Source: Candidatus Omnitrophota bacterium (GTDB taxonomy: Bacteria; Omnitrophota; Gorgyraeia; Gorgyraeales; Gorgyraeaceae). From it: a stretch of 64,000 bases of DNA. The DNA is taken from the NCBI GenBank assembly GCA_043814965.1, contig JBDRJN010000015.1, positions 1,503 to 65,502 of the forward strand. Direction: 5' to 3'. This document shows, in pieces, positions 1 through 64,000 of the stretch. The notes under the pieces were generated by a model. The model made no database searches, was not told where the DNA came from, and was given only the letters and a program-made list of their open reading frames with translations. The position numbers and the translations under genes were made by a program. Within the stretch, counting starts at the first letter, position 1, and each line of letters opens with the position of its first letter.

Positions 1-220
1 CATCGGTGAAGAGGCTTTGAGATTGCCAGGTAAAGAAGTAACTGCTATAAAATTAAGGCTTATACCAGATATGGGCATATTGACAGGCCTATCAAATGCC
101 CTGATACCGCCTACATATGTATGGCATGGAAAAGAGAGCCCCTATATGTGGTTACAATATGAAGGCCTGGAGAGCGGCCTTGGTTCAGAGTGTATAGTGA
201 CTTACGTTCTAGACAAATAG
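1..220 (+). CDS. 3' end of an upstream gene (partial, unknown function); open frame from position 2 to TAG at 218-220
   Basis: Frame reading IGEEALRLPGKEVTAIKLRL...VLDK* continues from before the window; no family recognised. Confidence 0.35.
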   Translation, partial: IGEEALRLPGKEVTAIKLRLIPDMGILTGLSNALIPPTYVWHGKESPYMWLQYEGLESGLGSECIVTYVLDK

Positions 221-402
221 GCCGCTCTAAAATTTTGCAATATTTTTAATAATAGATAATACTAATGAGCTACGATATGATTTGCTACCCAAGGGGCCTT
301 CTTTAATTCCTTCTTTACTTGCCCTGTCTTTCATGATAAAATAAAATTCCATCGGATCTAGTATATATGAACCTGACCATATTAACCTAATGGAGGTACA
401 TT

Positions 403-2466
403 TTGGCGGATTATACTATTAAAGATATAAGAAATATAGCATTAATATCCCATGCAGGGAGCGGTAAGACCACTCTGGCTGAAGCTATTATCCACAATGC
501 AGGGGCATCAAACCGCTTTGGAAAAATAGAGGATGGCACGACCATCAGTGATTATAGCGAAGATGAAAAAGAAAGAAAGGTCTCTATAAATTCAAGCATA
601 CTTAGTTTTAACCTACGCGGAAAACGTATTAATATAATAGATACTCCTGGATATGCTGACTTTATAGGAGAAGCTATCGCTACCTTACCAGCAGTTGACA
701 GCGCTATTGTCCTTATGGATGCCCAGGAAGGAATAGAGGTTGGAACTGAGAGAGTATGGTCTTTAGCATCCAGCTTAAATATACCAAGGGTCATATTTAT
801 AAATAAGATGAACAAGGAGAATGTTGATTTTGATAAAGTTATAGGATCCATAAAAGAAAGATTTGGCAATGGTTCGGTAGTCGTTACTATGCCAATAGGA
901 CATGGTACTGGTTTTAAGGGGGTCATAGATCTCCTTGATAAAGGAAGTATTGGTTCCACGGGTGGAACTGACAAAGAAAAGGCCGCAAAATTAAGAGATT
1001 CTTTGATCGAAGTCATAGCTGAAAACAATGACGAACTCTTAGAAAAGTATCTGGAAGGCACAGAGCTTACTCAGGATGAGATCATGAATGGGTTCAAAAA
1101 AGGGATCGCCAGCGGTAGGATATTCCCGATATTTTCTGGCTCAGCCGTAAGCGACATAGGAGTAAAAGAGTTAAATAAATATATAGTAGATGTATTTCCG
1201 TCCCCAGATGAGGCCTTGCCTAGAAAAGTGAAAGATCAATCCACAAAAGAAGAAAAGGAACTAAAGAGCGAACCTAACGGCCCATTCATTGCGCATGTAT
1301 TTAAAAGCATCTCAGATCCATACGTAGGACAGCTTACTATTTTCAGGGTATTTTCGGGCACGCTTAAATCAGACACAAGTTTTTATAATCTTACAACCCA
1401 GTCCAAAGAAAGATTTGGGCCTTTATTGGGTATGTTCGGAAAAGAGCAAAGCGCTATTACAGAGGCAATAGCAGGTGATATAGTGGCTGTTGCAAAACTT
1501 AAGAGCACTTCTACGGGGGATTCTCTTGGGACAGAAAAAGACGGGGTCTTATTTTCCGAGATGAAGTTTCCTGAGCCGGCTATCTCATTTTCAGTTAAAC
1601 CAAAGACCCGCTCAGATGAAGATAAGATCTCCACTGCCCTTCAAAAACTTTCCGCAGAGGACAATACTTTCAAGGCTTCAAGAGATGAGCAGACAAAAGA
1701 ACTTATTGTATCTGGCATGGGTGACCTGCATCTAGATATCATGATAAATCGCCTTAAGAAAAGATTTAATGTAGATGTAGAGATAGGTACTCCTAAAGTC
1801 GCTTATAAGGAGACAGTTAAAAAGAGCGCAAAGGTCCAGAATAAGCATAAAAAACAAAGCGGAGGCCATGGCCAATACGGGGATGTATGGATAGAGCTTG
1901 AGCCTCTCGAGAGGGGCAAGGGTTTTGAATTTGTTGATAAGATCGTAGGCGGAGCTATCCCTAGGAACTACATACCTGCTGTTGAAAAAGGCGTAGTAGA
2001 GGCAATGAGTAGAGGGGTAATATCCGGAAACCCAATGGTCGACGTAAGAGTGACCCTATACGATGGTTCTTATCATGACGTTGATTCGTCTGATATGTCG
2101 TTTAAAATAGCAGCAAGCGGTGCGCTTAGAAAAGCTGCGCTTGAGGCAGTGCCGATCTTGCTGGAACCTGTCATGGATGTTGATGTCATAGTGCCTGATG
2201 AGTTTATGGGTGATATTACAGGTAATCTAAATTCAAGGCGTGGAAGGATAGCTGGAATGGATGTACAGGGGAAAAGCCAGGTCATAAAGGCAAAAGTACC
2301 GCTAGCAGAGATGTTTAAGTATGCATCTGAGTTAAAATCCATGACAGGCGGAAGGGGAAGTTATAGCATGAGGTTTTCTCATTATGATGAAGTCCCTCAA
2401 AAAACAGCAGAGGGTATTATTAAAAAATATCAGGAACACAGGAAAGAAGAGCAAGAAGCCAAGTAA
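403..2466 (+). CDS. Elongation factor G family translational GTPase (EF-G paralog), TTG start
   Basis: 687 aa; G1 motif AHAGSGKTT, DTPG, NKMD; full EF-G domain architecture by length; C-term ...GRGSYSMRFSHYDEVP typical of EF-G. Confidence 0.85.
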   Translation: MADYTIKDIRNIALISHAGSGKTTLAEAIIHNAGASNRFGKIEDGTTISDYSEDEKERKVSINSSILSFNLRGKRINIIDTPGYADFIGEAIATLPAVDSAIVLMDAQEGIEVGTERVWSLASSLNIPRVIFINKMNKENVDFDKVIGSIKERFGNGSVVVTMPIGHGTGFKGVIDLLDKGSIGSTGGTDKEKAAKLRDSLIEVIAENNDELLEKYLEGTELTQDEIMNGFKKGIASGRIFPIFSGSAVSDIGVKELNKYIVDVFPSPDEALPRKVKDQSTKEEKELKSEPNGPFIAHVFKSISDPYVGQLTIFRVFSGTLKSDTSFYNLTTQSKERFGPLLGMFGKEQSAITEAIAGDIVAVAKLKSTSTGDSLGTEKDGVLFSEMKFPEPAISFSVKPKTRSDEDKISTALQKLSAEDNTFKASRDEQTKELIVSGMGDLHLDIMINRLKKRFNVDVEIGTPKVAYKETVKKSAKVQNKHKKQSGGHGQYGDVWIELEPLERGKGFEFVDKIVGGAIPRNYIPAVEKGVVEAMSRGVISGNPMVDVRVTLYDGSYHDVDSSDMSFKIAASGALRKAALEAVPILLEPVMDVDVIVPDEFMGDITGNLNSRRGRIAGMDVQGKSQVIKAKVPLAEMFKYASELKSMTGGRGSYSMRFSHYDEVPQKTAEGIIKKYQEHRKEEQEAK

Positions 2467-2467
2467 G

Positions 2468-2552
2468 GCAAAGGCCGAGAATAAGCACATTTCAATGTGC
2501 TTGTTTATGAAGGCCTTTGCGACAATAACTGTAGGGCACACTTCAGTGTGCC
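2468..2552. repeat. Nested hairpins after EF-G gene, including a degenerate REP (GTAGGGCACACTTCAGTGTGCC)
   Basis: gcaaaggcc...ggcctttgc enclosing agcacat-ttca-atgtgct; then ggcacac-ttca-gtgtgcc preceded by GTAG. Confidence 0.55.
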
Positions 2553-2567
2553 AAAAGGGGGCAACAA

Positions 2568-3308
2568 ATGTCAGGACATTCAAAGTGGGCGTCAATAAAA
2601 CATAAGAAAGCAGCAACTGATTCAAAGAGAGGAAAGGTCTTTACAAAACTAATAAAAGAGATCACTGTAGCGGCTCGTAATGGCGGAGGGGATGTAAGTA
2701 CCAATCCGCGCCTGAGGACAGCTATTGATAGGGCAAAACAAGCCAATATGCCTGCTGATAATATTGATAGGGCTGTAAAGAAAGGTACGGGAGGGCTTGA
2801 AGGAGTTACCTATGAAGAGTTTTCCATAGAAGGCTATGGCCCAGGGGGCGTTGCAATAATGGTGGATGTCTTGACTGACAACAAAAACCGTACCACAGCA
2901 GAGATCAGGAATATATTCTCCAAGAGAAATGGTAATGTTGCAGGCGCTGGAAGCGTGGCCTGGATGTTCGAGAAAAAAGGTTATATAGAGATAGACAAAA
3001 GCGCTGCCACAGAAGACAAGGTAATGGATATCGTACTTGACGCGGGAGCGCAGGACATGGAGACTCAGGATGCTGCATATTCAGTCACGACTGACCCGAA
3101 AGATTTCGAGGCTGTAAAAAAGGCTCTGGAAGATAGCAATATAAAAGTGATCAGCGCTGAAATTACTATGATACCAAAGAGTACGGTCAAACTTACGGGT
3201 GATTCTGTAAAGCAGATCCTTAATCTAGTGGAAGAGCTGGAAGATAGCGATGATTCACAAAATGTATACGCCAATTTTGACATACCAGACGAAGAGATAG
3301 GATCATAA
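2568..3308 (+). CDS. yebC: YebC/PmpR family DNA-binding transcriptional regulator
   Basis: 246 aa; MSGHSKWASIKHKKAA...RGK N-terminus diagnostic of YebC family. Confidence 0.9.
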   Translation: MSGHSKWASIKHKKAATDSKRGKVFTKLIKEITVAARNGGGDVSTNPRLRTAIDRAKQANMPADNIDRAVKKGTGGLEGVTYEEFSIEGYGPGGVAIMVDVLTDNKNRTTAEIRNIFSKRNGNVAGAGSVAWMFEKKGYIEIDKSAATEDKVMDIVLDAGAQDMETQDAAYSVTTDPKDFEAVKKALEDSNIKVISAEITMIPKSTVKLTGDSVKQILNLVEELEDSDDSQNVYANFDIPDEEIGS

Positions 3309-3314
3309 AGCATT

Positions 3315-3821
3315 ATGCGCATTCTTGGTATAGACCCAGGATTGGGGATAACAGGATATGGGCTTATCGAATTAGATAATAGATGTACTAGGCTGCTGGA
3401 AGCAGGGGTTGTCAGGACCAACCCTAACAGCAAAATAGAAAAGAGGCTTTTAGAGATATATAAAAAGATAATAAACTTGATAAATGACACAAAACCGGAT
3501 GTTGCGGTCCTGGAGGAGCTTTATTCTCACTATAAACATCCTAGGACTTCAATATTGATGGGGCATGCCAGAGGGGTCATATCTCTTGCAGTTGAAGAAA
3601 AAGGCGTAGAGCTTGTAAATTATCCAAGTACAAAAGTAAAAAAGGCTATTACCGGCAGAGGCCATGCTTCAAAATCACAGATACAAAGGACTGTAGTGAA
3701 TGTGTTAAATATCAATAGGATCCCTGAACCAGCGGATGTTACTGATGCCCTGGCTCTGGCATTGACCCATGCTAATGTATATATGCATAATCAATCGACG
3801 GTAAAGGCCAGGGCAGCGTAA
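3315..3821 (+). CDS. ruvC: Holliday junction resolvase RuvC
   Basis: 168 aa; MRILGIDPGLGITGYGLIE N-terminus; followed by ruvA, ruvB. Confidence 0.9.
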   Translation: MRILGIDPGLGITGYGLIELDNRCTRLLEAGVVRTNPNSKIEKRLLEIYKKIINLINDTKPDVAVLEELYSHYKHPRTSILMGHARGVISLAVEEKGVELVNYPSTKVKKAITGRGHASKSQIQRTVVNVLNINRIPEPADVTDALALALTHANVYMHNQSTVKARAA

Positions 3822-3846
3822 TCCCTAAAGAGGTGATTTTTAAAAT

Positions 3847-4479
3847 ATGATCTGTAAGGTTTCTGGAAAAATAATCGAAAAAAGAGAAGATTCTATAATA
3901 CTCGATATCAATAATTTCTGCTATGAGATATTGATACCAGGCGCAGTCATGAGTAACTTAGAAAAAGAGATAAAGCAGGACAACTCCATCAGCCTTATAA
4001 CCTATCATTATCATCAGATAGAACCCTCGAGGAGTTTTCCTTTTCTTATAGGTTTTCTGAATGAAATAGAGAAAGAGTTTTTCGAGAAGTTTATAACAGT
4101 CTCTGGCATAGGCCCAAAAGCAGCAGTAAGGGCCTTGAATATCCCTATACCTAAGATTGCTCAAGCTATAGATATAGGAGATGTAGTATTGTTAAAATCC
4201 CTTCCTGGCATAGGACAGCAAAGGGCAAAAGAGATCATAGCAAAACTTCAGGGAAAGATCGGTAAGTTCGGGCTTATACAGGATACCTCAGGTGAAAGTA
4301 TCCCAAGGGCCACACATAAAGAAGGCATGGTAGGCGAGGCCTTGGAGGTCTTGACCCAACTCCAGTACAAGAAGCTTGAAGCAAAAGACATGATAGACAA
4401 GGCGCTTAACCGCAATAGTGATATAAAAAGCGTAGAAGACCTATTGAACGAGGTCTATAAGCAAAAGAGCAAGAAATAA
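3847..4479 (+). CDS. ruvA: Holliday junction branch migration protein RuvA
   Basis: 210 aa; HhH region ITVSGIGPKAAVRAL; position between ruvC and ruvB. Confidence 0.85.
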   Translation: MICKVSGKIIEKREDSIILDINNFCYEILIPGAVMSNLEKEIKQDNSISLITYHYHQIEPSRSFPFLIGFLNEIEKEFFEKFITVSGIGPKAAVRALNIPIPKIAQAIDIGDVVLLKSLPGIGQQRAKEIIAKLQGKIGKFGLIQDTSGESIPRATHKEGMVGEALEVLTQLQYKKLEAKDMIDKALNRNSDIKSVEDLLNEVYKQKSKK

Positions 4480-4487
4480 CCTGGTTG

Positions 4488-4540
4488 CACGACATAAGAT
4501 GCAAGTCACATGTGTCTTGAAACTTGTGTCGTGAGACTTG
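4488..4540. repeat. Family-C palindromic repeat between ruvA and ruvB
   Basis: cacgaca...tgtcgtg outer stem, caagt-cacatgtg-...acttg inner; tail tgagacttg shared with copy at 5593-5647. Confidence 0.6.
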
Positions 4541-4550
4541 AGGCTACATT

Positions 4551-5591
4551 ATGGAAGAAAAAATAAAAGACGATCGTGAGAGATTGATCACAGCCAAAGA
4601 GACAGAAGAGGAAGTAGTCTATAATATTTCTCTTAGGCCTGAAAACCTGGATAGCTTTGTAGGGCAAAAGCATGCGATCGAAAACCTCAAGATAGCTATT
4701 GAGGCTGCGCAAAAGAGAAAAGAAAGCCTTGAGCATATACTTCTGTCAGGGCCTCCTGGCTTGGGTAAGACCACTTTAGCGCATATTATAGCGCATGAGA
4801 TGAATGCCAAGATCACTGCTACTTCAGGGCCTGCCATAGAAAGGGCTGGGGACTTGATAGGTATCCTTACGAATCTTGGAGAAGGGGATATATTATTTAT
4901 CGATGAGATACACAGGCTTTCCAAGGTCGTCGAGGAATTTATATATCCTGCGATGGAGAACTATCAGATAGATTTTTTGATAGATAAAGGGCCTTATGCC
5001 AAGACTATAAAATTTAATCTTAAAAGGTTCACTCTTATAGGCGCTACTACGCGTTCAGGGCTTTTAAGCTCGCCTCTTAGAAGTAGGTTTGGCATCTTTT
5101 ATCATCTGGATTTTTATGAAGTAGAAGACCTCATGAAGATAGTAGACCGTTCTGCTGATCTATTGGGAGTTAAATTAGGAAAGGGCGCTTCATGCGAGAT
5201 CGCAAAACGTTCCAGGGGAACCCCAAGGACCGCTAACAGGCTCCTTAGAAGAGTGAGAGACTATAGTGAAGTCAAAGGAGAGCTTGAGGTCACGAGTTCT
5301 TTAGCTGTAACTGCGCTTGAGAGCCAGAGGATAGATACTGCGGGCCTTGATGATATAGATAGAAAGGTCTTAAAAGCTGCCATAGATTTTTATAATGGAG
5401 GCCCTGTAGGCATAGAATCTCTTGCAGCGACTCTCAATGAAGAGAGTGACACCATAGTAGATGTGGTGGAACCGTTTTTGCTAAAAACAGGTTTTATAAA
5501 GCGCACTCCAAGGGGAAGAGAAGTCACTAAAAAGGCTTATGAGCATTTAAAGATACCATACAAGAAAGACAATCAGAAAGAACTGTTTTGA
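4551..5591 (+). CDS. ruvB: Holliday junction branch migration ATPase RuvB
   Basis: 346 aa; Walker [21 protein letters not shown], RuvB-specific C-terminus. Confidence 0.92.
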
Positions 5592-5592
5592 T

Positions 5593-5647
5593 GACACAAG
5601 CTGCAAGCCGCCATACACATGTGGCTTGTGTCTTGAGACTTGTAACC
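5593..5647. repeat. Family-C palindromic repeat after ruvB
   Basis: gacacaagc...gcttgtgtc 9-bp stem, inner cacatgtg palindrome, tail ttgagacttgt. Confidence 0.6.
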
Positions 5648-5654
5648 TATTTAT

Positions 5655-6215
5655 ATGAGACTATTACTCCACATCTGCTGTGGGCCTTGCGCTATTTATC
5701 CGATAAAAAAATTGGTAGGGACGGTCAATGACCGTCCCCTGCTTGGCAAGAAATTCGATAATGTCACAGGCTTTTTTTATAATCCTAATATCCATCCTCC
5801 CAGTGAATATAAAAAACGTAGAGATACCCTGAGGGCATTGGAAAAGGATATGAATATTAAAGTTATCTATCCTGAGTATATCATGGAGGAGTATTTTAAT
5901 AATATAACACTTGATGCTGGAGCAGCGGCTAGGTGTGAGAGCTGTTGGGAAGCAAGGCTTTTATATACAGCTAGATTTGCTAAAAGAGAGGGTTTTGAGG
6001 CATTCACTACAACGCTTCTTATAAGCCCTTACCAGGACCATGAGATCATTAAGAAGATAGGAGAGAGCATATCAGATAAGGAAGATATAGAGTTTTACTA
6101 TAAAGATCTCCGAAAAGGTTTTAAGGAGTCTCAAGAAGAAGCCAAGAAGAGAGACCTTTATAGGCAGAAATATTGTGGATGCGTGTTCTCAGAATTAGAA
6201 CGGGCAAAGATATAA
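5655..6215 (+). CDS. queH: Epoxyqueuosine reductase QueH (DUF208)
   Basis: 186 aa; LLLHICCGPC motif and C-terminal CGC characteristic of QueH; neighbours queA/tgt. Confidence 0.8.
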   Translation: MRLLLHICCGPCAIYPIKKLVGTVNDRPLLGKKFDNVTGFFYNPNIHPPSEYKKRRDTLRALEKDMNIKVIYPEYIMEEYFNNITLDAGAAARCESCWEARLLYTARFAKREGFEAFTTTLLISPYQDHEIIKKIGESISDKEDIEFYYKDLRKGFKESQEEAKKRDLYRQKYCGCVFSELERAKI

Positions 6216-6216
6216 T

Positions 6217-6444
6217 ATGATCGATATAAATGGATTTGGAAAATTATTAATATTAATTGGGCTAATCATAACATTAGCAGGGATTGTATTGACTGTTGCA
6301 GGGAAAGTGCCTTGGGTAGGAAGGCTTCCTGGAGATATATTGATAAAAAAAGAAAACTTCACATTTTATTTTCCCCTAGCTACATCTATTGTCCTCAGCA
6401 TTGTCCTTTCTATGATCTTTATTTTTATAGGCCGCAGACAATGA
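6217..6444 (+). CDS. Small membrane protein, DUF2905 family
   Basis: 75 aa, two predicted TM helices, GKVPWVGRLPGD motif. Confidence 0.6.
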   Translation: MIDINGFGKLLILIGLIITLAGIVLTVAGKVPWVGRLPGDILIKKENFTFYFPLATSIVLSIVLSMIFIFIGRRQ

Positions 6445-7571
6445 TAAAAAGACCCTTTTTAGCTTTTATTGTCCTAATAGCTATTTATTTTTTTATCTGC
6501 TATAGAGTGTTTGCTATGGGAGATTCGCCGCCGCAGCATAAGCCTATTTTGATCAGGGTGCTTGTAGAAAAAGACCTCAGCGAAGTCAAGTTGTATATAA
6601 AGGGGGACTATAAAATATTGGATCCAGAGAAGAAGGTCTTGGATGAAGGCAGGTCTTTAAAAGAAAAGATCACTTCTTCTAAAAATGCTTTTTCAGGCAG
6701 CATCAGGATATTACCTGGAGAAAAGACCAATATCTATATCAATAACCGCCAATTTAGGGGTGAGATAGATATCATAAGAAAAGATGACGGAAAGCTGATG
6801 GTCATCAATCATATTGATGTAGAGGAATACTTGTACGGGGTCTTGTACCATGAAGTCTCTCATAGATGGCCAATAGAGGTCTTGAAGGCCCAGGCCATAG
6901 CCGCAAGGACTTATGCCTTATATCAAAAATTTACAACTACAAATAAGTATTTTGACCTTACTTCAGATGTATATTCTCAAATGTATGGAGGCCGTACCTC
7001 AGAGACATATATCACCAGAAAAGCCGTGAACCTTACGATGGGAGAAGTGCTTACTTACGAAGGAAAGGTCTTTCCAGCATATTTTCATGCTACGTGCGGA
7101 GGCAGCACAGCTAGTTCTAATTCTATATGGAGCATAGATCTTTTGCCTTTACGCGGAGTAAAATGCGCGTATTGTGAATTCTCACCTCATTATGCATGGA
7201 AAAAGGATTTTAAATCAATAGATATAGAAGCCAGCCTAAAAAAAGCAGGTTACGATCTAACTATAGTCTCGATAGATATATTAAAAAGAGATCCCTCCGG
7301 AAGGGTTTTAGAGATGGTAATAAAAGGAAAAGATAAACTTGTAAAGTTGGATGGGAATAAATTCAGATTGATAGTAGGGCCTGATCTAATAAGAAGCGCA
7401 GATTTCAATGTAAAGGTCTCAGGCAAATATATATTTTTTGATGGCAAAGGCTGGGGGCATGGTGTCGGTATGTGCCAATGGGGGGCATATGGTATGGCAA
7501 AAGAAGGCTGGCGATCAGAAGAGATACTAGAGTATTATTATCCTGCCTCAAAATTGATAAGGCTTGAATGA
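6441..7571 (+). CDS. SpoIID/LytB domain protein (lytic transglycosylase/amidase enhancer-like); start moved to ATG overlapping upstream stop (ATGA)
   Basis: N-terminal hydrophobic anchor MIKRPFLAFIVLIAIYFF then SpoIID-type domain (QAIAARTYAL, GHGVGMCQWGA); the track start at 6312 overlaps the DUF2905 gene in another frame. Confidence 0.75.
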   Translation: MIKRPFLAFIVLIAIYFFICYRVFAMGDSPPQHKPILIRVLVEKDLSEVKLYIKGDYKILDPEKKVLDEGRSLKEKITSSKNAFSGSIRILPGEKTNIYINNRQFRGEIDIIRKDDGKLMVINHIDVEEYLYGVLYHEVSHRWPIEVLKAQAIAARTYALYQKFTTTNKYFDLTSDVYSQMYGGRTSETYITRKAVNLTMGEVLTYEGKVFPAYFHATCGGSTASSNSIWSIDLLPLRGVKCAYCEFSPHYAWKKDFKSIDIEASLKKAGYDLTIVSIDILKRDPSGRVLEMVIKGKDKLVKLDGNKFRLIVGPDLIRSADFNVKVSGKYIFFDGKGWGHGVGMCQWGAYGMAKEGWRSEEILEYYYPASKLIRLE

Positions 7572-8611
7572 TGTTAAAGTTATCGGATTTTGATTATGGC
7601 CTGCCAAAAGAATTGATCGCCCAGTATCCTGCTGATAAGAGGGATGAAAGTAGGCTTTTGGTTTTAGATAGGGCTACTGGAAATATCTCACATCGGGCCT
7701 TCAAAGATATCATAGGATACTTCAGGGAAGGCGATATTCTAGTGATAAATAATACAAAGGTCGTGCCGTCAAGGCTGGTCGGCACGAAAGAGACAGGCGG
7801 CAAGGTCGAGGCGCTTATTTTAAATAATGAGGGTGATCTTGAAAAGCTCTCTGAATACGAAACTCTTTTAAAACCAGCCAGGGGATGCAGGATAGGCGCG
7901 AAATTATTTTTTGATAATGGCAATCTAAAAGCTGAGATCACGAGGATAGAGAATGGCAGAAGGTTTTTAAAGTTTGATGGAAAAAAAGACTTATTGAAAC
8001 TCTTGGATGAAAAAGGCCAGATGCCGCTTCCTCCGTATATAAAACGCGAAGATGAAGTATCGGATAGAGATAGATACCAGACCATCTATGCTTCTAAGAT
8101 AGGTGCAGTAGCTGCGCCTACGGCAGGGTTGCATTTTACAAAAGAGGTCTTAGCTAACCTGTCTGAAAAAGGTGTCAGCTTAGAAGAGCTTACGTTGCAT
8201 GTAGGATATGGCACATTTAAGCCTGTAAAAGAAGAAGACATTGCAAGGCATAAGATGGAAGAAGAGTTCTTTGAGGTAAGAGAAGGCCTTGTCAATAGAT
8301 TGAATAAGAGGGCTGCAAGATCTATCGTTGTGGGGACTACTACCTGCAGAGCGCTTGAAACTGTTGGAAATAAGAAAAATATCAATTTTGTAGACGGTAT
8401 CTATAGCGGCTGGACAGATAAGTTTATATATCCGCCCTATAAATTTAAGAACGTAGATTGTCTTTTGACGAATTTTCATCTTCCGAAGACAACGCTTCTT
8501 ATGCTTGTCAGCGCATTCTCTGGAAGAGAGCTTTTATTTAAGGCATACAAAGAAGCAATAAAGGAGAAATACCGCTTTTATTCCTATGGCGATTGCATGT
8601 TGATAATATAG
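7568..8611 (+). CDS. queA: S-adenosylmethionine:tRNA ribosyltransferase-isomerase QueA
   Basis: 347 aa; FDYxLP, LPPYI, GTTxxRxLE motifs. Confidence 0.92.
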   Translation: MMLKLSDFDYGLPKELIAQYPADKRDESRLLVLDRATGNISHRAFKDIIGYFREGDILVINNTKVVPSRLVGTKETGGKVEALILNNEGDLEKLSEYETLLKPARGCRIGAKLFFDNGNLKAEITRIENGRRFLKFDGKKDLLKLLDEKGQMPLPPYIKREDEVSDRDRYQTIYASKIGAVAAPTAGLHFTKEVLANLSEKGVSLEELTLHVGYGTFKPVKEEDIARHKMEEEFFEVREGLVNRLNKRAARSIVVGTTTCRALETVGNKKNINFVDGIYSGWTDKFIYPPYKFKNVDCLLTNFHLPKTTLLMLVSAFSGRELLFKAYKEAIKEKYRFYSYGDCMLII

Positions 8612-8615
8612 TAGG

Positions 8616-8699
8616 AGCGGGTCCTGCCAGCTGATTTACCCCGTAAGTGCTCGCCTTCGCTGTGCGCTTCCGGGGTCCCCAAATCAGCTGTCACCCGCT
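8616..8699. repeat. GC-rich palindromic element immediately after queA stop (GTAGGAGCGGGT...ACCCGCT); REP-like
   Basis: agcgggt/acccgct and cagctgattt/aaatcagctg inverted repeats; starts with GTAG like the other REPs in the window. Confidence 0.55.
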
Positions 8700-8739
8700 A
8701 TGAATGTTATTATTTATGTTTATGTTCGATTAGGTAGTA

Positions 8740-8907
8740 TTTAGGGTCTTCGGCACATTGGAAGCTTTTCGGCAAATGTCCGCAAGGATTTACAGCGAGA
8801 AAATGGCGGAACTGACTTGTGATCAGAAGCTATAGTGAATTCCGCCAAATTTTAGAGCTGTAAACCGTAGCGGACGGCGAAAAGATTCTGTGCCGAACGG
8901 CCCTAAA
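8740..8907 (+). ncRNA. ~168-nt extended imperfect hairpin (candidate structured RNA or MITE-like element) between queA and tgt
   Basis: Nested complementary arms: tttaggg/ccctaaa, ttcggcaca/tgtgccgaa, cttttcg+gtccgc/gcggac+cgaaaag, tttacagc/gctgtaaa, aaaatggcggaa/ttccgccaaatttt; GC content above local background. Confidence 0.4.
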
Positions 8908-8925
8908 TGCTAGCTAAAATATTAA

Positions 8926-10079
<1,154 letters not shown>

Positions 10080-10080
<1 letters not shown>

Positions 10081-10367
10081 TGATGAGTCCAGCTACACCG
10101 CAGGCGCCTGCTATAGTGCAGTTAATACCGTTTATATTTATGTTTGCTATATTTTATTTTCTTCTCATAAGGCCCCGGCAGAAAAAACAAAAGGACCTCG
10201 AGAAGATGATATCAGAGCTCAAGAAGAACGATGAGGTAGTCACCTCGAGCGGCATACATGGTACTATCGTAAACGTAAAAGATGTTACTTTTACTCTCAA
10301 GATAGACGAGAATGTAAAGATCGAGATCAACAAAAACGCAGTAGCGTATGTTAAGAAGAGTAGATAG
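10080..10367 (+). CDS. yajC: Preprotein translocase subunit YajC
   Basis: 95 aa; single TM + conserved YajC core; upstream of secDF. Confidence 0.85.
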
Positions 10368-10377
10368 GGAGGAATAA

Positions 10378-12543
10378 ATGACCAAGAATTTACAATGGAA
10401 GGTAGCTTTAACTATAGGGGTAGTGATAGTAGCGCTTTTAGGCATGCTGCCTCTAAAGGAAAAGATAAATCTAGGATTGGATCTACAAGGAGGCATGCAC
10501 CTTGTCTTAAAAGTAGATACATCGAAGATCCCTGAAGAGGCAAGAGAAGATGCCCCCAATAGGGCGCTCGAGGTAATACGCAATAGGATCGATCAATTCG
10601 GAGTAAGGGAGCCTCTCATACAGAGACAAGGTACAAATTCTATAGTGGTACAGCTTCCCGGGGTAACGGATAGGGATAGGGCTATCGAACTTATAGGAAA
10701 GACTGCCCAGCTCGAGTTCAAACTTGTAGAAAACAATCCAGAGTTGAATAAAAGGGCAAGGGAAGGGGATGTCCCTGCAGGGTATGAAGTCAAGATAGTT
10801 GAAAAAGACACTCTTCTTTTACACAAAGAGTCAGCCCTTACAGGCGATACCCTTACAAAGGCAGAAGTGCAGTTTGATCAATCTGGTTTTAATCAGCCTT
10901 ATATATCTATAGAGTTTAATTCTAAAGGCGCAAGCATATTTTCGGAGCTTACAGGTAAAAGCGTGGGTGAGAGGCTTGCCATTGTCTTGGATGGCACAGT
11001 TTATTCAGCTCCCAGGATAAATGAAAAGATCCCTTCAGGGAGAGCTCAGATAACAGGCCGTTTTACAGTAGAAGAAGCAGGGGACTTGGCTATAGTCCTA
11101 AGAGCCGGCGCTCTTCCAGCGCCTATTTATATAGAAGAAGAGCGTACTGTAGGGTCTCTCTTGGGAAAAGATTCTATAGAAAGCGGTATAAGGGCTTCCA
11201 TGATAGGGGTTTTACTTGTAATAGGTTTTATGCTTTTATATTATCTTTTTGCAGGTATAGTTGCGAGCATTGCAATGTTACTTAATTTTATTATAGTACT
11301 AGGAGTGTTGGGATGGTTTCATACTACATTGACCCTTCCTGGCATAGCAGGCCTTATACTTGTCATCGGTATGGCAGTTGACGCAAATGTGCTGATATAC
11401 GAACGTATAAGAGAAGAGCTTTCGACAGGCAAACATATTCGCAGCGCTATAGGAGCTGGTTACAATAAGGCCTTTACTACGATACTTGATTCCAACATTA
11501 CGACATTGATTGCAGCAGCGCTTCTTTTTAAATTTGGCACAGGCCCTATAAGGGGATTTGGCGTAACTCTCAGTATAGGTATATTGGCCAGTATGTTCAC
11601 GGCCATATTTGTTACAAGGATAATATTTGATCTTGTGACTACTAATAAGAATTTTACAAGATTGCCGATGCTTCAGCTTTTCAAGAAAACAAATATAGAT
11701 TTTATAAGCAAAAGATGGATAGCTCTCGGGCTTTCTCTTGTAGTTTTGATAGGAGGCATGAGCGTCTTTTTTGCTAAAGGTGAAAAGGCATACGGTATTG
11801 ATTTTACTGGCGGGCAGATACAGGAATATTCATTTAAAGATCATATCAAGATAGATGATGCGAGAAAGGCTATTACGGATATAGGGATAAAGGATGCTAC
11901 CATACAGAGCGTTAAGGGTACAAATCAGATACTTATAAAGACCTCGGAAGACCAGGCCTCTAAGATACAGAAAAAATTTGAAGAGAGTTTTCCGGATAAT
12001 CCTTCAGACCTAATGAGAGTAGAAAAAGTAGGGCCATCAATAGGAAAACACCTCAGAAAAAGCGCGCGGCTGGCAATACTATGGTCTCTTATAGGTATAC
12101 TTATCTATGTCGGGGTAAGGTTCAAAAATATCCTGTTCGCAGGAGCAGGTGTCATAGCGCTTTTTCATGACGTATTTGTTGCGATGGGTTTTCTCGCATT
12201 TACAGGAAGAGAGCTCAATCTTACAATAGTGGCAGCGCTTCTTACGATAGCAGGTTATTCTATAAATGATACCATAGTAATATATGACAGGATAAGGGAG
12301 AATCTGAAGCTTTACAGAAAATCTTCCATGAAAGAGATAATAAATATGAGCGTAAATCAGACTCTTTCGAGAACTGTCCTTACGACACTCACTACGCTTC
12401 TGGCAGTATGTTCTATATTTTTATTCGGGGGAGAGGTGTTAAGGGATTTTTCATTCACTCTTCTAATAGGAATGATCTCAGGCATATACTCCACGATATA
12501 TATAGCCAGCCCGCTCATAATATTGTGGCACAGGAGGACTTGA
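10378..12543 (+). CDS. secDF: Protein translocase subunit SecDF (fused SecD-SecF)
   Basis: 721 aa; two 6-TM blocks with periplasmic domains; typical SecD and SecF motifs. Confidence 0.9.
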   Translation: MTKNLQWKVALTIGVVIVALLGMLPLKEKINLGLDLQGGMHLVLKVDTSKIPEEAREDAPNRALEVIRNRIDQFGVREPLIQRQGTNSIVVQLPGVTDRDRAIELIGKTAQLEFKLVENNPELNKRAREGDVPAGYEVKIVEKDTLLLHKESALTGDTLTKAEVQFDQSGFNQPYISIEFNSKGASIFSELTGKSVGERLAIVLDGTVYSAPRINEKIPSGRAQITGRFTVEEAGDLAIVLRAGALPAPIYIEEERTVGSLLGKDSIESGIRASMIGVLLVIGFMLLYYLFAGIVASIAMLLNFIIVLGVLGWFHTTLTLPGIAGLILVIGMAVDANVLIYERIREELSTGKHIRSAIGAGYNKAFTTILDSNITTLIAAALLFKFGTGPIRGFGVTLSIGILASMFTAIFVTRIIFDLVTTNKNFTRLPMLQLFKKTNIDFISKRWIALGLSLVVLIGGMSVFFAKGEKAYGIDFTGGQIQEYSFKDHIKIDDARKAITDIGIKDATIQSVKGTNQILIKTSEDQASKIQKKFEESFPDNPSDLMRVEKVGPSIGKHLRKSARLAILWSLIGILIYVGVRFKNILFAGAGVIALFHDVFVAMGFLAFTGRELNLTIVAALLTIAGYSINDTIVIYDRIRENLKLYRKSSMKEIINMSVNQTLSRTVLTTLTTLLAVCSIFLFGGEVLRDFSFTLLIGMISGIYSTIYIASPLIILWHRRT

Positions 12544-12555
12544 CAGCTAGAAAAA

Positions 12556-13428
12556 ATGAAAAATGATAATAAGTTCTTATATATAAGGCGTATACTTATC
12601 CTGATACTTGTATTGAATTGGGCTATAGCGCTTAGTAAGATAATTTATGGCCTTATCACAAAGTGCGTATCAATGACAGCTGATGGCGTGCATTCTTTTG
12701 GGGATGGCGCAAGCAATATAATAGGCCTCATTGGTATCTGGCTGGCGTCTAAGCCTAAGGACGAGTCCCATCCATATGGCCACAAAAAATTTGAGACATT
12801 CGCTACCCTGGGTACAGTAGCTATACTTTTTTTAGCCTCTTTTAATATCCTGAAAGAGGCCCTATCCAGGTTGTTCAATCCAGTAATGCCTGATGTGAAC
12901 CTTGTGAGTTTTATCGTGATGTTCCTCACCATGGCTATAAATATCTTTATAGTCAGGTATGAACATGCTAAAGGCAAAGAACTCTCAAGTGATATACTTA
13001 CCTGTGATGCTCTGCATACAAAAAGCGATATCTTCGCATCCATCGCTGTCATAGGCACATTGATATCTATTAAAATGGGTTTTTGGGCTATGGATATAAT
13101 AGTAGCAGCCAGTATATCTCTTTTAATAGCAAGGTCCGCATTTCTTATATTAAAAGCAAGTTCCAAGGTATTGTGCGACGGAAACGTCCTGGTGGAGACC
13201 AGGATAACAGATGTAGTAAAAAAAGTAAAAGGCGTAAAATCCATACACAACGTCAGGACCCGCGGCAGAGAGGATGATATACACGTGGATCTGCATGTGA
13301 CGATCGATAAGGATATGCATGTTGATAAGGCGCATAGTTTGAGCCACGACATACAAGAAGCTTTAAGAGGAGCTATAAAGGGTATCACAGAAGTTAGTGT
13401 TCATCTAGAGCCGCATAATCATAAATGA
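12556..13428 (+). CDS. Cation diffusion facilitator (CDF) family metal efflux transporter
   Basis: 290 aa; 6 TM + C-terminal cytoplasmic domain; HSFGD / HxxxD motifs. Confidence 0.8.
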   Translation: MKNDNKFLYIRRILILILVLNWAIALSKIIYGLITKCVSMTADGVHSFGDGASNIIGLIGIWLASKPKDESHPYGHKKFETFATLGTVAILFLASFNILKEALSRLFNPVMPDVNLVSFIVMFLTMAINIFIVRYEHAKGKELSSDILTCDALHTKSDIFASIAVIGTLISIKMGFWAMDIIVAASISLLIARSAFLILKASSKVLCDGNVLVETRITDVVKKVKGVKSIHNVRTRGREDDIHVDLHVTIDKDMHVDKAHSLSHDIQEALRGAIKGITEVSVHLEPHNHK

Positions 13429-13435
13429 GATTACC

Positions 13436-15136
13436 ATGAAACGATGGATCATTAAAGAACCAAAACCTACTTTGCAGAAAAAGCTTTCAAGTGATCTAGA
13501 CATTTCCAGTATCCTTACTCAGCTTCTTATTAATAGGAACATCAAGACATTGGAAAGCGCAAAGACGTTTTTAGGGGGAGACGCGCTTGAACTCTATGAC
13601 CCGTATCTAATGAAGGGCATGAGAGAGGCTGTCGATAGGTTAAAAAAAGCTATAGATAAAAAAGAGAAGATCCTTATCCATGGAGATTATGATGTGGATG
13701 GAGTGACAGCTGTCAGCCTGGTTATATATGTGCTGCGTAGCTTGGGGTTGGAACCAATATATTATATCCCGCATAGGGTCAGCGAGGGGTATGGCTTAAG
13801 CGAAGGAGGGGTTAAGGAGGCAATAGATAAAGAGGTAGGCCTTGTTTTGACAGTAGACTGTGGTATATGCAGTATTGAGGAAGTAAATATTTTAAAGGAT
13901 CATGGCATAGATACTATTATCACTGATCATCATGAGCCTCTCAAGGAAACTCCGAGAGCATATTCTATAATAGATCCTCACCAGAAGTCTTGCGCGTATC
14001 CCGATAAAGATCTTTCAGGGGTAAGCGTTGCTTTTAAATTGTGCGAGGCGCTATGCTCAGCGTACCATATAAAAGAAGCATGGAGGCATCTGGACCTGGT
14101 CGCCCTTGGCACTGTATCAGATGTCTGTCCTCTTGTAGGAGAAAATAGGCTTCTGGTAAAAGAAGGACTAAGGGTATTAAAAAATGGCATCAAGAACAAA
14201 GGCTTAAAAGCCCTTATTAAAGCAAGCGGACTTCATGACCGAGAGATCACTTCATATGACCTTGGCTTCATACTTGGCCCCAGGATAAACGCAACAGGAA
14301 GGATAGATACAGCAGACAGGGCAGTGGAACTTTTGATCACAGATGATGACAGTAAAGCAGAAGGCCTTGCAAAAGAACTTAACGAGGTAAATCGTGAACG
14401 CCAAAAGATAGGAAACCTTACTCTGAAAGAAGCCATGTCCAAGATCGACAGGGAAGTGAATTTCAAGGAGCATAAGGTCATAGTGCTTCACAATGAAGAT
14501 TGGCATACAGGAGTGATAGGCATTGTCGCTTCACGTATAGCTGATAAGTTTTACAGGCCATGCATAATGATATCTACTAAGGACGGCATGGGCAAAGGTT
14601 CGGGTAGATCCATAGATAGTTTCCATCTATTTGAGGCGCTTTCAGATTGCGGGGATATATTAAAGGAATATGGAGGGCATAAGTATGCATGCGGCCTTAC
14701 ACTTTTGGAGAAAAATCTAGCTAGTTTTAAGGCTACTATAAATGAGATAGCGAATAATGTTTTGACCGTCGAAGATATGATCCCTAGCCTGGATATTGAT
14801 ATGGAGATAGTGTTAAAAGACTTGAGTTATGATGTGGTAGTGGATATTGATAGATTAGAGCCTTTTGGCGCAGGCAATCCAAGGCCTTTATTCTGCTCTA
14901 AAGGCCTAAGGCTTGCGAGTTCTATAAGGATACTAAAGGGCGAGCATATCAAATTTCGCGCAACTGATGGTGTTAAGGATTTTGAAGTAATAGGATTTGG
15001 CTTGGCAAGAGAAGGTGACGCAGAGGCCATACTAAACGGAAGCCCCAGCTTCGATATCGTGTATACAGCATCTTTTAATACCTGGCAAGGCCTTGAGAAC
15101 ATACAGCTTACTTTAGAAGATATCAGGCCTTCGTGA
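13436..15136 (+). CDS. recJ: Single-stranded-DNA-specific exonuclease RecJ
   Basis: 566 aa; DHH motifs (HGDYDVDG, DHH) and DHHA1 region. Confidence 0.88.
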   Translation: MKRWIIKEPKPTLQKKLSSDLDISSILTQLLINRNIKTLESAKTFLGGDALELYDPYLMKGMREAVDRLKKAIDKKEKILIHGDYDVDGVTAVSLVIYVLRSLGLEPIYYIPHRVSEGYGLSEGGVKEAIDKEVGLVLTVDCGICSIEEVNILKDHGIDTIITDHHEPLKETPRAYSIIDPHQKSCAYPDKDLSGVSVAFKLCEALCSAYHIKEAWRHLDLVALGTVSDVCPLVGENRLLVKEGLRVLKNGIKNKGLKALIKASGLHDREITSYDLGFILGPRINATGRIDTADRAVELLITDDDSKAEGLAKELNEVNRERQKIGNLTLKEAMSKIDREVNFKEHKVIVLHNEDWHTGVIGIVASRIADKFYRPCIMISTKDGMGKGSGRSIDSFHLFEALSDCGDILKEYGGHKYACGLTLLEKNLASFKATINEIANNVLTVEDMIPSLDIDMEIVLKDLSYDVVVDIDRLEPFGAGNPRPLFCSKGLRLASSIRILKGEHIKFRATDGVKDFEVIGFGLAREGDAEAILNGSPSFDIVYTASFNTWQGLENIQLTLEDIRPS

Positions 15137-15350
15137 TCTTTCCAGCCTTGATACAACCGGTACAGACCTTTACCCTCTTGGTTGTTCCCTTTAAGATGAT
15201 CTTTACGGTTTGTAAGTTTGGTAGGAATCTTCGCTTTGTTATACCAGTGATCTTTTTACCAACCCCGCCTTTGGCCTTTGCCATACCGCGCCTGGAGATC
15301 TTTCTTCCGGCCATTGGCCCTTTGTTACATATCGCGCATACTCTTGACAT
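15123..15350 (-). CDS. rpmB: 50S ribosomal protein L28
   Basis: 75 aa; MSRVCAICNKGPMAGRKISRRG...; 3' end overlaps recJ 3' end convergently by 14 nt. Confidence 0.88.
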   Translation of the reverse strand: MSRVCAICNKGPMAGRKISRRGMAKAKGGVGKKITGITKRRFLPNLQTVKIILKGTTKRVKVCTGCIKAGKITKA

Positions 15351-15439
15351 AATTAACTCCTTTAAATTTCATTGAATTAGAGCTAAAATAATAACATAAT
15401 ACAGGAGAACATGCAAGAGGAAAATTTTCATTTAAGTAG

Positions 15440-15600
15440 TATTCGCCAGAATGCTAGGCTTTCGAAAAATCGTTCAGCCCAGCGTTAGTAATGCGTAGGT
15501 GTGGGGCTTCACTCCACTTTATTTTGACAGGCAATCTAAATTGTAGTTTGTGGATCACAAAGTGCGCAAAATAAAAAGGTTTTTCTCATGCCTATCGTCC
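15440..15600. repeat. Family-B ~160-nt element, copy 1 (homologous to 60237-60399) with imperfect terminal inverted repeats
   Basis: Shared core ...cactcc-tttattttgacaggcaaNctaaaNtgtagttt...gcgcaaaataaa...; ends tcgccagaatgctagg / cctatcgtcctggcga partly complementary. Confidence 0.55.
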
Positions 15601-15890
15601 TGGCGATACTAGTTAAATTTTCTTCTTGGAGTCGTATGACCGGAGAAGATGTAAAGAGCTATAAGGAAAGACTGTGAACGAATTTGAAAATTTAGGCTTT
15701 TATGGAGCAATTTTCGGTTTTTATGCCGCATTTTATGAGGCGAAAAGGCTCGAAGCTGTTCGAAGCCACCGCACCAGATTTTGCAGTGGCAAGTTCTTCG
15801 AGCCCCGAAAAATTCTGAATAAAAGTCGACCCGAATGAGAAATTTTCATATGAGTGAGCAGGTTTCCTTATAGCTCCGAACATATTTATT

Positions 15891-16832
15891 ATGAAGAATG
15901 AAATTAAGCAGGCATACAAGATGATGGAAGGCTGTTCCTTGTGCCCAAGGAATTGCGGGGTGAACCGCTTAAAGGGAGAGATCGGGTTCTGCAAGGCAGG
16001 CTTAAAGCCAATGTTCTCGAGCGCTCATCTACACTTTGGCGAAGAGCCGCCTATATCAGGAAAAAATGGATCCGGTACTATTTTTCTTACACATTGTAGC
16101 TTGAGGTGTTGCTTTTGCCAGAATCATCCTATAAGCCAATTAAGGCAAGACAATGTTGTAGGAATAGAACAATGTTCTATCCCTACAACAAAATTGTCAG
16201 ACATCATGTTAGGTTTAGAGAAGCAGGGAGCTCATAATATAAATTTTGTCACCCCCACTCATTATATGCCTCAAGTTTTGGAAGCTATAATGATTGCAAA
16301 AGATAAGGGCTTAACAATCCCGATAGTCTATAACTGCGGCGGGTACGAATCTTTTGAGGCTCTTAAACTTCTTAAGGGTGTAGTAGATATATATTTGCCT
16401 GACATGAAATATTCCGATGATCTAGTAGCCAAAAAGTATTCTTCGGCTCCTGATTACTTTGAGGTCAATAAGATTGCTATTAAAGAAATGTATGATCAGG
16501 TCGGGATGTTAGAAGTTGAAGATGGCATAGCGAAAAAAGGATTACTTATCAGGCACCTGGTATTGCCTGGCAATATTCAAGGCAGCGAAAAGATATTCTC
16601 ATTTATAATAAAAGAATTATCGCCTGATATTTATGTAAATATAATGGCGCAGTATTATCCATGTCATCTGGCGCATAAATTCCCAGAAATCAACCGCAGG
16701 ATCACGCATAAAGAATACATGGATACCATCAGGCTTGCCAAAAAAATGGGCTTAAAAGGCGGCTTCAGGCAGGTGCTTTCCACCATAAACAGGCTAAAGA
16801 TCCCTGAATGGACAGATGATCTAAAGGAATAA
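15891..16832 (+). CDS. Radical SAM protein, PflA/PflX-like activase family
   Basis: 313 aa; CxxxCxxC as CSLRCCFC; N-terminal extra Cys cluster CSLCPRNCGV. Confidence 0.75.
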   Translation: MKNEIKQAYKMMEGCSLCPRNCGVNRLKGEIGFCKAGLKPMFSSAHLHFGEEPPISGKNGSGTIFLTHCSLRCCFCQNHPISQLRQDNVVGIEQCSIPTTKLSDIMLGLEKQGAHNINFVTPTHYMPQVLEAIMIAKDKGLTIPIVYNCGGYESFEALKLLKGVVDIYLPDMKYSDDLVAKKYSSAPDYFEVNKIAIKEMYDQVGMLEVEDGIAKKGLLIRHLVLPGNIQGSEKIFSFIIKELSPDIYVNIMAQYYPCHLAHKFPEINRRITHKEYMDTIRLAKKMGLKGGFRQVLSTINRLKIPEWTDDLKE

Positions 16833-16847
16833 AAGAATAAAAATTCT

Positions 16848-16874
16848 TGATTTTTAGCTGTAATATGGTATAAT
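16848..16874 (+). promoter_or_regulatory. Predicted sigma70-type promoter (TTGATT-16-TATAAT) for the DUF4143 ATPase gene, followed by small palindrome tcagtTGATTGActga
   Basis: Consensus hexamers with 16-nt spacer seen directly. Confidence 0.5.
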
Positions 16875-16919
16875 TTAGTCAGTTGATTGACTGAATTAAT
16901 ATAAATTAGGAGTTTTATT

Positions 16920-18056
16920 ATGTATATTCCTCAAATCCAATTAAGTAATCTTAAAGGTATAATTAAGCCTCAAAAAGTTATAGTAATTTATGGGCCCAGG
17001 AGGTGTGGCAAGACTACTCTCTTGACGCATTTTTTAAAGGACGTAAAAGATAAATATTTATTTGTTAGTGGTGAAGATATAATAGTTCAAGATTTTTTAA
17101 GCAGCCAATCCATAGAAAAACTCCGTAGTTTCGTAGGAAGCAATAAGCTTTTAGTTATCGATGAAGCGCAAAAGATAAATTATATAGGTTTAAATCTAAA
17201 GTTGATAATCGATCATATGCCTGGGATTAAAGTTATCGCTACAGGTTCTTCATCGTTTGGCCTGGCGCATGAGATAGGAGAGCCTCTTACTGGAAGGAAG
17301 TTTACATTAAAGATGTTCCCTCTTTCTCAATTGGAATTATCTAATATTGAAACAAGGGCTGAGACAATAGCAAGGCTTGAAGAGCGCCTTATATATGGTT
17401 CTTATCCAGAGGTAGTTACAGCTGATGATATATCACAGAAAGTATTATATCTTAAAGAGATGATAAGTTCATATCTCTATAAGGATATCCTGGAGCTTGA
17501 AGGGATAAGGCATTCAAGCAAGATTGTCAGGCTATTGCAATTGTTGACCTTTCAGATAGGAAAAGAGGTCTCATATACCGAACTTGGAAGACAACTCGGT
17601 ATGAGTAAGAACACCATAGAAAAATATCTGGATCTTTTGGAAAAGGCATTCGTTATATTTAAACTGCGAGGTTTTAGCAGGAGTATCAGGAAGGAGATAT
17701 CAAAGAACCCCAGGTATTATTTTTATGACACAGGCATAAGAAATGCGTTGATCAACAATTTTAATATCCTATCTATGCGCGATGATATTGGCATGTTATG
17801 GGAGAACTATATTATTGTAGAAAGATTAAAGGCGCAGGAATATCTACACATGCAGGTAAATAATCATTTCTGGAGGACATATGACCGCAAGGAGATAGAT
17901 TTTATTGAGGAAAAAGATGGGATGCTGCATGGATATGAGATAACATGGTCAAATGCTAAGCGTAATGCGCCTAAAGAATGGCTCGATAAGTATAAAGCCG
18001 ACTATAAGGTTATTACCAAGGAAAATTATTTGGATTTTATAGTGTTAAATGTATAA
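16920..18056 (+). CDS. AAA family ATPase with C-terminal DUF4143 domain
   Basis: 378 aa; Walker A GPRRCGKTT, Walker B LLVIDEAQ; architecture typical of AAA_14+DUF4143 proteins. Confidence 0.75.
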   Translation: MYIPQIQLSNLKGIIKPQKVIVIYGPRRCGKTTLLTHFLKDVKDKYLFVSGEDIIVQDFLSSQSIEKLRSFVGSNKLLVIDEAQKINYIGLNLKLIIDHMPGIKVIATGSSSFGLAHEIGEPLTGRKFTLKMFPLSQLELSNIETRAETIARLEERLIYGSYPEVVTADDISQKVLYLKEMISSYLYKDILELEGIRHSSKIVRLLQLLTFQIGKEVSYTELGRQLGMSKNTIEKYLDLLEKAFVIFKLRGFSRSIRKEISKNPRYYFYDTGIRNALINNFNILSMRDDIGMLWENYIIVERLKAQEYLHMQVNNHFWRTYDRKEIDFIEEKDGMLHGYEITWSNAKRNAPKEWLDKYKADYKVITKENYLDFIVLNV

Positions 18057-18076
18057 AAAGATACATAAAATTTCTC

Positions 18077-18104
18077 TTGATTAAATTAGCGTTTTTGGTA
18101 TAAT
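18077..18104 (+). promoter_or_regulatory. Predicted sigma70-type promoter (TTGATT-16-TATAAT) upstream of 1656-aa gene
   Basis: Consensus hexamers seen directly. Confidence 0.5.
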
Positions 18105-18110
18105 ATACAT

Positions 18111-18145
18111 TAGCCTTCATGGGAAAAGGGAAAGGCTATTTTTTT
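18111..18145 (+). promoter_or_regulatory. Leader hairpin + T7 tract (attenuator/terminator-like), copy 1 of a conserved leader motif
   Basis: tagccttcatgggaaaagggaaaggcta + ttttttt; near-identical motif at 37003-37046. Confidence 0.5.
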
Positions 18146-18194
18146 ACCTAAAATAAACAAGGCTTTAAAAAACCATAGTAAAATAGTCCCTCAT

Positions 18195-18243
18195 CCCGAA
18201 GTTTCGGGACTCGAGACGAATTTTACTTCGTAAAATTCGAAGG
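18195..18243 (+). promoter_or_regulatory. Family-D SD-adjacent hairpin module (cccgaagtttcggg + cgaattttac-ttc-gtaaaattcg followed by aagg SD)
   Basis: Perfect 10-bp stem ending 1 nt before the SD; same module at 29693-29731 and 34258-34295. Confidence 0.5.
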
Positions 18244-18249
18244 ACAAAA

Positions 18250-21200
18250 ATGAAGAACCTTAAATCCATAAAAAAAACAGTATCCATAGTACTTGTAATT
18301 ACATTTTTCCTTACATCCAGCGCATATTCATACGAGGCAAGGCCAACTATACACCTAAGAAGCAATATCTCATTCGGGCCGGACAATAAAACAGAGTTCT
18401 CACAGCGTTTTGATGGAACCATTATAATGCAGCATTATGGCCTATCTAAGATCTTACCTAAAGTCCAGGCAATGCAGTATATTAATGAAGCCCAAAAGAA
18501 TAACATAGTCAACGTTCTTCTTGGCGATAAAAAGACACTTGTGCCTATTGCTCGGATTAATGCCATTGATTTAATTGATGATGGAGACTTGGTCGTCGGC
18601 CTAAATTATAACAATGAACCAGTCATAGCTATAAGCGACTCTTTGCTTACCCCTGAAAAACTCGGCGAGACAGAGATTGCTCCGACCGGCTTTACTCTTG
18701 AAGGCACTGAACTATTATTTTCAACAACTTTAAAATTCACTGTAAATGAGATAAATGATGCAATAAAGAAATATAACGATGGCGGTGTTTATGATTCATT
18801 TACAAAGACCATACAGAAGACAGAGCTGGTCAAATTAATAGAAGATATGGTGAGTAACAAGGAAGAATATACTCCGGAGGCCCTAAAGGATAAACTCGTT
18901 GAAGGCAATAATAAAACCGAGAGCCTTGCAGCTATCGCAGCAATATACTTACGCGGCGGGATGTTCTCTATGGGGACACCAAATATTCTTGAAAGTAACC
19001 TTGGGTTAGGCCTAGGTTTAGGACTGTCAAAACAAAAGAATAGCAGTGATTTTAATAAATTCGGTCAGTGGTATAAATGGGTATCGTCAGAAGTTGCTAT
19101 GGATGACTTGAATATGGACATGTTCAGGGATTATGATTATAGGTCAGTGGGACCAGTGTTAAAACCTGAAATGGTATTTCGTCTTGGTTTAATGTGGGGC
19201 CAAATGGCGTTACAGAAAGCAAAAGAGGCTGGCATAGAAAATAGAAAAGTACTTATAGCAAGGGATGCCAGGAAAATAGAACCAGAGTTAGTAGAGGCAT
19301 TGGCTGCATCACTGCGGTATGCGGGGCTTGATGTTGTTTATACTGCGGAAGATGGCCCGAATGCAGTAACATCTTATTCCTGGGCCGCTCAGGAGATCAA
19401 GCCTCTGATGAGTATATTTATTACTGCAAGCCATGTATCTATGCCAAAAGACCAGATCGTAAGGGGTTTTAAAGTAGCTATGTTGAATGAAGAAGGCGGC
19501 AATCTGGTCAGTTTAACTTCCAAAGAAATAAAGAACCAATCAAAAGATGCTGTTAAAGACCTGATAGAAAATCCTGAAAAGATAAAAGATTTAGAATCTC
19601 AAAAGAAAGGAAGTTTTATTGCTGCTAATGTCGATGAAAATTGCATAAGGATGTGTTCACTTGTGGGCGAAGTTGCTAGTAGTGGAGGCTCTCTCTATGA
19701 TCTGGCAAGAGAGTTAGAATCCTCTGATTCACCGGAAGATGTTATTACAAAGTGGGAAAATAAAGTCGGGCACACAGAGCCTTTAAAAGGCATGAAAGTA
19801 GTTGTGGAGGGTTCCCATACGCCGAGCGGAAACCTAGCAGCTAATACATTCAAGCAATTAGGAGCAGATGTGGTCTTGATAAACGGAGATATCCTAGAGG
19901 TAGAGGGCGAACATAATGCTGACCCATCCAAAGATAAAAATTTAACGCAGTTGAAGCAAACAATAGATACTGAAGGCGCTGATTTTGGTATAGCATTTGA
20001 TCTTGACGGCGATAGAGGTGCTATTGTTGTGCCTAAAAGATCCGAAGATGATTCTGGTATCAGTTTCGAGACTCTTGCTCCTGACAGGCTTATAGTTTCT
20101 TTGTTGCCATATTATATGGAAAAATTAGGATATGATCCTACAGTTACAGGTAAAAAAGTAGGTGTTATACGCGATGTATTAGGGACGTTCGGCGTAGATG
20201 ACCAGGCAGAGGCTTTGGGGATAGAGGCATTCCAGACAGACGCTGGCTATGTATTCTTGAAAGCAAAGAGAGCTGATCTATTACAGCAGGGCTATGGGAT
20301 ACCTATATATGGCGAACTTTCAGGCCACACCTGGCAGGATGTCACAGGGGAATTTGAGAATCCTGTGGCTGTTGCAGCTGTATTTAGCGTAATGGTAAAG
20401 GATAAAAAATATAAAGAAGATAATACCACCACATCCTTAAATCCTTTCTACGAAGCATTTACCGAAAGCACTATACCTTATAAACAGGCATCCAGGTCTC
20501 AGCCGCTCTTTGCCGGGGAATTTTTGTCAGAACTTTCGTCAATGCCGGCTAATAATACAGGATGGGCTTATAATCCTGATAATCCTACAAAACCTCCGCA
20601 ATTAATAATTGCCTTGGGAAAAGACGAAGGGATCAAGAGATTGCAGAAAGAGTTTACCGTAGGTAAATCTTATAATACACCGGCAGGGGAGTTGATTGTA
20701 AAGGAATTTAATACATATCAGGATGCAGTAGATGAAGGAGGGCTTTATAGATTTGCTGATATTGTATTTGAGCAGGATGGCAATGTCGCAGGCAGGTTTA
20801 TATTCAGGGCTTCTTCAAATGACCCGACATTTGTGTGTTCTTTCGAGACCCCGGTATGGGTAAATGAAAATACTGATTCAAAGACAGTAAACGACAGGTA
20901 TATTTCAATCGGAGGGATTGTTTTTGATTGGCTGGAGCAGAATAAGATCGCCAGGGTGACAGGAGATGTTGATTATGCCAATAAAGAATCCACGGAAAAG
21001 GTTGTTCTGGTTTATAGAGGTGCTAAAAATACAGAAACAGCAGCTGATGTAGCTGTAATTAGCAGTTCTGAAGATGCGAATATTCCAGAAGAAGAAACAA
21101 CTTTAATGCAGAATTTTGGCTTAGATGCTATACTAAGGCCAGAAACTGCAAGAGACCTTCTTACACCTTTATTAAGTAAAGATAACCCTACGATAAAGAT

Positions 21201-23220
21201 GTATACAACAAAGGATGATTTTAAAGAAGTATCTTTTGACGATACGATCCTGTCTTTTATAGAAGATAAAAATCTTATATTAGGAAGAAAAGGCGATGAA
21301 TTAGTAGTGGCTTATTCTACGCCTATTTCTAGATCAAGACGTGATTTCCTGAAAGGCTTAGGTGCTATGGCTATCGGGACAAGTCTATTGGGTTTTCTAG
21401 CATCATGCGAAGAACCTACTAAGCCAAAGGATCCTGTGATCCCGGATGAAGGAGAGCTTAATACTCATCCATATGAATTTATGAGAAAAGGGCTTTCTCT
21501 AAGTGAAGTATCTAAAAAAGCAGCGGATTGGATCCTGGGGCAAAAGTCCCCAGTTAGCTGGGTAATAAGCTATGGCTCTACGCCAGAACATGCGAGCGAT
21601 AATATAGCCTGGAGCTTTGACCAGGGAACGACAATGACTGTATTTTCACAAATGGATGGAGAATATTTAGCACTTGCAAAAATAATCGCTGATAAAATGG
21701 TTGCAGAGCAGGATACAAACGATGATACATGGTATGATGGATATATGGGTAACTATGTCCCAGAAAAGGGCAATAAGTTAGTAGGAAATATAGTTAGCGT
21801 AGGAAGAGGCCTTGTAGAAAAATATCTTGTAGAAACAAGTGAAACTAAATATATTGAAAGCGCTAAAAAAGCAGGAGATTCAATACTTTTAAGATACTGG
21901 AATACGCTAGGTAGCGATAAAGGGTTTTTTAGAGGCGGCCTTGAAAATGGCGTAGATGTTTCCTGGGCATCCACAGAGCATAATTCAAGAGCAGCTATAT
22001 TCTATTATAGATTGTGGGTAGCTACAGGAGATGATAAATACAAGGACGTGGCTTTAAAAATAGCTAATTGGCTAAAAAGTGAGATGTGGGCAGGAGATCA
22101 TTTCCATGTAGGATATGATCATGGTACTAATATAAATCTGTACTACAATCAAGATGCAGATGCACAAGTTACGCCAATTTTACTTTTCAACATGCTTAAG
22201 GAAGATGGAATAGTGGGGGATGAATTCGATCCAAATAAGTTCAATACACTTAAATATCTCGATGACAATTATAGGCATAAGATCACTTTTATTGGTACAG
22301 ATGGTTTGAAAAGGACAGTAGACCTATATGGAAAGGTTAAAGGCATCGTTCACGTATGGCCTGAAGTAAGTGATAATATTGCAGCTGTATGCCAGGCTTG
22401 GGGCAATACTATAAGAAAAGACGAGACATTAACTGACATAGCAAAGCTACAGTATGTTGATGGCGGCATACCTTATTTATTAGGTAAAGACGGAGTCCCG
22501 TATGGATGGACTGACCAGGGCCCTGGAAGTTTTCCTCATCCTTCAATAGCTTCAAGTATATCTTTTATAGCCGCAAAAGACCTTGGCCCATATTGGTTCC
22601 CTGTTATAAAAAGAAGTACAGATACTGATATTGGTACTAAGTTTGAGGATAGTGCGATCGAGGATATCGCAGTAGCAGGAACAGGTGTTGCGGCTACTTT
22701 AGTAACAGGACTTACAGGATCAGAAGTTAGTATTGAAGACATCTTAAACATAGAAGATAAAGTAGAGATCAAATTGGACGGAGAAACAGTAGAAGATATT
22801 GAATATTTAAAGCTTATGAATAAAGCAAGCTGGTTGGGTAGCACTGGTACCAAGAGCAGTGACGGAGTATATCATATCAACCTGCTTAAAGACAAGATAG
22901 ACCCTGTTGTCTTTAGCGGGGAGTATGTAGAAGATGAGCCGTATGAGTTTTTGCAACGTTCTAGAGAAGAACTCAACAAAAATAAAACCCCTGTTATTTT
23001 AGTGACAAGCGATGTACAGGAAAAAAGGCTTAAAAATGATATAAGGTTTAGAGCAATGCTTGACCATGAGGAATTATTTATAGTAAGGGCAGAGCCTGAA
23101 AGGGTGGAGTCTCTTATCGCTCTAGGCACAGACGGCATATCTTTTGATGTTAGCCAGATCAGTGTTACTAAACTGATAGAGAATAAAGACATAATCATGT
23201 CTTATCTGCACCAGAAGTAA
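18250..23220 (+). CDS. Giant exported protein (1656 aa): Sec signal peptide; degenerate alpha-D-phosphohexomutase (PGM/PMM)-like domain; internal Tat-motif/lipobox segment; C-terminal (alpha/alpha)6-like domain
   Basis: N-term MKNLKSIKKTVSIVLVITFFLTSSAYS; PGM/PMM-like motifs IARDARK (cf GRDGR), ITASHVSMP (cf TASHNP), FDLDGDRG (cf FDGDGDR), GELSGH (cf GEESGH), RASSNDP (cf RASNTTP); internal SRSRRDFLKGLGAMAIGTSLLGFLASC. Confidence 0.6.
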   Translation: MKNLKSIKKTVSIVLVITFFLTSSAYSYEARPTIHLRSNISFGPDNKTEFSQRFDGTIIMQHYGLSKILPKVQAMQYINEAQKNNIVNVLLGDKKTLVPIARINAIDLIDDGDLVVGLNYNNEPVIAISDSLLTPEKLGETEIAPTGFTLEGTELLFSTTLKFTVNEINDAIKKYNDGGVYDSFTKTIQKTELVKLIEDMVSNKEEYTPEALKDKLVEGNNKTESLAAIAAIYLRGGMFSMGTPNILESNLGLGLGLGLSKQKNSSDFNKFGQWYKWVSSEVAMDDLNMDMFRDYDYRSVGPVLKPEMVFRLGLMWGQMALQKAKEAGIENRKVLIARDARKIEPELVEALAASLRYAGLDVVYTAEDGPNAVTSYSWAAQEIKPLMSIFITASHVSMPKDQIVRGFKVAMLNEEGGNLVSLTSKEIKNQSKDAVKDLIENPEKIKDLESQKKGSFIAANVDENCIRMCSLVGEVASSGGSLYDLARELESSDSPEDVITKWENKVGHTEPLKGMKVVVEGSHTPSGNLAANTFKQLGADVVLINGDILEVEGEHNADPSKDKNLTQLKQTIDTEGADFGIAFDLDGDRGAIVVPKRSEDDSGISFETLAPDRLIVSLLPYYMEKLGYDPTVTGKKVGVIRDVLGTFGVDDQAEALGIEAFQTDAGYVFLKAKRADLLQQGYGIPIYGELSGHTWQDVTGEFENPVAVAAVFSVMVKDKKYKEDNTTTSLNPFYEAFTESTIPYKQASRSQPLFAGEFLSELSSMPANNTGWAYNPDNPTKPPQLIIALGKDEGIKRLQKEFTVGKSYNTPAGELIVKEFNTYQDAVDEGGLYRFADIVFEQDGNVAGRFIFRASSNDPTFVCSFETPVWVNENTDSKTVNDRYISIGGIVFDWLEQNKIARVTGDVDYANKESTEKVVLVYRGAKNTETAADVAVISSSEDANIPEEETTLMQNFGLDAILRPETARDLLTPLLSKDNPTIKMYTTKDDFKEVSFDDTILSFIEDKNLILGRKGDELVVAYSTPISRSRRDFLKGLGAMAIGTSLLGFLASCEEPTKPKDPVIPDEGELNTHPYEFMRKGLSLSEVSKKAADWILGQKSPVSWVISYGSTPEHASDNIAWSFDQGTTMTVFSQMDGEYLALAKIIADKMVAEQDTNDDTWYDGYMGNYVPEKGNKLVGNIVSVGRGLVEKYLVETSETKYIESAKKAGDSILLRYWNTLGSDKGFFRGGLENGVDVSWASTEHNSRAAIFYYRLWVATGDDKYKDVALKIANWLKSEMWAGDHFHVGYDHGTNINLYYNQDADAQVTPILLFNMLKEDGIVGDEFDPNKFNTLKYLDDNYRHKITFIGTDGLKRTVDLYGKVKGIVHVWPEVSDNIAAVCQAWGNTIRKDETLTDIAKLQYVDGGIPYLLGKDGVPYGWTDQGPGSFPHPSIASSISFIAAKDLGPYWFPVIKRSTDTDIGTKFEDSAIEDIAVAGTGVAATLVTGLTGSEVSIEDILNIEDKVEIKLDGETVEDIEYLKLMNKASWLGSTGTKSSDGVYHINLLKDKIDPVVFSGEYVEDEPYEFLQRSREELNKNKTPVILVTSDVQEKRLKNDIRFRAMLDHEELFIVRAEPERVESLIALGTDGISFDVSQISVTKLIENKDIIMSYLHQK

Positions 23221-23242
23221 TAACAATAAGAATGTTTTAATA

Positions 23243-23283
23243 AAAGGCTAAGCTTATAAAAAGGCTTAGCCTTTTTATTTTCT
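23243..23283 (+). terminator. Rho-independent terminator after the 1656-aa gene
   Basis: aaaggctaagc...gcttagccttt stem followed by ttatttt. Confidence 0.65.
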
Positions 23284-23287
23284 AAAA

Positions 23288-23317
23288 CAGTAGGACACAT
23301 CTAAATATGCCCTACTG
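23288..23317. repeat. REP-like hairpin caGTAGGacacatctaaatatgcCCTACtg (left flank of RAYT gene)
   Basis: 7-bp inverted arms with GTAG at the 5' end; 22-nt core repeated at 23946-23967. Confidence 0.55.
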
Positions 23318-23414
23318 TAATTCTATGTAAATAAATTAGTTATGTAAATTGGTTATATTTTTTTCTAACTCGTTGAAAGAAAATGCATATTTTAATTGTC
23401 TTATATAGTAGGGG

Positions 23415-23903
23415 GTGATAGTTATGGGAGATATAAGACGATACAAAGAAGATGGATATATTTATTTTATAACAACTAATACATACTCTAATAAAGGAAT
23501 ATTTTTAAAAGAAAAGCCGAGTTTATTCCTAAAATCTATTATTTCTTATTATAGGTTTGTATTTAGATTCAAACTGTATACATATTGTATTATGCCAGAT
23601 CACATACATATGCTTATACAGCCTCTTACTAAACAATACGACATATCAACTATAATGAAAGAGATCAAGGGTACGTTTGCAAGAGAATATAATATTATGA
23701 TACGTAAGAGAGGAGATATTTGGCAGAGGAAGTTCTACGATTCTATAATAAGAGATGAAGAGAGCTTGCTTATTAGAATTAATTATACTTTTGAAAATCC
23801 AGTAAGGAAAGGAATAGTCAATAAAGCCACGGAATATAAATTTTCGAGTGCTAGGTCATATATTTTAGGAGAGGAAGATTATGTTACTGATAGATATAAT
23901 TAA
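23415..23903 (+). mobile_element. REP-associated tyrosine transposase (RAYT; IS200/IS605-like Y1 HUH transposase)
   Basis: 162 aa; HUH motif PDHIHMLI; catalytic-Tyr region INYTFENPVRKGIV (RAYT signature Y-x-x-x-N-P-V-R-x-G-[LI]-V); flanked by REP-derived repeats; codon usage more AT-rich than neighbours. Confidence 0.75.
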
Positions 23904-23945
23904 CCAATTGACCGAACATTATATATTTGTTATAGTTATATACGA

Positions 23946-23967
23946 ACACATCTAGATATGACCTACT
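23946..23967. repeat. Partial REP copy acacatctagatatgacctact (right flank of RAYT; 20/22 identical to 23296-23317)
   Basis: Direct comparison of the two flanks. Confidence 0.55.
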
Positions 23968-23978
23968 TAGGAGGGGAG

Positions 23979-26048
23979 ATGAAAGATTTGTCTGTATCAG
24001 CGCAATTTATTAAAGGCGTAGGGCCTTTAAGGATAAAGCTTTTAAGGCGCCTTGGCATAGAGACCGTAGAGAACCTATTGTATTTTCTTCCCCGTAGATA
24101 CGAAGATAGAAGCAATATTAAAAGCATAAAAGATCTTACGCCTGGTAGTTTTGAGACAATGAAAGTAAAGGTCCTTACTTTTGGCGACAGGACTTCAAAA
24201 AAAGGCATGAATATATTTAAACTCGCGCTGGGGGATGCTACAGGAGTTATCCACGCTGTGTGGTTCAATCAGCCTTTCATGAAAGATAAGTTCAAGGCAG
24301 GTGATGAGCTTATTATATACGGAAAGGTCGAGAAGAATATCTACTTACAGGTAAATAATCCTGAATACGAAGTCATTTCCGGCACAAAAGACGATTCTAT
24401 ACACATAGGCCGCATTGTCCCTATATATCCCTTGACTGAAAACTTGAACCAGCACTGGATAAGGAGCATATTGCATAATGCAGTCACTAACCATGTGAAT
24501 GACATAAAAGAGATGCTTCCATATGAGATAAGACAGAAAAACAATTTGATATTGCTTAAAGAGGCAGTAAGGAATATCCATTTTCCAGTAAGCGAGGTTG
24601 TGTTGGAAAAAGCAAAATATAGGCTTATCTTTGATGAGTTCTTGTTGCTGCAGTTAGGCATAACCCTAAAAAAGGCAAGGGTCAAGCTGGACCTCGATGG
24701 CATCTCCCATAATAAAGAAGGAGATATGCTGGATAGGTTTAGAAAATCTTTGCCATTTATATATACAAACTCTCAGGAAAGGGTTTCAGGAGAGATAAGA
24801 GATGACATGAAAAGCCCCAAGCCTATGAACAGGCTTCTCCAGGGCGATGTCGGCAGCGGAAAGACAATAGTTGCTATAGAGTCATTGGTCCGAACTGTCC
24901 AAAATGGTTTTCAGGGCGCTATTATGGTACCCACTGAAATACTTGCTTATCAGCATTATAAGAACATCAAGAGCCTTTTAAAGGATTTTGATATAGATGT
25001 AGTTTTATTGTCAGGAGACTTGAAACAAAGTGAAGCAAGAAGGCGTAAGCACATGATAGAGGTGGGAGAGGCAGATATAGTGGTCGGGACCCACTCACTC
25101 ATACAGGAAGGAGTCAGGTTTAAAAAACTTTCTCTTATAGTGATAGATGAACAGCATAAGTTTGGCGTGATGCAAAGAGCATTTCTAAAATCAAAATCAA
25201 ATAATCCAGACATATTGGTAATGACAGCCACTCCTATACCGAGAAGCCTTGCATTGACCATATATGGAGACCTTGATATATCAGTTATAGACGAGCTTCC
25301 GCCTGGAAGGCGCGAGATAAAGACATTGTATTTTGAGGGAAAAAATAGGACCAAGTCTTACGATATCGCAGAAGAACAAGTGAAGATAGGCAGGCAAGTG
25401 TATATAGTGTACCCTGTAATAGAAGAAAAATCCTCGAGCGATCTCAGGGCTGCAAAAAAGATGTACAAGGAATTATCAGATAATTTTAAGGATCTTAAGG
25501 TAGGGCTTATACACGGAAAGATGAAATCATCCGAAAAAGAATCTATAATGAAAGATTTCAAGGAAAAAAATATTGATATATTGGTCTCGACAGTTGTGGT
25601 AGAAGTAGGCCTCGATATCCCTAATGCAACAGTGATGATAATAGAACATGCTGAGAGGTTTGGCCTGAGTCAACTTCATCAGCTGCGCGGAAGGATAGGA
25701 AGGGATAAATATATATCTTACTGCATATTAATAGGAAACCCCAAGACAGATGAGGCAAGAAAAAGATTGGAGGCAATGCTTAGTACGCAGGATGGTTTTA
25801 AGATAGCTGAATATGACCTTGATATCAGGGGGCCTGGGGAATTTTTTGGTACTAGACAACATGGCCTTCCAGAGATTAAAATAGGGAATATAATAAGGGA
25901 TAGGCTGATATTGGAAGACGCGAGAAAAGAGGCTATTGGTTTGATACAAAAGGACAGGTTTTTACGAATGGGCCAAAACAGGCTTTTAAAAGAGTCCTTA
26001 GAAAAAAAGTTTGGCGTGGACAATCTGGAATTAGTCAACGTAGGATAA
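23979..26048 (+). CDS. recG: ATP-dependent DNA helicase RecG (start placed at second ATG with GGAGGGG SD; track ORF begins 23958 inside the REP copy)
   Basis: Wedge/OB domain, helicase motifs GDVGSGKT, DEQH, C-terminal RecG region; N-term MKDLSVSAQFIKGVGPLRIKLL typical. Confidence 0.88.
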   Translation: MKDLSVSAQFIKGVGPLRIKLLRRLGIETVENLLYFLPRRYEDRSNIKSIKDLTPGSFETMKVKVLTFGDRTSKKGMNIFKLALGDATGVIHAVWFNQPFMKDKFKAGDELIIYGKVEKNIYLQVNNPEYEVISGTKDDSIHIGRIVPIYPLTENLNQHWIRSILHNAVTNHVNDIKEMLPYEIRQKNNLILLKEAVRNIHFPVSEVVLEKAKYRLIFDEFLLLQLGITLKKARVKLDLDGISHNKEGDMLDRFRKSLPFIYTNSQERVSGEIRDDMKSPKPMNRLLQGDVGSGKTIVAIESLVRTVQNGFQGAIMVPTEILAYQHYKNIKSLLKDFDIDVVLLSGDLKQSEARRRKHMIEVGEADIVVGTHSLIQEGVRFKKLSLIVIDEQHKFGVMQRAFLKSKSNNPDILVMTATPIPRSLALTIYGDLDISVIDELPPGRREIKTLYFEGKNRTKSYDIAEEQVKIGRQVYIVYPVIEEKSSSDLRAAKKMYKELSDNFKDLKVGLIHGKMKSSEKESIMKDFKEKNIDILVSTVVVEVGLDIPNATVMIIEHAERFGLSQLHQLRGRIGRDKYISYCILIGNPKTDEARKRLEAMLSTQDGFKIAEYDLDIRGPGEFFGTRQHGLPEIKIGNIIRDRLILEDARKEAIGLIQKDRFLRMGQNRLLKESLEKKFGVDNLELVNVG

Positions 26049-26052
26049 TAAT

Positions 26053-26601
26053 ATGAAGATCATCAGCGGAAATCTTAAAGGTAGAACCATAGACATGCCT
26101 AAAGGCATAAGGCCCACATCTGACAAAGTAAGAGAGGCGCTTTTTGAGATATTAAAGCAGCGCATAGAAGGAGCTTCTTTTTTAGACCTCTACTGCGGAA
26201 GCGGGGCTATTGGCATAGAGGCATTATCGAGAGGCGCCAAAGCAGTGAGTTTTGTCGATACTAATATCAGTTCTATAAAGATACTTAGGAAAAACTTGGC
26301 TAGGGTAGGCATATCGGGTCTATCTAGCATTTATATATATAAAAATAATAGTATAAAGGCTATAAGAGAATTCTATAAGGATAAAAAGAAATTTGATATA
26401 GTCTTTCTTGATCCGCCATATTATCATGAGATCGCTAAAAATACCTTGATAGAGCTTTCTAACTATGATATACTGACCCGCAATGCCGTAATAGTGGCAG
26501 AGGTATTCAAGAAAGAAGACCTGCCGGATGAGATTAGAAGTATCACTAAATTCAAGACATCGTTATACGGCGATACTAAATTGGAGTTTTTTAAACCATG
26601 A
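26053..26601 (+). CDS. rsmD: 16S rRNA (guanine966-N2)-methyltransferase RsmD
   Basis: 182 aa; DLYCGSGAIGIEALSRGA, DPPY motif. Confidence 0.85.
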   Translation: MKIISGNLKGRTIDMPKGIRPTSDKVREALFEILKQRIEGASFLDLYCGSGAIGIEALSRGAKAVSFVDTNISSIKILRKNLARVGISGLSSIYIYKNNSIKAIREFYKDKKKFDIVFLDPPYYHEIAKNTLIELSNYDILTRNAVIVAEVFKKEDLPDEIRSITKFKTSLYGDTKLEFFKP

Positions 26602-27080
26602 AAAACATAGCTATATATCCAGGCAGTTTTGACCCAGTGACTTATGGCCATATAGATATTGTCAAGAGGGCCCTCAAGATATTTGACAAGGTCATAGTGG
26701 CAGTCGCGCATAATACAGAAAAAAAGCCGCTTTTTAGTGTCAAAGAAAGGGTCCAGATGCTTAAAGAGACCCTCTCAGGCGTCAAGAATATCGAGATAGA
26801 TGATTTTGACGTACTGGTAGTGGACTATATCAAGAAGAAAAAAGCGCGTGTTGTGATAAGGGGCTTGAGGATGATATCTGATTTTGAGTATGAGTTTCAG
26901 ATGGCATTGACCAATAGAAAATTAAGGAATGATGTCGAGACGATATTTATGATGCCGTCAGAGGCATATTCATATCTATCAAGCAAGCTCATAAAAGAAG
27001 TCGCATCTCTAGGCGCAGGCCTAAAGGGCTTTGTGCCAAAGTCCGTAGAGAAGAAGCTCAAGGCTAAGCTTAGAAAATAG
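26598..27080 (+). CDS. coaD: Phosphopantetheine adenylyltransferase CoaD
   Basis: 160 aa; YPGSFDPVTYGHIDI (T/HxGH) motif. Confidence 0.9.
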   Translation: MKNIAIYPGSFDPVTYGHIDIVKRALKIFDKVIVAVAHNTEKKPLFSVKERVQMLKETLSGVKNIEIDDFDVLVVDYIKKKKARVVIRGLRMISDFEYEFQMALTNRKLRNDVETIFMMPSEAYSYLSSKLIKEVASLGAGLKGFVPKSVEKKLKAKLRK

Positions 27081-27093
27081 AGGGACTAAAAAA

Positions 27094-28119
27094 ATGGAAT
27101 TCCTGGACAATCTGTACAAAAAGGCAAAGGAAGGGAAAAAGAAGATAATATTTCCCGAGGGAGAGGAAATACGCGTATTGGAGGCCATAGAAGAGATCGT
27201 AGAAAAAGATATTGCTAGGCCTGTATTGATAGGCAATCCAAAAAAGATATTAAGCCTGTCAAAAAACCTTTCCATGGACCTGGCTTCCATAGATATCATA
27301 GACATAGCCAATCTTAAAGACCTTGATAAATACATAGAACTATATTGTGAAATACGCAAGCATAAATCAATAAAAAAAGAAGAAGCCAGAAAGATCATTA
27401 CGCAGAATCCTGTTTTTTATGCAGCGCTTGCTGTAAGAAGGGGTGACGTAGATGGATTTGTAGCAGGCTCATCTACTACTACTAGAGACGTAGCAAAGGC
27501 AGCTATATACTGTATAGGCCCCTCAGAAGATACGCCTACTATCTCGAGCTCTACTATATTGATATTGCCTGATAAGACATTGGGTTCTAATGGAGTATTT
27601 ATATATGCAGATGCAGGCATAATACCAGATCCTACAAGTGAACAATTAATGGATATCGCAATAGCTAGCGTAAAGATGGCAAGGCTTGTTTTGGATGACG
27701 AGCCAAAAGTAGCAATGCTCAGTTATTCTACCAAAGGGAGCGGCGGGTCAGGAGATAGTATAAAAAAGGTCCAGGAAGCGACAAGACTTATCATCGAAAA
27801 ATGCCCAGATCTACTCATAGATGGCGAGATACAGATAGATTGCGCAGTTGTCCCTGAAGTAGCCAAGAGAAAAGATCCCTCTAGCAAGATCAAGGGCCGT
27901 GCAAATATCTTTATATTTCCTAATCTCGATGCAGGGAATATATCGTACAAACTGACAGAACGTCTCGGCAAGGCTTATGCTATAGGGCCTATACTCCAAG
28001 GCCTCAATAAACCAGCCAGTGATCTATCGAGAGGTTGTAATTCAAAAGATATTGTAAATGCATGCACAGTCGTAGCGCTTATGGCACAAGATGCCACACA
28101 CCTAGCTAATAGACCATGA
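27094..28119 (+). CDS. Phosphate acetyl/butyryl-transferase (Pta/Ptb family)
   Basis: 341 aa; Pta-PTB fold motifs (GNISYKL, SRG); adjacent to kinase. Confidence 0.8.
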   Translation: MEFLDNLYKKAKEGKKKIIFPEGEEIRVLEAIEEIVEKDIARPVLIGNPKKILSLSKNLSMDLASIDIIDIANLKDLDKYIELYCEIRKHKSIKKEEARKIITQNPVFYAALAVRRGDVDGFVAGSSTTTRDVAKAAIYCIGPSEDTPTISSSTILILPDKTLGSNGVFIYADAGIIPDPTSEQLMDIAIASVKMARLVLDDEPKVAMLSYSTKGSGGSGDSIKKVQEATRLIIEKCPDLLIDGEIQIDCAVVPEVAKRKDPSSKIKGRANIFIFPNLDAGNISYKLTERLGKAYAIGPILQGLNKPASDLSRGCNSKDIVNACTVVALMAQDATHLANRP

Positions 28120-29171
28120 TAATACTTGTATTAAACAGTGGAAGCTCGTCAATAAAATATAAGCTCTTTGATATATCGGAAGATTCAGAGACTTTCCTCG
28201 ACAAGGGGATAGTCGAGAGGATAGGTGAAAAAGTCCCCAGCCATAAAGACGCGCTTTCCATGATCCTCAGCAAGATGGATAAGCCAATAGAGGCAGTAGG
28301 GCATAGAGTGGTCCACGGAGGAGATATTTTTAGAGAATCTACTATTATAGATAACGAAGTCATAAGGGCCATAGAATCTTTTAATGAACTAGCTCCGCTT
28401 CACAATCCTCCAAGTATCTTTACTATAAATGAATCAAGAAAAGTGCTTAAGAACGTAAAACATGTAGCAGTGTTTGATACCTCATTTTATCAGACTATGC
28501 CGGAACATGTGTATCTATATGCAATACCTTATGAGTATTATAAGAAATACAAGATCCGTAAATATGGTTTTCATGGGACCAGCCATAGATATGTAGCAAT
28601 AAAAGCCAGTTCTATGTTAAATACTTCTCTAGACAAACTAAAACTTGTCACATGCCATCTTGGTAATGGCTGCAGCATCACTGCGATAAAATACGGCAAG
28701 GCTATAGATACTAGCATGGGTTTTACTCCACTGGGAGGGCTTATTATGGGCACTCGCTCAGGCGACCTGGACCCTACCATAGTATCTTTCATAATGGAGA
28801 AAGAACATCTTGATATAAAAGAGGCTATAGATATATTGAATAAAAAAAGCGGTATCTTAGGTATATCAGAGATAAGTAATGACATGAGAGAGATAATAAA
28901 AAAGAAAGATACTGACAAGAGGGCAAAGCTTACCATGGATATGTTTTTTTATAGGATAAGAAAATATATAGGCGCATACATAGGGATAATGGGAGGAGTG
29001 GATGGAGTCGTATTTACTGGAGGCATAGGAGAGAACCAACCAGACCTTATGAAAGATGAGTTTGGCGACATGGTGGATGATAAAAATAAGATACTTGTCA
29101 TACCTACAGACGAAGAACTGATGATAGCAAAAGATACATATAAAATAGTCAAGGATCAACACCAAAATTAG
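28116..29171 (+). CDS. Acetate/butyrate kinase family protein; length (351 aa) closer to butyrate kinase than canonical ~400-aa AckA
   Basis: N-term MIILVLNSGSSSIKYKLF; ASKHG-family motifs; coupled to pta-like gene. Confidence 0.8.
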   Translation: MIILVLNSGSSSIKYKLFDISEDSETFLDKGIVERIGEKVPSHKDALSMILSKMDKPIEAVGHRVVHGGDIFRESTIIDNEVIRAIESFNELAPLHNPPSIFTINESRKVLKNVKHVAVFDTSFYQTMPEHVYLYAIPYEYYKKYKIRKYGFHGTSHRYVAIKASSMLNTSLDKLKLVTCHLGNGCSITAIKYGKAIDTSMGFTPLGGLIMGTRSGDLDPTIVSFIMEKEHLDIKEAIDILNKKSGILGISEISNDMREIIKKKDTDKRAKLTMDMFFYRIRKYIGAYIGIMGGVDGVVFTGGIGENQPDLMKDEFGDMVDDKNKILVIPTDEELMIAKDTYKIVKDQHQN

Positions 29172-29196
29172 TAGGGGACACTTAAGTGTCCCCTAC
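29171..29196. repeat. REP hairpin GTAGGGGACACTTAAGTGTCCCCTAC
   Basis: Perfect 11-bp stem, TTAA loop; overlaps ack stop and the track's GTG start of yceD. Confidence 0.7.
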
Positions 29197-29236
29197 TAAA
29201 GTCCGTTGCGGCAAATTTTGTAAGGCATACTTTAGT

Positions 29237-29659
29237 ATGCCAAAAACTATGAAGATAAAAATAGACGATATACCAAAGGAAGGGCTAGAGCTGGAAGGAG
29301 AGGTAGAACCAAACAATATCTCTATAGAGCTGGATGACCAAGGTGTTGTGTTCAATGACCGCATAAAGGTTTTATTAAGAGCTACTAAGTTGCAGGAAGA
29401 TATATTATTGGATATAAAACTGGAAGCTCCATGCGAACTGACGTGCGCGAGATGCCTTGCCAGGATCCAGAATATCTTTAAGAAAGAATTTAGCATAAGC
29501 CATGAAGTTGCTTCTGGAGATATCTTGGATATAGACGAAGATGTAAGACAGGAATTGGTCCTGGATTATCCTGTGAAGACATTATGTAAGAATGATTGCA
29601 AGGGGTTGTGCCCTAATTGCGGGCAAAACCTTAATGTAGGAGAATGTAGCTGTAGTTAA
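29237..29659 (+). CDS. yceD: YceD/DUF177 family protein (start placed at first ATG downstream of REP; track ORF starts GTG 29186 inside the REP)
   Basis: CxxC...CxxC pairs (CARC, CPNC); conserved position upstream of rpmF-plsX. Confidence 0.7.
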   Translation: MPKTMKIKIDDIPKEGLELEGEVEPNNISIELDDQGVVFNDRIKVLLRATKLQEDILLDIKLEAPCELTCARCLARIQNIFKKEFSISHEVASGDILDIDEDVRQELVLDYPVKTLCKNDCKGLCPNCGQNLNVGECSCS

Positions 29660-29692
29660 ATTAGCCCCTCACAGCCTCACATTAAACAAAGG

Positions 29693-29731
29693 CCGTTCGG
29701 GACTCAATTTTGCTACTCAAAATTTCGGAGG
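29693..29731 (+). promoter_or_regulatory. Family-D SD-adjacent hairpin module upstream of rpmF (ttcgggactcaattttg-ctact-caaaatttcGGAGG)
   Basis: Same architecture as 18195-18243 and 34258-34295. Confidence 0.45.
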
Positions 29732-29739
29732 AAACAAAG

Positions 29740-29940
29740 ATGCCATTACCAAAACGTAGACATTCAAGTTCGAGGCAGGGAAAGAGGCGCGGTGAACAAA
29801 AGATACACGTAGCAAGTATTTCGGTCTGCCCTAACTGTAAAGCGCCTAAATTACCTCATAGGGTGTGCAAGGCCTGTGGTTTTTATAACGGCAGGCAAGT
29901 CATTCAGATAAAGAAGAAAGAGAAAAAAGAGACAAAATAA
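29740..29940 (+). CDS. rpmF: 50S ribosomal protein L32 (start at ATG after GGAGG; track uses upstream TTG 29710)
   Basis: MPLPKRRHSSSRQGKRR..., C-terminal CPNCxxxxxxHRVCxxCG zinc ribbon. Confidence 0.85.
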   Translation: MPLPKRRHSSSRQGKRRGEQKIHVASISVCPNCKAPKLPHRVCKACGFYNGRQVIQIKKKEKKETK

Positions 29941-29943
29941 CAT

Positions 29944-30930
29944 ATGATAAAGATAGCCCTGGATGCAATGGGAAGCGATAATGCGCCTTTCAATGATGTT
30001 GAAGGCGCTGTGTTGGCAGCTCGGGAACTTAAATATCAAGTCGTCCTGGTAGGAAAACAGGATGTCATAGAAGAAGAGCTGACTAAGCACAGGCCTGTCC
30101 CTGACAATATCTCTATCCATCATGCAAGCGAAGTGATAGCTATGCAAGAACAGCCTGTCTTAAGCGTAAGAAGGAAGAAGCAGTCTTCTATAGTGGTCCT
30201 TGCCAATCTTCTTAAAGAAAATAAAGTCGATGCCATAGTATCTGCCGGCAATACCGGGGCAATGGTGTGCGCTGCTACTCTTAAGTGCAGGCTTTTGCCA
30301 GGAGTAGAAAGGGCAGGCATAGGGGTCTTGATGCCTACTTTAAAAGGTACTGTTCTCATGATAGACGGAGGCGCCAATATAGATGCAAGGCCTACGCATT
30401 TACTTCAATATGCTATCATGGGCAGCGCTTATTCTGAATATATACTAAATAAAAGGGCACCTAAGGTAGGGCTTTTAAATGTAGGCGCGGAAGAGTCTAA
30501 GGGCACTGGTTCTTTAAAAGAGGCATATACGCTGGTTGAAAGATCCGGCCTTAATTTTATCGGGAATGTCGAAGGCAGGGATATCTTTATAGGCGATTGC
30601 GATGTGATAGTATGCGATGGGTTGGTGGGCAATGTCGCGCTTAAAGTATCAGAGAGCACTGCGCATGCAATAATAGAGATGTTAAAGAGGGAGATCAAGA
30701 GCAGGGCCTTATCAAAGATAGGAGCGCTCTTTGCCAAAAAATCCTTCGACTCCCTAAAGAAAAAAATGGATTATGTTGAGTACGGTGGAGCCCCGCTTCT
30801 TGGGATAAATGGTGTATGTATAATATGCCACGGGTCATCGCCTCCCAAAGCCATAAAAAATGCTATACGAGTAGCAGGCGAAGAAGTTATAAAGAACGTT
30901 AACCAGCATATAATTGAAAAGATCGGATAA
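29944..30930 (+). CDS. plsX: Phosphate acyltransferase PlsX
   Basis: 328 aa; MIKIALDAMGSD N-terminus. Confidence 0.9.
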   Translation: MIKIALDAMGSDNAPFNDVEGAVLAARELKYQVVLVGKQDVIEEELTKHRPVPDNISIHHASEVIAMQEQPVLSVRRKKQSSIVVLANLLKENKVDAIVSAGNTGAMVCAATLKCRLLPGVERAGIGVLMPTLKGTVLMIDGGANIDARPTHLLQYAIMGSAYSEYILNKRAPKVGLLNVGAEESKGTGSLKEAYTLVERSGLNFIGNVEGRDIFIGDCDVIVCDGLVGNVALKVSESTAHAIIEMLKREIKSRALSKIGALFAKKSFDSLKKKMDYVEYGGAPLLGINGVCIICHGSSPPKAIKNAIRVAGEEVIKNVNQHIIEKIG

Positions 30931-30945
30931 ATTTGAAAGGAATGT

Positions 30946-31926
30946 ATGATGCAGAAAGCAGGCATATTAGGACTAGGTTCCTATGTTCCAGAAAAAAGAC
31001 TCACCAATAAAGACCTGGAAAAGATAGTCGATACATCAGATGATTGGATAGTGACTCGTACAGGCATAAAAGAGCGCCGTATTGCGCCGGACAATATGGC
31101 CTCCAGCGACCTTGGTTATGAAGCAGCAAAATTAGCTTTAAAAGATGCAAACCTTTTACCAGAAGAGGTCGACCTGATAATAGTAGCTACTATTACTCCT
31201 GATATGGCTTTTCCAGCAACAGCCTGTATTATACAGGATAAGCTTGGCGCAAAAAACGCAGCAGCATTTGATATAAATGCTGCATGCAGCGGTTTTGTAT
31301 TTGGCCTAATATTAGCAAGGCAGTTTATAGCTACTGATACTTATCAAAATGTATTAGTGATAGGCTCGGAAAAATTAACCAGCATTGTTGATTGGGAAGA
31401 CCGTTCAACATGTATATTGTTCGGGGATGGCGCGGGCGCGTGTGTTGTCGGCAGGTCAGAAGATAAGACAATTTTATCAAGCTTCATGGGAGCGGATGGG
31501 TCTGGGGGGCGCTTATTAAGCGTACCAGCCGGAGGTTCAAGGCTTCCTGCAACGCCCGAGACAATTAAAGATAGGCTGCATTTTCTTAAGATGGAAGGTA
31601 ACGAGGTATTTAAACTTGCGGTGAAGGTTATGGCTGAGTCAGTCTATAGGGCCATTAAAAAAATAGGCATAAAAGTAAGCGATATAGACCTATTAATACC
31701 TCATCAGGCAAATATAAGGATACTTCTGGCTGTTGCTAAAAGAGTAGGGATAGGAAAAGAGAAGATCTTTATGAATATAGAGAAATATGGCAATATGTCA
31801 GCTGCATCTACCGCGGTTGCCTTGGTGGAGGCAGCTCAGGAAGGCAGGATGAAAAAAGGAGACCATGTAGTCCTTGTTGCGTTTGGCGGCGGCCTGACCT
31901 ATGGTTCATGCGTAATCCAATGGTAA
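30946..31926 (+). CDS. fabH: 3-oxoacyl-ACP synthase III FabH
   Basis: 326 aa; active-site AACSGF, HQAN, N...GN motifs. Confidence 0.9.
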   Translation: MMQKAGILGLGSYVPEKRLTNKDLEKIVDTSDDWIVTRTGIKERRIAPDNMASSDLGYEAAKLALKDANLLPEEVDLIIVATITPDMAFPATACIIQDKLGAKNAAAFDINAACSGFVFGLILARQFIATDTYQNVLVIGSEKLTSIVDWEDRSTCILFGDGAGACVVGRSEDKTILSSFMGADGSGGRLLSVPAGGSRLPATPETIKDRLHFLKMEGNEVFKLAVKVMAESVYRAIKKIGIKVSDIDLLIPHQANIRILLAVAKRVGIGKEKIFMNIEKYGNMSAASTAVALVEAAQEGRMKKGDHVVLVAFGGGLTYGSCVIQW

Positions 31927-31996
31927 GACAAGTCACAAGATACAAGTTGCAAGTCACAAGTACAAAGCATGTGACTTGTGTCTTGAAACTTGTGGT
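31927..31996. repeat. Family-C palindromic repeat (caagtcacaag x2 + tgtgacttgtgtcttgaaacttgtg)
   Basis: Shares catgtg-cttgtgtcttgaRacttgt core with 4488-4540 and 5593-5647. Confidence 0.6.
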
Positions 31997-32008
31997 AATG
32001 GGTAGATT

Positions 32009-32938
32009 ATGAAAGTTGCTTATACCTTTCCCGGCCAAGGCGCTCAATATGTGGGCATGGGGAAAGATCTATACGGGAGTTCTCCCGAGGCCAGGAGTAT
32101 TTTTGATAAAGCAGAAGAGATATTGCCGGAAGTAGGGATCAAAAAACTTTCTTTTGAAGGCCCTATAGAAGATCTTACCTCGACTAAAAACAGTCAAGTG
32201 ACGATACTAGTCACAAGTATTGCCTGCCTGGAATATTTAAAAGCCAAGATAGGCAGTGAATTAGAGATAGTTGCATGCGCTGGGCTAAGCCTGGGGGAAT
32301 TGACGTCTCTGGTCGCGGCAGGGAGTATATCATTTGAAGATGCTGTAAAGCTTGTCAGGACTAGAGGTGAGCTGATGGAAGAAGCCTCTATAAATAACCC
32401 TGGCAGTATGGCGTCTATCATAGGCCTTGATATTGCGAAACTAAAAGAGGTATGTCAAAAGTCCGGGGCAGAGATCGCAAACCTTAATTGCCCGGGCCAG
32501 GTTGTAATATCCGGGAAAAAAAAGTGTGTGGATGATGCGATGAAACTTGCAAATGAATCAGGAGCAAAGAAATCCATACTCTTGAATGTAAGCGGCGCTT
32601 TTCATTCAAGTCTCATGAAAGAGGCCTCCGAAAAATTCAGGATAGAATTGGAAAAAGTGGAGTTTTTTAAACCAGCTATCAATGTAGTGGCCAATGTCAC
32701 CGGAGATGTGGAATCCACGCCCGAAGAGATAAGAGAGAACCTGGTAAAACAGCTTTATAGCCCTGTCTTATGGGAAGATTGCGTAAAAAAGATTTCATCG
32801 ATGGGCGTAAGTACGTTCTTTGAGATAGGGCCTGGAAAAGTGCTGAAAGGACTTATAAAAAGAATTGACCCTGGCTTAAAGGTAGTTAATATAGAGAAGT
32901 CGGAAGGCATAAAAAATTTATTATCAGGCAACGGCTAA
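32009..32938 (+). CDS. fabD: Malonyl-CoA:ACP transacylase FabD
   Basis: 309 aa; FPGQGAQ, GLSLGE motifs. Confidence 0.9.
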   Translation: MKVAYTFPGQGAQYVGMGKDLYGSSPEARSIFDKAEEILPEVGIKKLSFEGPIEDLTSTKNSQVTILVTSIACLEYLKAKIGSELEIVACAGLSLGELTSLVAAGSISFEDAVKLVRTRGELMEEASINNPGSMASIIGLDIAKLKEVCQKSGAEIANLNCPGQVVISGKKKCVDDAMKLANESGAKKSILLNVSGAFHSSLMKEASEKFRIELEKVEFFKPAINVVANVTGDVESTPEEIRENLVKQLYSPVLWEDCVKKISSMGVSTFFEIGPGKVLKGLIKRIDPGLKVVNIEKSEGIKNLLSGNG

Positions 32939-32986
32939 GGTAACGAAACGGGCATCGTAGCCCTGACCTTAACCTTATCAAAATAT

Positions 32987-34225
32987 ATGAAACGTCGCGT
33001 TGTAATAACAGGATTAGGCATTATAGCTCCCAATGGAGTTGGCAAAAGGGCTTTTTGGGATGCTCTTAAAAAAGGCGCCTCAGGCATAAGGAATATCACA
33101 CGTTTTGACGCGTCACCTTTTCCCACTAAGTTCGCGGGGGAAGCTGATTTTGACACTAGTCAATTTATATCCCATAAAAATCTAAAAAGGATGGACAGGA
33201 CCAGCCACCTGGCTGTATCAGCAGCCAAGATGGCTGTAGAGGATGCTCGTCTTAATATAAAGGAAGAAGACCCTGAAAGGATAGGGGTTGTCATAGGTAC
33301 TGCCATGGCAGGCCATGGTATGATATTAAAGGAACATGATAATTTTATCAATAAAGGGCCTATGAAGATAAGCACCTTTACAGCTATTGCATCTTTTCCG
33401 GATGCTCCTTCCAGTCAGATATCTATAGAATTAGGCGTAAACGGGCCTAGTTTTTCTATTGCAACAGCATGTTCATCTGCGTCAGATGCCATGGGTTATG
33501 CATTTAATGCTATAAGGAATAACGAGCTTGATATCATTGTAATGGGGGGCGCAGATAGTCCGATTTTTTCACCTATACTTGGGGCATTTTGTATGTTGAG
33601 AGCGCTTTCCACTAGAAACGATGAGCCAGCCAAGGCATCAAGGCCATTTGATAAGACGAGAGACGGGTTTGTGCTGGGAGAAGGAGCTGGTATATTGATA
33701 TTGGAAAATTTGGATCACGCGCTTAAAAGAGATGCGACTATATATGGCGAGATCCTAGGGTTTGGCATGACATGTGACGCATACCATATGACAAAACCCG
33801 AACCATCAGGAAAGCAGGCTATAAGAGCTCTAAGGAATGCATTGAAAGATGCAGGCGTCAGGCCGGAAGAGGTAGATTATATAAATGCTCATGGCACATC
33901 CACTCCTTTAAACGATAAAAATGAGACTTATGTAATCAAAGAAGTCTTTGGGGAGTATGCTTATAAAATGCCTATAAGTTCTATGAAGTCTATGATAGGG
34001 CATTTAATAGGCGCAGCAGGCAGCGTAGAGCTTATAGGCGCTTTGGTAGCGCTCAATGAAAGCGTTATTCCGCCAACTATCAATTATGAACATCCAGACC
34101 CAGATTGCGACCTTGATTATGTGCCAAATAAGGCTTACAATAGAGAGGTAAATGTCATACTTAAAAATTCTTTTGGTTTTGGAGGCAAGAATTCAGCTCT
34201 AGTAGTAAAAAAATTTAAAGAATGA
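32987..34225 (+). CDS. fabF: 3-oxoacyl-ACP synthase II (KAS II), copy 1
   Basis: 412 aa; active site ATACSS, HGTST, GHLIGAAG. Confidence 0.88.
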   Translation: MKRRVVITGLGIIAPNGVGKRAFWDALKKGASGIRNITRFDASPFPTKFAGEADFDTSQFISHKNLKRMDRTSHLAVSAAKMAVEDARLNIKEEDPERIGVVIGTAMAGHGMILKEHDNFINKGPMKISTFTAIASFPDAPSSQISIELGVNGPSFSIATACSSASDAMGYAFNAIRNNELDIIVMGGADSPIFSPILGAFCMLRALSTRNDEPAKASRPFDKTRDGFVLGEGAGILILENLDHALKRDATIYGEILGFGMTCDAYHMTKPEPSGKQAIRALRNALKDAGVRPEEVDYINAHGTSTPLNDKNETYVIKEVFGEYAYKMPISSMKSMIGHLIGAAGSVELIGALVALNESVIPPTINYEHPDPDCDLDYVPNKAYNREVNVILKNSFGFGGKNSALVVKKFKE

Positions 34226-34257
34226 TGTCCCTCGCTGCATAATAGAGAGAACTATGG

Positions 34258-34295
34258 CGGCTCGGGACGAATTTTGTTTCACAAAATTCGGAGGT
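34258..34295 (+). promoter_or_regulatory. Family-D SD-adjacent hairpin module upstream of fabG (ctcgggacgaattttg-tttca-caaaattcGGAGG)
   Basis: 9-bp perfect stem abutting the SD. Confidence 0.5.
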
Positions 34296-34299
34296 AGAT

Positions 34300-35049
34300 A
34301 TGTGTGAAGTGGCATTGGAAGGCAAAGTCGCTCTTATAACAGGCGGAGCCAGGGGTATAGGCAGGGATATAGCGCTTAGGTTTGCAGGCGAAGGAGCGGA
34401 TGTTGCCTTGTGCGATGTAGACCTGGAAGCAGCTCAGGCAGCTGCCAGGGAGATACAGGATCTTGGGCGCAGCTCATTGGCATTTAAGGTGGATGTGACA
34501 AGCTCAAAAGATGTTCAAGATATGGTGGATAAAATTCTTGACAAATTTAATAAAATAGATATACTTATTAACAACGCTGGCATAACCAGAGATAATCTTG
34601 TGCTCAGGATGTCGGAAGAAGACTGGGACAAGGTCATCGCGGTAAATCTTAAAGGCGCGTTTTTATGCACTAAGATAGTATCAAAGGCGATGCTTAAGCA
34701 GCGTTCGGGAAAGATAGTGAGTCTCGCGTCGATCATTGGGATCATGGGTAATGCTGGACAAGCTAATTATGCGGCGAGTAAGGCAGGCATAATAGGCCTT
34801 ACAAAGAGCGTTGCAAAAGAACTTGCGCCTCGCGGTATCACGGTCAATGCTATAGCTCCTGGTTTTATAAGGACAGCGATGACTGATAAATTGCCGGAGG
34901 ATATCCAGAAGAAGATGCTGGATGCAATACCTTTAAAGAGGTTCGGGGAGGCAAAGGACGTAGCGGATCTCGCTTTATTTCTTTCGAGTGAGGACTCTTC
35001 ATATATAACCGGCCAGGTCATAAAGATCGATGGCGGTATGGTGATGTAA
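34300..35049 (+). CDS. fabG: 3-oxoacyl-ACP reductase FabG
   Basis: 249 aa; TGGARGIG, NNAG, YxxxK SDR motifs. Confidence 0.9.
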   Translation: MCEVALEGKVALITGGARGIGRDIALRFAGEGADVALCDVDLEAAQAAAREIQDLGRSSLAFKVDVTSSKDVQDMVDKILDKFNKIDILINNAGITRDNLVLRMSEEDWDKVIAVNLKGAFLCTKIVSKAMLKQRSGKIVSLASIIGIMGNAGQANYAASKAGIIGLTKSVAKELAPRGITVNAIAPGFIRTAMTDKLPEDIQKKMLDAIPLKRFGEAKDVADLALFLSSEDSSYITGQVIKIDGGMVM

Positions 35050-35170
35050 GCGAATCAGCCTTAAGCTGATGAGCTTATCCGCCAGGATCTATGGCGGATA
35101 AAGTTCCTGCTATGAAGCAGGCGCGTATAAAAAAATCAATAAACAAGTACCTATTTAAGGAGGGAACAAA

Positions 35171-35410
35171 ATGGCAGTTGCAGAGAAAGTAAAATCAATA
35201 ATAGCAGAACAACTTGGCGTAAAACCAGAAGAAGTGACCCCTGAGGCTTCTTTTATCGATGATCTAGGGGCAGATTCACTGGATACAGTAGAACTTGTCA
35301 TGGCTTTGGAAGAGGAGTTCGGCACAGAGATCCCTGACGAAGATGCTGAAAAGATCACTACCGTAGGGGACGCTATTAAATACATAGAAGAAAAATCCCA
35401 GAATAAATAG
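35171..35410 (+). CDS. acpP: Acyl carrier protein
   Basis: 79 aa; [21 protein letters not shown]. Confidence 0.92.
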
Positions 35411-35498
35411 TTATCTTAAGTCATGTCATTTATGCAAGGGTTAGAAGATAAAATTTATTAGAGTACTCTCTTCTAACCCTTTATTTTTGAGGTCAAAT

Positions 35499-36734
35499 AT
35501 GTCTCGTAGAGTAGTTGTCACAGGTTTAGGTGTAGTTACCCCTGTTGGAAACAATAAAGAGGATTTTTGGTCATCTCTAGTCAATGGGAAAAACGGTATA
35601 GGCCCTATGACTTCCTATGACTGCAAAGATTATGATTCTCGTATTGCAGGGCAAGTAAAGGACTTTGTGCCTGCTTCTTTTATTTCCAAAAAAGAACTTA
35701 GAAGGATGGAGAAATTTGTCCAGTTCGCGGTCACTGCCTCAAAGGAGGCAGTGGATGATTCAGGGCTTGATATCTCCAAAGAAGACCCTTTTAGAGTAGG
35801 GGTGCTGGTAGGCTCAGGTATTGGAAGCCTTGGCATAATAGAGGCCCAGCATAAGGTGATCCTTGAGAAAGGCCCATCCCGCATCACACCATTTTTGATC
35901 CCAATGCTTATAGTAAATATGGCGTCAGGTCATATCTCGATAATATTTAGTATAAAAGGCCCAAATTCCTGCACAACCACAGCTTGTGCTTCTGGCACTC
36001 ATGCTATAGGAGATGCTTTTAGGATAATCCATCATGGCGATGCGGATGTCATGATAGCAGGCGGCACAGAGAGCTGTATCACAGCGTTAGGAGTAGGGGG
36101 CTTTTGCGCATTAAAAGCGCTTTCTACCAGAAACGATGATCCGACCAGAGCATCCAGGCCGTTTGATAGAGAGAGAGATGGTTTTGTAATTGGAGAAGGA
36201 GCAGGCATAGTAGTGCTTGAAGAATACAAACATGCCAAAAAAAGAGGCGCCAAGATATATGGCGAGATCATCGGTTATGGTATGACAGGAGATGGATATC
36301 ATATGACAGCTCCTGATCCTTCAGGAGAGTCTGCAGCTAGATGCATGACTAATTGCCTGAACGACGGTAAAGTAAAGCTGGAAGAAGTCAGCTATATAAA
36401 TGCGCACGGTACATCTACTCAGCTCAATGACAAGACCGAGACGCTTGCCATCAAGAAGGTCTTTGGCAGTCTTGCCAAAAAAGTAGCAGTATCTTCTACA
36501 AAATCCATGACAGGCCATCTATTGGGAGCCGCAGGAGGAGTAGAGTTTGTTATATGCGCTCTTTCAATAGAAAGAAAAGTCATCCCGCCCACTATAAATT
36601 ATGAGTTTCCGGACCCAGATTGCGACCTTGACTATGTGCCCAATAAGGCAAGAGACTATGATGTAAAAGTCGCTATGTCAAATTCTCTCGGCTTTGGCGG
36701 CCATAATGCAACGATCTGCATAAAAAAGCTATAG
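35499..36734 (+). CDS. fabF: 3-oxoacyl-ACP synthase II (KAS), copy 2 (start at ATG for MSRRVVVTG; track used upstream TTG)
   Basis: TTACASG, HGTST, GHLLGAAG; paralog of 32987-34225. Confidence 0.85.
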   Translation: MSRRVVVTGLGVVTPVGNNKEDFWSSLVNGKNGIGPMTSYDCKDYDSRIAGQVKDFVPASFISKKELRRMEKFVQFAVTASKEAVDDSGLDISKEDPFRVGVLVGSGIGSLGIIEAQHKVILEKGPSRITPFLIPMLIVNMASGHISIIFSIKGPNSCTTTACASGTHAIGDAFRIIHHGDADVMIAGGTESCITALGVGGFCALKALSTRNDDPTRASRPFDRERDGFVIGEGAGIVVLEEYKHAKKRGAKIYGEIIGYGMTGDGYHMTAPDPSGESAARCMTNCLNDGKVKLEEVSYINAHGTSTQLNDKTETLAIKKVFGSLAKKVAVSSTKSMTGHLLGAAGGVEFVICALSIERKVIPPTINYEFPDPDCDLDYVPNKARDYDVKVAMSNSLGFGGHNATICIKKL

Positions 36735-36817
36735 TATCTTTTTCGCAAAATAAAGATGCTTTTTAAGGCTCTCACCAGTAGAGGACTATTAACTTACATG
36801 GTTCACCCTCGCATATA

Positions 36818-36846
36818 CTGGTAGGGGAGCCTTAAGGCTCCCCTAC
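36818..36846. repeat. REP hairpin GTAGGGGAGCCTTAAGGCTCCCCTAC (copy a)
   Basis: Perfect 11-bp stem with TTAA loop. Confidence 0.75.
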
Positions 36847-36885
36847 ATTAGATAAGTCGGTAGTCGGTGGGGGGGTCCGGTAGCC

Positions 36886-36914
36886 TGTAGTAGGGGAGCT
36901 TTAAAGCTCCCCTA
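36886..36914. repeat. REP hairpin variant GTAGGGGAGCTTTAAAGCTCCCCTAC (copy b)
   Basis: Same arms, TTTAAA loop. Confidence 0.75.
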
Positions 36915-37002
36915 CCGAAGAAAAGGTTCAGAAAAATAACATAATTTTACTTGCCAATAGAGGCATTTTTTGCTATATTAATGCCTATATAGAACACACC
37001 AT

Positions 37003-37046
37003 ATTGTCCTTCATGTCATGGGAAAAAAGAGAAGGGTTATTTTTTT
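37003..37046 (+). promoter_or_regulatory. Leader hairpin + T7 tract, copy 2 of the conserved leader motif (ccttcatgtcatgggaaaaaagagaaggg + ttattttttt)
   Basis: Shares ccttcatg..gggaaaa..gg.ttattttttt with 18111-18145. Confidence 0.5.
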
Positions 37047-37140
37047 CCGCTATTATATTAAACTTTAAAAAAACTTAATAATAGTGATCTTTATGAAAAA
37101 TGAGAGATTTTCTACCCATATATATTAAGGAGATAAAAAG

Positions 37141-40100
37141 ATGAGAAACTTTGTAAAGATATCAGGTATTTCAATAATATTTGCTATGGTCATTGCCTTT
37201 GCTATCCCTCAGGTTTTAGGGGAAGGGCCTAGTAAGTGGCCAGTAGAGTTATCCAAAAAGGAGTTCTATAAAGAAGATTATATTACTTTACTCGGCATGT
37301 TTAGTAAGACGATAGAAATAACAAAGACTTATTATGACCCAGGGCCTATCAAGATGGGCGATGTCAGCGGTGATGGTGTAAGTGATATAAGCTTTATAGC
37401 TACTAATAGTACCACTGGATATAACAGTGTATATCTACTCAATAAAGATGGTGTTATTTATGATGGATGGCCTAAAGAACTTGATTGTAATTCTGGAGTT
37501 GCACCAGCGCTTGTAGATCTAGACGAAGATGGTAATATGGAGATTATAGTCAATACAACCTCTGATGGCATAAAGATCTATACGTGGGAATTTGATGGAA
37601 GCCTGGTCAAGAACTTTCCAATAAAAATACCTGGGACTGAAGGTTCTAGCAGTATTGATGAAAAAGGCAGATACTATTTAACCACCACTAGTTATAGTAT
37701 ACCTGCGATAGGAGATGTAGATGGGGATGGCATAGAAGATCTAGTTGTTACAGGGACTACTATAAAGGATTATGGAAATCAGCTAAAAAATGAGACTATA
37801 AATAAGATCTGGGCAGTCAGCCTGGGAAGCGGTCAGATGACATTAAGTGGCTGGCCTGTAACCCTGGAAAAAGGCGAAAACTTACCCTATTGGAATTCTC
37901 CAGCTATAGCTGATATAGATAATGATGGCACAATGGAAGTAATTATAGGTATAAATAGGCCTTGTGGTGATAAGTTAGATAAAGATACATACCGCGTATA
38001 TGTATTTAACTGCGATGGAAAGCCTTTTAATGAGAATTGGCCGAAGGATCTAAAGCTTGATAACATTACTTTAGAAAAGACATTAGGCATTACCTCGGAC
38101 TTTTATAGAAGTAAGGATAGTAAGTTTGGTTTTATGACTTCCCCGGTTGTTGCAGATGTAAACGGGGACAATAAGGAAGAGATAGTTATAGCTGGTTCTT
38201 ATCTAAATTATTTTATAGCGCCTAATGAATTAGGATTGGGCTCAGAATATGACACACCTTTTATAGAAGCTAATTCAATATTGTATGTCATGGACAAAGA
38301 TGCTTTTATACTGGAGGGATGGCCCAGGATAATAGGGACCAGCCTGATACATCAGGCATTCAAATACATTGACCCGTCTATAAGTATAGGTGATGTAGAT
38401 TACGATAGCATTCCTGATATATCTTTACCAGGGTACGATGGCAATATCCATATATTGAATTATATGGCAGATGAGATTCTCAAGATAGAAAGCCTTGATT
38501 TTTATAAAAAATATTTTTATACATTAATAGGCGATATAAATAATGACTTTAAAGTCGATATAGTAGCCCCTGCATTAGAAAATATAATATGCGCTTTTGA
38601 TACAGATGGAAAATACCTTAATGATTTTACGCCTAAAAGGATGGAGGGAGATACTGATTTTGTAAACCCATTGATCGTAGCATGCCCTGCCATAGACAAT
38701 ATAGAGATGAGGGATTATCTCAGTATAATCTCTCCTTCATCTAAAAATAAAAACGTATCTAACTATCCTGCAGGCATAATAAATAAATGGGATGCTGGCG
38801 ATACTGGTTTGATCGGAGATATCAAAGAGACATCTATTATAGATTGGCCCCAGTTTGCATATGACGCCAAGAACACCAACTGGCACTTGTCTAATGAAAA
38901 GACCAACCGCTCCGGGGATGATAAAGATGATAAATTGCAGAAAAAAAATACTATCAGCGGTTATGTGGCGTCTTCTATCCAAGATGACTATGGCAGAAGA
39001 CTGTTTTATTTTGAAGGAGTAAAAGTCCGGGCAATAGTCTGGGATCCTATATTAAAAGTATATGGCCCTATACATTCTGAGGTTTTTACTGGGCCTGATG
39101 GTACATATGAGTTTCCAGAAGAGGACATGGTTCCTGGAACTATTTATTCGATCGTAGCTAATCCTTTGGAAAAGGCGCCTTATCCAAAATTGGAGTATAA
39201 AGAAAAATACGTAGGCGATGTAGTAGAATTTGCGTTTGGCCCGATATATAAACACTCTGATTGTTTTGGCCAGGCCTTTGATAGAGAAACAGGCAAGGCA
39301 CTAGAAGGCGTGACTGTAAAACTAAGGGCAGACTCTGATTTTAAGATCTATTCCGGGGTTTCTAATAATAATGGGTGGTTCTTGATCCAGGGCTTACCTT
39401 ATCTTTCTTTTTATGATGTTTTTGCTTCAAAGAAAGGATATAAAGAAGAACAGAGGGGGCCGATAGATATCAAACAGGATCCTTTTTACAGGATAACAAA
39501 TCCTGACCTTTCTCTTGTCCCTATTCCAAAAGGCAGTATCTCAGGTAAAGTAATGGATGGAGCTATCGGAGTAGAGGGTATGGTTGTTGAAGCTATTGAT
39601 AAAGACGGGGATATATATTCAGATACTACTGATGCATCAGGCGAGTATGAGATAAAAGATCTATTGGAGAATTATAACTATACCGTTACCGTGGGTGAAA
39701 AAGAAGGTTATAAGGGCTCTATCCCTACAAAACATGAAGTAACTGTAGTAGGTAATATCTTAAATATTGATTTTACTCTTCAAAAGACAAGTTATAGCAT
39801 CTCCGGAGTGATATACAATGAAGATGGTTCAAAAAGATTACATCCTAGCACAGTTAAATTAGAAGGTACTTCTGCTAGCGTACTGACCATGGAAGATCCT
39901 GACAAACCAGGAGAGTTTGGATACTATGAAGTCGCAGGCCTGGAAGAAGACGGATATTATATCCTTACTGTTAGTAGTGATGGTTATATACCTGTAAGCC
40001 GAGGCTTTATTGATCTAAGAGAAGATACAAAGTTTGATTTTCATCTTAAAAAGCCCCCTGAAAGATATAATATTACTGTAAATGTGCGGGATGAAAATAA

Positions 40101-40806
40101 TAAACTAGTGCCTCGAGCGCATGTAGGTATAGTGGGGTTTGGTTATGATATAGATGTTGGATATGATGGCATATTGGAGTGGGAAGGATTATTTGGAGGG
40201 GAAAAGACTTTTTGGGCTTCAAAGGATGGGAAATACGGCGAGACCAAGGCTGTGATCGAGGAGAATGGAGTAGTTGTAGATATAGTATTAAAGGAAAATA
40301 GATACTCTCTTTCAGGCATTGTAACTGAAAGAGGCGCTAATATTCCTTTAAAAGATGTAATAATAAAAATAAAACTACCAAATGGCATTGAAAAAGCTGC
40401 AAGGTCAAATTCCAATGGTTATTACCTTATTAAGGACATGCCTAATGGTAAATATATGGCATCGTGTACCAAAGAAAGAGAAGGAGGTATATGGTATCAT
40501 GGGTATAGATTGGAAGTTGTTATTTCAGGGAAGAATAAGACACTGGATCTAACGCTTGCTAAGGGAGAATATCTATATACTGTTACTGGTAGAGTAGTTG
40601 ATGAAGATGGCGACCCTGTAAAAGGCGCTACTGTAAGGCCAGATGGGCTTGGACAGAGGCTTACTACAGATAGATCAGGCGAATATTCATTATTATTGCC
40701 TGCTAAGACATATTTATTTATAGCTGAGCTGAATGGTAAAAGAGGAGAGAGGTCTATCACTGTAAAAGAAGAAAATACCAGAGTGGAAGACATTATTATC
40801 AGATAG
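37141..40806 (+). CDS. Giant surface protein (1221 aa): signal peptide, FG-GAP/VCBS-type beta-propeller repeats, C-terminal carboxypeptidase-regulatory-like (CarboxypepD_reg) repeats
   Basis: N-term MRNFVKISGISIIFAMVIAFAIPQVLG; repeats GDVSGDGVSDISF, VDLDEDGNMEII, GDVDGDGIEDLVV, ADIDNDGTMEVII, ADVNGDNKEEIVIAG; C-term units DGTYEFPE, SGEYEIKDL..YNYTVTV, SGEYSLLLPAKTYLFIA. Confidence 0.7.
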   Translation: MRNFVKISGISIIFAMVIAFAIPQVLGEGPSKWPVELSKKEFYKEDYITLLGMFSKTIEITKTYYDPGPIKMGDVSGDGVSDISFIATNSTTGYNSVYLLNKDGVIYDGWPKELDCNSGVAPALVDLDEDGNMEIIVNTTSDGIKIYTWEFDGSLVKNFPIKIPGTEGSSSIDEKGRYYLTTTSYSIPAIGDVDGDGIEDLVVTGTTIKDYGNQLKNETINKIWAVSLGSGQMTLSGWPVTLEKGENLPYWNSPAIADIDNDGTMEVIIGINRPCGDKLDKDTYRVYVFNCDGKPFNENWPKDLKLDNITLEKTLGITSDFYRSKDSKFGFMTSPVVADVNGDNKEEIVIAGSYLNYFIAPNELGLGSEYDTPFIEANSILYVMDKDAFILEGWPRIIGTSLIHQAFKYIDPSISIGDVDYDSIPDISLPGYDGNIHILNYMADEILKIESLDFYKKYFYTLIGDINNDFKVDIVAPALENIICAFDTDGKYLNDFTPKRMEGDTDFVNPLIVACPAIDNIEMRDYLSIISPSSKNKNVSNYPAGIINKWDAGDTGLIGDIKETSIIDWPQFAYDAKNTNWHLSNEKTNRSGDDKDDKLQKKNTISGYVASSIQDDYGRRLFYFEGVKVRAIVWDPILKVYGPIHSEVFTGPDGTYEFPEEDMVPGTIYSIVANPLEKAPYPKLEYKEKYVGDVVEFAFGPIYKHSDCFGQAFDRETGKALEGVTVKLRADSDFKIYSGVSNNNGWFLIQGLPYLSFYDVFASKKGYKEEQRGPIDIKQDPFYRITNPDLSLVPIPKGSISGKVMDGAIGVEGMVVEAIDKDGDIYSDTTDASGEYEIKDLLENYNYTVTVGEKEGYKGSIPTKHEVTVVGNILNIDFTLQKTSYSISGVIYNEDGSKRLHPSTVKLEGTSASVLTMEDPDKPGEFGYYEVAGLEEDGYYILTVSSDGYIPVSRGFIDLREDTKFDFHLKKPPERYNITVNVRDENNKLVPRAHVGIVGFGYDIDVGYDGILEWEGLFGGEKTFWASKDGKYGETKAVIEENGVVVDIVLKENRYSLSGIVTERGANIPLKDVIIKIKLPNGIEKAARSNSNGYYLIKDMPNGKYMASCTKEREGGIWYHGYRLEVVISGKNKTLDLTLAKGEYLYTVTGRVVDEDGDPVKGATVRPDGLGQRLTTDRSGEYSLLLPAKTYLFIAELNGKRGERSITVKEENTRVEDIIIR

Positions 40807-40830
40807 CACGCTGTGTTATTAAATAACATG

Positions 40831-40870
40831 TAGCCTTGTAGGGGAGCCTTAAGGCTCCCCTACAAGGCTA
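40831..40870. repeat. Extended REP hairpin tagccttGTAGGGGAGCCTTAAGGCTCCCCTACaaggcta (18-bp stem)
   Basis: Perfect inverted repeat seen directly; immediately after giant gene stop. Confidence 0.8.
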
Positions 40871-41076
40871 CACAGGTTCCCCTACATATTTAGGAGATAA
40901 TAATTAGATTATTATAGTATCAACTAGTTGCAGTTATTAGAGTTACAAAAACTATATAAACTATGCAAAAAAAGTATTTTCTATCCTTGAATTTTTAGAA
41001 ATATGTGGCATACTTGAAATAGAGAAATAGGAGGCAGAAACACTGAGACTTTGAAAACTTAATGTTTAACCAGTCA

Positions 41077-41217
41077 AAGGGCAAACCCAGAGTAATCTGG
41101 GGGCGCAAAGCTACGGGTCCTTGGTTATAAGGATGGCCGAGTTACCAAGGATAGCCGAGCTAGTTGATTGATGTGAAGGAGGAAGGATCAAATATCTCGG
41201 CTTTTTTGTTGCTTAAA
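41077..41217 (+). ncRNA. sRNA-like unit 1 (conserved 5' block aagggcaaacccagagtaatctggggGcgcaaagctacgggtcc, ends in intrinsic terminator)
   Basis: Block duplicated at 41337-41379; 3' gccgag...ctcggc + T6. Confidence 0.45.
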
Positions 41218-41336
41218 AAGGAGGCAGCGAAATAATAAGAGGAGGCAGGGTAAGACGCTTTAAGGAGGCACACTTTTTAGTTAATCCTTAAGACAATTGA
41301 ATATTAGGTATTATTTATAATAATACTTTCAGTAAA

Positions 41337-41504
41337 AAGGCAAACCCAGAGTAATCTGGGGACGCAAAGCTACGGGTCCTAAATCAGGAAGTAGCTGACA
41401 CTTAAGTGTCAGCTGCAGTTGATTAGGGCAGCCGGGTCGCCAAGAAAGTTAATTTATTTTTAGGATAGCCGAGCTTACGTTTAATACAAAGCTCGGCTTT
41501 TTTA
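41337..41504 (+). ncRNA. sRNA-like unit 2 (same 5' block, internal perfect hairpin agctgacacTTAAgtgtcagct, ends in terminator agccgagctt...aagctcggct + T6)
   Basis: Tandem paralog of unit 1. Confidence 0.45.
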
Positions 41505-41749
41505 TTTAAGTGAGGACGTAAGCTATGGAACGAAGTGAACATAACTTACTGTCCGAACTTATCCCGAGCCGCCATGGGTAAGTATGATGCGGCGAGGGAG
41601 AAATTAGAGAGAAAGGAAAACGCAATGACTAGAGTAATAGGATCCGAACTCATATATAACCCATATCCGATAATAGATGAGAGGCTTTTTCTCATTTTTA
41701 TAATAGTAGCAGGTTTACTAATAGCAGTATAACCAAAAGGGGGCTCATC

Positions 41750-44700
41750 ATGAAAACGATCATTAAAAACTCAAAAATTTTCACGATCTTTATTGTAACT
41801 GCCATGGCATTTTTGATCATGTCTTCGCATGCTTTTTCGTATGACCCGAATGATCTATTCTGGTATGGGAATGATATGCATCCCCAGCAGAATAAAGACA
41901 ATCTCAATCTCTATCCAGATGATTATACGCCAGAAGGCGAGCCTTGGCGCGAGATTAGTTATGAATACGGCTATTATGACGAAAATCGTGAACGCGACGA
42001 ATATGGTAGGATCGAGGTTGATCAATACGGATTCGGGTATGGCCATGACAATCTACCAGATGATGAACCATGCTATTATCTATGGCCTTTACGAGAAACA
42101 GAAAGACGCGGCCTTAATTGTCCAAAAGCCTGGGACCTTTGGGTCAGAGGCAAAGGTATTGTAACTGCAGTGATTGATTCAGGAGCGTATATAGATCACC
42201 CTGACTTGGTCCAAGCTGATGGGAGATCAGCTATTCTTGAGTACAGGCCAGGTGAGTTTGCAGTAAAGAATTTTATAACCGGCACTACAGATGTAACTGA
42301 CAATCTTGGGCAGGGTACTGCTATAGCAGGGATAATAGCTGCTGGTATGAATAACTGGGGTGCTCAGACTGGTTGTATCGGAGTTGCACCTGAGAGTAAG
42401 CTCATGATATTAAAAGTAATAGATCACCCTACGCTAAACAATGACTTGAATAATACCAAATCACTGGAAGATTTAGTAGAAGAAGCTATTTATTATGCTG
42501 CTGGTAGGAGAGATGATGGATCAGGAGTTCCTCCGGAACATATTGCAGATATTATTAATATCGGAGTCAGAGTTAATCCTACAGTCGGCATTAAAGAGGC
42601 ATTAAAATATGCAAATAGCCTGGGATGTATTATAGTCGCTCCTGCAGGTGGAGATCTAGCAGCTTTAGATGGTGTTATTGGTGTAGGCGCAACCTACCAT
42701 GATGGAACTCATCTTGGAGAGGATAAAAAGACCGGGACCAAAATCCAAGGAGCTAGTGTCTATGCGCCAGGCATAGAAATAGTCTCTTTATGCCCCCCGA
42801 GGGGATCAGGGGAACCAGGAAAACCAACCTTTGATGAACTTGTAAAAGCTTTGCCAAATAGAAGGCAGATCTTTGAATTCCAAAGATATGATTATGGCCA
42901 TTATTTTCACCTTATGCCTTATATTCAAAAAGAAGATGGCCATGCGCTTGCAGCAGCTCACATATCAGGCGTCATAGCGCTAATACAAGAATATAAAGAA
43001 ACGATAGATAAGGGGGATCTATGGGGCGTTGTAAAAAAATACACACCTGAAGAGATAGAGACCCTCTTAAAATTTGCAGCAGTAGAGAAGGGTATCCCTG
43101 ATATTAGAAAGGCTTTAGACCTGGTAGGTTCTAGGGCTGTGATACCGATAGCCAAGATCGTATTGGATAACAAAGGATCGTTTAGAGGGACTATAGATAT
43201 TAAAGGTATATTAAAAGGAAATCCAGGCAGTACTTATGTACTTGAATATGTGAATAATGACCCCTCAAAAGGTGTACAGGGTGTTATAACGGACGGATCC
43301 CTGGCTTCAGAGGAAATAAAGGAGCTTTACCTTGGCAAGCTGGATACTGCAAAATTAGAAGACGGCAGCTATACCTTGAGGTTATATCTACATACAAGTA
43401 TCATGGCCTTAAAAGACGAGGTGGTTATAAATATCAACAATTCTTGTTTGGAAGGTTGGCCTATAGTATTAAAGGGCGCAGAAGGAAATTATATCGGGCT
43501 ATCTGCGCTAGGTTTAGGGTCTCCCACCATAGCTGATCTGAATAATGACAGTAAGAAAGAGGTTATACTAATAGGTAATATAAACGAAAGAGGGATTATT
43601 GATATCAGGGATTATAAAGGCGAGAGGTTTAATTGTATGCCTGAATCAAAGGATGAATACGCATGGAAAGAATACGGGCCCATCACAGCAAGTGACGGAA
43701 GCTCGGATGACAATTTTGGTATATCAGTTTTTATGGATGCTCAATTTGCTGTAGTCGGAGCTCCTAAAGATGGCAGAGGATTGTATTCGGGCTCAGCGTA
43801 TATATTAAGGAATAACTATAGTAGCGGTTGGGCAGAGGAAAAAAAGCTTATTCCAATCGATGGAGCCGGAGGGGACAGGTTTGGCATATCTGTAGCTGGC
43901 GCAAGACTTGTTACAACTGAAAGAGTTATTATAGGAGCCGGTAATTCCGGAGGAAAGGGCGCTGCGTATATATTCAGGAATGATAGTAAAACATGGCCGC
44001 AGGAACGGAAACTTATAGCTCCTAATGGTAGGCCCGGAGACATGTTCGGTAAGTCAGTAGCTATGGACATTACCAATTTTGAATTTAGCATGCTGGGAGA
44101 ACATAATAGATTGAGAGCAGTTGTAGGCGCGCCATGGAGCGAAGGCCGTTCACTGCAAACTGGCTCAGTATATATCTTTGTACGTGATGATTTTATATGG
44201 AACCCTGCACCAGAACAGATATTAACTGCAGAAGATGGAGAGGAGAGGGATGAATTCGGAGAAGCAGTCTCTATGTATGAAGATGTTATCTTGGTAGGCG
44301 CTCCATCTAAGTCAAATGGAAAAGGGGCCGCGTATATATATAGGTATAGTTTAGAGACGCGTAAATGGGAGTATGAACAAAAATTAACAATAACTAATGG
44401 AGAAGACGGAGATAAATTTGGCTGTTCAGTTGCGCTGGAAAAAGATTATGCTGTAATAGGCGCATGGGGCCGTAATAATGATAAGGGAGCTGTATATGTA
44501 TATAAATATGATGCTAATATGAAAACTTGGGGACAGGAACCAGAACAGGTGTTGGAATTAGAAGGCCTTAGTTCCCAGGCTAGATTTGGTAATTCAGTCT
44601 CAATCACTAGAGATCCTAGTGATGAGAATAGAACAAGCGATAGGATAGTGGTAGGGTCTAATTCTATGGAAGGCAAATCTAATTCTGTATATGTTCATAA

Positions 44701-47700
44701 ATATTACGGCAGTAAATGGGAATTAGAAGGAGCTCTTAGGCCAAAGGATAATGAACCTAGTTTTGGTATATATGTTTCGATATATGGCCAGAATATTATT
44801 ACAAGCGCTGTAAATAAAGATGTAAATAAAGGCGCAGCATATATGTTTGGATACTCAAAGAAAGAGCCTGAAGTCAAAGTCTTTGGCTGGCCCAAGATGA
44901 ATCGTTTATTTCATTCCAAAGCATTAGCCTATGATCTGGATAATGACAGTGACCTTGAGATATTGGCAGCGACTGGAGATGAAGCTTATGCATGGAATAT
45001 TGATGGTACAGGAGTGGCTGGGTGGCCTTTTAGGGAAGGAAGGTATCTTTCTCCTATAACTATAAGCGACTTAGATAATGATGAAAGACCTGAGATAATT
45101 ACTGCAGGCGTAGATGAAAATAACATACCTACTATATATGCCTTAAATCCTGATGGTACGCTAAAGGCCAGTATAATGAGAAGAGCTGGTGATACGCTTG
45201 AATTTTATAGTCTAAACACGCCTCCTTCTATAGCTGACTTAGATGGAAAAGGGGCTAAAGAGATAACCACACTTTCTAGCTATAACGGAATTGGTACGCC
45301 GTGTGTACGCGTATTTAGTGAATCAGGTATGTTATGGAAGGATAAGTTTGATATTGCTCCAGCAAACTTTGGGGTAACCGATAATATAGAGGGTGCAGAT
45401 TATATACAGAACTACCTTACGCAATCAATGATAGGCAATGTAGATAATACCAAGGAACTTGAAGTTATAGTAACAGGCTATATTGTTTTTTATAAGACAT
45501 CTTCAAGGTTAGTAGAATATCCTGACCAATACACGGGAGACTTTGTAAGATGCTACAGGCATGATGGCGAGATAAAGTGGACTAGATTCATAGAGAGCGG
45601 TAAAAATAATACAACGCATGATTATAATATCAGTTCTATGGGGGACATTGATGAGGATGGCTGCGCCGATATAGTTTTTATAAGTTCTAACGGAAATATG
45701 TATCTATTAGGAGGAAGCGATGGGAGCGCGATCAAGAAGATCGTACCGAAAAAAGAGACTGACCAATTTCATTCTTCAACAGTTGCGGATTCAAAGATCA
45801 TAGCCGCTACTAAAAATAATGAGATAAAATTATATGATTTCAAGGGGGATCTTATCAAGGTTCTTTCAATGCAACCTGGGACGATAAATGAAGGTATGAT
45901 GCCTTTTAGTTTGAAATCGCCTGCACTTGGAGACCTGGATAATGATAATAAGCTTGATATAGTGGCACCCACTTATAGTCTTGTAGAGGAGTCTTTTGAT
46001 AAGATATATGCCTTTACACTGGAAGAATCAAAATACGACCCTAATACAGTAGAGTGGGGCAGTTACCAGAACGAGGGTAATACTGGGCTCCATAATCAGA
46101 CCAATTATATGGCGCTTAATATTCCTAACAGGACCGTATCCGTAGGGGAAGAGGTAAATATCAATTTCGCGGATCATCTTTCATGTTTTCCAGTTGATAT
46201 GAAGGTCGAGTTTTCAGCAGAGTCGGAGCTTATACCTCCGGGGATTGTCAGCGCGCCAAGCTTTATCTGGACTCCTTTAGAAGAGAATGAGGGTAAGACA
46301 TATCCTGTCATTGCGCGCGCGAAAGAGATCAACGGCAAATTAGGAACAGCCTGTACTTTTAATATAACTGTAAAGACCAATAGGCTTGCTATACATGGAA
46401 TGGTCTATGATGGTTATCTTGTGGGCATAGAAGGAATGGATGTATATTTAAGAGAACTTGACAGTGATGGTAACGTAATAAATTCAAAGAGCACTTATTC
46501 CTGGATAGACGGCAGTTATAAAATGACAAATTTCATAAAACCAGGTAATAAAATACAGGTTAGAGTCCCAGATTTAGTGATAGGAGGAGAGACTATCTAC
46601 ACAGAAGCAACAGTTACTAGAGACATAAATGAGGTTAATTATGTACATAGCATAGATGTATATCTTAAACGCGCAAAAGATGACAAAGGGTATGATATCC
46701 TGTATTCAAACTTGCTTGGGACTGTGGTGGATGAAAGTGGCAAAACTATAGGAGGGGCGACCTGTACTATAAAGCTAGGCAGCAATACAATAACTATATG
46801 TTCTACTAAGAACTCTACATCAAATGTTATGTATTACTGGCGTGACTCTTCAAATAATGTACAGCGTAAGACTGTACCTCAGAATTTCTACATAAGGGGT
46901 CTTAAGCTTGAAACTATGTATAATATCTCGTTCGAAAAAGAAGGATACGAGACAGTTGAGCTTAGCCGCGCCTCAGGCAGGGAAGAATACCAGATGCTTC
47001 TTGCGCCTATAGTAATGAAGCTTGTTTCGGGTAATGATGAAAAAGGCGAGACAACGCAGAGCGAGAAGACACAGCGCATAACAGGTGATATTAAGGGATA
47101 TGCAAAATCTTTTATTCAGGCACAAGAGTTTACGCCATCATTTTTCCCTATATCAGGGATCAAGATGCGAGCAGTTAAATGCCGCTATAATAAGGAAGTA
47201 AAAGAAGAAGATGCATATAGCGAAATAACCACAACGGATGAGAAGGGTTTTTATAAATTTGAAGGCTTGGTTTGGGATCAAGTATTAAATAACGACGAGA
47301 CAGTAAACAAAGGGAAAAGCGATTGGTACCTTATTACAGCTAATTATGACAGAGATAACAAGGTTTATCCAGAATATAATTCTGTTACATTAGATGCGTC
47401 CGGAGGAGTTCAGTTAGGCAGTAAGATAACAGAACCATTGCTACCAAATGAAACACAAGATTTTTCATTTAAGCCAATAGACGATGGTAATAATCAATAT
47501 TTTGTTTGTTTTGGCAGAGTTTTAGATTCTACAACAGGAGCTGACGGCCTGGGTTTAGCTAATATAACATTTAAGGTTAATGGATTGCAGGGTGCCACGA
47601 GTTATTCTGCGACGACATTTACATATACTAAAGAATCAGACTATAGAAACCAGTACAAAATACAAGGATGGTTTTTTATACCAGCAGTACCTGTTGTTAA

Positions 47701-49144
47701 AGGATTAGACCAATATACTGTTGAGATATCAAAAGATGGATATAAGACTAAAGAAGGTAATAAGAGTTATAAAGATGACGATATGATTGTAGACCCAAAA
47801 CATGCTAAAGCAGACGGATTTAAAATATCAGGCCCTGATAAAGGCAATGTAACTCTTTATCCAGCTCCAAAATATACCATTTCCGGAACAGTAACAGATG
47901 ATAAAGAGGATGCTCTTGAAGAAGTTACAGTTATTGCAAAAGATAAAAACAATGAAACTTACTCAGATACTACTGGAAGTGACGGTACCTATACTATAGG
48001 GGACCTATCAGAGGGAGACTACACTGTTACTGCTGGTACATCGGAAGGCTACAAAAGTCCTGAATCAAAATCTGTTACGCTTGATGGAGATAAGGATAAT
48101 ATAAATTTCACATTTATTAAACTATCAACAATCAGCGGTAAAGTATTGGATACGTATGATAAAAAATCTATTTCTAATGCAATATTGGAGCTAAAGAGTA
48201 AAGATGCAGACTGGACCACAGGCACTACTTCAGGCAGTGATGGGTCATACGAACTTAGCAATGTTCCAAAAGGCGCGTATACCCTTACTGCCTCAAAGCC
48301 GAATTCGCCTTACTCCAAGGAAGACGTATCCATTGACCTCAATATAGAAGGCAATGTTACTCAGGATGTGCTACTTAAGGCCTTCATTGATTTTGATATC
48401 ATGATAACTGATAAAGAAACAGGTACTGCTATAATGGGGGCTAATGTTACAGTGGATGGTAAGCCTGTAGGTACTACTGATTCATTGGGCTTATGTAGAG
48501 CTAATGCAGAAAAAGGCGAGCACGAGCTGAGTGCTTCAAAAGATAACTATATATCTAATAGTATGTCTATAAAGATAATAGAGCCTGTTACTATAACAGC
48601 GCTTAAGCTTTTATCTAATGCTCCGCGTATATTCGGGAAGGTCCTGGATCCTGATGGAAATCCGATCGGAGGAGTTATGATTACTATCCGTACTCCTGAC
48701 AGGAAAGTGATACGTTGCGGCACTAATAGTAGTGGGCTTTATGACTCTGGTACCATGACTTTAAAAGGAAAATATCAGGTGATATTTACGCCGCTACAGA
48801 AATATTACAATAGAACATCAAAGGTATTAGAGATCAATGAACGCACGGAATTGAATGTTGATATCCCATGGAAAGAAACAAAAATGAGAATTGTAATACA
48901 AGATGAAGATGGAAAAAGGATTAGGCAAGATTTTACCCTTGAAGCAAACAGCAAAGAAGGATGGAAACTTAATGCTAATGGGAAAAGAGGTAATTATTTA
49001 GCTATAGTAAGATATGCAAAAGATGAAGATACTTTGTATACATTTAATGTAAAGGGTGTTGATGGGTATCAAGATGGAAAAAATACTTTATTAGGAAAAG
49101 ACATAAGGTTCTTTAGAACGCTTTACATAACTTTAGAGAAATAG
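41750..49144 (+). CDS. Giant surface protein (2464 aa): signal peptide, N-terminal subtilisin-like (S8) domain with apparent catalytic-triad substitutions, 7 FG-GAP repeats (integrin-alpha-like propeller), second VCBS-type propeller, many CarboxypepD_reg-like repeats
   Basis: S8-like motifs VIDSGAYIDHPDL (Asp), NLGQGTAIAGIIAAG (HGT->QGT), GHALAAAHISG (GTSMAAP->GHALAAA); FG-GAP units FGISV..VGAP..GSAYIL, FGISVAGA..GAAYIF, FGKSVAM..GSVYIF, FGEAVSM..VGAP..GAAYIY, FGCSVAL..GAVYVY, FGNSVSI..SVYVH, FGIYVSI..GAAYMF. Confidence 0.7.
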   Translation: MKTIIKNSKIFTIFIVTAMAFLIMSSHAFSYDPNDLFWYGNDMHPQQNKDNLNLYPDDYTPEGEPWREISYEYGYYDENRERDEYGRIEVDQYGFGYGHDNLPDDEPCYYLWPLRETERRGLNCPKAWDLWVRGKGIVTAVIDSGAYIDHPDLVQADGRSAILEYRPGEFAVKNFITGTTDVTDNLGQGTAIAGIIAAGMNNWGAQTGCIGVAPESKLMILKVIDHPTLNNDLNNTKSLEDLVEEAIYYAAGRRDDGSGVPPEHIADIINIGVRVNPTVGIKEALKYANSLGCIIVAPAGGDLAALDGVIGVGATYHDGTHLGEDKKTGTKIQGASVYAPGIEIVSLCPPRGSGEPGKPTFDELVKALPNRRQIFEFQRYDYGHYFHLMPYIQKEDGHALAAAHISGVIALIQEYKETIDKGDLWGVVKKYTPEEIETLLKFAAVEKGIPDIRKALDLVGSRAVIPIAKIVLDNKGSFRGTIDIKGILKGNPGSTYVLEYVNNDPSKGVQGVITDGSLASEEIKELYLGKLDTAKLEDGSYTLRLYLHTSIMALKDEVVININNSCLEGWPIVLKGAEGNYIGLSALGLGSPTIADLNNDSKKEVILIGNINERGIIDIRDYKGERFNCMPESKDEYAWKEYGPITASDGSSDDNFGISVFMDAQFAVVGAPKDGRGLYSGSAYILRNNYSSGWAEEKKLIPIDGAGGDRFGISVAGARLVTTERVIIGAGNSGGKGAAYIFRNDSKTWPQERKLIAPNGRPGDMFGKSVAMDITNFEFSMLGEHNRLRAVVGAPWSEGRSLQTGSVYIFVRDDFIWNPAPEQILTAEDGEERDEFGEAVSMYEDVILVGAPSKSNGKGAAYIYRYSLETRKWEYEQKLTITNGEDGDKFGCSVALEKDYAVIGAWGRNNDKGAVYVYKYDANMKTWGQEPEQVLELEGLSSQARFGNSVSITRDPSDENRTSDRIVVGSNSMEGKSNSVYVHKYYGSKWELEGALRPKDNEPSFGIYVSIYGQNIITSAVNKDVNKGAAYMFGYSKKEPEVKVFGWPKMNRLFHSKALAYDLDNDSDLEILAATGDEAYAWNIDGTGVAGWPFREGRYLSPITISDLDNDERPEIITAGVDENNIPTIYALNPDGTLKASIMRRAGDTLEFYSLNTPPSIADLDGKGAKEITTLSSYNGIGTPCVRVFSESGMLWKDKFDIAPANFGVTDNIEGADYIQNYLTQSMIGNVDNTKELEVIVTGYIVFYKTSSRLVEYPDQYTGDFVRCYRHDGEIKWTRFIESGKNNTTHDYNISSMGDIDEDGCADIVFISSNGNMYLLGGSDGSAIKKIVPKKETDQFHSSTVADSKIIAATKNNEIKLYDFKGDLIKVLSMQPGTINEGMMPFSLKSPALGDLDNDNKLDIVAPTYSLVEESFDKIYAFTLEESKYDPNTVEWGSYQNEGNTGLHNQTNYMALNIPNRTVSVGEEVNINFADHLSCFPVDMKVEFSAESELIPPGIVSAPSFIWTPLEENEGKTYPVIARAKEINGKLGTACTFNITVKTNRLAIHGMVYDGYLVGIEGMDVYLRELDSDGNVINSKSTYSWIDGSYKMTNFIKPGNKIQVRVPDLVIGGETIYTEATVTRDINEVNYVHSIDVYLKRAKDDKGYDILYSNLLGTVVDESGKTIGGATCTIKLGSNTITICSTKNSTSNVMYYWRDSSNNVQRKTVPQNFYIRGLKLETMYNISFEKEGYETVELSRASGREEYQMLLAPIVMKLVSGNDEKGETTQSEKTQRITGDIKGYAKSFIQAQEFTPSFFPISGIKMRAVKCRYNKEVKEEDAYSEITTTDEKGFYKFEGLVWDQVLNNDETVNKGKSDWYLITANYDRDNKVYPEYNSVTLDASGGVQLGSKITEPLLPNETQDFSFKPIDDGNNQYFVCFGRVLDSTTGADGLGLANITFKVNGLQGATSYSATTFTYTKESDYRNQYKIQGWFFIPAVPVVKGLDQYTVEISKDGYKTKEGNKSYKDDDMIVDPKHAKADGFKISGPDKGNVTLYPAPKYTISGTVTDDKEDALEEVTVIAKDKNNETYSDTTGSDGTYTIGDLSEGDYTVTAGTSEGYKSPESKSVTLDGDKDNINFTFIKLSTISGKVLDTYDKKSISNAILELKSKDADWTTGTTSGSDGSYELSNVPKGAYTLTASKPNSPYSKEDVSIDLNIEGNVTQDVLLKAFIDFDIMITDKETGTAIMGANVTVDGKPVGTTDSLGLCRANAEKGEHELSASKDNYISNSMSIKIIEPVTITALKLLSNAPRIFGKVLDPDGNPIGGVMITIRTPDRKVIRCGTNSSGLYDSGTMTLKGKYQVIFTPLQKYYNRTSKVLEINERTELNVDIPWKETKMRIVIQDEDGKRIRQDFTLEANSKEGWKLNANGKRGNYLAIVRYAKDEDTLYTFNVKGVDGYQDGKNTLLGKDIRFFRTLYITLEK

Positions 49145-49145
49145 C

Positions 49146-49265
49146 TGTTAGGGGAGCCTTAAGGCTCCCCTACAATGTGGATAATTAGAATATGGGGGAC
49201 GCGTTACAAAAACATACACTTTGGCGCCTGATCCGCGCTAGGGTGGCCTCCTTCAAATAACGCGT
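49146..49265 (+). repeat. 120-nt composite repeat copy 1: REP hairpin (tAGGGGAGCCTTAAGGCTCCCCTAc) + 67-nt long-range hairpin (gacgcgtta...taacgcg)
   Basis: ~95% identical to 52796-52917. Confidence 0.7.
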
Positions 49266-49273
49266 TCTCCACT

Positions 49274-49301
49274 TTGAAAAACGAATAAAATATGATATAA
49301 T
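49274..49301 (+). promoter_or_regulatory. Predicted sigma70-type promoter TTGAAA-16-TATAAT for the 1148-aa gene
   Basis: Hexamers seen directly. Confidence 0.45.
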
Positions 49302-49369
49302 ATATCAATATTATATCGTTCAAAAATAGAGTAATATTAAACATGGTTTTTAACAAAAAGGAGGGTAAT

Positions 49370-52300
49370 ATGTATACTCTAACTAGGAATAAAAGGATGA
49401 TTTTAGGGGCAGGGGTTTTCCTGTTGCTTTTATCCGCTGTGCCAGCTATGGCAGTAGAAGGCGAATGGGAGAGAAAGCTTGAAGAGACACAGGTTATAGA
49501 TGGCGGCGGAGGCGGTTTTATTGGTTTAGGCCGCGGCATACCTCAGACAATCATCACTAGCACTATAGACATAAATCCTATTATAGTAAAAGATGTTGAC
49601 CTGGATGGTAGGGAGGAGATAGCTTTTACAGGCACACCTAGCAATAGCGGCCTGGGAAATAACCCTTCAGTTAACCTTTATTTACTAGATTCTAATGGAG
49701 ATAATTATATCCCGCCTGATGCGCCTTATGGTACAGTTAGCAAATGGCCTATAGAAAAAAAGGGAGGGGGGATAGTACCAGCGCTACACGATATCAATAA
49801 TGACAATATATCAGAAGTCATTGTTACAGGCGTAGATAATCAAGGCATCAGGATCTATGCTTACACCCCTGAAGGGAATATCTTATCAAAATATCCTAAA
49901 TTAATACCAGGGACAGCTTATTGTACAACTTATGGGACTTCTGTAGTGGCAGATATTGACCTTGATGAAAGGCCTGATCTGGTTATTACAGGAAGCTCAG
50001 CAAGGGGAGGTAATAAAGTCTATGCAGTTAATTTCGAAACAGGTAACTCTCTAGAAGGCTGGGAAGGCGGAAGGCCTTTACCTATAGGAGAAGAACTTGC
50101 ATCAAATATCTCCCCAGTCATAGCTGATATGGATGGAGATAAATACCCTGAGATAATTATAGGTACTTTTACGCATGGAGGAAAGGGGACTAACACTCCA
50201 AAGCTGCATATCTTAAGTCATGATGGAAAACTCACCACTATAACTGAGGGCCTTGAGTTATCCAAAAAATTGAAAACAGATCTAAACATTAAAGATGGGG
50301 ATAGGTTTTTTGAAAAATCAGCCAATAGTTTTGGTTTTATGACCTCTCCTGCAGTAATGGATGTAAATGGTAAAAAGTTTATAGCAGCGGTTGCTACTTA
50401 CATAAAGCCTATTGATAAAAATGAAAGAGAGATAGGTTCGATACTATATATCCTGGATGAAAAAGGATATTGCTATCCTGGAGAGTTGGTGAATTTTGAT
50501 ACATATTTTTATCCAACGCCTTATGCGTATCCAAGCGTTACTATAGGTGAAGTGACAAAGGAGAAGAGACCTTATATAGTCATTACTTGTAATGGCAAGA
50601 TATCCATGTTTTATGATTTTGGCGGAAAGATCGGCGATGATATACCAGCCCATCCTATTGGTGGCGGGCACTTTGCTGCAGTACTGGGAAGCGATAATAA
50701 GATAGCTACATTGACTTTTAATGGCTATGTAGCTTGCTATGACGCTGTAACAGGGCTTATGGAAAATAATTTTCCTAAGAAAATGGCAGTAGATACTCCT
50801 CGTTCTAACGGCCTGCCATATCTAGCATTATTAAGGAATATGGATAGCCGCAGCGATGTCATAATAGCTCCTTCATATGGCAATAGCTCTACGCCTAGTG
50901 GAGTTGTATATGCATTTAAGACTAGTGCCAGTGGAGGCTTATTAGGATTTGGCTCGGGCATGAAAGAGGATAATAGGCAATGGCCTATGATAAATCTGAA
51001 CCCAGTAAATACAAGATATGAATCAGCAGGTAGTAGCGGCATGGACATTATGCTTACGCCGCCTCCTCCTGTAAAGGAGCCGATAGATATCAGCGGTAAA
51101 GTAAAGGCAAACACACCTTATTATAAGGGGCATGAGTTTCATTTAGAAGGGATAATAGTTCGCGCGGCTGGTTACTATGATGACAGTATAAAACATGAAA
51201 CTACAACTGCTGCTGACGGGTCTTATAAATTTGAGGGCTTAGAAACTACAGATTATACTGTTGTTGCTAATCCTGAGGGAAAATATGGCTATAAAAGTGA
51301 ATCAAGAGCCCCGGTAGGAAATGATAACAATGTGAACTTCTCACTTTCTCCAAAAGAAGGCTTTTTTGTCCTTTATGGCCAAGTCGTAGATGCAAAATCC
51401 AGAGAAGGTATCGATGGCGTAACAGTGGATACGACCGTTAAAGGTGGGTCTTATTCTGCAGTTACAGCTGATGAAGGGTATTATTTAATATCAGAGATAC
51501 CTCGCGGAGAAGATACATATGCAGTCAACGCCTCAAAGGATGGCTATGTAGGCAAGACACAAAGTATGCCAGGTCAGATCATGCAAGATTTTAATAGCAT
51601 GGAATTCAAGATATTAGAGGACAAGACCTATACTTATACTATTACTGGGATAACATATGATTCCAATAATAACACATTAAGCGGGGTAACTATTGGATTA
51701 GAGGGGAAAAGTGTAACTGCGACAACTCAAACAGATGGTAGTTATAGCCTTAGCGTGGAACTTGCAAACGGAGACTATTATATTACTGCTAAGAAAAATT
51801 ACTATGTTAATACTACCGGGAAGCAGCATATAGTGATAGCTGATGATAGTTATACTACTATTACAGCGGTTAATTTCAATTTTGCTTCAGAGACAGTCAA
51901 GGTATCGGGATACGTCAAGGAAAAAGATAGTAATACACCTTTAAAGAATGCTCTTATAACAGCTACTATCACTTTAAATGGCAGGACCGATACAAAGCAG
52001 ACTTATTCTAGTTTTCAAGCAAAGACACTCGGGTATTATGAATTTTCAAGCATTCCAAAAGGAGCTAATATCAGAGTTGTTGCTGGGCTGGATGGATATA
52101 ATGCCAGCGATCCTTTAAATGTAGGTGTAGTGGAGAATAAAAAACTACAGGATATCTTTCTTGAAAAGGGCAAGTATATTGTTAGCGGAAAGGTATGCAA
52201 AGAAGAAAACAATGAAGGCATCGCCAGCGCGGCCATTACTATTTATGTAGTCAAAGACAATAAGCGCAGTAAGTTTGATAGCTTGCGTTCTGGAAGCGGC

Positions 52301-52789
52301 GGGGCCTATTCAGTGAAACTGCCAGCAGGTGATTATATATTCAATGTCTCAGCTCCTAAGAATCTTAAACCTGAGCGCGCGCCTATAGAAAAGACAGTAA
52401 CCTCACCCGGCAATGGTAGTCTTACGCTGGATCTAAAGCTTAAAGAAGTTGAACCTGAAGTGCTCTATGATTCTCAAGGTAGAAGGTTATATACTACCAA
52501 TGGCGATGTTTATTATTACTACTATGACAGTAAAGGAAGAAAAATTCGTAAAAAGCATAGTTACTTTACTGTTAAATTCATAAACCAAACTACAAAAGAA
52601 GTATATAAAGCGGATATTAAAAGCAGTAATTACTATTCTATATTAGCACCAGAAGGCAAATATGATATAAAAATAAACGATCATTGGCAACGAAGTAAAG
52701 ATAAAAAAGCATGGCCATCTGTAATAACCGTAAACAAGGATAGAAAAGGTAGGATGGACTGGTATCTAGAGGTGCCGAAAACAGAATAA
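49370..52789 (+). CDS. Giant surface protein (1139 aa from ATG after AGGAGGG SD): signal peptide, VCBS/FG-GAP-type propeller, CarboxypepD_reg-like repeats
   Basis: MYTLTRNKRMILGAGVFLLLLSAVPAMA; KDVDLDGREEIAFTG, HDINNDNISEVIVTG, ADIDLDERPDLVITG, ADMDGDKYPEIIIG; C-term DGSYKFEGLETTDYTVVA, DGSYSLSVELANGDYYITA etc. Confidence 0.7.
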   Translation: MYTLTRNKRMILGAGVFLLLLSAVPAMAVEGEWERKLEETQVIDGGGGGFIGLGRGIPQTIITSTIDINPIIVKDVDLDGREEIAFTGTPSNSGLGNNPSVNLYLLDSNGDNYIPPDAPYGTVSKWPIEKKGGGIVPALHDINNDNISEVIVTGVDNQGIRIYAYTPEGNILSKYPKLIPGTAYCTTYGTSVVADIDLDERPDLVITGSSARGGNKVYAVNFETGNSLEGWEGGRPLPIGEELASNISPVIADMDGDKYPEIIIGTFTHGGKGTNTPKLHILSHDGKLTTITEGLELSKKLKTDLNIKDGDRFFEKSANSFGFMTSPAVMDVNGKKFIAAVATYIKPIDKNEREIGSILYILDEKGYCYPGELVNFDTYFYPTPYAYPSVTIGEVTKEKRPYIVITCNGKISMFYDFGGKIGDDIPAHPIGGGHFAAVLGSDNKIATLTFNGYVACYDAVTGLMENNFPKKMAVDTPRSNGLPYLALLRNMDSRSDVIIAPSYGNSSTPSGVVYAFKTSASGGLLGFGSGMKEDNRQWPMINLNPVNTRYESAGSSGMDIMLTPPPPVKEPIDISGKVKANTPYYKGHEFHLEGIIVRAAGYYDDSIKHETTTAADGSYKFEGLETTDYTVVANPEGKYGYKSESRAPVGNDNNVNFSLSPKEGFFVLYGQVVDAKSREGIDGVTVDTTVKGGSYSAVTADEGYYLISEIPRGEDTYAVNASKDGYVGKTQSMPGQIMQDFNSMEFKILEDKTYTYTITGITYDSNNNTLSGVTIGLEGKSVTATTQTDGSYSLSVELANGDYYITAKKNYYVNTTGKQHIVIADDSYTTITAVNFNFASETVKVSGYVKEKDSNTPLKNALITATITLNGRTDTKQTYSSFQAKTLGYYEFSSIPKGANIRVVAGLDGYNASDPLNVGVVENKKLQDIFLEKGKYIVSGKVCKEENNEGIASAAITIYVVKDNKRSKFDSLRSGSGGAYSVKLPAGDYIFNVSAPKNLKPERAPIEKTVTSPGNGSLTLDLKLKEVEPEVLYDSQGRRLYTTNGDVYYYYYDSKGRKIRKKHSYFTVKFINQTTKEVYKADIKSSNYYSILAPEGKYDIKINDHWQRSKDKKAWPSVITVNKDRKGRMDWYLEVPKTE

Positions 52790-52795
52790 GTGTAG

Positions 52796-52917
52796 TAGTA
52801 GGGGAGCCTTAAGGCTCCCCTACAATGTGGATAACTAGAATATAGGGGGACGCGTTACAAAAACATACACTTTGGCGTCTGATCCGCGTCAAGGTGGCCT
52901 CCTTCAAATAACGCGCC
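52796..52917 (+). repeat. 120-nt composite repeat copy 2 (REP hairpin + long-range hairpin); followed by C6T6 tract (terminator-like)
   Basis: Sequence identity with 49146-49265; ends ...taacgcgccccccttttttat. Confidence 0.7.
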
Positions 52918-52954
52918 CCCCTTTTTTATCAATATTGAATTAATGCGTTTTAAG

Positions 52955-52983
52955 TTGTCATATTGGATATTTTGTGCTAAACT
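52955..52983 (+). promoter_or_regulatory. Predicted promoter TTGTCA-17-TAAACT upstream of gspE-like gene
   Basis: Hexamer spacing seen directly; weaker -10. Confidence 0.35.
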
Positions 52984-53009
52984 TTTTAAAAATAAGGTAG
53001 GTATTGTAT

Positions 53010-54722
53010 ATGGCTGATAAAGTCAACAAGAAGATATCGCGTCTAGGTGATAAATTAGTAGAAAAAGGCCTTATCACAGATGACCAGCTAAAGCTAGCAC
53101 TTACTGAACAGAAAAAGACAGGGGATTTTCTGGGAAGCATATTGGTCGGCCTGGGGACTATCAGGGAAGAGGACCTCTATCTATCGCTCTCAGAGCAGTT
53201 AGATATCCCGTATATAAAGATAAAAGAATCCCGCATAGCAACTGACGCCCTAAGCAAGGTCTCTGCGAAGCTAGCATCCCAATATAAGATAATGCCAATA
53301 AAATTTGAGAAAAATGTCCTTACAGTAGCTGTCAGGGACCCTCTCAATATAAAGATGCTGGATGACCTGAAACTTATTTTAGGGTGTAATATTACTGCGG
53401 TCCTGGCATGCGAGACTGATATCCTCGAGGCTATCAAACGATACTACGGGATAGGAGCTGATACTATACAGGAGATGATGGATACTAAGCCAGCTGCTGA
53501 AGAGCCCGAGATAGTCATAGGAAAGACCGAGGATATACAAGATGTCTCAGGAGACGCATCTATAATAAGATTTGTAAATCAGATACTGATGCAGGCTATA
53601 AAAGACAAGGCCACTGATATACATATAGAACCCTATGAAAATGAGCTAAAGGTAAGATATAGGGTCGATGGCGTGTTATATGATATACCTATACCGCAGG
53701 ATATAAAGTATTTTGCTTCAAGTATCGCTTCCAGGATAAAAGTAATGTCAAACCTGGACATATCTGAAAAAAGGCTTCCTCAAGACGGCAGGGTAAAGAT
53801 AAAGATGGGAAGAGATGAGATGGACTTGAGGATCTCGACTTTACCAACACAATTTGGAGAGAGTGTCAATATAAGGCTGCTTACAGGGACGCAGTTTTAT
53901 AGCCTGGAAAAATTGGGCCTTTTTCCGGATGATATGAAGATAATAGAGCGGCTTATAAAGAAGCCTCACGGCATTATATTTACCACAGGGCCTACTGGAA
54001 GCGGCAAGACCACGACATTGTACTCGTGTATATCCAAGATAAATACAAATGACAAAAAGATCATAACCATAGAAGATCCTATAGAATACCAGCTTAAAGG
54101 AGTGACCCAGATACAGGTCAATCCAAAGACAGGCCTTACATTTGCCCAAGGCCTCAGGTCAATGCTGAGGCATGACCCTGATATTATGATGGTAGGTGAA
54201 GTAAGAGACTATGAGACAGCAGAGATCACTATAAGGGCAGCTTTGACAGGGCATCTTGTGTTCTCAACTATTCATACCAATGATGCGGCGGGAGGAGTGG
54301 CAAGGCTTCTCGATATAGGAGTGGAGCCGTATCTTGTCGCTAGTTCCGTAGATTGTTTTCTGGCGCAGCGCCTTGTAAGGGTGATATGCTCAAAATGTAA
54401 GACCAAGGTAAAGATAGATGAGTCTATTTTAAGGGATTTTGGAGCGGAGGAAAAAATAGATATGGTAGATGGTTTTATATATGAAGGAAAAGGCTGTGAA
54501 GAATGCAAGTTCAGCGGATATAAAGGAAGGACTGGCATATATGAGTTTTTAGCTATGGGCGAGGATATACGCAGCCTGGTCATTAAAAGAGCCCCTGCAA
54601 GCCAGATCAAGCAAAAAGCGCTGGAGCTCGGCATGCACACCCTTCGCATGGACGGATGGGAAAAAATAAAAAAAGGCATTACAACTATAAATGAAGTAAT
54701 AAGGGTTACAGGTCAGGATTAA
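53010..54722 (+). CDS. gspE: Type II secretion / type IV pilus assembly ATPase (GspE/PilB family) with N-terminal T2SSE_N domain
   Basis: Walker A GPTGSGKTTTLY, Asp/His boxes, tetracysteine CSKC...CEEC; N-domain LGDKLVEKGLITDDQL. Confidence 0.88.
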   Translation: MADKVNKKISRLGDKLVEKGLITDDQLKLALTEQKKTGDFLGSILVGLGTIREEDLYLSLSEQLDIPYIKIKESRIATDALSKVSAKLASQYKIMPIKFEKNVLTVAVRDPLNIKMLDDLKLILGCNITAVLACETDILEAIKRYYGIGADTIQEMMDTKPAAEEPEIVIGKTEDIQDVSGDASIIRFVNQILMQAIKDKATDIHIEPYENELKVRYRVDGVLYDIPIPQDIKYFASSIASRIKVMSNLDISEKRLPQDGRVKIKMGRDEMDLRISTLPTQFGESVNIRLLTGTQFYSLEKLGLFPDDMKIIERLIKKPHGIIFTTGPTGSGKTTTLYSCISKINTNDKKIITIEDPIEYQLKGVTQIQVNPKTGLTFAQGLRSMLRHDPDIMMVGEVRDYETAEITIRAALTGHLVFSTIHTNDAAGGVARLLDIGVEPYLVASSVDCFLAQRLVRVICSKCKTKVKIDESILRDFGAEEKIDMVDGFIYEGKGCEECKFSGYKGRTGIYEFLAMGEDIRSLVIKRAPASQIKQKALELGMHTLRMDGWEKIKKGITTINEVIRVTGQD

Positions 54723-54723
54723 T

Positions 54724-55926
54724 TTGAATAAAGAAATCACTAAGACAATAGTCATACCTCGCCATTTAGCATTCATAAGGTTTCTGGATATCCCTTCAGT
54801 GGATGATTCTGAGATAAAAGATGTATTAAGGTTCCAGGCCATAAAAGAACTGCCTTATCCCAAAGAGGACATAGTCATCGGTTATAAAAAACTAGGGTCC
54901 TATAAACAGGGAAGTATTTCTATCATGCTTGTGGTGGCTACCAAGGAGATACTGGAAGATGCTATAGAAAATGAAGCTCGGCTGGGAGCTGGCCAGGATT
55001 GCATAGTAAGGCTGTATACAGAGTTATTGTATGAGTTTTTATTAAAACAGAATGTCATAAAAGAGGACAAAGTAAATCTTGTTATCAATATAGGAGAGAA
55101 GTCTTCTGAGATAATTGTGATGGATAAAAAGCGCCTTATCGTCTCGAGGGGGTTTTCAGACAATAAGAGGCTGCTCGAGGAGATAAAGCATTCATTATTA
55201 GCATACAAAAGGGATAGATTGAACCCGCCTATAGAAAATATAATCATAAGGCGTTTTTTATCCAGAGACACGGAAGATATCAAACTCTACATCGAAGAAG
55301 AGTTCCAGGGTGTACCATTAGAGAGTTATGAATTTAAAAAAGACCTCGAGGCATTAGATTTTTCATTGGATATCAATCTTGCTCCAGAAGAGATAAGACA
55401 GAACCTGGAAAAGACCAAAAAAAAGAAAGAATCTATCATAATATATGGGCTTATCTTTGCTATAATAGCGCTGGTCTTTTCTTTGCTGAATTACAAGCTT
55501 TACGAAAAGAGAAAATTCATAGATATCCTTTCTGATAGATTGACGAAGCTTCAGACAAAGACGCATAATCTCAGCAAGCTCTCCAAAAAAACAGATTTTT
55601 TAAGCAAGCAGGAATTGGAAGGCCTTGTGATGGTGGATATCCTGGGTTACTCTGATAGGGCAGTGCCTTCCAGCATATTTTTATCAGGATTGGAATATGC
55701 GGGGAACAACGAAGTCTCTTACAGGGGGTTTGCGAAGGATACATCTTCTGTGCTTGACCTTGTCAGGATACTGGAGGATTCAGAATATTTCAACAAGGCT
55801 GAAGTCAAGTATGCCACCAAAAAAAGATATAGGGGCAAGGAGATAGTTGATTTCGACATACAGTGCCATATAGACATGGATAATGTCTCAAAGAAATACA
55901 ATATAGATATAATAAAGGAAAGATGA
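54724..55926 (+). CDS. GspL-like / PilM-PilN fusion (cytoplasmic actin-like domain, one TM, periplasmic coiled-coil)
   Basis: 400 aa; N-terminal PilM-like region; TM IIIYGLIFAIIALVFSLLNY around residue 240; TTG start. Confidence 0.6.
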   Translation: MNKEITKTIVIPRHLAFIRFLDIPSVDDSEIKDVLRFQAIKELPYPKEDIVIGYKKLGSYKQGSISIMLVVATKEILEDAIENEARLGAGQDCIVRLYTELLYEFLLKQNVIKEDKVNLVINIGEKSSEIIVMDKKRLIVSRGFSDNKRLLEEIKHSLLAYKRDRLNPPIENIIIRRFLSRDTEDIKLYIEEEFQGVPLESYEFKKDLEALDFSLDINLAPEEIRQNLEKTKKKKESIIIYGLIFAIIALVFSLLNYKLYEKRKFIDILSDRLTKLQTKTHNLSKLSKKTDFLSKQELEGLVMVDILGYSDRAVPSSIFLSGLEYAGNNEVSYRGFAKDTSSVLDLVRILEDSEYFNKAEVKYATKKRYRGKEIVDFDIQCHIDMDNVSKKYNIDIIKER

Positions 55927-56435
55927 TAAAGCTAAATATCTCAAAAAGAGAAAAAAACATACTGATCGTCACGATCGCGGTCGTATCCATGGTCCTGATA
56001 TACAATCTTGTGTTGGATGGTGTCTTTAAGAGTTGGGTAGGGTATAATAAAAAGATATCAGATGACATAAAAGACCTTGAAAAGAATATAGAGTTATTGA
56101 AAAACAGGAACCTTGTCATCAGGCACTACAATTCATATGTCTCCAATATCAATACCATGCCCAAGATACTCTCTATAATAGAACAAAATGCATCATCGTT
56201 GGGCATTACCACATCCAATATAAGGCCCAGGCCTGTCATAGATCATGGTATATGCAAGGAATATATAGTAGAGCTTCATATTGAGGGAGGGCTTGGCAGT
56301 ATAACCAAGCTTATGTCCCAGCTTATAGAGCATCCTGTCATCATAAGCATAAAGAAGTTTGAATTGAGAAGGACCGAGCAAGAGAGCTCTATTTTTAAAG
56401 GTATATTTGTCATGTCCAAAGCAGTCCTCCAGTAG
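55923..56435 (+). CDS. GspM/PilO-like bitopic inner-membrane protein
   Basis: 170 aa; N-terminal TM ILIVTIAVVSMVLIYNLVL then periplasmic domain; overlaps upstream stop (translational coupling). Confidence 0.5.
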   Translation: MIKLNISKREKNILIVTIAVVSMVLIYNLVLDGVFKSWVGYNKKISDDIKDLEKNIELLKNRNLVIRHYNSYVSNINTMPKILSIIEQNASSLGITTSNIRPRPVIDHGICKEYIVELHIEGGLGSITKLMSQLIEHPVIISIKKFELRRTEQESSIFKGIFVMSKAVLQ

Positions 56436-56557
56436 GCCCAAGTTTTTATTACCCATTATACGGCAAAAGTTAAGAAAAAAATCCAACCTGCCTTGACATA
56501 GGCTTTTTAGTAGAGTATACTTACTCTCTGAGTAGAGAGTAAGCTATTACTATCTAT

Positions 56558-56809
56558 ATGGAGAGCAATAGAATTATGGAAAATAATATTTATTTAATAA
56601 AGGACCTGGCTAGATTAAGCGGGCAGACTATTCATACTATAAAATATTATCTTAATATAGGCCTTATAAAGGAAATAGGCAGAAGCCCTGAGACCAATTT
56701 CAGGTATTTTAACAAAAAGAACCTTGAAGAACTTCTCAGGATAAGGACACTGCGGCGGGAGCATAAGTCTCTCGCTGAGATAAGAGAGATACTAGAAGGG
56801 AGAATGTAG
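56558..56809 (+). CDS. Small MerR-family HTH protein (83 aa, HTH only)
   Basis: YLIKDLARLSGQTIHTIKYYLNIGLI matches MerR N-terminal HTH; stop abuts exeA-like start. Confidence 0.55.
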   Translation: MESNRIMENNIYLIKDLARLSGQTIHTIKYYLNIGLIKEIGRSPETNFRYFNKKNLEELLRIRTLRREHKSLAEIREILEGRM

Positions 56810-57637
56810 TTGTCATACTACGAGATACTCAGCCTCAAGAAAGAACCTTTTTCTACAAGCCCTGACCCTTATTTTATGTATCCATCTTTGTCCCACCAGC
56901 AAGTGATCAAAAGACTAGAGACAGTTATCAGGCTCAAAAGGGGTTTAAGCCTGGTCCTGGGAGATGTAGGAGTAGGTAAGACTACGCTAGGGAGATCGCT
57001 TTTGCAGATACTTAGCAAAGAAGATTCTTTTATGCCTCACATGATACTTGACCCTGTATATGACTCTGAGTTCCAATTTGTCGTGTATCTTGCTAAGTTA
57101 TTTGGCATCAAGTCTTCTTTTAGGTCCACGCTTGATTACAAAGAGGCTATAGAAAGGTTTTTGTTTAAAAAATGCGTTGATGAAAAAAGCACCGTCATCT
57201 TAGTAATAGACGAAGCGCAAAAACTATATCCCTCCACACTCGAGATACTTCGTACATTGCTGAACTTTGAGACCAATGAATACAAACTTATACAACTTGT
57301 TATCATAGGCCAGATGGAACTTTTGCCGAAACTAAAAAGAATAAAGAACTTTTCCGACAGGGTAAGCCTGAAATATATACTTAATCCATTTGATATAAAC
57401 GAGACAAAAGACATGATAAGGTTCCGCTTGAAACAGGCAGGTTATAATTCAGGAAAAAGCTTCTTTACAGAAGAAGCCATGAATATGATATACGAATACA
57501 CGCAGGGCTATCCCAGGAAGATCGCAAACCTGTGCCATAGCGCGCTAGAGGAATTAGTCATGAAAGAGTCGCGGTCAGTCGATGAAAACCTGATACAAGA
57601 ATTGATAGAAAGGGATAAGGTAGTGGCATTGGCCTAG
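56810..57637 (+). CDS. ExeA/GspA-like AAA ATPase (AAA_22), cytoplasmic form lacking TM/peptidoglycan-binding domain
   Basis: N-term SYYEILSLKKEPFSTSPDPYFMYPSLSHQQ (ExeA signature F-L-x-PF-x-PDP-FLY), Walker A GDVGVGKTT, Walker B VILVIDEAQ; TTG start. Confidence 0.75.
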   Translation: MSYYEILSLKKEPFSTSPDPYFMYPSLSHQQVIKRLETVIRLKRGLSLVLGDVGVGKTTLGRSLLQILSKEDSFMPHMILDPVYDSEFQFVVYLAKLFGIKSSFRSTLDYKEAIERFLFKKCVDEKSTVILVIDEAQKLYPSTLEILRTLLNFETNEYKLIQLVIIGQMELLPKLKRIKNFSDRVSLKYILNPFDINETKDMIRFRLKQAGYNSGKSFFTEEAMNMIYEYTQGYPRKIANLCHSALEELVMKESRSVDENLIQELIERDKVVALA

Positions 57638-57638
57638 T

Positions 57639-58136
57639 ATGAGAAACATTACACCCGAAGGAAAATTACTGAACCTTATAAAACAAGCTCAACATAAGCC
57701 CAGGCTTAAAAAGGATCTAAAGATCTTTACTAAGCTTACGATAGCCTTGAGCGGGGTCATAGTCGTTATAGTCATCCTGCTGATAGTAGATATGACTAGG
57801 TTCGAATATGAGCTTCCCAGCGTAGATATAAATTTTGATGAAAACTATGAGACCATAGATATATTAAAACCCAGCGATGTTGATTTTAAGATAGATGTAG
57901 AAAAGACCAATGTCAAGAATATATCGGATATCAAAAACAATATACAAAGCAGTATAAAACTAGTCGGTATCATCACCGGAGAGGAATCCCAGGCTATCGT
58001 AGAAGACCTCCAGACGAAGGAGACGCTTTTTCTTGGAGTGGGTGATAGCATAAAAGATTGTAAGGTCTCTAATATATTCAAGGACAGCGTAGTCTTGGAT
58101 TATAATGGAGAAAAGATAACCATAGCTATTCAATAA
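57639..58136 (+). CDS. GspC/PilP/ExeB-like bitopic periplasmic protein (secretin-interacting HR-domain-like)
   Basis: 165 aa; TM LTIALSGVIVVIVILLIV; C-terminal beta-rich LVGIITGEESQAIVED...LFLGVGDSI...VVLDYNGEKITI. Confidence 0.45.
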   Translation: MRNITPEGKLLNLIKQAQHKPRLKKDLKIFTKLTIALSGVIVVIVILLIVDMTRFEYELPSVDINFDENYETIDILKPSDVDFKIDVEKTNVKNISDIKNNIQSSIKLVGIITGEESQAIVEDLQTKETLFLGVGDSIKDCKVSNIFKDSVVLDYNGEKITIAIQ

Positions 58137-58151
58137 ATAAAGGATATTTAT

Positions 58152-60218
58152 ATGAAGATATCAAAAAGCAGCGTCTTTATAATAATAGGATTTTTGATAA
58201 TGAACTCTCTTTTTTCTTTGGACATCACATATGCCAAGGACTATTCCCCCGAACTTATATCTTTAGATATAAAAGGCATGGATATAAGAGATGTGCTGAA
58301 GCTATTATCACAGAAGAGCGGTTTGAATATCATAGCAGACAGAGAAGTCAGAGGAGACGTGCAGCTATATGTAAATGACCTGGATATCATGCAGGTATTG
58401 GATATACTGGTCTCTACCAATGGCCTTGCGTATGAGCAGCAGGGCACCCTCATAAGAGTGATGACAGACAAGAAATATGATACGCTTCACGGTAAATCAT
58501 TCGACGATACTACTGTCACTGAAATAATAAAACTAAACCATATCAATGCCCAGGATGTATCCAACACCATAAACGAGATAAAGACCAGTATCGGCAAGAT
58601 CATACCTGACGAGAGGTCCAACACCGTAGTCTTGATAGACAATCCGTCTACGGTCGACAGGATGAAGCAGATCATAATGGAGATGGATGTAGCCTTGACG
58701 ACAGAGGTGTTTGATCTTAATTTTGCAAATGCCAGTGACGTAAAAGGCAAAATAGAGAACATCGTCTCCAAGGATATAGGAGAAGTGAGTATAGACGAGA
58801 GGACCAATAAACTAGTAGTAAAAGATACACCTAAGAAGATAGAAGAGATAAAGAATATCATAAAGGTATTCGACGATAAGACACTGGAGGTCTCCATAGA
58901 GACGCATATCATACAGGTGAGCCTTGCAGATAAATACAGCCATGGTATCAATTGGTATGATATTGCTAGGCTTGGAGACTTTAAATTTACAATAGATACT
59001 AACCTTTCTACGGGGCTGACAAATGTGACGCCTTCTGATTTTAGCGTGGCTAGCAGCGGTAATTTCACAGCGATAATGGGCTTACTGGATACATTTGGGA
59101 AGACCAATGTCCTTTCCAAGCCCAGGATCACTGTTGCTAATAAGCAAGAGGCTAAGATCCTGGTGGGATCCAAAGAAGCCTATGTTACTAGCGAAGTGAC
59201 TACGACCGAAGGAGGGACTTATCACACAACAGATAATGTTCAGTTTGTTGATGTTGGAGTGAGTTTATCAGTAACGCCTGAGATAAACAGGGCAGGATAT
59301 ATTACGCTAAAGGTCAGGCCAGAGGTCTCGAGCTCTGATTCTACCAAGACCGTAGAGCTCAAAAATCCTGATGGCTCTACGCGTACGATTGTCCCCTATG
59401 TGACTACTGCTGAGACCGAGACAACAGTTGTTATAAAAGACGGCACTACTCTTATATTAGGCGGATTGATGAAAGATACTGTCATAGACAATAAACAAAA
59501 AGTACCTATCCTGGGAGATATACCTTTATTGGGAGGGTTATTCAGGTCATCCGGAAAAAGTAAAGAGAAGACAGAGCTGGTCATATTTATCACGCCTCAT
59601 ATCATCGGAGGAGACGAGACTACTGGAGAAGTAAAGAATGGACTTAAGGATTTTAATAGGCAAGAGGAAAAAAATAAAGTGGATAGGGAATTACCTATCA
59701 TAGGCGGGGTGAGCGAAAGAAGTGATGCGCGGGAAAGCAGGACACCGATATGGCGTACTGCCAAAAGAAAACCTGACGCGAAACCAGTGACTAAAAAAGA
59801 TGCTTCTCGGGCGCCTAAAGCAGCTGCTGAGAGAAAAGATAAAGCAAGTGAATGGGCTCCTCTTCTTGGCGCGGAAAAACCAAAAGAAGTTCCAATGCCT
59901 ACAATGGCTAAAGAGGAGAAAAAAGGATCTCCGCCTCAAAGATCTACCAACGAAGATTATGATCTACTGGTAGATCAGGAGATAAAGAGAGTTGTCAAAG
60001 ACCAGGGCAATATAGGGGCCAAGGGTATTGTAGAACTCCAGTTTACACTGGACAGGGAAGGTTTTTTGATAAAAGGCCCTATCGTACTTAATAAACCTGA
60101 GCTCACGCTTGTAAGAAACAGTGTAAACGCTGTTAAAGCTGCTTCTCCATTCCCTCCATTCTATGAAGGCATGAGCGAGGATGAAAGAGAGTTTTATGTA
60201 AAGGTAGTGTACGAATAG
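58152..60218 (+). CDS. Secretin (GspD/PilQ family) with N0/STN-like and N1 domains and an unusual C-terminal Pro/Lys/Ala-rich linker + TonB_C-like domain
   Basis: 688 aa; signal peptide; N0 ISLDIKGMDIRDVLKLLSQKSGLNII; secretin core ...VPILGDIPLLGGLFRS...TELVIFITPHII; tail KRKPDAKPVTKKDASRAPKAAAERKDK then AKGIVELQFTLDREGFLIKGPIVLNKPELTLVRNSVNAVKAASPFPPF. Confidence 0.8.
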   Translation: MKISKSSVFIIIGFLIMNSLFSLDITYAKDYSPELISLDIKGMDIRDVLKLLSQKSGLNIIADREVRGDVQLYVNDLDIMQVLDILVSTNGLAYEQQGTLIRVMTDKKYDTLHGKSFDDTTVTEIIKLNHINAQDVSNTINEIKTSIGKIIPDERSNTVVLIDNPSTVDRMKQIIMEMDVALTTEVFDLNFANASDVKGKIENIVSKDIGEVSIDERTNKLVVKDTPKKIEEIKNIIKVFDDKTLEVSIETHIIQVSLADKYSHGINWYDIARLGDFKFTIDTNLSTGLTNVTPSDFSVASSGNFTAIMGLLDTFGKTNVLSKPRITVANKQEAKILVGSKEAYVTSEVTTTEGGTYHTTDNVQFVDVGVSLSVTPEINRAGYITLKVRPEVSSSDSTKTVELKNPDGSTRTIVPYVTTAETETTVVIKDGTTLILGGLMKDTVIDNKQKVPILGDIPLLGGLFRSSGKSKEKTELVIFITPHIIGGDETTGEVKNGLKDFNRQEEKNKVDRELPIIGGVSERSDARESRTPIWRTAKRKPDAKPVTKKDASRAPKAAAERKDKASEWAPLLGAEKPKEVPMPTMAKEEKKGSPPQRSTNEDYDLLVDQEIKRVVKDQGNIGAKGIVELQFTLDREGFLIKGPIVLNKPELTLVRNSVNAVKAASPFPPFYEGMSEDEREFYVKVVYE

Positions 60219-60236
60219 ACATTTGCCCATAGTTTT

Positions 60237-60399
60237 TTCTTGCTAGTGAGGGGTCTTCAAAAAGACGTTCGGCCAAATTTAGTGATTTGTAGATGTGGGC
60301 CTCACTCCTTTTTATTTTGACAGGCAAACTAAAATGTAGTTTGGTAAGATTCTGGTCCGCAAAATAAAGAGGCTTTTTTAGACCCCTCACTAGCAAGAA
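60237..60399. repeat. Family-B ~163-nt element copy 2, closed by perfect 19-bp terminal inverted repeats (ttcttgctagtgaggggtc / gacccctcactagcaagaa)
   Basis: Core homologous to 15440-15600; perfect TIRs seen directly. Confidence 0.65.
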
Positions 60400-60523
60400 A
60401 AAATATAAAGCAATAAATTGCGGTTTTTAGCTTGACGTATAGATAATAATAGTTATAATAAAACGAGTGTTTTTGCAAAAAAATTACAGATGGCTCGATA
60501 GCCTATAATCTAAGGAGGAATCA

Positions 60524-61675
60524 ATGGATTATTTTCTTACTGAACAACAGATAATGATACGCGACCTGGCCAGGCAGATCGCAACTGAAAAGATAAGGCC
60601 TGTAGCAGCCAAATATGACGAAGAGGGCATATTTCCTTGGGATATAGTAAAGATCCTCGCAGATAGTGACCTCTGTGGTATATATATAGATGAAAAATAT
60701 GGCGGTATAGGCGGCGGAGTAATGGACCTGGTCGTTGCAACTGAAGAGTTGTCAAAAGTATGCGGAGGCATATCCCTGGCTGTGGCTGCTACTGCGCTCG
60801 GGACTTTTCCAATAATACTATTTGGCACTGAAGAACAAAAGCAAAAATACCTGCCTGATATTGCCAGTGGTAAAAAATTAGCTGCATTTGGATTGACAGA
60901 GGCAGGCGCAGGAAGCGATGCGGCAAGTATCCAGACCACTGCAGAGAAAAAAGGAGACCACTATATATTAAACGGTACAAAACAATGGATAACTAATGGC
61001 GGAGAGGCTGAGGTATATACAGTCGTGGCATCAGTCGATAGGTCAAAAGGCGCCAGAGGCGCGGCATGTTTTATAGTCGAGAAAGGCACGCCTGGATTTG
61101 AATTTGGTAAAAAAGAAGACAAGATGGGCATCAGGGCATCCGCTACAAGAGAGCTTGTATTCACAGACTGCAAGATCCCGAAAGAAAATATATTAGGTAA
61201 AGAGGGACAGGGTTTCATAGTAGCTATGAAGACATTTGACCAGTCAAGGCCGGGAGTAGCGTCTCAGGCCCTTGGCATCGCTCAAGGAGCATTAGACCTG
61301 ACGTTAGCTTATGTAAAAGAAAGAAAACAGTTCGGAAAGAGTATCTCCAGTTTTCAGGGTGTACAGTTCATGCTGGCTGATATGGGTACACAGATAGAGG
61401 CTGCAAGGGCATTGGTATATGCTGCTGCAAAGATGATAGATAGCGGAGCTAAAAGAATAGCAAAAGAAAGCGCCATGGCAAAATTATTTGCTTCAGATGT
61501 GGCAATGAGCGTTACTACTGATTGCGTACAGTTATTCGGCGGCTATGGGTATATGAAGGATTATCCAATAGAAAAATACATGAGAGACGCAAAGATCACC
61601 CAGATATATGAAGGCACTAACCAGATACAGCGCAGCGTCATAGCTCTCAACATGATAAAGGAGAAGGCAGCGTAA
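60524..61675 (+). CDS. Acyl-CoA dehydrogenase (short-chain/butyryl-CoA dehydrogenase-like)
   Basis: 383 aa; ACAD motifs GLTEAGAGSD, catalytic E near C-terminus (YEGTNQIQ); followed by etfBA. Confidence 0.88.
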   Translation: MDYFLTEQQIMIRDLARQIATEKIRPVAAKYDEEGIFPWDIVKILADSDLCGIYIDEKYGGIGGGVMDLVVATEELSKVCGGISLAVAATALGTFPIILFGTEEQKQKYLPDIASGKKLAAFGLTEAGAGSDAASIQTTAEKKGDHYILNGTKQWITNGGEAEVYTVVASVDRSKGARGAACFIVEKGTPGFEFGKKEDKMGIRASATRELVFTDCKIPKENILGKEGQGFIVAMKTFDQSRPGVASQALGIAQGALDLTLAYVKERKQFGKSISSFQGVQFMLADMGTQIEAARALVYAAAKMIDSGAKRIAKESAMAKLFASDVAMSVTTDCVQLFGGYGYMKDYPIEKYMRDAKITQIYEGTNQIQRSVIALNMIKEKAA

Positions 61676-61711
61676 TTTCGGGTTACGGGATACGGTGAAC
61701 GGGGATAAGTC

Positions 61712-62521
61712 ATGAATATTATAGTTTGTATAAAGCAGGTACCTGATACTACGAATGTAAGGATAGACCCTGAGACCAATACATTGATCAGGACAGGAGT
61801 GGAAAGCATAATCAATCCTTTCGATATGTATGCTATCGAAGAAGGTATCCGCATCAAGGAAAAATTAGGAGGAAACGTTATTGTGATCACTATGGGGCCT
61901 CCTCAGGCAGAGAGCGCTTTGAGGGAGCCTATTTCTTTAGGGGCAGATGAGGCATATCTGGTATCAGACAGGGCTTTTGCGGGAAGTGATACATGGGCAA
62001 CTAGCTATACTTTGGCAAAAGCTATCCAAAAGATAGGCGGATATTATATAATCATCTGCGGTAAGCAGGCCATAGACGGTGATACTGCGCAGGTCGGGCC
62101 TGGGATATCAGCTCATCTTGATATACCACAGATCACTTATGTAAAAAAGATAGAGGAATTAGTCCTAGATGGCAATAATAATCGCGATCATTACGGCAAT
62201 ATCCGGGCTGAAGGGATGACAGAAGAAGGGTATGATATCATCGAATCACCCCTTCCCTGCCTATTGACAGTGGTTAAAGAAATAAATGAACCAAGATTAC
62301 CTTCTTTAAAAGGTAAGATGAAAGCAAAGAAGGCTGAGATAAAAAAGATCGAAGCAAAAGATTTGGATTTAGACCCATCCTTACTAGGTTTAAACGGTTC
62401 TCCTACAAAAGTAGTAAAGATATTCACACCTTCTCCTAGAAAAGGCGGCCAGATGTTGGAGGGGGAAGCAGTTGAGGTTAGCGAAAAGTTAGTTAACTTA
62501 TTAAAGGAGGAAATAGTATAA
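61712..62521 (+). CDS. etfB: Electron transfer flavoprotein beta subunit
   Basis: 269 aa; MNIIVCIKQVPDT N-terminus. Confidence 0.88.
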   Translation: MNIIVCIKQVPDTTNVRIDPETNTLIRTGVESIINPFDMYAIEEGIRIKEKLGGNVIVITMGPPQAESALREPISLGADEAYLVSDRAFAGSDTWATSYTLAKAIQKIGGYYIIICGKQAIDGDTAQVGPGISAHLDIPQITYVKKIEELVLDGNNNRDHYGNIRAEGMTEEGYDIIESPLPCLLTVVKEINEPRLPSLKGKMKAKKAEIKKIEAKDLDLDPSLLGLNGSPTKVVKIFTPSPRKGGQMLEGEAVEVSEKLVNLLKEEIV

Positions 62522-62552
62522 AAGTATAGAGGCATAAAAGTTTGTTGGTTTA

Positions 62553-62587
62553 ACTTTTAGACTTTTAGACTTTTAGACTTTTAGACT
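62553..62587. repeat. Tandem 8-nt repeat (acttttag x4 + partial) immediately upstream of etfA start
   Basis: Seen directly; related motif acttttaaac x2 at 63835-63870 upstream of smc. Confidence 0.7.
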
Positions 62588-62591
62588 AAAA

Positions 62592-63800
62592 ATGTCAATA
62601 AGAGTAATTAATGAAAAATGCACAGGCTGCAAATTATGTATAAAGGCATGCCCTTTTAACGCGATCGAGGTAATAAATAAAAAAGCTGTCATTGATCTTG
62701 ATAAGTGTACCTTATGCGGCGCATGTATCGAATCGTGTAAATTCAATGCAATAGTGCTTGATAAACTAAGCCCTACTGATATAGATTTTTCAAAGAAACT
62801 TGACCAGTATAAAGATGTCTGGGTATTCTGCGAGCAGAAGAATGGTGTGATCCAGAGCGTGAGCTACGAGCTCTTGGGTAAAGGCAGAGAGCTTGCTGAT
62901 ACCCTGGGAGTGGACCTATGCGGAGTCCTTTTGGGAGACAATATAAAAGGAGAGGCTATCAAGATCGTACAAAGAGGCGCCAATAAAGTCTATCTGGTAG
63001 ATGCGCCAAAGCTCAAACATTATCAGAGTGAGCCCTACACCAAAGTCCTTGTAAAACTTATCAAAGAGTATAGGCCTGAGATAGTACTTTGCGGCGCTAC
63101 TTCTATAGGCCGGTCCCTGATATCAAGGGTCGCCATAGGAATACATGCAGGACTTACAGCGGATTGCACAGGGCTTGATATTGATAAAAAAGAAAGGCTT
63201 CTTTTACAGACCAGGCCCGCGTTTGGCGGAAACATCATGGCAACTATCATATGCCCCAATCACAGGCCTCAGATGTCAACTGTGAGGCACAAGGTCATGA
63301 AAGAGGCTGAAATAGATCCTCACCATAGGGGCAAGATCATTGAAAATAGCTATGACGAGGAGACATATTTTTCGCGCACAAAACTCCTGGATGTCGTAGA
63401 GGAGATAGAAGAGACAGTAAACCTGACAGAGGCTGATATCATCGTGTCTGGCGGTAGGGGGCTTCAAAAAGCAGAGAATTTTTCTTTGGTAGAAGGCTTG
63501 GCTAAGGTACTGGGAGGTGCAGTGGGGTCTTCCAGGGCTGGGGTGGATGCTGGATGGAAGAGTTACTCTCATCAGGTAGGCCAGACCGGAAAGACAGTCT
63601 GTCCGAAGATATATATAGCATGCGGCATCTCAGGCCAGATACAACATCTTGTCGGCATGCAGTCCTCAAAGATAATAGTCGCTATAAATAAAGACCCGCA
63701 TGCCCCGATATTCAGCGTTGCAACATACGGCATAGTGGGGGATCTATTTGAGATATTGCCGAACCTGACAGAGAAATTTAGAGCAGTATTGAAGAAATAA
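62592..63800 (+). CDS. etfA: Electron transfer flavoprotein alpha subunit with N-terminal 2x[4Fe-4S] ferredoxin domain
   Basis: 402 aa; two CxxCxxCxxxCP clusters (CTGCKLCIKACP, CTLCGACIESC) then EtfA FAD-binding domain. Confidence 0.88.
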   Translation: MSIRVINEKCTGCKLCIKACPFNAIEVINKKAVIDLDKCTLCGACIESCKFNAIVLDKLSPTDIDFSKKLDQYKDVWVFCEQKNGVIQSVSYELLGKGRELADTLGVDLCGVLLGDNIKGEAIKIVQRGANKVYLVDAPKLKHYQSEPYTKVLVKLIKEYRPEIVLCGATSIGRSLISRVAIGIHAGLTADCTGLDIDKKERLLLQTRPAFGGNIMATIICPNHRPQMSTVRHKVMKEAEIDPHHRGKIIENSYDEETYFSRTKLLDVVEEIEETVNLTEADIIVSGGRGLQKAENFSLVEGLAKVLGGAVGSSRAGVDAGWKSYSHQVGQTGKTVCPKIYIACGISGQIQHLVGMQSSKIIVAINKDPHAPIFSVATYGIVGDLFEILPNLTEKFRAVLKK

Positions 63801-63874
63801 TATAAAAGTATAAAGTTATAAAGGTTAGCTGTTTTACTTTTAAACTTCTTACTTTTAAACCTTTAAACTAAAAA

Positions 63875-64000
63875 ATGTACTTTAAACGCCTAGAACTATA
63901 CGGATTCAAATCTTTTGCTGAAAAGACACGCCTAGATTTTGAACCAGGCATAACAGCTGTGGTAGGCCCTAATGGCTGCGGCAAATCCAATATAGCAGAT
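63875..64000 (+). CDS. smc: Chromosome segregation protein SMC (5' partial; runs off window)
   Basis: [42 protein letters not shown]; not in the ORF track because there is no stop in the window. Confidence 0.8.

Follow-up and report, generated by a model that had tools for sequence, protein, structure and literature searches.

A single gene of a Candidatus Omnitrophota bacterium appears to encode a single 1656-residue mosaic protein of the cell envelope, in which a mobile phosphohexomutase module was inserted into the backbone of an envelope protein whose sugar-active barrel kept its own export signal; a probability of about 0.6 is given to this explanation as a whole. The backbone would run from a Sec-type leader and a small N-domain, through a Tat-type/lipobox cassette and a Pro-rich tether, to an (alpha/alpha)6 sugar-active barrel followed by an alpha/beta C-module. 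In the genome studied here, an insertion of approximately 880 residues would separate the domain next to the leader from the cassette; it would comprise the remainder of the N-module, a mutase module of the PMM/PGM type and, probably, the small N-domain in a second copy. The barrel module is proposed to have kept its cassette throughout: relatives that stand alone as secreted proteins or lipoproteins would have it at the N-terminus, and longer proteins within the chain.

The Omnitrophota are tiny, probably predatory or parasitic bacteria in which glycolysis-type enzymes have been found behind export signals in enormous proteins, and PGM-type domains behind signal peptides in their giants have been noted before (10.1101/2023.11.21.568195; 10.64898/2026.06.07.730766). 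The present gene, from a Candidatus Omnitrophota MAG, occupies exactly the reading frame described in an earlier note made from the DNA alone; it opens with ATG, continues in a single frame, and has an AAGGA Shine-Dalgarno (SD) sequence 6-10 nt 5' of its start codon (Table 1). A T2SS/T4P-like cluster and large secreted proteins are encoded nearby in the window, the term used here for the whole 64-kb stretch of DNA that was analysed.

Table 1. Features of the gene and its product, with positions in the window.
Feature	Residues	Nucleotides	Strand	Remarks
Promoter-like site TTGATT-16-TATAAT with TG, 5' of gene		18077..18104	+	Consensus scan, 10/12 matches; pattern match only
Whole gene	1-1656	18250..23220	+	1656 codons + TAA; identical to NCBI MAG protein ABIG92_04450
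Sec-type leader, MKNLKSIKKTVSIVLVITFFLTSSAYS followed by Y	1-28	18250..18333	+	K-rich n-region, 12-residue hydrophobic core, small residues at -3/-1
N-module: disordered 'HLR' stretch, sub-domain A, sub-domain B, GLGLGLGL linker	29-269	18334..19056	+	
PMM/PGM-type phosphohexomutase module	270-925	19057..21024	+	Pfam I and II above threshold; family profile vs PMM/PGM
Phosphoserine loop TASHVSMP (Ser394)		19423..19446	+	Aligned to TGSHNP/Ser108 of PMM/PGM; TASH invariant in family
Metal-binding loop DLDGDR		19999..20016	+	Aligned to DGDGDR; invariant in family
Sugar-binding loop GELSGH		20311..20328	+	Aligned to GEMSGH of 3uw2; G, E, S, G, H invariant
Putative phosphate-binding loop RASSNDP		20806..20826	+	R, A, S, N, D invariant; no statistical domain IV match
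Probable degenerate second copy of N sub-domain A	952-1019	21103..21306	+	Abuts 5' side of cassette
Internal Tat-type/lipobox cassette, ISRSRRDFLKGLGAMAIGTSLLGFLASC	1026-1053	21325..21408	+	Conserved internally in P0029 and at least 15 relatives
Pro/Glu/Lys-rich tether	1054-1072	21409..21465	+	pLDDT <50 over 1054-1071
(alpha/alpha)6 six-hairpin domain (domain X)	1073-1450	21466..22599	+	AF2 pLDDT mostly >90
Disordered linker, including weakly hydrophobic IAVAGTGVAATLVTGLTGS	1451-1489	22600..22716	+	pLDDT <50; Kyte-Doolittle 1.41
Alpha/beta C-module	1490-1656	22717..23217	+	pLDDT ~90
Terminator-like hairpin, 14-bp stem + T run, directly past stop codon		23242..23275	+	

The N-terminus looks like a Sec signal, as had been claimed, both in its own composition and in its style, which matches the leaders of a secretin and S8/FG-GAP proteins encoded in the same window. 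Residues 952-1019 gave weak colinear matches to residue 57 onward of the collected proteins P0028 and P0029 (E 0.035 each) and, when aligned with N sub-domain A, displayed a common hydrophobic pattern; they are probably a degenerate second copy of that sub-domain. Residues 1-269, used as query in a homologue search, retrieved no protein, the query included.

Between these two regions lies the mutase module, with its motifs in the order FRDYDYR (292-298), ARDAR (337-341), TASHVSMP (392-399), DLDGDR (584-589), GELSGH (688-693) and RASSNDP (853-859). Every variant listed in the earlier note, including ARDAR, was found in the order claimed. The Pfam search with PGM_PMM_I to IV which that note had proposed placed domains I (2.1e-9) and II (5.6e-12) over their gathering scores and domain III under its own (E 0.02), with no match to domain IV. 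Among 11 family modules, domains I and II were recognized in all and domain III in nine (best 2.9e-6), while PGM_PMM_IV matched none of the 11. A profile of the C-terminal third of the module likewise retrieved no mutase from the PDB at E values up to 10, and the putative domain IV is assigned solely from the RASSNDP motif, which is invariant and stands in the right place. Searched against the PDB, the family profile matched the P. aeruginosa PMM/PGM best (8e-21). Compared with the alpha-D-phosphohexomutases, of which the bacterial PMM/PGM AlgC is closest (PDB 1K35, 2H4L, 3UW2), domains I-III are detected, and the alignment runs position by position through the phosphoserine, metal and sugar loops. 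In contrast to these enzymes, the module extends to approximately 650 residues (canonical, ~460), carries the loop variants TASHV(S), DLDGDR and RASSNDP, has a statistically unrecognisable domain IV, and is embedded in a leader-bearing multidomain protein.

The internal cassette comprises SRRDFLK (residues 1029-1035), a moderately hydrophobic h-region (GLGAMAIGTSLLGFLA) and LASC (1050-1053; nt 21334-21408), and it begins at residue 1026 of 1656, not at the N-terminus of the product. The combined Tat and lipobox pattern was matched once in the protein, by none of 20,000 shuffles, and at no other place in the window translated in six frames. The twin-arginine signal with an L-A-S-C lipobox reported previously is indeed present, though the Pfam TAT_signal model scored it at 16.1 bits (E 0.011), below the cut-off of 22.7. 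Among relatives, RR.F[LIVM] occurred 13 times (3.3 ± 1.9 in shuffles), and the cassette comes before domain X internally in at least 15 of them, as deep as residue ~3650. The Cys at the lipobox position is kept in 16 cassettes, with residues -3 to -1 varying, and similar tethers follow it. In 14 of the 16, positive charge is greater on the N-flank than on the C-flank; in the query, the former carries +3 and the latter (CEEPTKPKDPVIPDEGE) -3. By a crude sum on a hydrophobicity scale, the query cassette is weakly hydrophobic (+3.3 kcal/mol). Judged from these sequence features, the cassette has every hallmark of a Tat-type lipoprotein signal and would belong to the barrel module, being retained wherever that module sits. 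Genes for TatA/TatC, Lgt and LspA were absent from the 64-kb window and the fetched comparison loci, and a literature search returned nothing on Tat in the Omnitrophota.

Domain X was identified from its predicted structure. The AlphaFold2 model (mean pLDDT 87.1) was matched by Foldseek to MmpH, GH76 alpha-mannanases and AGE-family epimerases/isomerases with E values of 9e-11 to 1e-7 and target-normalised TM-scores of 0.54-0.73. As modelled, the domain shares the fold of these six-hairpin enzymes, in agreement with the (alpha/alpha)6-glycosidase-like region described earlier, but with an identity of only 10-16% and conserved motifs of its own, FDQG and W-x-STEHN-x-RA. MmpH and the AGE epimerases are cytoplasmic enzymes. 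Pfam gave no family match for domain X in the query; HMMER collected 72 relatives, among which weak Pfam matches spread across the six-hairpin clan, and a genome scan with an alignment added only two short Omnitrophota contigs. Of 22 stand-alone relatives, 12 have an N-terminal signal that passes the hydrophobicity cut-off, the lipoprotein-type P0072 and P0084 among them, and approximately five more are signal-like by eye. Other relatives place the domain in longer chains: in P0041 it follows a kinase and a TM segment, and in P0032 it precedes GT2/Bac_transf/GT4 with a hydrophobic stretch of only 10-11 residues between. The latter arrangement could mean that domain X is cytoplasmic in P0032; as proof, it is weakened by a second RRDFI motif and the short hydrophobic stretch found between domain X and the glycosyltransferases. 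Toward the C-terminus, residues 1473-1491 were considered as a third helix and rejected on their pLDDT of <50 and acidic flanks. An HMM of the C-module run over all collected proteins found five (the query, P0028, P0029, P0031 and P0033), with nothing meaningful from the PDB profile or Pfam.

The case for a mosaic origin is drawn from the distribution of these modules. In a sister MAG (locus L001), synteny with the query locus includes QueA, TGT, SecDF, CDF, RecJ and a radical SAM protein at 70-83% identity, followed by RecG. The positional ortholog encoded there, P0029, has a leader, sub-domain A, GRRSFLGG...FLNSC, domain X and the C-module; the comparison with orthologs advised in the earlier note thereby yielded one open reading frame with the cassette internal and no mutase, and P0029 is the one sequence on which the close-ortholog comparison rests. 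The mutase module occurs in 27 Omnitrophota proteins, the query included, at varying positions and with 45-68% identity between the query and the other 26, and on this sequence evidence it is a mobile unit. Its combination with domain X was seen only in the query among the proteins found. In a third locus (L003), the open reading frame of P0030 is cut at both contig ends. As a description of evolution, the earlier suggestion of a cytoplasmic-type enzyme fused to an exported Tat lipoprotein is supported, because P0029 lacks the mutase, the mutase is mobile and domain X stands alone elsewhere.

Several known systems resemble parts of this protein. With the Omnitrophota giants ('Archaeovorin'-type, West-Roberts et al., 2023; 'Module 2' proteins, 2026) it shares the phylum, the order of leader then PGM/PMM, and the puzzle that enzymes of the glycolysis type are predicted to be extracellular. 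It differs from them in its 1656 residues, which fall below the 10,000 of the 2026 survey and the 30,000 of 'giant' in West-Roberts et al. (2023), in pairing the mutase with a six-hairpin domain that bears an internal Tat/lipobox cassette, and in having a mutase-less positional ortholog. Neither preprint mentions the internal cassette. Tat-exported lipoproteins share with the query the SRRDFLK consensus, a Gly/Ser/Thr-rich h-region, the L-A-S-C lipobox, acidic residues after the Cys, a disordered Pro-rich tether and a globular domain, but the query signal starts at residue 1026 rather than at the N-terminus. Dual Sec-Tat-integrated proteins, such as the actinobacterial Rieske protein Sco2149, also have an internal RR immediately before a last, weakly hydrophobic helix and then a globular domain (PMC3471235; PMC5449189), a likeness in hydrophobicity that for the query uses the crude sum given above. 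Their RR loop is left in the cytoplasm by preceding helices that Sec inserts, their Tat-dependent helix has positive charges on its C-terminal side, and the domain they export is a cofactor-binding one (PMC3471235; PMC5449189). The query, in contrast, has one N-in leader with no other hydrophobic segment at residues 40-1015, an acidic C-flank (net -3), a lipobox and no evident cofactor domain.

No simple topology fits both the leader and the cassette, because both are N-in/C-out and no helix lies between them (maximum Kyte-Doolittle of 1.27 over residues 40-1015). In the proposed mechanism, the leader would take the chain to the Sec translocon, the cassette would be the only other membrane-active segment, and the barrel domain, to go by its family, would end outside the cytoplasm and act on a glycan or sugar; its structural neighbours and the PMM-like mutase hint at mannose chemistry. 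Tentatively, and at well short of even odds, the whole chain may be exported, with the weakly hydrophobic cassette slipping through Sec, but the kept RR, Cys and tether would then be unexplained and the C-module would be across the membrane from where it lies in P0028. A cytoplasmic mutase side with the cassette serving as an internal Tat/lipoprotein signal is held to be somewhat unlikely; it must ignore a leader that cannot be told apart from the leaders of genuinely secreted proteins encoded in the window.

An unlikely but orthodox alternative is a type I membrane protein, with the Sec leader cleaved, the N-module and mutase translocated, and the cassette a relic signal that now serves as a stop-transfer anchor (N-out/C-in) holding the barrel and C-module in the cytoplasm. 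Standard rules for a signal peptide plus one hydrophobic segment give such a topology, the leader is like those of secreted proteins in the window, and the arrangement is consistent with that of P0028, the N-modules of the two proteins sharing a side of the membrane and the C-module lying across it. Domain X of P0032 is contiguous with cytoplasmic-type glycosyltransferases, and MmpH and the AGE epimerases, which lead the structural matches, are cytoplasmic, in keeping with a barrel on that side. The DeepTMHMM class of signal peptide plus TM accounts for 39% of long Omnitrophota proteins (10.64898/2026.06.07.730766). However, the polarity of the cassette is that of a signal, both in the query and in 14 of the 16 cassettes, and its hydrophobicity is weak by the crude sum. 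The conserved Tat consensus, Cys and acidic/Pro-rich tether have no role at the cytoplasmic face, stand-alone relatives of domain X are mostly secreted or lipoproteins, and a mutase placed outside would have no obvious substrate pool.

It is rather improbable that the cassette is a working Tat and lipoprotein signal, whereby the folded six-hairpin domain would be exported by Tat with the mutase part left in the cytoplasm, Cys1053 lipidated and the chain cut by signal peptidase II. If true, a single gene would give rise to two products, a cytoplasmic mutase fragment tethered to the membrane and a glycanase exported as a lipoprotein. Its protein would then be a bacterial polyprotein that the lipoprotein pathway divides, and the same 'captured signal' principle could explain the origin of the many helices of the Omnitrophota giants as well as the processing of these giants. 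In a bolder and speculative variant, the predator would export the chain by means of the leader, and the membrane of a prey cell would be where the internal signal acts.

With respect to activity, the earlier note had called the mutase degenerate, a reading that was rejected because the recognisable catalytic residues are invariant across the family: TASH, DLDGDR, GExSGH and RASxND do not vary among the 11 aligned modules, and the motif variants are specific to the family. Ser394, His395, Lys408 (in GFKV), Asp584/586/588, Arg589, Glu689, Ser691, His693 and Arg853/Ser855 are all present in the query, and by sequence the mutase appears to keep every recognisable catalytic residue. It is improbable that the module is a non-catalytic pseudo-enzyme, such as a sugar-phosphate-binding or scaffold domain, whichever the topology. 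This proposal draws on the phosphoserine loop, in which Val replaces the conserved Asn following His (TASHV) and four residues are inserted (TASHVSMPKDQIVRGFK vs TGSHNPPDYNGFK), on a domain IV that neither Pfam nor the PDB profile detects, on the ~200 residues by which the module exceeds canonical enzymes, and on the lack of an activator pool for an exported module; it is opposed by the full set of catalytic residues and by motif positions held invariant over 45-68% identity, a pattern suggestive of a working active site.

A nested gene, with a second product made from an internal start and exported as an ordinary Tat lipoprotein while the long frame also makes, or merely seems to make, the fusion, is very improbable. 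The in-frame GTG on which the earlier note based this reading does exist, but at nt 21307 (codon 1020) rather than 21308; it lies nine codons before the RR pair (eight before SRRDFLK), with a purine-rich AGGAAGAAAAGG 13-25 nt upstream. That spacing of ~13 nt is long for an SD, however, the purine-rich stretch is accounted for by Gly/Arg/Lys codons, and no promoter-like site lies just upstream of 21307. In a comparison of start codons and SD sequences upstream of the cassette that covered four loci, L004 offered TTG with AAGGA 12 codons before its RR, L003 only TTG codons and no SD, and P0029, the closest ortholog, no ATG, GTG or TTG over the 40 codons that lead up to its RR, where Val is encoded by GTA. 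With no start conserved among the four loci and no consistent SD, a nested start was rejected as a general mechanism; nor would it be a general solution for cassettes at residues 1400-4000 of giant proteins. An artefact joining adjacent genes through a lost stop codon or frameshift, or a chimeric contig, was also raised at first and is barely credible: the source is a MAG and the mutase with domain X is known from this one record, but the cassette also lies within the chain in the independently assembled L001, L003 and L004 as well as in many database proteins, the reading frame is unbroken and each junction is flanked on its two sides by homologous protein sequence, a scan of the gene for DNA repeats found none able to cause a chimera, GC3 is unremarkable in every module (0.29-0.38), synteny is conserved on both flanks within the 122-kb contig, and a promoter-like site and a terminator of its own accompany the gene.

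On the preferred reading of one gene and one mosaic envelope protein, the gene is a small, testable example, at 1656 residues, of the puzzle posed by the enzymes behind export signals in the Omnitrophota giants. The giants are too large for experiments, and the side of the membrane on which their enzymes work is a general puzzle. Here, the second module retains the hallmarks of a Tat lipoprotein signal and provides a built-in topological marker, and the syntenic ortholog without the mutase provides a natural control. The protein could show where enzyme modules sit and whether internal signals are relics, anchors or processing sites, and it offers a way to examine whether captured signal peptides gave the giants their membrane helices.

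The gene at 18250 to 23220 on the + strand, described in the earlier note and found in the window with an ATG start and 1656 codons, is preceded by AAGGA 6-10 nt 5' of its ATG; it is identical to ABIG92_04450 (Candidatus Omnitrophota MAG, 122-kb contig). The gene is real and is a mosaic fusion, one of three possibilities that had been proposed for it. The fragment from the Tat motif onward had one close homolog, P0029 (766 aa, 50% identity), the positional ortholog within a locus of a sister genome (L001) that is syntenic with the window (QueA, TGT, SecDF, cation-efflux protein, RecJ, and radical SAM protein 70-83% identical, then RecG). P0029 has the same backbone, comprising leader, small N-domain, internal GRRSFLGG...SLASFLNSC, six-hairpin domain (domain X), and C-module, and is without the mutase; compared to it, ~880 aa are inserted in the query. 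Among the proteins found, mutase and domain X were combined only in the query. A paralog-like protein, P0028, has in common with the query the leader, two N-module copies, and the C-module, and the weak match of a probable second sub-domain A was colinear with both P0028 and P0029 from residue 57 onward (E 0.035 each). A GLGLGLGLS dipeptide repeat (residues 255-263; 19012-19038) lies between N-module and mutase, a few residues before the boundary, and may be a flexible joint left by insertion. ORFs for an AAA_14/DUF4143 ATPase and an IS200-like transposase (Y1_Tnp) flank the gene (16920-18056, 23415-23903) and have no counterpart in the otherwise syntenic L001, where the order is radical SAM, P0029, RecG; the locus resembles a hot spot of rearrangement, consistent with insertion of the mutase module.

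Coordinates of features in the query, its locus, and related proteins (residues, or nt where indicated)
Feature	Protein or locus	Position	Remark
Promoter-like site	window	nt 18077-18104	5' of query gene
Conserved leader	window	nt 18250-18370	also N-termini of P0004, P0028, P0029, P0031, P0033, P0034, P0035, P0038
Leader	query	1-28	
N-module	query	29-269	
Mutase module	query	270-925	
FRDYDYR	query	292-298	mutase motif
ARDAR	query	337-341	mutase motif
TASHVSMP	query	392-399	mutase motif
DLDGDR	query	584-589	mutase motif
GELSGH	query	688-693	mutase motif
RASSNDP	query	853-859	assigned to domain IV by motif and position alone
Acidic linker	query	between mutase and 952	
Probable second sub-domain A	query	952-1019	weak colinear match to first sub-domain of N-module
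Cassette	query	1026-1053	
SRRDFLK	query	1029-1035	Tat motif of cassette
LASC	query	1050-1053	lipobox of cassette
Tether	query	between cassette and domain X	
Domain X	query	1073-1450	
Disordered linker	query	between domain X and C-module	
C-module	query	1490-1656	
Out-of-frame ATG AAT TAG	window	nt 21296-21304	region 21282-21309; two bases before GTG 21307
Terminator hairpin, 14 bp	window	nt 23242-23275	3' of query gene
Out-of-frame ATG TAG	L001	nt 10440-10445	region 10421-10445
SRRDFLK	P0037	~1380 of 7051	textbook Tat motif
SRRDFLR	P0034		textbook Tat motif
TRRGFLG	P0033		textbook Tat motif
TRRTFLQ	P0049		textbook Tat motif
SRRAWLG	P0050		textbook Tat motif
Lipobox cassette	P0060	~3640 of 6065	
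Lipobox-like cassettes	P0053	389-407, 576-594, 853-871	

All of the mutase motifs previously listed were found, and in the order given. With Pfam, PGM_PMM_I (2.1e-9) and PGM_PMM_II (5.6e-12) exceeded their gathering scores and PGM_PMM_III (0.02) fell under its own; NCBIfam and PDB sequences concur on a PMM/PGM/GlmM-type mutase. The earlier note had regarded the mutase as degenerate, but across 11 aligned modules (45-68% identity) TASH, DLDGDR, G-E-x-S-G-H, and R-A-S-x-N-D do not vary, and the TASH...D[LG]DGDR signature is kept in 27 of 27 family members. A family profile matched P. aeruginosa PMM/PGM (8e-21) with Ser108, the three metal Asp, and Arg247 aligned, and the sugar loop of the query aligned to GEMSGH of 3uw2. 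Together, these suggest an active site that is divergent but apparently complete, not decaying, and the mutase is probably active. Domain IV is the exception; no family member had a Pfam match to PGM_PMM_IV, and a profile of the C-terminal third found no mutase in the PDB. Residues ~270-925 are the only part of the query common to the other 26 matches, Omnitrophota proteins of 915-2755 aa in which the position of the module differs widely and its neighbors include PGI, transaldolase, enolase, TIM, FBPase, UDPGP, HAD, and receiver domains. One relative, P0023, combines a leader with a fully canonical PGI (Pfam 1e-189), the mutase module, and one receiver domain; another, P0007, combines a leader with an HAD domain, the mutase module, and three receiver domains. 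No convincing helix follows the leader in either, and the placement of receiver domains behind such a signal is hard to rationalize.

A HMMER search of 1.84 billion representatives identified 72 relatives of domain X. For the distant ones, Pfam matches were weak and fell throughout in families of six-hairpin type (GH76, GH127, GH88, LanC-like, pectate lyase, GlcNAc 2-epimerase, squalene-hopene cyclase). Residues 1054-1656 were modeled with AlphaFold2 (mean pLDDT 87.1), and Foldseek matched the model to MmpH, GH76 alpha-mannanases, and AGE-family epimerases/isomerases (E 9e-11 to ~1e-7, target-normalized TM-score 0.54-0.73, identity 10-16%), which bears out at the superfamily level the earlier guess of an (alpha/alpha)6-glycosidase-like region. 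The mannose-related structural neighbors and the PMM-like mutase hint at mannose chemistry.

The internal Tat motif and lipobox are likewise present as described. Pfam TAT_signal remained under its gathering score (0.011; 16.1 vs 22.7 bits), and a search pattern joining Tat motif, uncharged stretch, and lipobox matched the query once, with no match in 20,000 shuffles or elsewhere in the window translated in six frames; hence, the observation is real and not a chance match. A comparable internal cassette recurs in at least 15 relatives: directly before domain X come a basic patch, a helix of moderate hydrophobicity, a Cys, and a tether rich in Pro/Thr. RR.F[LIVM] occurred 13 times in the collected proteins compared to 3.3 +/- 1.9 in shuffles, mostly internally and upstream of domain X, and in 14 of 16 cassettes the N-flank, compared to the C-flank, carried the more positive charge. 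In the 22 relatives that have domain X near the N-terminus (start within the first 75 residues), the segment directly before it exceeded the hydrophobicity cut-off in 12, two being of lipoprotein type (P0072, LSAC; P0084, IIGC), and ~5 more were signal-like by eye; P0042 (CSGC) looks similar to the lipoprotein type and is slightly below the cut-off. In P0041, a Ser/Thr kinase is followed by a TM helix and domain X. These internal cassettes and the N-terminal signals of stand-alone relatives argue for domain X being, as a family, an extracytoplasmic and often lipid-anchored domain that tends to keep its own signal when embedded in longer proteins. P0053 has three lipobox-like cassettes of one polarity in one chain (..VSAGC/GSGG, ..IVPGC/GSGSGSS, and ..VVPGC/GGGGGSS, the bar following Cys), and P0032 a second Tat-like motif, STRRDFIAMIIGSGIGKK (residues 637-657), between domain X and its glycosyltransferase domains. 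Such repeated segments cannot all span the membrane alike, which hints at processing or at segments that do not span it.

The leader of the query has a K-rich n-region, a hydrophobic core of 12 residues, and an AYS/Y site (bar after S), and closely resembles those of a secretin (ORF 58152) and an S8/FG-GAP protein (ORF 41750, ...SSHAFS/YDP) in the same window. It shows a conservation unusual in signal peptides (K-K-x-x-S-hhh-I-T-F-x-x-T-x-N-x-Y-S-Y), and the conserved h-L-R-[AST]-x-[SQ] motif that comes ~8 residues after it (IHLRSN, FHLRIP, DHLRAQS, SHLRAKS, TLRSP), in a stretch modeled as disordered by AF2, may serve lineage-specific sorting or processing. In all leader-bearing mutase-family members, leader and mutase are separated by no hydrophobic helix or by an even number of them, placing the mutase always on the trans side of the leader. 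The cassette is weakly hydrophobic (+3.3 kcal/mol, crudely summed over 19 residues), no other hydrophobic segment exists within residues 40-1015, and stretch 1473-1491 is disordered in the model. With leader and cassette both N-in/C-out, no simple topology fits both.

Export of the entire protein, with the leader driving Sec export and the weak cassette slipping through, is tentatively given a probability of about one in three. It is consistent with the leader and with where the family places domain X, but leaves the conserved RR, Cys, and tether unexplained and puts the C-module on the side opposite to its place in P0028. Nearly as probable is that the mutase side stays cytoplasmic and the cassette serves as an internal Tat/lipoprotein signal: all hallmarks of the cassette would be accommodated, as would the fact that PGM, PGI, and receiver domains are cytoplasmic in character, and tethered internal Tat signals with low-hydrophobicity helices provide precedent (Tooke et al., 2017; PMC5449189), at the cost of ignoring a canonical leader. 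Less probable again is a type I arrangement, the default prediction, with the mutase side outside and the cassette as a stop-transfer anchor; this fits P0028 and perhaps P0032, where GT2, Bac_transf, and GT4 domains follow domain X, although a second RRDFI and short hydrophobic stretch separate them from it, and it violates both the polarity of the cassette and the family location of domain X.

A second product from a nested internal start, also proposed previously, is unlikely. The in-frame GTG exists as codon 1020, at nt 21307 and not 21308, with a purine-rich stretch ~13 nt upstream, and a further cassette-bearing locus (L004) has a TTG with AAGGA before RR. However, L001 lacks any ATG, GTG, or TTG within 40 codons before RR, its equivalent Val being GTA, and in another locus (L003) the sole candidates are TTG codons that lack an SD, such that no internal start is conserved across the four loci. 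No promoter-like site directly precedes 21307. In both orthologs, a purine-rich SD-like stretch just 5' of the RR codons leads to an ATG in another reading frame, which terminates immediately, probably a by-product of Gly/Lys/Asp codons. The suspected assembly or sequencing artefact is unlikely too, as no internal repeats were found in the gene, GC3 of its modules is ordinary, it has its own promoter-like site and terminator hairpin, and the cassette lies within open frames in independent assemblies.

All 38 ORFs of at least 250 aa in the window are on the + strand, the six minus-strand ORFs listed being shorter and overlapping + strand ORFs, and every 2-kb bin has a positive GC skew (the cumulative value climbs monotonically to 5.3), which indicates strong gene co-orientation on one replichore. 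Three large leader-bearing proteins (1221, 2464, and 1148 aa; 37141-52789) carry FG-GAP and CarboxypepD_reg domains, one with Peptidase_S8, and a T2SS/T4P-like cluster (53004-60218) encodes a GspE/PilB ATPase, PilN, PilO, an AAA_22 ATPase, a GspC-like protein, and the secretin; these match the conserved secretion locus beside giant genes (West-Roberts et al., 2023; bioRxiv 10.1101/2023.11.21.568195). The same authors noted that giant proteins of Omnitrophota contain TIM, PGI, FBPase, PGM/PMM, and aldolase domains, and a 2026 preprint on complete genomes (bioRxiv 10.64898/2026.06.07.730766) placed PGM Pfams in a sugar-metabolism module and reported 39% SP+TM topologies by DeepTMHMM. Neither preprint mentions twin-arginine motifs or lipoboxes; full-text search returned no paper on 'internal lipobox', and no literature combining Omnitrophota with twin-arginine was found. 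The query is thus a small member of a known, unexplained class; new in it are the internal Tat/lipobox cassette travelling with a six-hairpin module, a pair of orthologs of which one lacks the mutase, and an explicit conflict of topology. It provides a tractable test case for a puzzle already in the literature, and the idea of a captured signal could generalize to the Omnitrophota giants.

Follow-up and report, generated by a model that had tools for sequence, protein, structure and literature searches.

Does a RAYT (REP-associated tyrosine transposase, TnpAREP) gene that shares a stretch of DNA with GTAG-headed palindromes necessarily serve those palindromes? The question is raised by a locus beside recG in the metagenome-assembled genome of an uncultured Candidatus Omnitrophota bacterium, analyzed here within a 64-kb stretch of DNA that is referred to as the window. 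The original prediction took the gene, the 22-nt repeats on its flanks and the palindromes of the window for one system, in which the RAYT maintains the REPs around it. Work on RAYTs and REPs has been confined almost wholly to Proteobacteria, and a literature search returned no account of a RAYT/REP system for Omnitrophota, a phylum whose members are uncultured. The analysis described below favors another arrangement, to which a probability of about 0.68 is assigned: the gene would belong to a self-contained cassette with private ends, and the GC-rich REPs of the window would belong to a family that is served, in other members, by a second RAYT lineage linked to comM.

On profile and motif evidence the open reading frame encodes a genuine RAYT-family Y1 HUH protein with intact catalytic motifs, as had been proposed from its HUH and tyrosine signatures. 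The protein reaches 117.1 bits on the NCBIfam model REP_Tyr_transpos (NF047646; cut-off 80) and is also matched by Pfam Y1_Tnp (48.8 bits). Its best match in the PDB is E. coli TnpAREP (4ER8, E = 1.8e-10), a group 2 protein to which it is ~29% identical as counted on that alignment, and both motifs fall in register, PDHIHM on PEHMHC and Y121 on Y115. The HUH histidines are H60 and H62 (codons 23601-23603 and 23607-23609), and the catalytic tyrosine, Y121 (codon 23784-23786), is part of the motif INYTFENPVRKG; these three residues, as well as W100 and Q101, are invariant across 19 homologues. In E. coli TnpAREP the GTAG guide is contacted by W94, Q95, E100, H101 and R104 (PMC6006769). W100, Q101 and R110 of the window protein align with W94, Q95 and R104, whereas the other two contacts differ (E100 to D, H101 to S), the change from E to D at this position being also found in TnpAY1 subclasses 2.5 and 2.7 (PMC6006769). 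The maximal reading frame extends over 23415-23903 with a GTG start at 23415; the ATG at 23424 is the likelier start, and the resulting 159 aa agree with the NCBI protein MFH1479008.1. A GTAGGGG sequence at 23408, 10 nt 5' of this ATG, was considered as a half REP and rejected, since the homologues carry a Shine-Dalgarno sequence in that place (Table 1).

Table 1. Features of the RAYT cassette, the recG junction and the GC-rich REPs, in window coordinates.
Feature	Position	Strand	Basis or remark
Intrinsic-terminator-like hairpin and T-run	23242..23275	+	14-pair stem, T tail; 0.1 expected in shuffles
Whole RAYT cassette (left end, leader, RAYT gene, right end)	23286..23967	+	682 bp, 28% GC
Left-end hairpin, CAGTAGG-ACACATCTAAATATGC-CCTACTG	23288..23317	+	DNA folding
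Left copy of the 22-nt repeat, ACACATCTAAATATGCCCTACT	23295..23316	+	Repeat search
RAYT Shine-Dalgarno-like sequence, GGGGGTGA	23410..23417	+	Homologues carry GGAGGTGA at the equivalent place
RAYT/TnpAREP-family gene	23424..23903	+	159 aa; profile, structure and homologue alignments
Promoter-like TTGACC-17-(TG)TATAGT, towards recG	23908..23936	+	10/12 match; inside the right end; putative function
Right end, right copy of the 22-nt repeat, ACACATCTAGATATGACCTACT	23946..23967	+	Repeat search
recG	23979..26048	+	689 aa; NCBI protein, homologues; first gene 3' of the cassette
GC-rich double-foot REP, GACAC variant, GTAGGGGACACTTAAGTGTCCCCTAC	29171..29196	.	Starts on the last base (G) of the ackA-like stop codon
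GC-rich double-foot REP, GAGCC variant	36821..36846	.	Pairs with the copy at 36890
GC-rich double-foot REP, GAGCT/AGCTC variant	36890..36915	.	Compensatory inner-stem changes; 2 mismatches to GTAGGGGAGCCTTAAGGCTCCCCTAC
GC-rich double-foot REP, GAGCC variant	40838..40863	.	Nested in a longer palindrome, 40829-40872
GC-rich REP, TTAG foot	49148..49173	.	1 mismatch to GTAGGGGAGCCTTAAGGCTCCCCTAC; TGTGGATAA arm after it
GC-rich double-foot REP, GAGCC variant	52798..52823	.	TGTGGATAA arm after it

The gene is carried by a cassette with discrete limits and a GC content of 0.282 (mean of the window, 0.401). In blastn comparisons with the cassettes of the related metagenomic contigs L001-L004 homology spans 23285/6-23967, at 71% identity, and the ends are conserved in the alignment of related cassettes. 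The left flank holds the predicted hairpin, caGTAGG...CCTACtg, 107 nt 5' of the RAYT ATG and hence within ~1 kb of the gene. Its foot is GTAG, complemented by CTAC at the other end, with a degenerate version of the palindrome CATATCTAGATATG in between; folded as DNA, the hairpin has an energy of -6.4 kcal/mol (z = -4.7) on the top strand and -9.2 kcal/mol (z = -6.4) on the bottom strand. The left and right 22-nt repeats are identical at 20 of their 22 positions, as had been stated, and no further copy with up to three mismatches is found in the 64-kb window, where none is expected by chance. The right copy, which carries the complementary CTAC, also matches the left terminus as an inverted repeat (17/22). 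In the other cassettes the ends agree at only 11-15 of 22 positions as direct repeats, the window copy being the exception, and the inverted match reaches 17-19/22 in six distinct cassettes (seven loci); as aligned, the family-wide arrangement is one of ~22-bp inverted repeats.

These ends are GTA[G/A]-tagged repeats built on the AT-rich palindrome CATATCTAGATATG, and the foot of the homologous cassettes is GTAAG, GTAGC or CGTAT, not GTAGG. In ~946 kb of sampled related DNA the palindrome was confined to cassette ends of this kind and therefore is not a dispersed repeat family within that sample. Thus, the flanking repeats, which had been considered REP-derived, are the conserved ends of the cassette itself, with a palindrome found only beside the RAYT lineage of the window. 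The notion of a single-strand hairpin conserved at both ends was upheld only in part: the outer stem is retained in four of seven distinct left ends, with two compensatory changes read off the aligned sequences, but the right end shows no significant fold (z = -0.1) and most ends of the homologues fold weakly (z from 0 to -1.5), for which reason the single-strand hairpin model is not thermodynamically compelling. By its inverted end repeats the cassette would be placed with the TIRtrons/TIRYT (Di Nocera et al., 2013; PMC3733652), which likewise combine a RAYT-like gene with terminal inverted repeats unrelated to the GTAG REPs of the genome, only some of these repeats forming repeat families. 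The repeats of the cassette are partly self-complementary, as in TIRtrons; unlike TIRtrons, they are short (~22 bp) and GTA[G/A]-tagged, and the protein scores as a RAYT equivalog.

The surroundings of the cassette suggest that this genome acquired it between a radical-SAM gene and recG, where it forms the end of a lineage-specific block of 7.1 kb. In five related loci the radical-SAM gene ends 2-10 nt before recG and no cassette is present there; in the window 7.1 kb separate the two genes, the final 682 bp being the cassette. The insertion had been proposed to displace the recG start or leader; the start codon is not displaced, and what differs is the upstream context. The conserved ATG at 23979 is intact and gives 689 aa, the length of the NCBI protein and of nearly all homologues, and the N-terminus MKDL is found in the five related loci examined. 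The right repeat, described earlier as overlapping the annotated recG start, overlaps only the ATG at 23958 of the longest reading frame; it ends 11 nt 5' of the conserved ATG, just before the Shine-Dalgarno sequence GGAGG at 23970-23974. On the other side, the upstream 1656-aa gene is closed off by the terminator-like hairpin, which lies shortly before the left cassette edge. A promoter-like sequence directed towards recG has similar hexamers at the equivalent place in homologous cassettes, and the number of such sites in this region is not above that of shuffled sequences. The cassette now probably supplies the immediate upstream signals of recG, whose expression may depend on it, with a terminator before the cassette and a candidate outward promoter inside.

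In related metagenomic contigs the cassette occurs with identical boundaries in at least six unrelated contexts, and a metagenome scan with the clade alignment returned at least five loci. It is possible, though less likely than not, that the cassette represents an autonomous insertion sequence that is active and still moves as a unit, IS200/IS605-like with a transposase of the RAYT clade. Its varied contexts speak for this explanation, as do its absence from the radical-SAM/recG junction of the five related loci, an identical RAYT protein with different left flanks in L001 and L002, a truncated copy (L122) and the tandem duplication of right ends in L120 and L124 (83 and 34 nt), which together with the iterated AAAAGTA/TACTAT units at the borders of relatives would be footprints of end processing. 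Like IS200, IS608 and ISDra2, the cassette is ~0.7 kb long, has a single Y1 HUH gene and contains palindromes just inside boundaries that remain discrete across contexts. Some homologues, though not the window copy, carry a leader hairpin that would sequester the Shine-Dalgarno sequence, and a hairpin of this type has likewise been described for the IS200 transposase mRNA.

Several features are nevertheless at odds with membership in IS200/IS605. The protein passes the RAYT model and, with 29.6 bits, falls below the cut-off of 55 of the IS200 equivalog model (NF033573); the ends are inverted instead of forming hairpins on the same strand, a geometry that offers no simple single-strand excision, and the right end lacks a significant hairpin. 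The 64-kb window holds one RAYT copy of this type, no genome with more than one was seen in the DNA examined, searches of plasmids and phages returned no relative above 31% identity, and no conserved target tetranucleotide was identified at the cassette loci. The RAYT proteins of the cassettes are 66-75% identical, close to the divergence of RecG among the relatives (~70%), which is compatible with vertical descent, and at this identity the varied contexts could also result from rearrangement around a vertically inherited gene. The low GC content of the cassette (28% vs 40%) was rejected as a sign of recent transfer, because the comM-linked lineage shows the same AT-richness when compared with its hosts. 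A related proposal, rather doubtful, is that the 682-bp unit transposes whole as a moving "REPtron", intermediate between IS200-like elements and domesticated RAYTs and coexisting in one phylum with the comM-linked RAYT, fully domesticated, and its REP family. According to the literature there is no evidence of tnpAREP mobility; if the unit were mobile, the AAAAGTA/TACTAT iterations and duplicated right ends would be the traces of repeated cleavage and rejoining at GTAG-tagged ends.

The palindromes that are abundant in the window are of a different type. Six copies of the GC-rich frame GTAGGGGA-N3-TTAA-N3-TCCCCTAC are present, none being expected, all of them extragenic and 0-90 nt 3' of plus-strand stop codons. 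The reported enrichment in GTAG-headed palindromes is therefore real, and such REP hairpins exist well beyond the RAYT locus. In detail, GTAGGGGAGCCTTAAGGCTCCCCTAC, said to occur five times, is exact in three places (36821, 40838 and 52798; none expected by chance) and inexact in the other two (49148 and 36890), and the variants GTAGGGGACACTTAAGTGTCCCCTAC and GTAG followed by GGCACACTTCAGTGTGCC are found at 29171 and 2531, as given. The supposed palindrome GTAGGAGCGGGT at 8611 was rejected as a member of the family; it is a stop codon with an unrelated long hairpin after it, and the structured region 8611-8935 has no match in Rfam. The frame is carried by at least 107 stretches, which come from 46 or more assemblies, Omnitrophota for the most part, and it shows compensatory variants of the inner stem. 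These palindromes are true double-foot REPs of a family found mostly in this phylum, and none of them flanks the RAYT gene of the window.

GC-rich REPs of this type do flank, directly and on both sides, a second RAYT lineage in five other Omnitrophota genomes (L032, L036, L042, L131 and L133). This lineage adjoins comM in 5/5 genomes and shares 38-41% identity with the window RAYT in the three members aligned (39-44% over tblastn segments). The flanking REP is GTAGGGGA in four of the genomes and GTAGGCC in Gorgyraea, so that gene and palindrome co-vary, and in L032 the gene is flanked by the window's own GAGCC variant. Each tnpAREP is associated with the REP family found on its own flanks (PMC6006769), and palindromes that bracket a RAYT gene and co-vary with it are the operational definition of a REPtron (PMC8266576). 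Most likely, the GC-rich GTAG palindromes of the window belong to this different RAYT lineage. Neither a comM-linked RAYT nor comM is present in the 64-kb window, and none of the ten NCBI matches checked lies in the accession range near MFH1479008 that would point to the same assembly.

It has become improbable, accordingly, that the window RAYT spreads or maintains the GTAGGGGA... REPs and that its flanking repeats are degenerate copies of them. The left end does share the GTAGG...CCTAC foot with the REPs, the protein retains W, Q and R among the GTAG contacts (PMC6006769), no other RAYT lies within 64 kb and the REPs are frequent in the window (six copies); from the common foot and contact residues, the enzyme may cross-recognize the GC-rich REPs. 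However, the gene has no flanking GC-rich REP; on either side lie conserved cassette ends whose palindrome is a different one, rich in AT, and GTAGG is not the foot of the homologous cassettes. Every 16-mer flanking the gene is unique in the window, and the most frequent 16-mers of the window (8 occurrences, both strands counted) all come from the GC-rich REP. Highly repeated flanking 16-mers are a core feature of RAYTs, strong only in groups 2 and 3 (Bertels, 2017), and the window RAYT has no such flanks within the 64 kb, its core palindrome being absent from other sites in the 946 kb of related DNA. Furthermore, ~43 kb of contigs with window-type RAYTs contain no GTAGGGGA REP, and the REP family, GAGCC variant included, flanks the other RAYT lineage in other genomes. 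A link between the RAYT and the REP population of the window is thus not supported.

The favored reading, a self-contained cassette beside REPs of another lineage, can be described by analogy with E. coli TnpAREP and the TnpA of IS200/IS605. The cassette would encode a TnpAREP-family Y1 HUH single-strand DNA endonuclease/strand-transferase, bracketed by its own terminal repeats. The enzyme would bind the folded single-stranded end via the GTAG foot, Tyr121 would cleave while His60 and His62 hold the metal ion, and the DNA would then be rejoined. The cassette has no dispersed daughter repeats in the sampled DNA and occupies different loci in related genomes, the cognate enzyme of the GC-rich REPs in other family members being presumably that of the comM-linked RAYT lineage.

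The protein belongs to the same family as those of the REPtrons described in E. coli, Pseudomonas and Stenotrophomonas (Nunvar, 2010; Bertels and Rainey, 2011; Ton-Hoang, 2012; Corneloup, 2021), and it keeps the HUH motif, the catalytic tyrosine and the GTAG contacts W, Q and R. As in REPtrons, the gene is single in the DNA seen and is bracketed by inverted, GT[AG]G-tagged palindromic units. Unlike REPtrons, these units occur nowhere else in the window or in the 946 kb of related DNA, the location of the cassette varies among relatives, and the abundant REPs are of another type that flanks another RAYT lineage in other Omnitrophota. There are two RAYT lineages in Omnitrophota: the comM-linked one has every hallmark of a domesticated REPtron, with a fixed locus and co-varying dispersed REPs in at least 46 assemblies, and that of the window has private ends and variable loci. 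The contrast between them provides a natural comparison for the passage of a transposase from mobile element to host-retained spreader of REPs. The window cassette is, in itself, an ordinary though instructive new member of the RAYT family. For annotation, it illustrates that co-occurrence in one window does not necessarily make partners of a RAYT gene and GTAG palindromes, and that the flanking repeat decides.

The explanation that the GC-rich palindromes are mere terminators or protein-binding sites with no tie to a transposase agrees with their position after stop codons, the high stability of the hairpins (-12.8 and -14.5 kcal/mol) and the DnaA-box-like arms of many of them, but is very improbable, as no T-run follows any of the window's copies, the 26-mer frame recurs in several arm types across 46 assemblies, in five genomes such palindromes bracket a RAYT gene and co-vary with it, and being REPs is in any case compatible with serving the host as terminators or stabilizers.

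Among known REPs, the GC-rich palindromes resemble the double-foot REPs of TnpAY1 subclass 2.4 (Quentin et al., 2018; PMC6006769), with GTAG at the 5' and CTAC at the 3' side so that both strands read the same, and in being extragenic, multi-copy and adjacent to tnpAREP in relatives. They differ from these by their occurrence in Omnitrophota, by the short perfect 26-nt frame with a TTAA/TTTAAA loop and by their frequent extension with TTATCCACA (DnaA-box-like) or other recurrent arms. A GTAG-headed palindrome was also observed in frame inside a gene of the window, at 16154-16190, a placement likewise possible for the REPs of subclass 2.4.

The open reading frame next to recG had been predicted to encode a REP-associated tyrosine transposase (RAYT) with an HUH motif and a tyrosine signature, and this was borne out. 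The maximal frame called spans 23415-23903; ATG 23424, just preceded by GGGGGTGA, is the likelier start and gives a 159-aa product with a 100% match to MFH1479008.1, which NCBI titles 'MAG: transposase [Candidatus Omnitrophota bacterium]' on a 122,557-bp contig; MFH1479009.1 belongs to the same assembly. With the NCBIfam equivalog REP_Tyr_transpos the protein reaches 117.1 bits, above the cut-off of 80; with the IS200 transposase model it reaches 29.6 bits, below the cut-off of 55. It also matches Pfam Y1_Tnp. The closest solved structure is E. coli TnpAREP (4ER8; E = 1.8e-10, residues 4-146), in the alignment with which the HUH histidines are in register and Tyr121 corresponds to Tyr115, the catalytic tyrosine of TnpAREP. 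Residues H60, H62, W100, Q101, Y121, N125 and P126 are invariant in a protein alignment of 19 homologues. In the E. coli protein five residues make contact with the GTAG guide (PMC6006769); W, Q and R are unchanged here, with D in place of E and S in place of H. Judged by its sequence, the protein is a RAYT and its gene has no sign of decay. The nearest homologues, 66-75% identical, are few and occur in a handful of metagenomic contigs.

The gene belongs to a discrete cassette. Nucleotide similarity between the window and related contigs starts at 23285/6, where the left hairpin region begins, and stops at 23967, where the right repeat ends. The left hairpin and the near-identical right-flank copy originally reported are both present and the hairpin fold is significant (see the table); no further copy of the 22-mer occurs in the 64-kb window. 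Read inward, the termini form inverted repeats of ~22 bp with 17-19/22 matches in six distinct cassettes (seven loci), whereas as direct repeats they reach only 11-15/22, the window copy excepted; its ends look like a direct repeat because the left one is a complete hairpin with both GTAGG and CCTAC. In the cassette alignment the conserved left terminus, (A)GTA[G/A]G-N-CATATCTA[G/A]ATAT, is followed in order by TGAAAGAAAA, TGTGTCTTATATAG, the Shine-Dalgarno GGAGGTGA and the gene, and 3' of the gene come TAACCAA, TTATAGTTA and the right terminus ATATCTAGAT[A/G]TG-N-C-N-TACT. The AT-rich end unit was defined as GTA[GA]-N1-3-CATATCTAGATATG; outside it, the cassette abuts ...TTTTCTAAAAC on the left and TAGGAGGGGAGATG on the right. 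The gene lies between a GTAG-tagged palindrome (left) and the inverse of that palindrome (right), and such a pair around a tnpAREP gene is the REPtron layout (PMC8266576).

Features of the cassette, its surroundings and related loci (window positions unless a locus is named)
Feature	Position	Strand	Remarks
Palindrome TGTTGTAGGAATAGAACAATGTTCTATCCCTACAACA	16154-16190		37 nt, GTAG-headed; within radical-SAM coding sequence (ORF 15891-16832)
Terminator-like hairpin	23242-23275		Precedes cassette
Left hairpin, CAGTAGG...CCTACTG	23288-23317	Both	Single-stranded DNA fold significant, z = -4.7 and -6.4
22-mer ACACATCTAAATATGCCCTACT	23295-23316		
Second copy of 22-mer	23946-23967		20/22 identical
Promoter-like site, TTGACC-17-TG-TATAGT	23908-23936		Within right end, facing recG; similar hexamers in homologues
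Shine-Dalgarno-pairing leader hairpin	L001 9960-10012, L118 342-394, L005 8659-8712		Compensatory differences between copies
Two tandem c-di-GMP-I-GGC riboswitch aptamers	41071-41150, 41330-41445		63.2 and 59.4 bits (gathering score 59)
82-nt direct repeat	49194-49275, 52845-52926		89% identical
Second family of imperfect palindromes	4488-4533, 5596-5643, 31934-31994		Three intergenic copies; CAAGT/ACTTG-rich, without GTAG tag

These ends are private to the cassette. In 946 kb (the window plus the fetched loci) their 14-nt core, with at most 2 mismatches, is confined to both ends of window-type cassettes apart from three hits, none of them in GTAG context. When the flanking-16-mer test of Bertels et al. 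(PMC5581495) was run on the window, each 16-mer of both RAYT-flanking intergenic stretches was unique and the commonest 16-mers all came from the GC-rich REP, so that, within the available 64 kb, the test does not link the window gene to a REP family. The flanking repeats had been held to derive from the window's REPs; conserved and private as the ends are, with unique flanking 16-mers, this did not hold up.

The dispersed repeats are of another kind. The GC-rich palindrome GTAGGGGAGCCTTAAGGCTCCCCTAC, originally counted as five copies, occurs in three exact and two near-exact ones, so that the count stands only if near matches are included; a GACAC variant at 29171 brings the GC-rich REPs to six, where none is expected by chance. 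Each lies 0-90 nt past a plus-strand stop codon and has no T-run. They are REPs of the double-foot type, which has a GTAG end and a CTAC end and is alike on both strands (PMC6006769). A candidate REP, 'GTAGGAGCGGGT' at 8611, was rejected because a stop codon runs there into a long, unrelated hairpin; the region 8611-8935, upstream of a tgt-like gene, is a long, GC-rich and highly self-complementary intergenic stretch with two long hairpins, for which Rfam gave no credible match. A scan for the frame GTAGGGGA-N3-TTAA-N3-TCCCCTAC, with one genome per species, found at least 107 stretches in at least 46 assemblies. Of the assemblies among the matches listed, 34 are labelled Omnitrophota/Omnitrophica and most others are bins labelled Planctomycetia, one of which has 69-76% DNA identity to parts of the window; in the same matches variation at the three inner base pairs is nearly always compensatory (GGT/ACC 74, CGT/ACG 14, CAC/GTG 6, etc.).

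Several REPs are embedded in longer structures. The nonamer TTATCCACA/TGTGGATAA, which corresponds to the DnaA-box consensus, makes up one arm of extended GC-rich REPs in the window (49176-49184, 52826-52834) and in the REP-centred stretches L011-L117; with at most 1 mismatch it stands on at least one side of 41 of the 123 REP cores among the matches listed, and 40 of 63 exact boxes in 805 kb adjoin a REP core. Another arm type is TTATTAACA. In 31/123 cores (matches listed) the perfect palindrome extends further by 4 bp or more, and the cores of some Omnitrophota MAGs lie inside longer inverted repeats that recur, e.g. TAACAAACCTTGTTGACTTTCAACA[REP]TGTTGAAAGTCAACAAGGTTTGTTA or GGGACGGTTCTATTTTT...[REP]...AAAAATAGAACCGTCCC (L012, L019, L038, L040, L043, L047, L066, L086, L088, L101, L107 and others).

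When the REP-centred stretches were searched by tblastn with the window RAYT, three of them (L032, L036 and L042) proved to hold RAYT genes, whose identity to it is 38-41% by protein alignment and 39-44% in the tblastn segments. Each of these genes directly follows a comM-type Mg-chelatase gene and has a GC-rich REP 10-16 nt ahead of its ATG and a second just past its stop; two more members, fetched independently, again have the comM linkage and the REP flanks. The REPs of Candidatus Gorgyraea atricola, both those flanking the gene and those nearby, instead read GTAGGCC(A/G)GGTTTAAACC..., so that the REP co-varies with the comM-linked lineage, and the flanks of L032 carry the GAGCC variant, the main one of the window. 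This lineage comprises at least 287 proteins at E <= 1e-10 and passes the RAYT model. Since each tnpAREP goes with the REP family at its flanks (PMC6006769) and GC-rich REPs flank the comM-linked genes, those of the window are most likely partners of a putative comM-linked RAYT outside the 64 kb. The original prediction that the window RAYT maintains them is made unlikely by this flanking pattern and by its own unique flanking 16-mers. In the comM-linked REPtrons a nonamer box directly precedes the RAYT start codon.

The cassette, at 28% GC against 40% for the window, is the lowest 682-bp stretch of the latter. Both RAYT lineages lie ~5-12 GC points (~10 in most loci) under host DNA (L001, L005, L032, L036, L042, L131, L133), so low GC is a family trait; as evidence of recent transfer it was rejected, the comM-linked lineage being similarly below its hosts.

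In five related loci (RecG 70-71% identical) the gene order is recJ, radical-SAM, recG, rsmD-like, coaD-like, pta and ackA, with an rpmB-like L28 gene between recJ and the radical-SAM gene in most, and 2-10 nt separate the radical-SAM end from the recG start. In the window this distance is 7.1 kb, occupied in order by an AAA_14/DUF4143 ATPase gene, a 1656-aa gene, a terminator-like hairpin and the cassette. On this comparison of gene order the cassette is a lineage-specific gain that makes up just the final 682 bp of a larger gain; the context of recG has changed, but only that small part of the change is cassette. The inserted genes (16920-23220) encode an ATPase of 378 aa and a protein with phosphoglucomutase-like domains I and II within a much larger polypeptide. 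The recG start, which had been thought displaced, is in place: the right repeat ends at 23967, before GGAGG (23970-23974) and ATG 23979, whose first peptide has the MKDL N-terminus of the five related loci. RecG of the window contig is 689 aa in NCBI, like nearly all listed homologues. The supposed overlap of the repeat with the start applies to an upstream in-frame ATG (23958) but not to ATG 23979. With a promoter-like site in the right end, recG may reasonably be thought to be transcribed now from inside the cassette. The GTAG-headed palindrome in the radical-SAM gene coincides with 7 extra residues relative to four relatives, and appears to be a REP-like insertion within the gene, in frame and in a variable loop.

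Related cassettes sit between unrelated genes. An identical RAYT protein with a common right flank has different left flanks in L001/L003 and L002/L004; L122 (953-1156) keeps only the left end, leader and 17 codons; and the right end is tandemly duplicated in two loci, as 83-nt units in L120 (6480-6650) and 34-nt units in L124 (1456-1570). Short iterated units, AAAAGTA-like on the left and TACTAT/ACTTAT-like on the right, lie just beyond the termini of several cassettes; border units of 6-9 nt differ in number between otherwise identical copies (L001, L002, L005, L118). In some cassettes an anti-Shine-Dalgarno, TCACCTCC, pairs with the RAYT Shine-Dalgarno in a leader hairpin that resembles the control described for IS200; it is absent from the window copy (23384-23435).

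The intact Y1 HUH gene, the GTA[G/A]-tagged palindromic termini conserved with it, the variable location and the border rearrangements in relatives form the basis for a mechanism. By analogy with E. coli TnpAREP and IS200/IS605, the enzyme would bind the folded single-stranded ends via the GTAG guide, cleave by forming a 5'-phosphotyrosine at Tyr121, the metal being held by His60/His62, and then rejoin the strands (PMC8266576). The outcome may be local rearrangement only, which takes the probability left by two alternatives: movement of the whole cassette, put at roughly 0.3-0.35, and action in trans on the GC-rich REPs, whose GTAGG foot also occurs in the window left end, an unlikely outcome.

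The window cassette works like a REPtron but without a dispersed REP family (within the available DNA), which is the TIRtron of Di Nocera et al. (PMC3733652). It is also similar to the IS-like groups that Bertels et al. distinguish among RAYTs, and differs from IS200/IS605 by protein model and end geometry. Protein, cassette and double-foot REPs with their own RAYT are all of known kinds; new are the phylum, Omnitrophota, and a domesticated and an unfixed RAYT lineage side by side. In the literature searched, RAYT and Omnitrophota were mentioned together only in a paper on an unrelated topic.

Other repeats were observed in the window. At 2466-2555 GTAG+GGCACACTTCAGTGTGCC comes after a hairpin, GGCAAAGGCC...GGCCTTTGC, and the site has 88% identity over 91 nt to 2885-2974 of the cassette-bearing locus L001; L103, L110 and L013 have a similar GCAAAGGCC-type hairpin at an apparently equivalent site, with a GC-rich REP at its centre, not the window's AGCACATTTCAATGTGCT. 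A second palindrome family is also present (see the table). The 82-nt direct repeat follows REP+TGTGGATAA upstream of ORFs 49343-52789 and 53004-54722; Rfam gave no match to it at the gathering threshold, and the repeat may represent a leader common to both or a regulatory RNA. The riboswitch aptamers lie upstream of a 2464-aa ORF (41750-49144).

What the first reader, a model, noticed from the sequence alone, without database searches (positions are those of the whole stretch)
37141..60218. Co-localised module: three giant propeller/CarboxypepD_reg surface proteins next to a pilin-less T2SS / type-IV-pilus-like core
Three paralogous signal-peptide proteins (1221, 2464, 1148 aa) with integrin-like FG-GAP/VCBS propellers and many transthyretin-like CarboxypepD_reg repeats lie directly upstream of gspE/pilB, a GspL-like PilM-N fusion, a GspM/PilO-like protein, a MerR-like HTH, an ExeA-like ATPase, a GspC/PilP/ExeB-like protein and a secretin. 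Each giant gene ends in the same REP hairpin, and two of them share a 120-nt downstream module. No pseudopilins, platform protein (GspF/PilC) or prepilin peptidase are present in the window. The arrangement suggests a dedicated secretion or surface-display apparatus for very large adhesin-like substrates. Cell-cell attachment, epibiosis or predation is one possible role, but that is inference.
Basis: partly seen in the sequence, partly recalled or inferred. Interest (0 to 1): 0.85.

Follow-up and report, generated by a model that had tools for sequence, protein, structure and literature searches.

The report
Omnitrophota type II secretion operon, pseudopilins excised
This is the standard protein-secretion (type II) gene cluster of an Omnitrophota bacterium that has cleanly lost its platform and pseudopilin genes from the operon and gained three genes for very large exported proteins in front of it, one controlled by a tandem c-di-GMP riboswitch. 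It is an interesting variant of a known system, not a new kind of machine.

Summary
The ORFs, domains, REP hairpins and shared ~130-nt module are real. No platform gene, pilin or prepilin motif exists anywhere in the 64 kb.

Comparison with about 170 related loci (all named ones Omnitrophota) changes the reading.
- The gsp genes are the phylum-conserved T2SS operon, at a position kept in the window's close relatives: fabF | gspE-F-G-I-J-K-L-M-merR-AAA22-gspC-gspD | acdh-etfBA.
- The window and its sister L001 lack exactly gspF to gspK; gspE stops one base before gspL starts.
- At least three other lineages lost these genes independently.
- Between window and L001, synonymous sites are saturated, yet all seven remaining genes are intact. 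The system is therefore still under selection, and F and the pseudopilins are probably supplied in trans. I could not show this.

The three large genes are a lineage-specific insertion at a slot where large exported proteins recur (10 of 85 loci).

New findings:
- Two tandem c-di-GMP-I riboswitches, each with its own terminator, precede the 2464-aa gene. L001 has one.
- GspE carries the MshEN c-di-GMP-binding motif.
- The S8 domain is catalytically dead.
- The secretin ends in a TonB_C-like domain.

Verdict: a new variant of a known kind, of moderate interest.

The parts
36821..36915 (.). Two copies of the 26-nt REP-like palindrome (36821-36846 and 36890-36915), between the fabF stop codon and giantA.
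37141..40806 (+). giantA, 1221 aa. It has a signal peptide, an FG-GAP beta-propeller region (about aa 70-600) and CarboxypepD_reg / SdrD_B / SpaA-type beta-sandwich repeats running to the C-terminus. No anchor is present.
40838..40863 (.). REP-like palindrome after giantA. The extended 44-nt perfect hairpin spans 40829-40872.
41071..41207 (+). c-di-GMP-I riboswitch 1: aptamer at 41071-41150, then an intrinsic terminator at 41153-41207 (AGCCGAG...CTCGGCT followed by a T run).
   Evidence: 63.2 bits, gathering score 59, E=1.4e-12.
41330..41504 (+). c-di-GMP-I riboswitch 2: aptamer at 41330-41445 with a REP-like palindrome inserted in the P3 apical loop (41391-41416), then an intrinsic terminator at 41462-41504. 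It is orthologous to the single riboswitch of L001.
   Evidence: 59.4 bits.
41750..49144 (+). giantB, 2464 aa. It has a signal peptide, a catalytically dead subtilase (S8) domain at aa 134-444 (His64 to Gln, Asn155 to Gly, Ser221 to Ala), FG-GAP_2 and FG-GAP_3 propeller repeats (about aa 640-1420) and CarboxypepD_reg repeats (about aa 1800-2350).
49148..49275 (+). Shared module, copy 1: REP palindrome (49148-49173) plus an ~80-nt long hairpin (49194-49272). It is followed by the best sigma-70-like site of the region (TTGAAA-16-TATAAT, 49274-49301) in front of giantC.
49343..52789 (+). giantC, 1148 aa, a paralog of giantA. It has a signal peptide, an FG-GAP propeller and 5 CarboxypepD_reg repeats.
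52798..52926 (+). Shared module, copy 2 (REP palindrome plus long hairpin), in the leader of gspE.
53004..54722 (+). gspE, the T2SS ATPase, with an N-terminal MshEN c-di-GMP-binding domain. The tandem 24-5-24 motif reads RLGDKLVEKGLITDDQLKLALTEQ-KKTGD-FLGSILVGLGTIREEDLYLSLSEQ (aa 11-63 counted from the ATG at 53010).
   Evidence: (NF053729, 63.5 bits against a cut-off of 38).
54724..55926 (+). gspL-type gene: a weakly PilM-like cytoplasmic domain, a transmembrane segment and a PilN-like periplasmic domain. It starts 1 nt after the gspE stop codon. This is the junction left by loss of gspF-G-I-J-K.
55923..56435 (+). gspM-type gene (PilO domain, N-terminal transmembrane segment).
56558..56809 (+). 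An 83-aa protein that is only a MerR-family HTH. It is kept at this operon position across the phylum. A sigma-70-like site lies at 56493-56521.
56810..57637 (+). AAA_22 ATPase of 275 aa, soluble, of the GspA / ExeA / MshM type.
   Evidence: (TIGR03015, 183 bits, below its cut-off).
57639..58136 (+). GspC-like (HR-domain-like) bitopic protein of 165 aa.
   Evidence: T2SSC, 25.7 bits against 27; GspC, E=6e-5.
58152..60218 (+). gspD secretin. It has a signal peptide, N0, two Secretin_N domains and the secretin domain (aa 312-485), followed by a Lys/Pro-rich linker and a C-terminal TonB_C-like domain (about aa 600-688).

Best explanation
The region 53004-60218 is the Omnitrophota version of a type II secretion system operon. 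It encodes GspE, GspL, GspM, a small MerR-like protein, a GspA/MshM-like AAA ATPase, a GspC-like protein and a GspD secretin with a TonB_C-like tail.

In the common ancestor of this genome and its sister L001, the block gspF-gspG-gspI-gspJ-gspK was removed precisely from between gspE and gspL. The remaining genes stayed under purifying selection, so the machine is still in use. The inner-membrane platform and the pseudopilins are most likely encoded elsewhere in the genome, as in split T2SS arrangements, or are shared with a second T2SS or pilus locus. This step is inferred.

The three large genes at 37141-52789 are a lineage-specific insertion into the fabF-gspE intergenic 'slot'. In other Omnitrophota this slot repeatedly holds unrelated large exported proteins. 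They encode Sec-exported, unanchored beta-propeller / beta-sandwich proteins, one with a dead subtilase domain. They are most likely periplasmic intermediates expelled through the secretin to act as extracellular binding or adhesive proteins. This is also inferred.

c-di-GMP probably acts at two levels:
- Two tandem c-di-GMP-I riboswitches, each with its own terminator, gate transcription of the 2464-aa gene. The terminator 5' arms mimic the aptamer P3 3' strand, which fits an OFF switch: ligand binding leads to termination. This is a tentative inference.
- The MshEN domain of GspE is predicted to bind c-di-GMP.
For: Taxon and synteny:
- 80 GspE-anchored genome loci were recovered, and every one whose record names a phylum is Omnitrophota (some TPA records are labelled Planctomycetia or only 'uncultured bacterium').
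- The order gspE-F-G-I-J-K-L-M-merR-AAA22-gspC-gspD is seen in about 50 loci; fabF upstream and acdh-etfBA downstream are seen in the window's close relatives.
- GspG of L012 passes the NCBIfam GspG equivalog cut-off (152.8 against 88.9). GspK and GspJ are also recognised.

Precise deletion:
- In the window, gspE ends at 54722 and gspL starts at 54724.
- In L012, gspK ends at 15072 and gspL starts at 15074.
- The sister locus L001 has the same junction. L012, which retains the block, is the outgroup.

Selection (window against L001):
- pS is 0.67-0.97, which is saturated, while pN is 0.17-0.41.
- All seven genes are intact. dN/dS is about 0.1 where it can be computed.
- Other loci lacking the block (L047, L014) are as conserved as their relatives that keep it.

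Block mobility or loss elsewhere:
- Independent losses occur in L047, L026 and L014.
- L148 has E-F-L-M with no pseudopilins.
- L113, L116 and L136 have the order E-L-M-F-G..K; the fragment L114 shows L-M-F-G..K.

Cargo slot:
- A same-strand ORF of 900 aa or more ends within 700 nt of gspE in 10 of 85 loci, against 0.4% of background ORFs.
- These proteins have varied exported-protein domains: S8, FG-GAP, PKD, Kelch, CBM, GH2 and dockerin.
- The window's large proteins have signal peptides and no anchors.

c-di-GMP:
- Two Rfam hits lie above the gathering score, each followed by a hairpin and a T run.
- An orthologous riboswitch precedes an S8 / FG-GAP_2 / CarboxypepD_reg gene directly upstream of gspE in L001.
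- The c-di-GMP_motif model is passed by the window GspE (63.5 against 38) and by 7 of 7 other Omnitrophota GspEs tested.
- The motif definition comes from PMC5013675.
Against: - No gspF, pseudopilin or prepilin peptidase gene was found for this genome. The genome is not in any searchable collection.
- No stand-alone gspF-K block was seen among the GspF-anchored contexts examined. Supply in trans is therefore unproven.
- Nothing links the three large proteins to secretion through this secretin except adjacency. A 2464-aa protein would, to my knowledge, be larger than any established T2SS substrate.
- Homologs of the large proteins adjoin gsp genes in only 4 related loci.
- If the riboswitches are OFF switches while c-di-GMP activates GspE, as it does MshE, cargo and motor would be regulated in opposite directions.
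- Aptamer 1 has a poor P1 in the Rfam alignment, with two non-canonical pairs.
- The background rate of large ORFs is underestimated, because truncated ORFs were excluded.
Confidence: 0.6

Rival explanations
1. The large genes and the T2SS operon are functionally unrelated neighbours. The fabF-gspE intergenic region would simply be a permissive site where REP-flanked genes accumulate, and the proteins would be exported or used independently of this secretin.
For: - In most close relatives fabF abuts gspE, with gaps of 33-277 nt in 11 loci.
- Homologs of the large proteins adjoin gsp genes in only 4 loci.
- The REP palindromes occur only around the three large genes, which suggests a separately evolving segment.
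- Each large gene has its own leader and likely its own transcription signals.
Against: - Different, non-homologous large exported proteins recur in exactly this position, on the same strand, in about 8 independent lineages across the phylum. This is far above background.
- T2SS substrates are often encoded beside their gsp operons. This is established knowledge, for example pulA beside the pul operon.
- The riboswitch-controlled S8 / FG-GAP_2 gene has stayed directly upstream of gspE since the window-L001 split.
Confidence: 0.25
2. The operon is a decaying remnant. After gspF and the pseudopilins were lost, the T2SS became non-functional and the remaining genes are on their way to pseudogenisation.
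For: - The essential components GspF and GspG-K are absent from 64 kb.
- Piecemeal patterns elsewhere look like erosion: L014 keeps only gspK and L148 keeps gspF but no pseudopilins.
- T2SS proteins are somewhat more diverged between window and L001 than between L090 and L047 at similar acdh identity.
Against: - The deletion predates the window-L001 split.
- Since that split synonymous sites have saturated, yet all seven ORFs are intact in both genomes. pN is 0.17-0.41 and dN/dS is about 0.1.
- The excision is exact at gene boundaries and keeps the 1-nt gspK/gspL-type spacing.
- The GspE MshEN motif is retained and the ATPase domain matches the T2SSE model over its full length.
Confidence: 0.08
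3. The cluster is an MSHA-like or other type IV pilus assembly system rather than a T2SS. Its parts would be a MshE-like ATPase, a MshI-like PilM-N fusion, MshJ/PilO, MshM-like AAA, MshK-like protein and MshL secretin, with its pilins encoded elsewhere.
For: - The gene set in the window, read alone, matches the MSHA biogenesis set one for one. This rests on my own knowledge of the mshHIJKLMNEGF operon.
- GspE scores marginally higher on PilB than on GspE (612 against 607 bits), and both are below their cut-offs.
- The secretin also matches MshL (203 bits) and PilQ (239 bits).
Against: - Orthologous operons in about 50 relatives carry a GspG that passes the T2SS major-pseudopilin equivalog cut-off, plus GspJ- and GspK-type minor pseudopilins and a GspC-like gene.
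- No MshN / TPR gene or MSHA pilin genes are present.
- The best secretin match is GspD (249 bits).
Confidence: 0.05
4. The E-L-M-A-C-D core works without its own platform and pseudopilus. It would either use pilins and a platform from a type IV or Tad pilus system of the same cell, or act as a pseudopilus-independent gated secretin for very large cargo.
For: - At least four independent lineages keep an intact, conserved core after losing F-K or G-K from the operon.
- No stand-alone F-K block turned up in the contexts examined.
- Omnitrophota are reported to carry additional Tad / T2SS-like loci (bioRxiv 10.1101/2023.11.21.568195).
Against: - In every studied T2SS, GspE acts through GspF and GspL on a pseudopilus. 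This is established knowledge.
- The search for stand-alone blocks was shallow. Few close relatives and few long contigs were available, and no genome of a locus lacking the block could be inspected.
Confidence: 0.1

Closest known systems
Canonical Gsp type II secretion system (for example Klebsiella Pul, Vibrio Eps)
   Same: - It has a GspE ATPase, a GspL/M-type assembly platform, a GspC-like protein and a GspD secretin.
- Orthologous Omnitrophota operons add GspF, GspG and minor pseudopilins in the classical E-F-G...K-L-M order.
- Cargo genes lie next to the operon.
   Different: - gspF and all pseudopilin genes are missing from this operon.
- gspC and gspD sit at the 3' end, after a MerR-like gene and a GspA/MshM-like AAA gene.
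- The secretin has a TonB_C-like C-terminal domain instead of a pilotin-binding S-domain.
- GspE has a c-di-GMP-binding MshEN domain.
- NCBIfam equivalog cut-offs for GspE and GspD are not reached.
Split T2SS gene arrangements such as Legionella pneumophila lsp (lspDE, lspFGHIJK, lspLM, lspC and pilD at separate loci). This comparison rests on my own knowledge and was not checked here.
   Same: The F-G-H-I-J-K genes behave as one movable block, separate from the E, L-M and D genes. This is the arrangement inferred for this genome. Rearranged orders such as E-L-M-F-G..K occur in other Omnitrophota.
   Different: For the window genome the relocated block has not been observed. Only its absence from the operon and from 64 kb is shown.
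MSHA type IV pilus biogenesis genes of Vibrio cholerae (MshE, MshI, MshJ, MshK, MshL, MshM)
   Same: - The same set of component types is present as in the window.
- MshE is the founding MshEN c-di-GMP receptor, and a Pseudomonas T2SS ATPase binds c-di-GMP in the same way (PMC5013675).
   Different: - Orthologous operons encode T2SS-type pseudopilins (GspG equivalog), not MSHA pilins.
- No MshN, MshG or MshF is present.
c-di-GMP-I (GEMM-I) riboswitches, including tandem doublets, and Vc1 upstream of gbpA in V. cholerae
   Same: - The aptamers score above the Rfam gathering threshold.
- Tandem c-di-GMP-I doublets with separate expression platforms are common: 347 doublets are reported in PMC9481103.
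- Vc1 controls gbpA, an extracellular adhesin gene (PMC4744006). GbpA is a T2SS substrate by my own knowledge.
   Different: - This instance is in Omnitrophota, upstream of a 2464-aa pseudo-subtilase / propeller protein.
- The best-scoring Rfam model is the GGC variant. However, both aptamers carry A at the position where that model has G (CGCAAAG against the model's CGCGAAG). By my reading of Vc2 numbering (G20 / A47 / C92, own knowledge) they are canonical c-di-GMP binders.
- A REP-like palindrome is inserted in one P3 loop.
Giant-gene loci of Omnitrophota next to T2SS/Tad-like secretion genes (West-Roberts et al. 2023, bioRxiv 10.1101/2023.11.21.568195; also bioRxiv 10.64898/2026.06.07.730766)
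   Same: The phylum is the same. So is the theme of very large adhesion or degradation proteins encoded beside gspD/E/F-like secretion genes, interpreted as tools for attachment to prey.
   Different: - Those giants are tens of thousands of residues long, with many transmembrane regions and SecA-like domains. Their neighbouring system includes rcpC (Tad-like) and gspF.
- Here the proteins are 1.1-2.5 kaa, soluble and signal-peptide-bearing. The neighbour is the fabF-linked true T2SS operon lacking gspF.

Membership tests
Type II secretion system (Gsp) | Outer-membrane secretin GspD | tested here: met
   Pfam Secretin 169 bits (cut-off 27.5) and Secretin_N 85.9 bits. The best NCBIfam match is GspD at 249 bits, below the equivalog cut-off of 351.
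Type II secretion system (Gsp) | Cytoplasmic hexameric ATPase GspE | tested here: met
   Pfam T2SSE 454.9 bits. NCBIfam GspE 606.6 bits against a cut-off of 630, and PilB 612 against 675. Family membership is clear; subfamily is not resolved from sequence alone.
Type II secretion system (Gsp) | Inner-membrane platform protein GspF | tested here: not met
   tblastn with GspF from L002 finds no hit in the 64-kb window better than E=5. gspF is present directly after gspE in about 50 orthologous operons.
Type II secretion system (Gsp) | Major pseudopilin GspG and minor pseudopilins with a prepilin leader | tested here: not met
   No GspG, I, J or K hit and no six-frame prepilin motif in the window. 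Orthologous operons have a GspG that passes the equivalog cut-off, 152.8 against 88.9.
Type II secretion system (Gsp) | GspL/GspM assembly-platform pair | tested here: inconclusive
   PilN (33.7 against 22.8) and PilO (27.9 against 22) pass the Pfam cut-offs. The PilM-like N-terminal domain is seen only weakly. The genes occupy the gspL-gspM position after gspK in relatives. No GspL- or GspM-specific model matched.
Type II secretion system (Gsp) | GspC linking the platform to the secretin | tested here: inconclusive
   Pfam T2SSC 25.7 bits against a cut-off of 27. NCBIfam GspC E=6e-5, 22.7 bits against 101.6.
Type II secretion system (Gsp) | Prepilin peptidase (GspO/PilD) in the genome | not testable with these tools
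   No Pfam match to a prepilin peptidase among the window ORFs scanned. None lies in the operon in the relatives inspected. The rest of the genome is unavailable.
c-di-GMP-I riboswitch (GEMM-I clan CL00126) | Covariance-model score at or above the gathering threshold | tested here: met
   63.2 and 59.4 bits against a gathering score of 59 on RF03167. Overlapping lower-scoring clan members were suppressed.
c-di-GMP-I riboswitch (GEMM-I clan CL00126) | Ligand-contacting nucleotides G20 / A47 / C92 (Vc2 numbering, own knowledge) | tested here: met
   By inspection of the alignments, both aptamers read ..G-GCAAACC....CGC-A-AAG.. and ..AC/GC before P1. The model's variant G at the A47 position is mismatched by A in both.
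c-di-GMP-I riboswitch (GEMM-I clan CL00126) | Expression platform coupled to the aptamer | tested here: met
   Each aptamer is followed by a strong hairpin and a T run. The terminator 5' arm (GAUAGCCGAGCU) can replace the P3 3' strand. The ON or OFF direction is only inferred.
c-di-GMP-I riboswitch (GEMM-I clan CL00126) | Binding of c-di-GMP | not testable with these tools
   This needs in-line probing or ITC.
MshEN c-di-GMP receptor domain | 53-residue tandem motif, 2 x RLGxx(L/V/I)(L/V/I)xxG(L/V/I)(L/V/I)xxxxLxxxLxxQ with a 5-residue spacer | tested here: met
   NCBIfam NF053729 63.5 bits against a cut-off of 38, at residues 11-63. The motif written out matches the published pattern except F for R at the start of motif 2.
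MSHA-type type IV pilus | MSHA pilin genes and MshG/MshN, and a secretin of MshL type | tested here: not met
   No pilins are present. MshL scores 203 bits against a cut-off of 250 and below GspD. Orthologous operons carry T2SS pseudopilins.
Active subtilase (Peptidase S8) | Catalytic Asp-His-Ser triad plus the oxyanion Asn | tested here: not met
   Aligned to subtilisin BPN' (sequence recalled from memory): D32 is kept, H64 is Q, N155 is G and S221 is A. The L001 ortholog is also dead, while the L002 protein is intact. The fold-level Pfam match is real, at 62 bits.
REP elements / RAYT | Short palindromic repeats in intergenic DNA associated with a Y1 (IS200-like) transposase | tested here: inconclusive
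   Five intergenic copies against 0 expected. A Y1_Tnp ORF lies at 23415-23903, but it is not flanked by this palindrome. The palindrome is absent from the 86 related loci held at that point, and blastn of the REP-containing module found no copy in them either.

The most novel reading that the evidence does not exclude
A conserved T2SS core (GspE-L-M, GspA-like, GspC, GspD-TonB_C) has repeatedly shed its own platform and pseudopilin genes in Omnitrophota. It would function by borrowing those parts from another type IV filament system of the cell, or without a pseudopilus. This would form a c-di-GMP-gated export route specialised for very large propeller-type binding proteins used in cell-cell attachment.
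Probability: 0.12. Interest if true: 0.7.

Novelty: new variant of a known kind. Interest (0 to 1): 0.4.

Why it matters
Omnitrophota are uncultured, often ultra-small bacteria suspected of host-dependent or predatory lifestyles. What they secrete, and how that is controlled, is central to testing this idea.

The locus offers four concrete, testable points:
- A natural series of T2SS operons, with and without the gspF-K block, can be used to ask whether T2SS parts may be supplied in trans or shared between systems.
- It is a candidate case of c-di-GMP controlling both a secretion ATPase (through MshEN) and a putative cargo gene (through a tandem riboswitch) in a phylum where second-messenger signalling is unexplored.
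- A recurrent 'cargo slot' upstream of gspE could be mined to predict the Omnitrophota secretome.
- The GspD secretin ends in a TonB_C-like domain in place of a recognisable S-domain.

None of this overturns current understanding.

Tried and rejected
- **Source genome.** Exact-sequence look-ups of the window's GspE (two start codons) and acyl-CoA dehydrogenase found nothing. The source genome is in no searchable collection, so the rest of the genome could not be checked for gspF, pilD or pilins.
- **Relocated gspF-K block, protein route.** A protein search with L012 GspF gave 3140 hits. The four nearest contexts I inspected were all canonical gspE-gspF arrangements.
- **Relocated gspF-K block, metagenome route.** A GspF-profile scan returned 80 loci. 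None showed a stand-alone F-K block. It did reveal rearranged orders (E-L-M-F-G..K) and E-F-L-M without pseudopilins.
- **The shared 130-nt module.** A permissive Rfam search of 36.7-60.6 kb found no family for it. blastn found it in none of the 86 loci held at that point.
- **REP palindrome.** It is absent from related loci, so it gives no comparative signal.
- **Promoter and terminator scan.** Counts are not above shuffled expectation: 71 against 64±8 and 16 against 12±3. Only two individual sites are mentioned, as weak hints.
- **Riboswitches next to other cargo genes.** None was found in 14 other loci. Riboswitch control is therefore specific to the window/L001 lineage.
- **Link between cargo insertion and F-K loss.** I considered and rejected a correlation, because L047 and L014 lack F-K but have fabF abutting gspE.
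- **Classification as the c-di-GMP-I-GGC variant.** I rejected this because of the A at the variant-defining position (alignment). The literature search did not return the variant's definition, so this rests on my reading of Vc2 numbering.
- **Structure prediction.** I did not use it. The proteins are too long or would have to be folded without alignments, and no open question hinged on a fold.

Full report
**1. Observation**

The region is exactly as described at the level of ORFs. Ten co-directional genes lie between fabF (35487-36734) and an acyl-CoA dehydrogenase / etfBA cluster (60524-63800).

Pfam supports most of the family assignments:
- T2SSE at 455 bits, together with MshEN.
- PilN, PilO, MerR_1 and AAA_22.
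- Secretin at 169 bits, with Secretin_N.
- FG-GAP families, CarboxypepD_reg and Peptidase_S8 in the three large proteins.
- T2SSC is just below its cut-off (25.7 against 27 bits).

Other checks:
- The three large proteins have plausible Sec signal peptides and no C-terminal anchor.
- Only the 1221-aa and 1148-aa proteins are real paralogs (27% over ~930 residues). The 2464-aa protein shares only domain types.
- The 26-nt palindrome occurs five times, against none in shuffles, and only around the three large genes.
- The ~130-nt module after giantB and giantC is 95% identical between its two copies.
- No GspF or pseudopilin homolog and no prepilin motif exists in any frame of the 64 kb.

**2. 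What the gsp genes are**

A scan of species-representative genomes with GspE returned 80 loci; every one whose record names a phylum is Omnitrophota (some TPA records are labelled Planctomycetia or only 'uncultured bacterium'), at 54-70% identity.

The shared gene order in about 50 of them is gspE-gspF-gspG-gspI-gspJ-gspK-[PilM/N fusion]-[PilO]-merR-AAA22-gspC-gspD. In the window's close relatives fabF lies upstream and acdh-etfBA downstream. This was confirmed with precomputed Pfam calls on two further genomes and in metagenome contigs.

GspG of the nearest block-containing relative, L012, passes NCBI's equivalog cut-off for the T2SS major pseudopilin. GspK and GspJ are also recognised. This is therefore a genuine T2SS, and the 'PilM-N fusion / PilO' pair sits in the GspL/GspM position.

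The MSHA pilus was my first lead, because the window's gene set alone matches it one for one. The pseudopilin content of the orthologous operons excludes it.

**3. The missing block**

In the window, gspE stops at 54722 and gspL starts at 54724. In L012, gspK stops at 15072 and gspL starts at 15074. The window has therefore lost exactly gspF through gspK.
- On a GspE tree, the window and L001 are sisters and share the deletion. L012, which keeps the block, is their outgroup.
- L047, L026 and L014 (which keeps only gspK) are separate events.
- Metagenome loci add E-F-L-M without pseudopilins (L148) and the order E-L-M-F-G..K (L113, L116 and L136, with the fragment L114 showing L-M-F-G..K).

Between window and L001, synonymous sites are saturated (pS 0.67-0.97). 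Non-synonymous differences remain at 0.17-0.41, and all seven genes are intact in both genomes. Other loci lacking the block are as conserved as their relatives that keep it.

The remaining genes have thus been under purifying selection long after the deletion, which argues strongly against a decaying remnant. Where GspF and the pseudopilins come from could not be established:
- The source genome is absent from every collection.
- No stand-alone F-K block appeared in the contexts I could inspect.

Relocation, as in split T2SS arrangements, or sharing with a second T2SS is the most economical inference, but it remains an inference. Some Omnitrophota MAGs do carry two gsp loci: L011 and L015 are from one MAG, and L010 and L016 from another.

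**4. The large genes**

In L012 and in ten other loci, most of them close relatives, fabF abuts gspE. The 15.9-kb segment with the three large genes is therefore an insertion.

Homologs next to gsp genes occur only in the following loci:
- L001: a 981-aa protein with S8, FG-GAP_2 and CarboxypepD_reg, directly upstream of gspE.
- L002 / L090 and L006: proteins of 1315 and 1314 aa with an intact S8 domain, FG-GAP and PKD.

Non-homologous large exported proteins nevertheless recur at the same position. They carry PKD / He_PIG, Kelch with CBM60 and CarboxypepD_reg, GH2 with CBM30, FG-GAP_3 / ASPIC, or S8 with beta-helix and dockerin.
- This holds for 10 of 85 assessable loci, against 0.4% of other complete ORFs.
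- One of the ten is an AcrB transporter and two are duplicates of each other.
- The background is an underestimate.

This pattern is what one expects of a cargo slot beside a secretion operon. It gives moderate support to the idea that the window's proteins are T2SS substrates. Nothing more direct is available.

The S8 domain of giantB is catalytically dead: His64 is Gln, Asn155 is Gly and Ser221 is Ala. The L001 ortholog is dead as well. The protein is therefore a binding or scaffold protein, not a protease.

The 943-nt gap before giantB holds two c-di-GMP-I-clan aptamers above Rfam's gathering score, at 41071-41150 and 41330-41445. Each is followed by its own strong terminator hairpin and T run.
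- L001 has one orthologous aptamer and terminator upstream of its S8 / FG-GAP_2 gene.
- Fourteen other loci have none.
- The best-scoring model is the 'GGC' variant. Both aptamers carry A where that model has its distinctive G, so I read them as canonical c-di-GMP sensors. This is an inference from the alignment and the known Vc2 contacts.

In all three riboswitches the terminator's 5' arm (GAUAGCCGAGCU) mimics the P3 3' strand and can pair with the P3 5' strand in transcription intermediates. That is the classical layout of an OFF switch. I hold this at about 60%. Tandem c-di-GMP-I doublets are common and give a sharper response (PMC9481103).

Separately, GspE carries the 53-residue MshEN c-di-GMP-binding motif, scoring 63.5 bits against a cut-off of 38. 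Seven of seven other Omnitrophota GspEs tested carry it too (motif from PMC5013675).

**6. Comparison and novelty**

The system works like, and descends from, a Gsp-type T2SS. As encoded in this window it fails two defining membership features, GspF and the pseudopilins.

Published work already links very large Omnitrophota proteins with T2SS/Tad-like loci. Those are different proteins and a different secretion locus.

The new elements are:
- the recurrent, precise loss of gspF-K from a still-constrained operon;
- the riboswitch-plus-MshEN double c-di-GMP input;
- the pseudo-subtilase cargo candidate;
- the TonB_C-tailed secretin.

I rate this a new variant of a known kind, with interest of about 0.4. 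The most novel reading that remains open is a T2SS core that borrows or dispenses with its pseudopilus. I give it about 12%.

Noticed in passing
window 58152-60218 (about aa 486-688 of the secretin): After the secretin domain, GspD continues with a Lys/Pro-rich linker and a TonB_C-like domain. Of 15 Omnitrophota GspD tails, 14 match Pfam TonB_C (best E=4e-9). A profile of them hits solved TonB C-terminal domains (5lw8, 6sly; E about 7e-6). The tail is missing in about a dozen complete GspD sequences (e.g. L028, L030, L046, L054, L066, L075, L125, L126, L137).
   Followed up: yes
window 42098-43129 (giantB aa 117-460); L001 1065-1940: The subtilase domain of the 2464-aa protein has lost the catalytic His, the oxyanion Asn and the catalytic Ser. 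Its L001 ortholog has lost them too. The related 1315-aa protein of L002 keeps all four catalytic residues.
   Followed up: yes
window 41391-41416: A REP-like palindrome (GTAGCTGACACTTAAGTGTCAGCTGC, 67% identical to the main REP) sits inside the apical loop of P3 of riboswitch aptamer 2. The orthologous aptamer in L001 lacks it.
   Followed up: partly
window 49194-49272 and 52845-52924: The core of the shared module folds into an ~80-nt hairpin (-36.8 and -35.2 kcal/mol). The substitutions between the two copies mostly keep pairing through G-U wobbles, which works only on the + strand RNA. It has no Rfam match and no copy in the related loci then held. It could be a leader RNA element or a MITE-like repeat.
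   Followed up: partly
window 56558-56809 and the same operon position in more than 40 related loci: An 83-aa protein consisting only of a MerR-type HTH is conserved (51-77% identity) between gspM and the AAA22 gene in Omnitrophota T2SS operons. To my knowledge this is not a component of described T2SS operons.
   Followed up: partly
window 23415-23903: An IS200 / Y1-transposase-like ORF, a possible RAYT, lies here. It is not flanked by the GTAGGGGAGCC palindrome found around the large genes. Different small hairpins lie upstream of it.
   Followed up: partly
window 18250-23220: This 1656-aa ORF has only one recognisable region, phosphoglucomutase/phosphomannomutase domains I and II at aa 291-593. 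The remaining ~1300 residues are unannotated.
   Followed up: no
window 1-64000: Every ORF judged to be a real gene is on the + strand, and GC skew is positive in every 2-kb bin. Gene orientation is strongly strand-biased across the whole window.
   Followed up: no
L001 452-715: Between the L001 riboswitch terminator and the S8 / FG-GAP_2 gene lies an 87-aa ORF with its own signal-peptide-like N-terminus, resembling that of the downstream protein. No equivalent ORF is present in the window.
   Followed up: no
L011 and L015 (MAG JAHIPS01); L010 and L016 (MAG JAHILY01); L005 and L077 (MAG JABMRG01): Some Omnitrophota MAGs carry two GspE-anchored loci on separate contigs; the JAHIPS01 pair (L011, L015) shows two full gspE-F-G-I-J-K-L-M loci. 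This shows that a second T2SS can coexist in one genome, although binning errors are not excluded.
   Followed up: no
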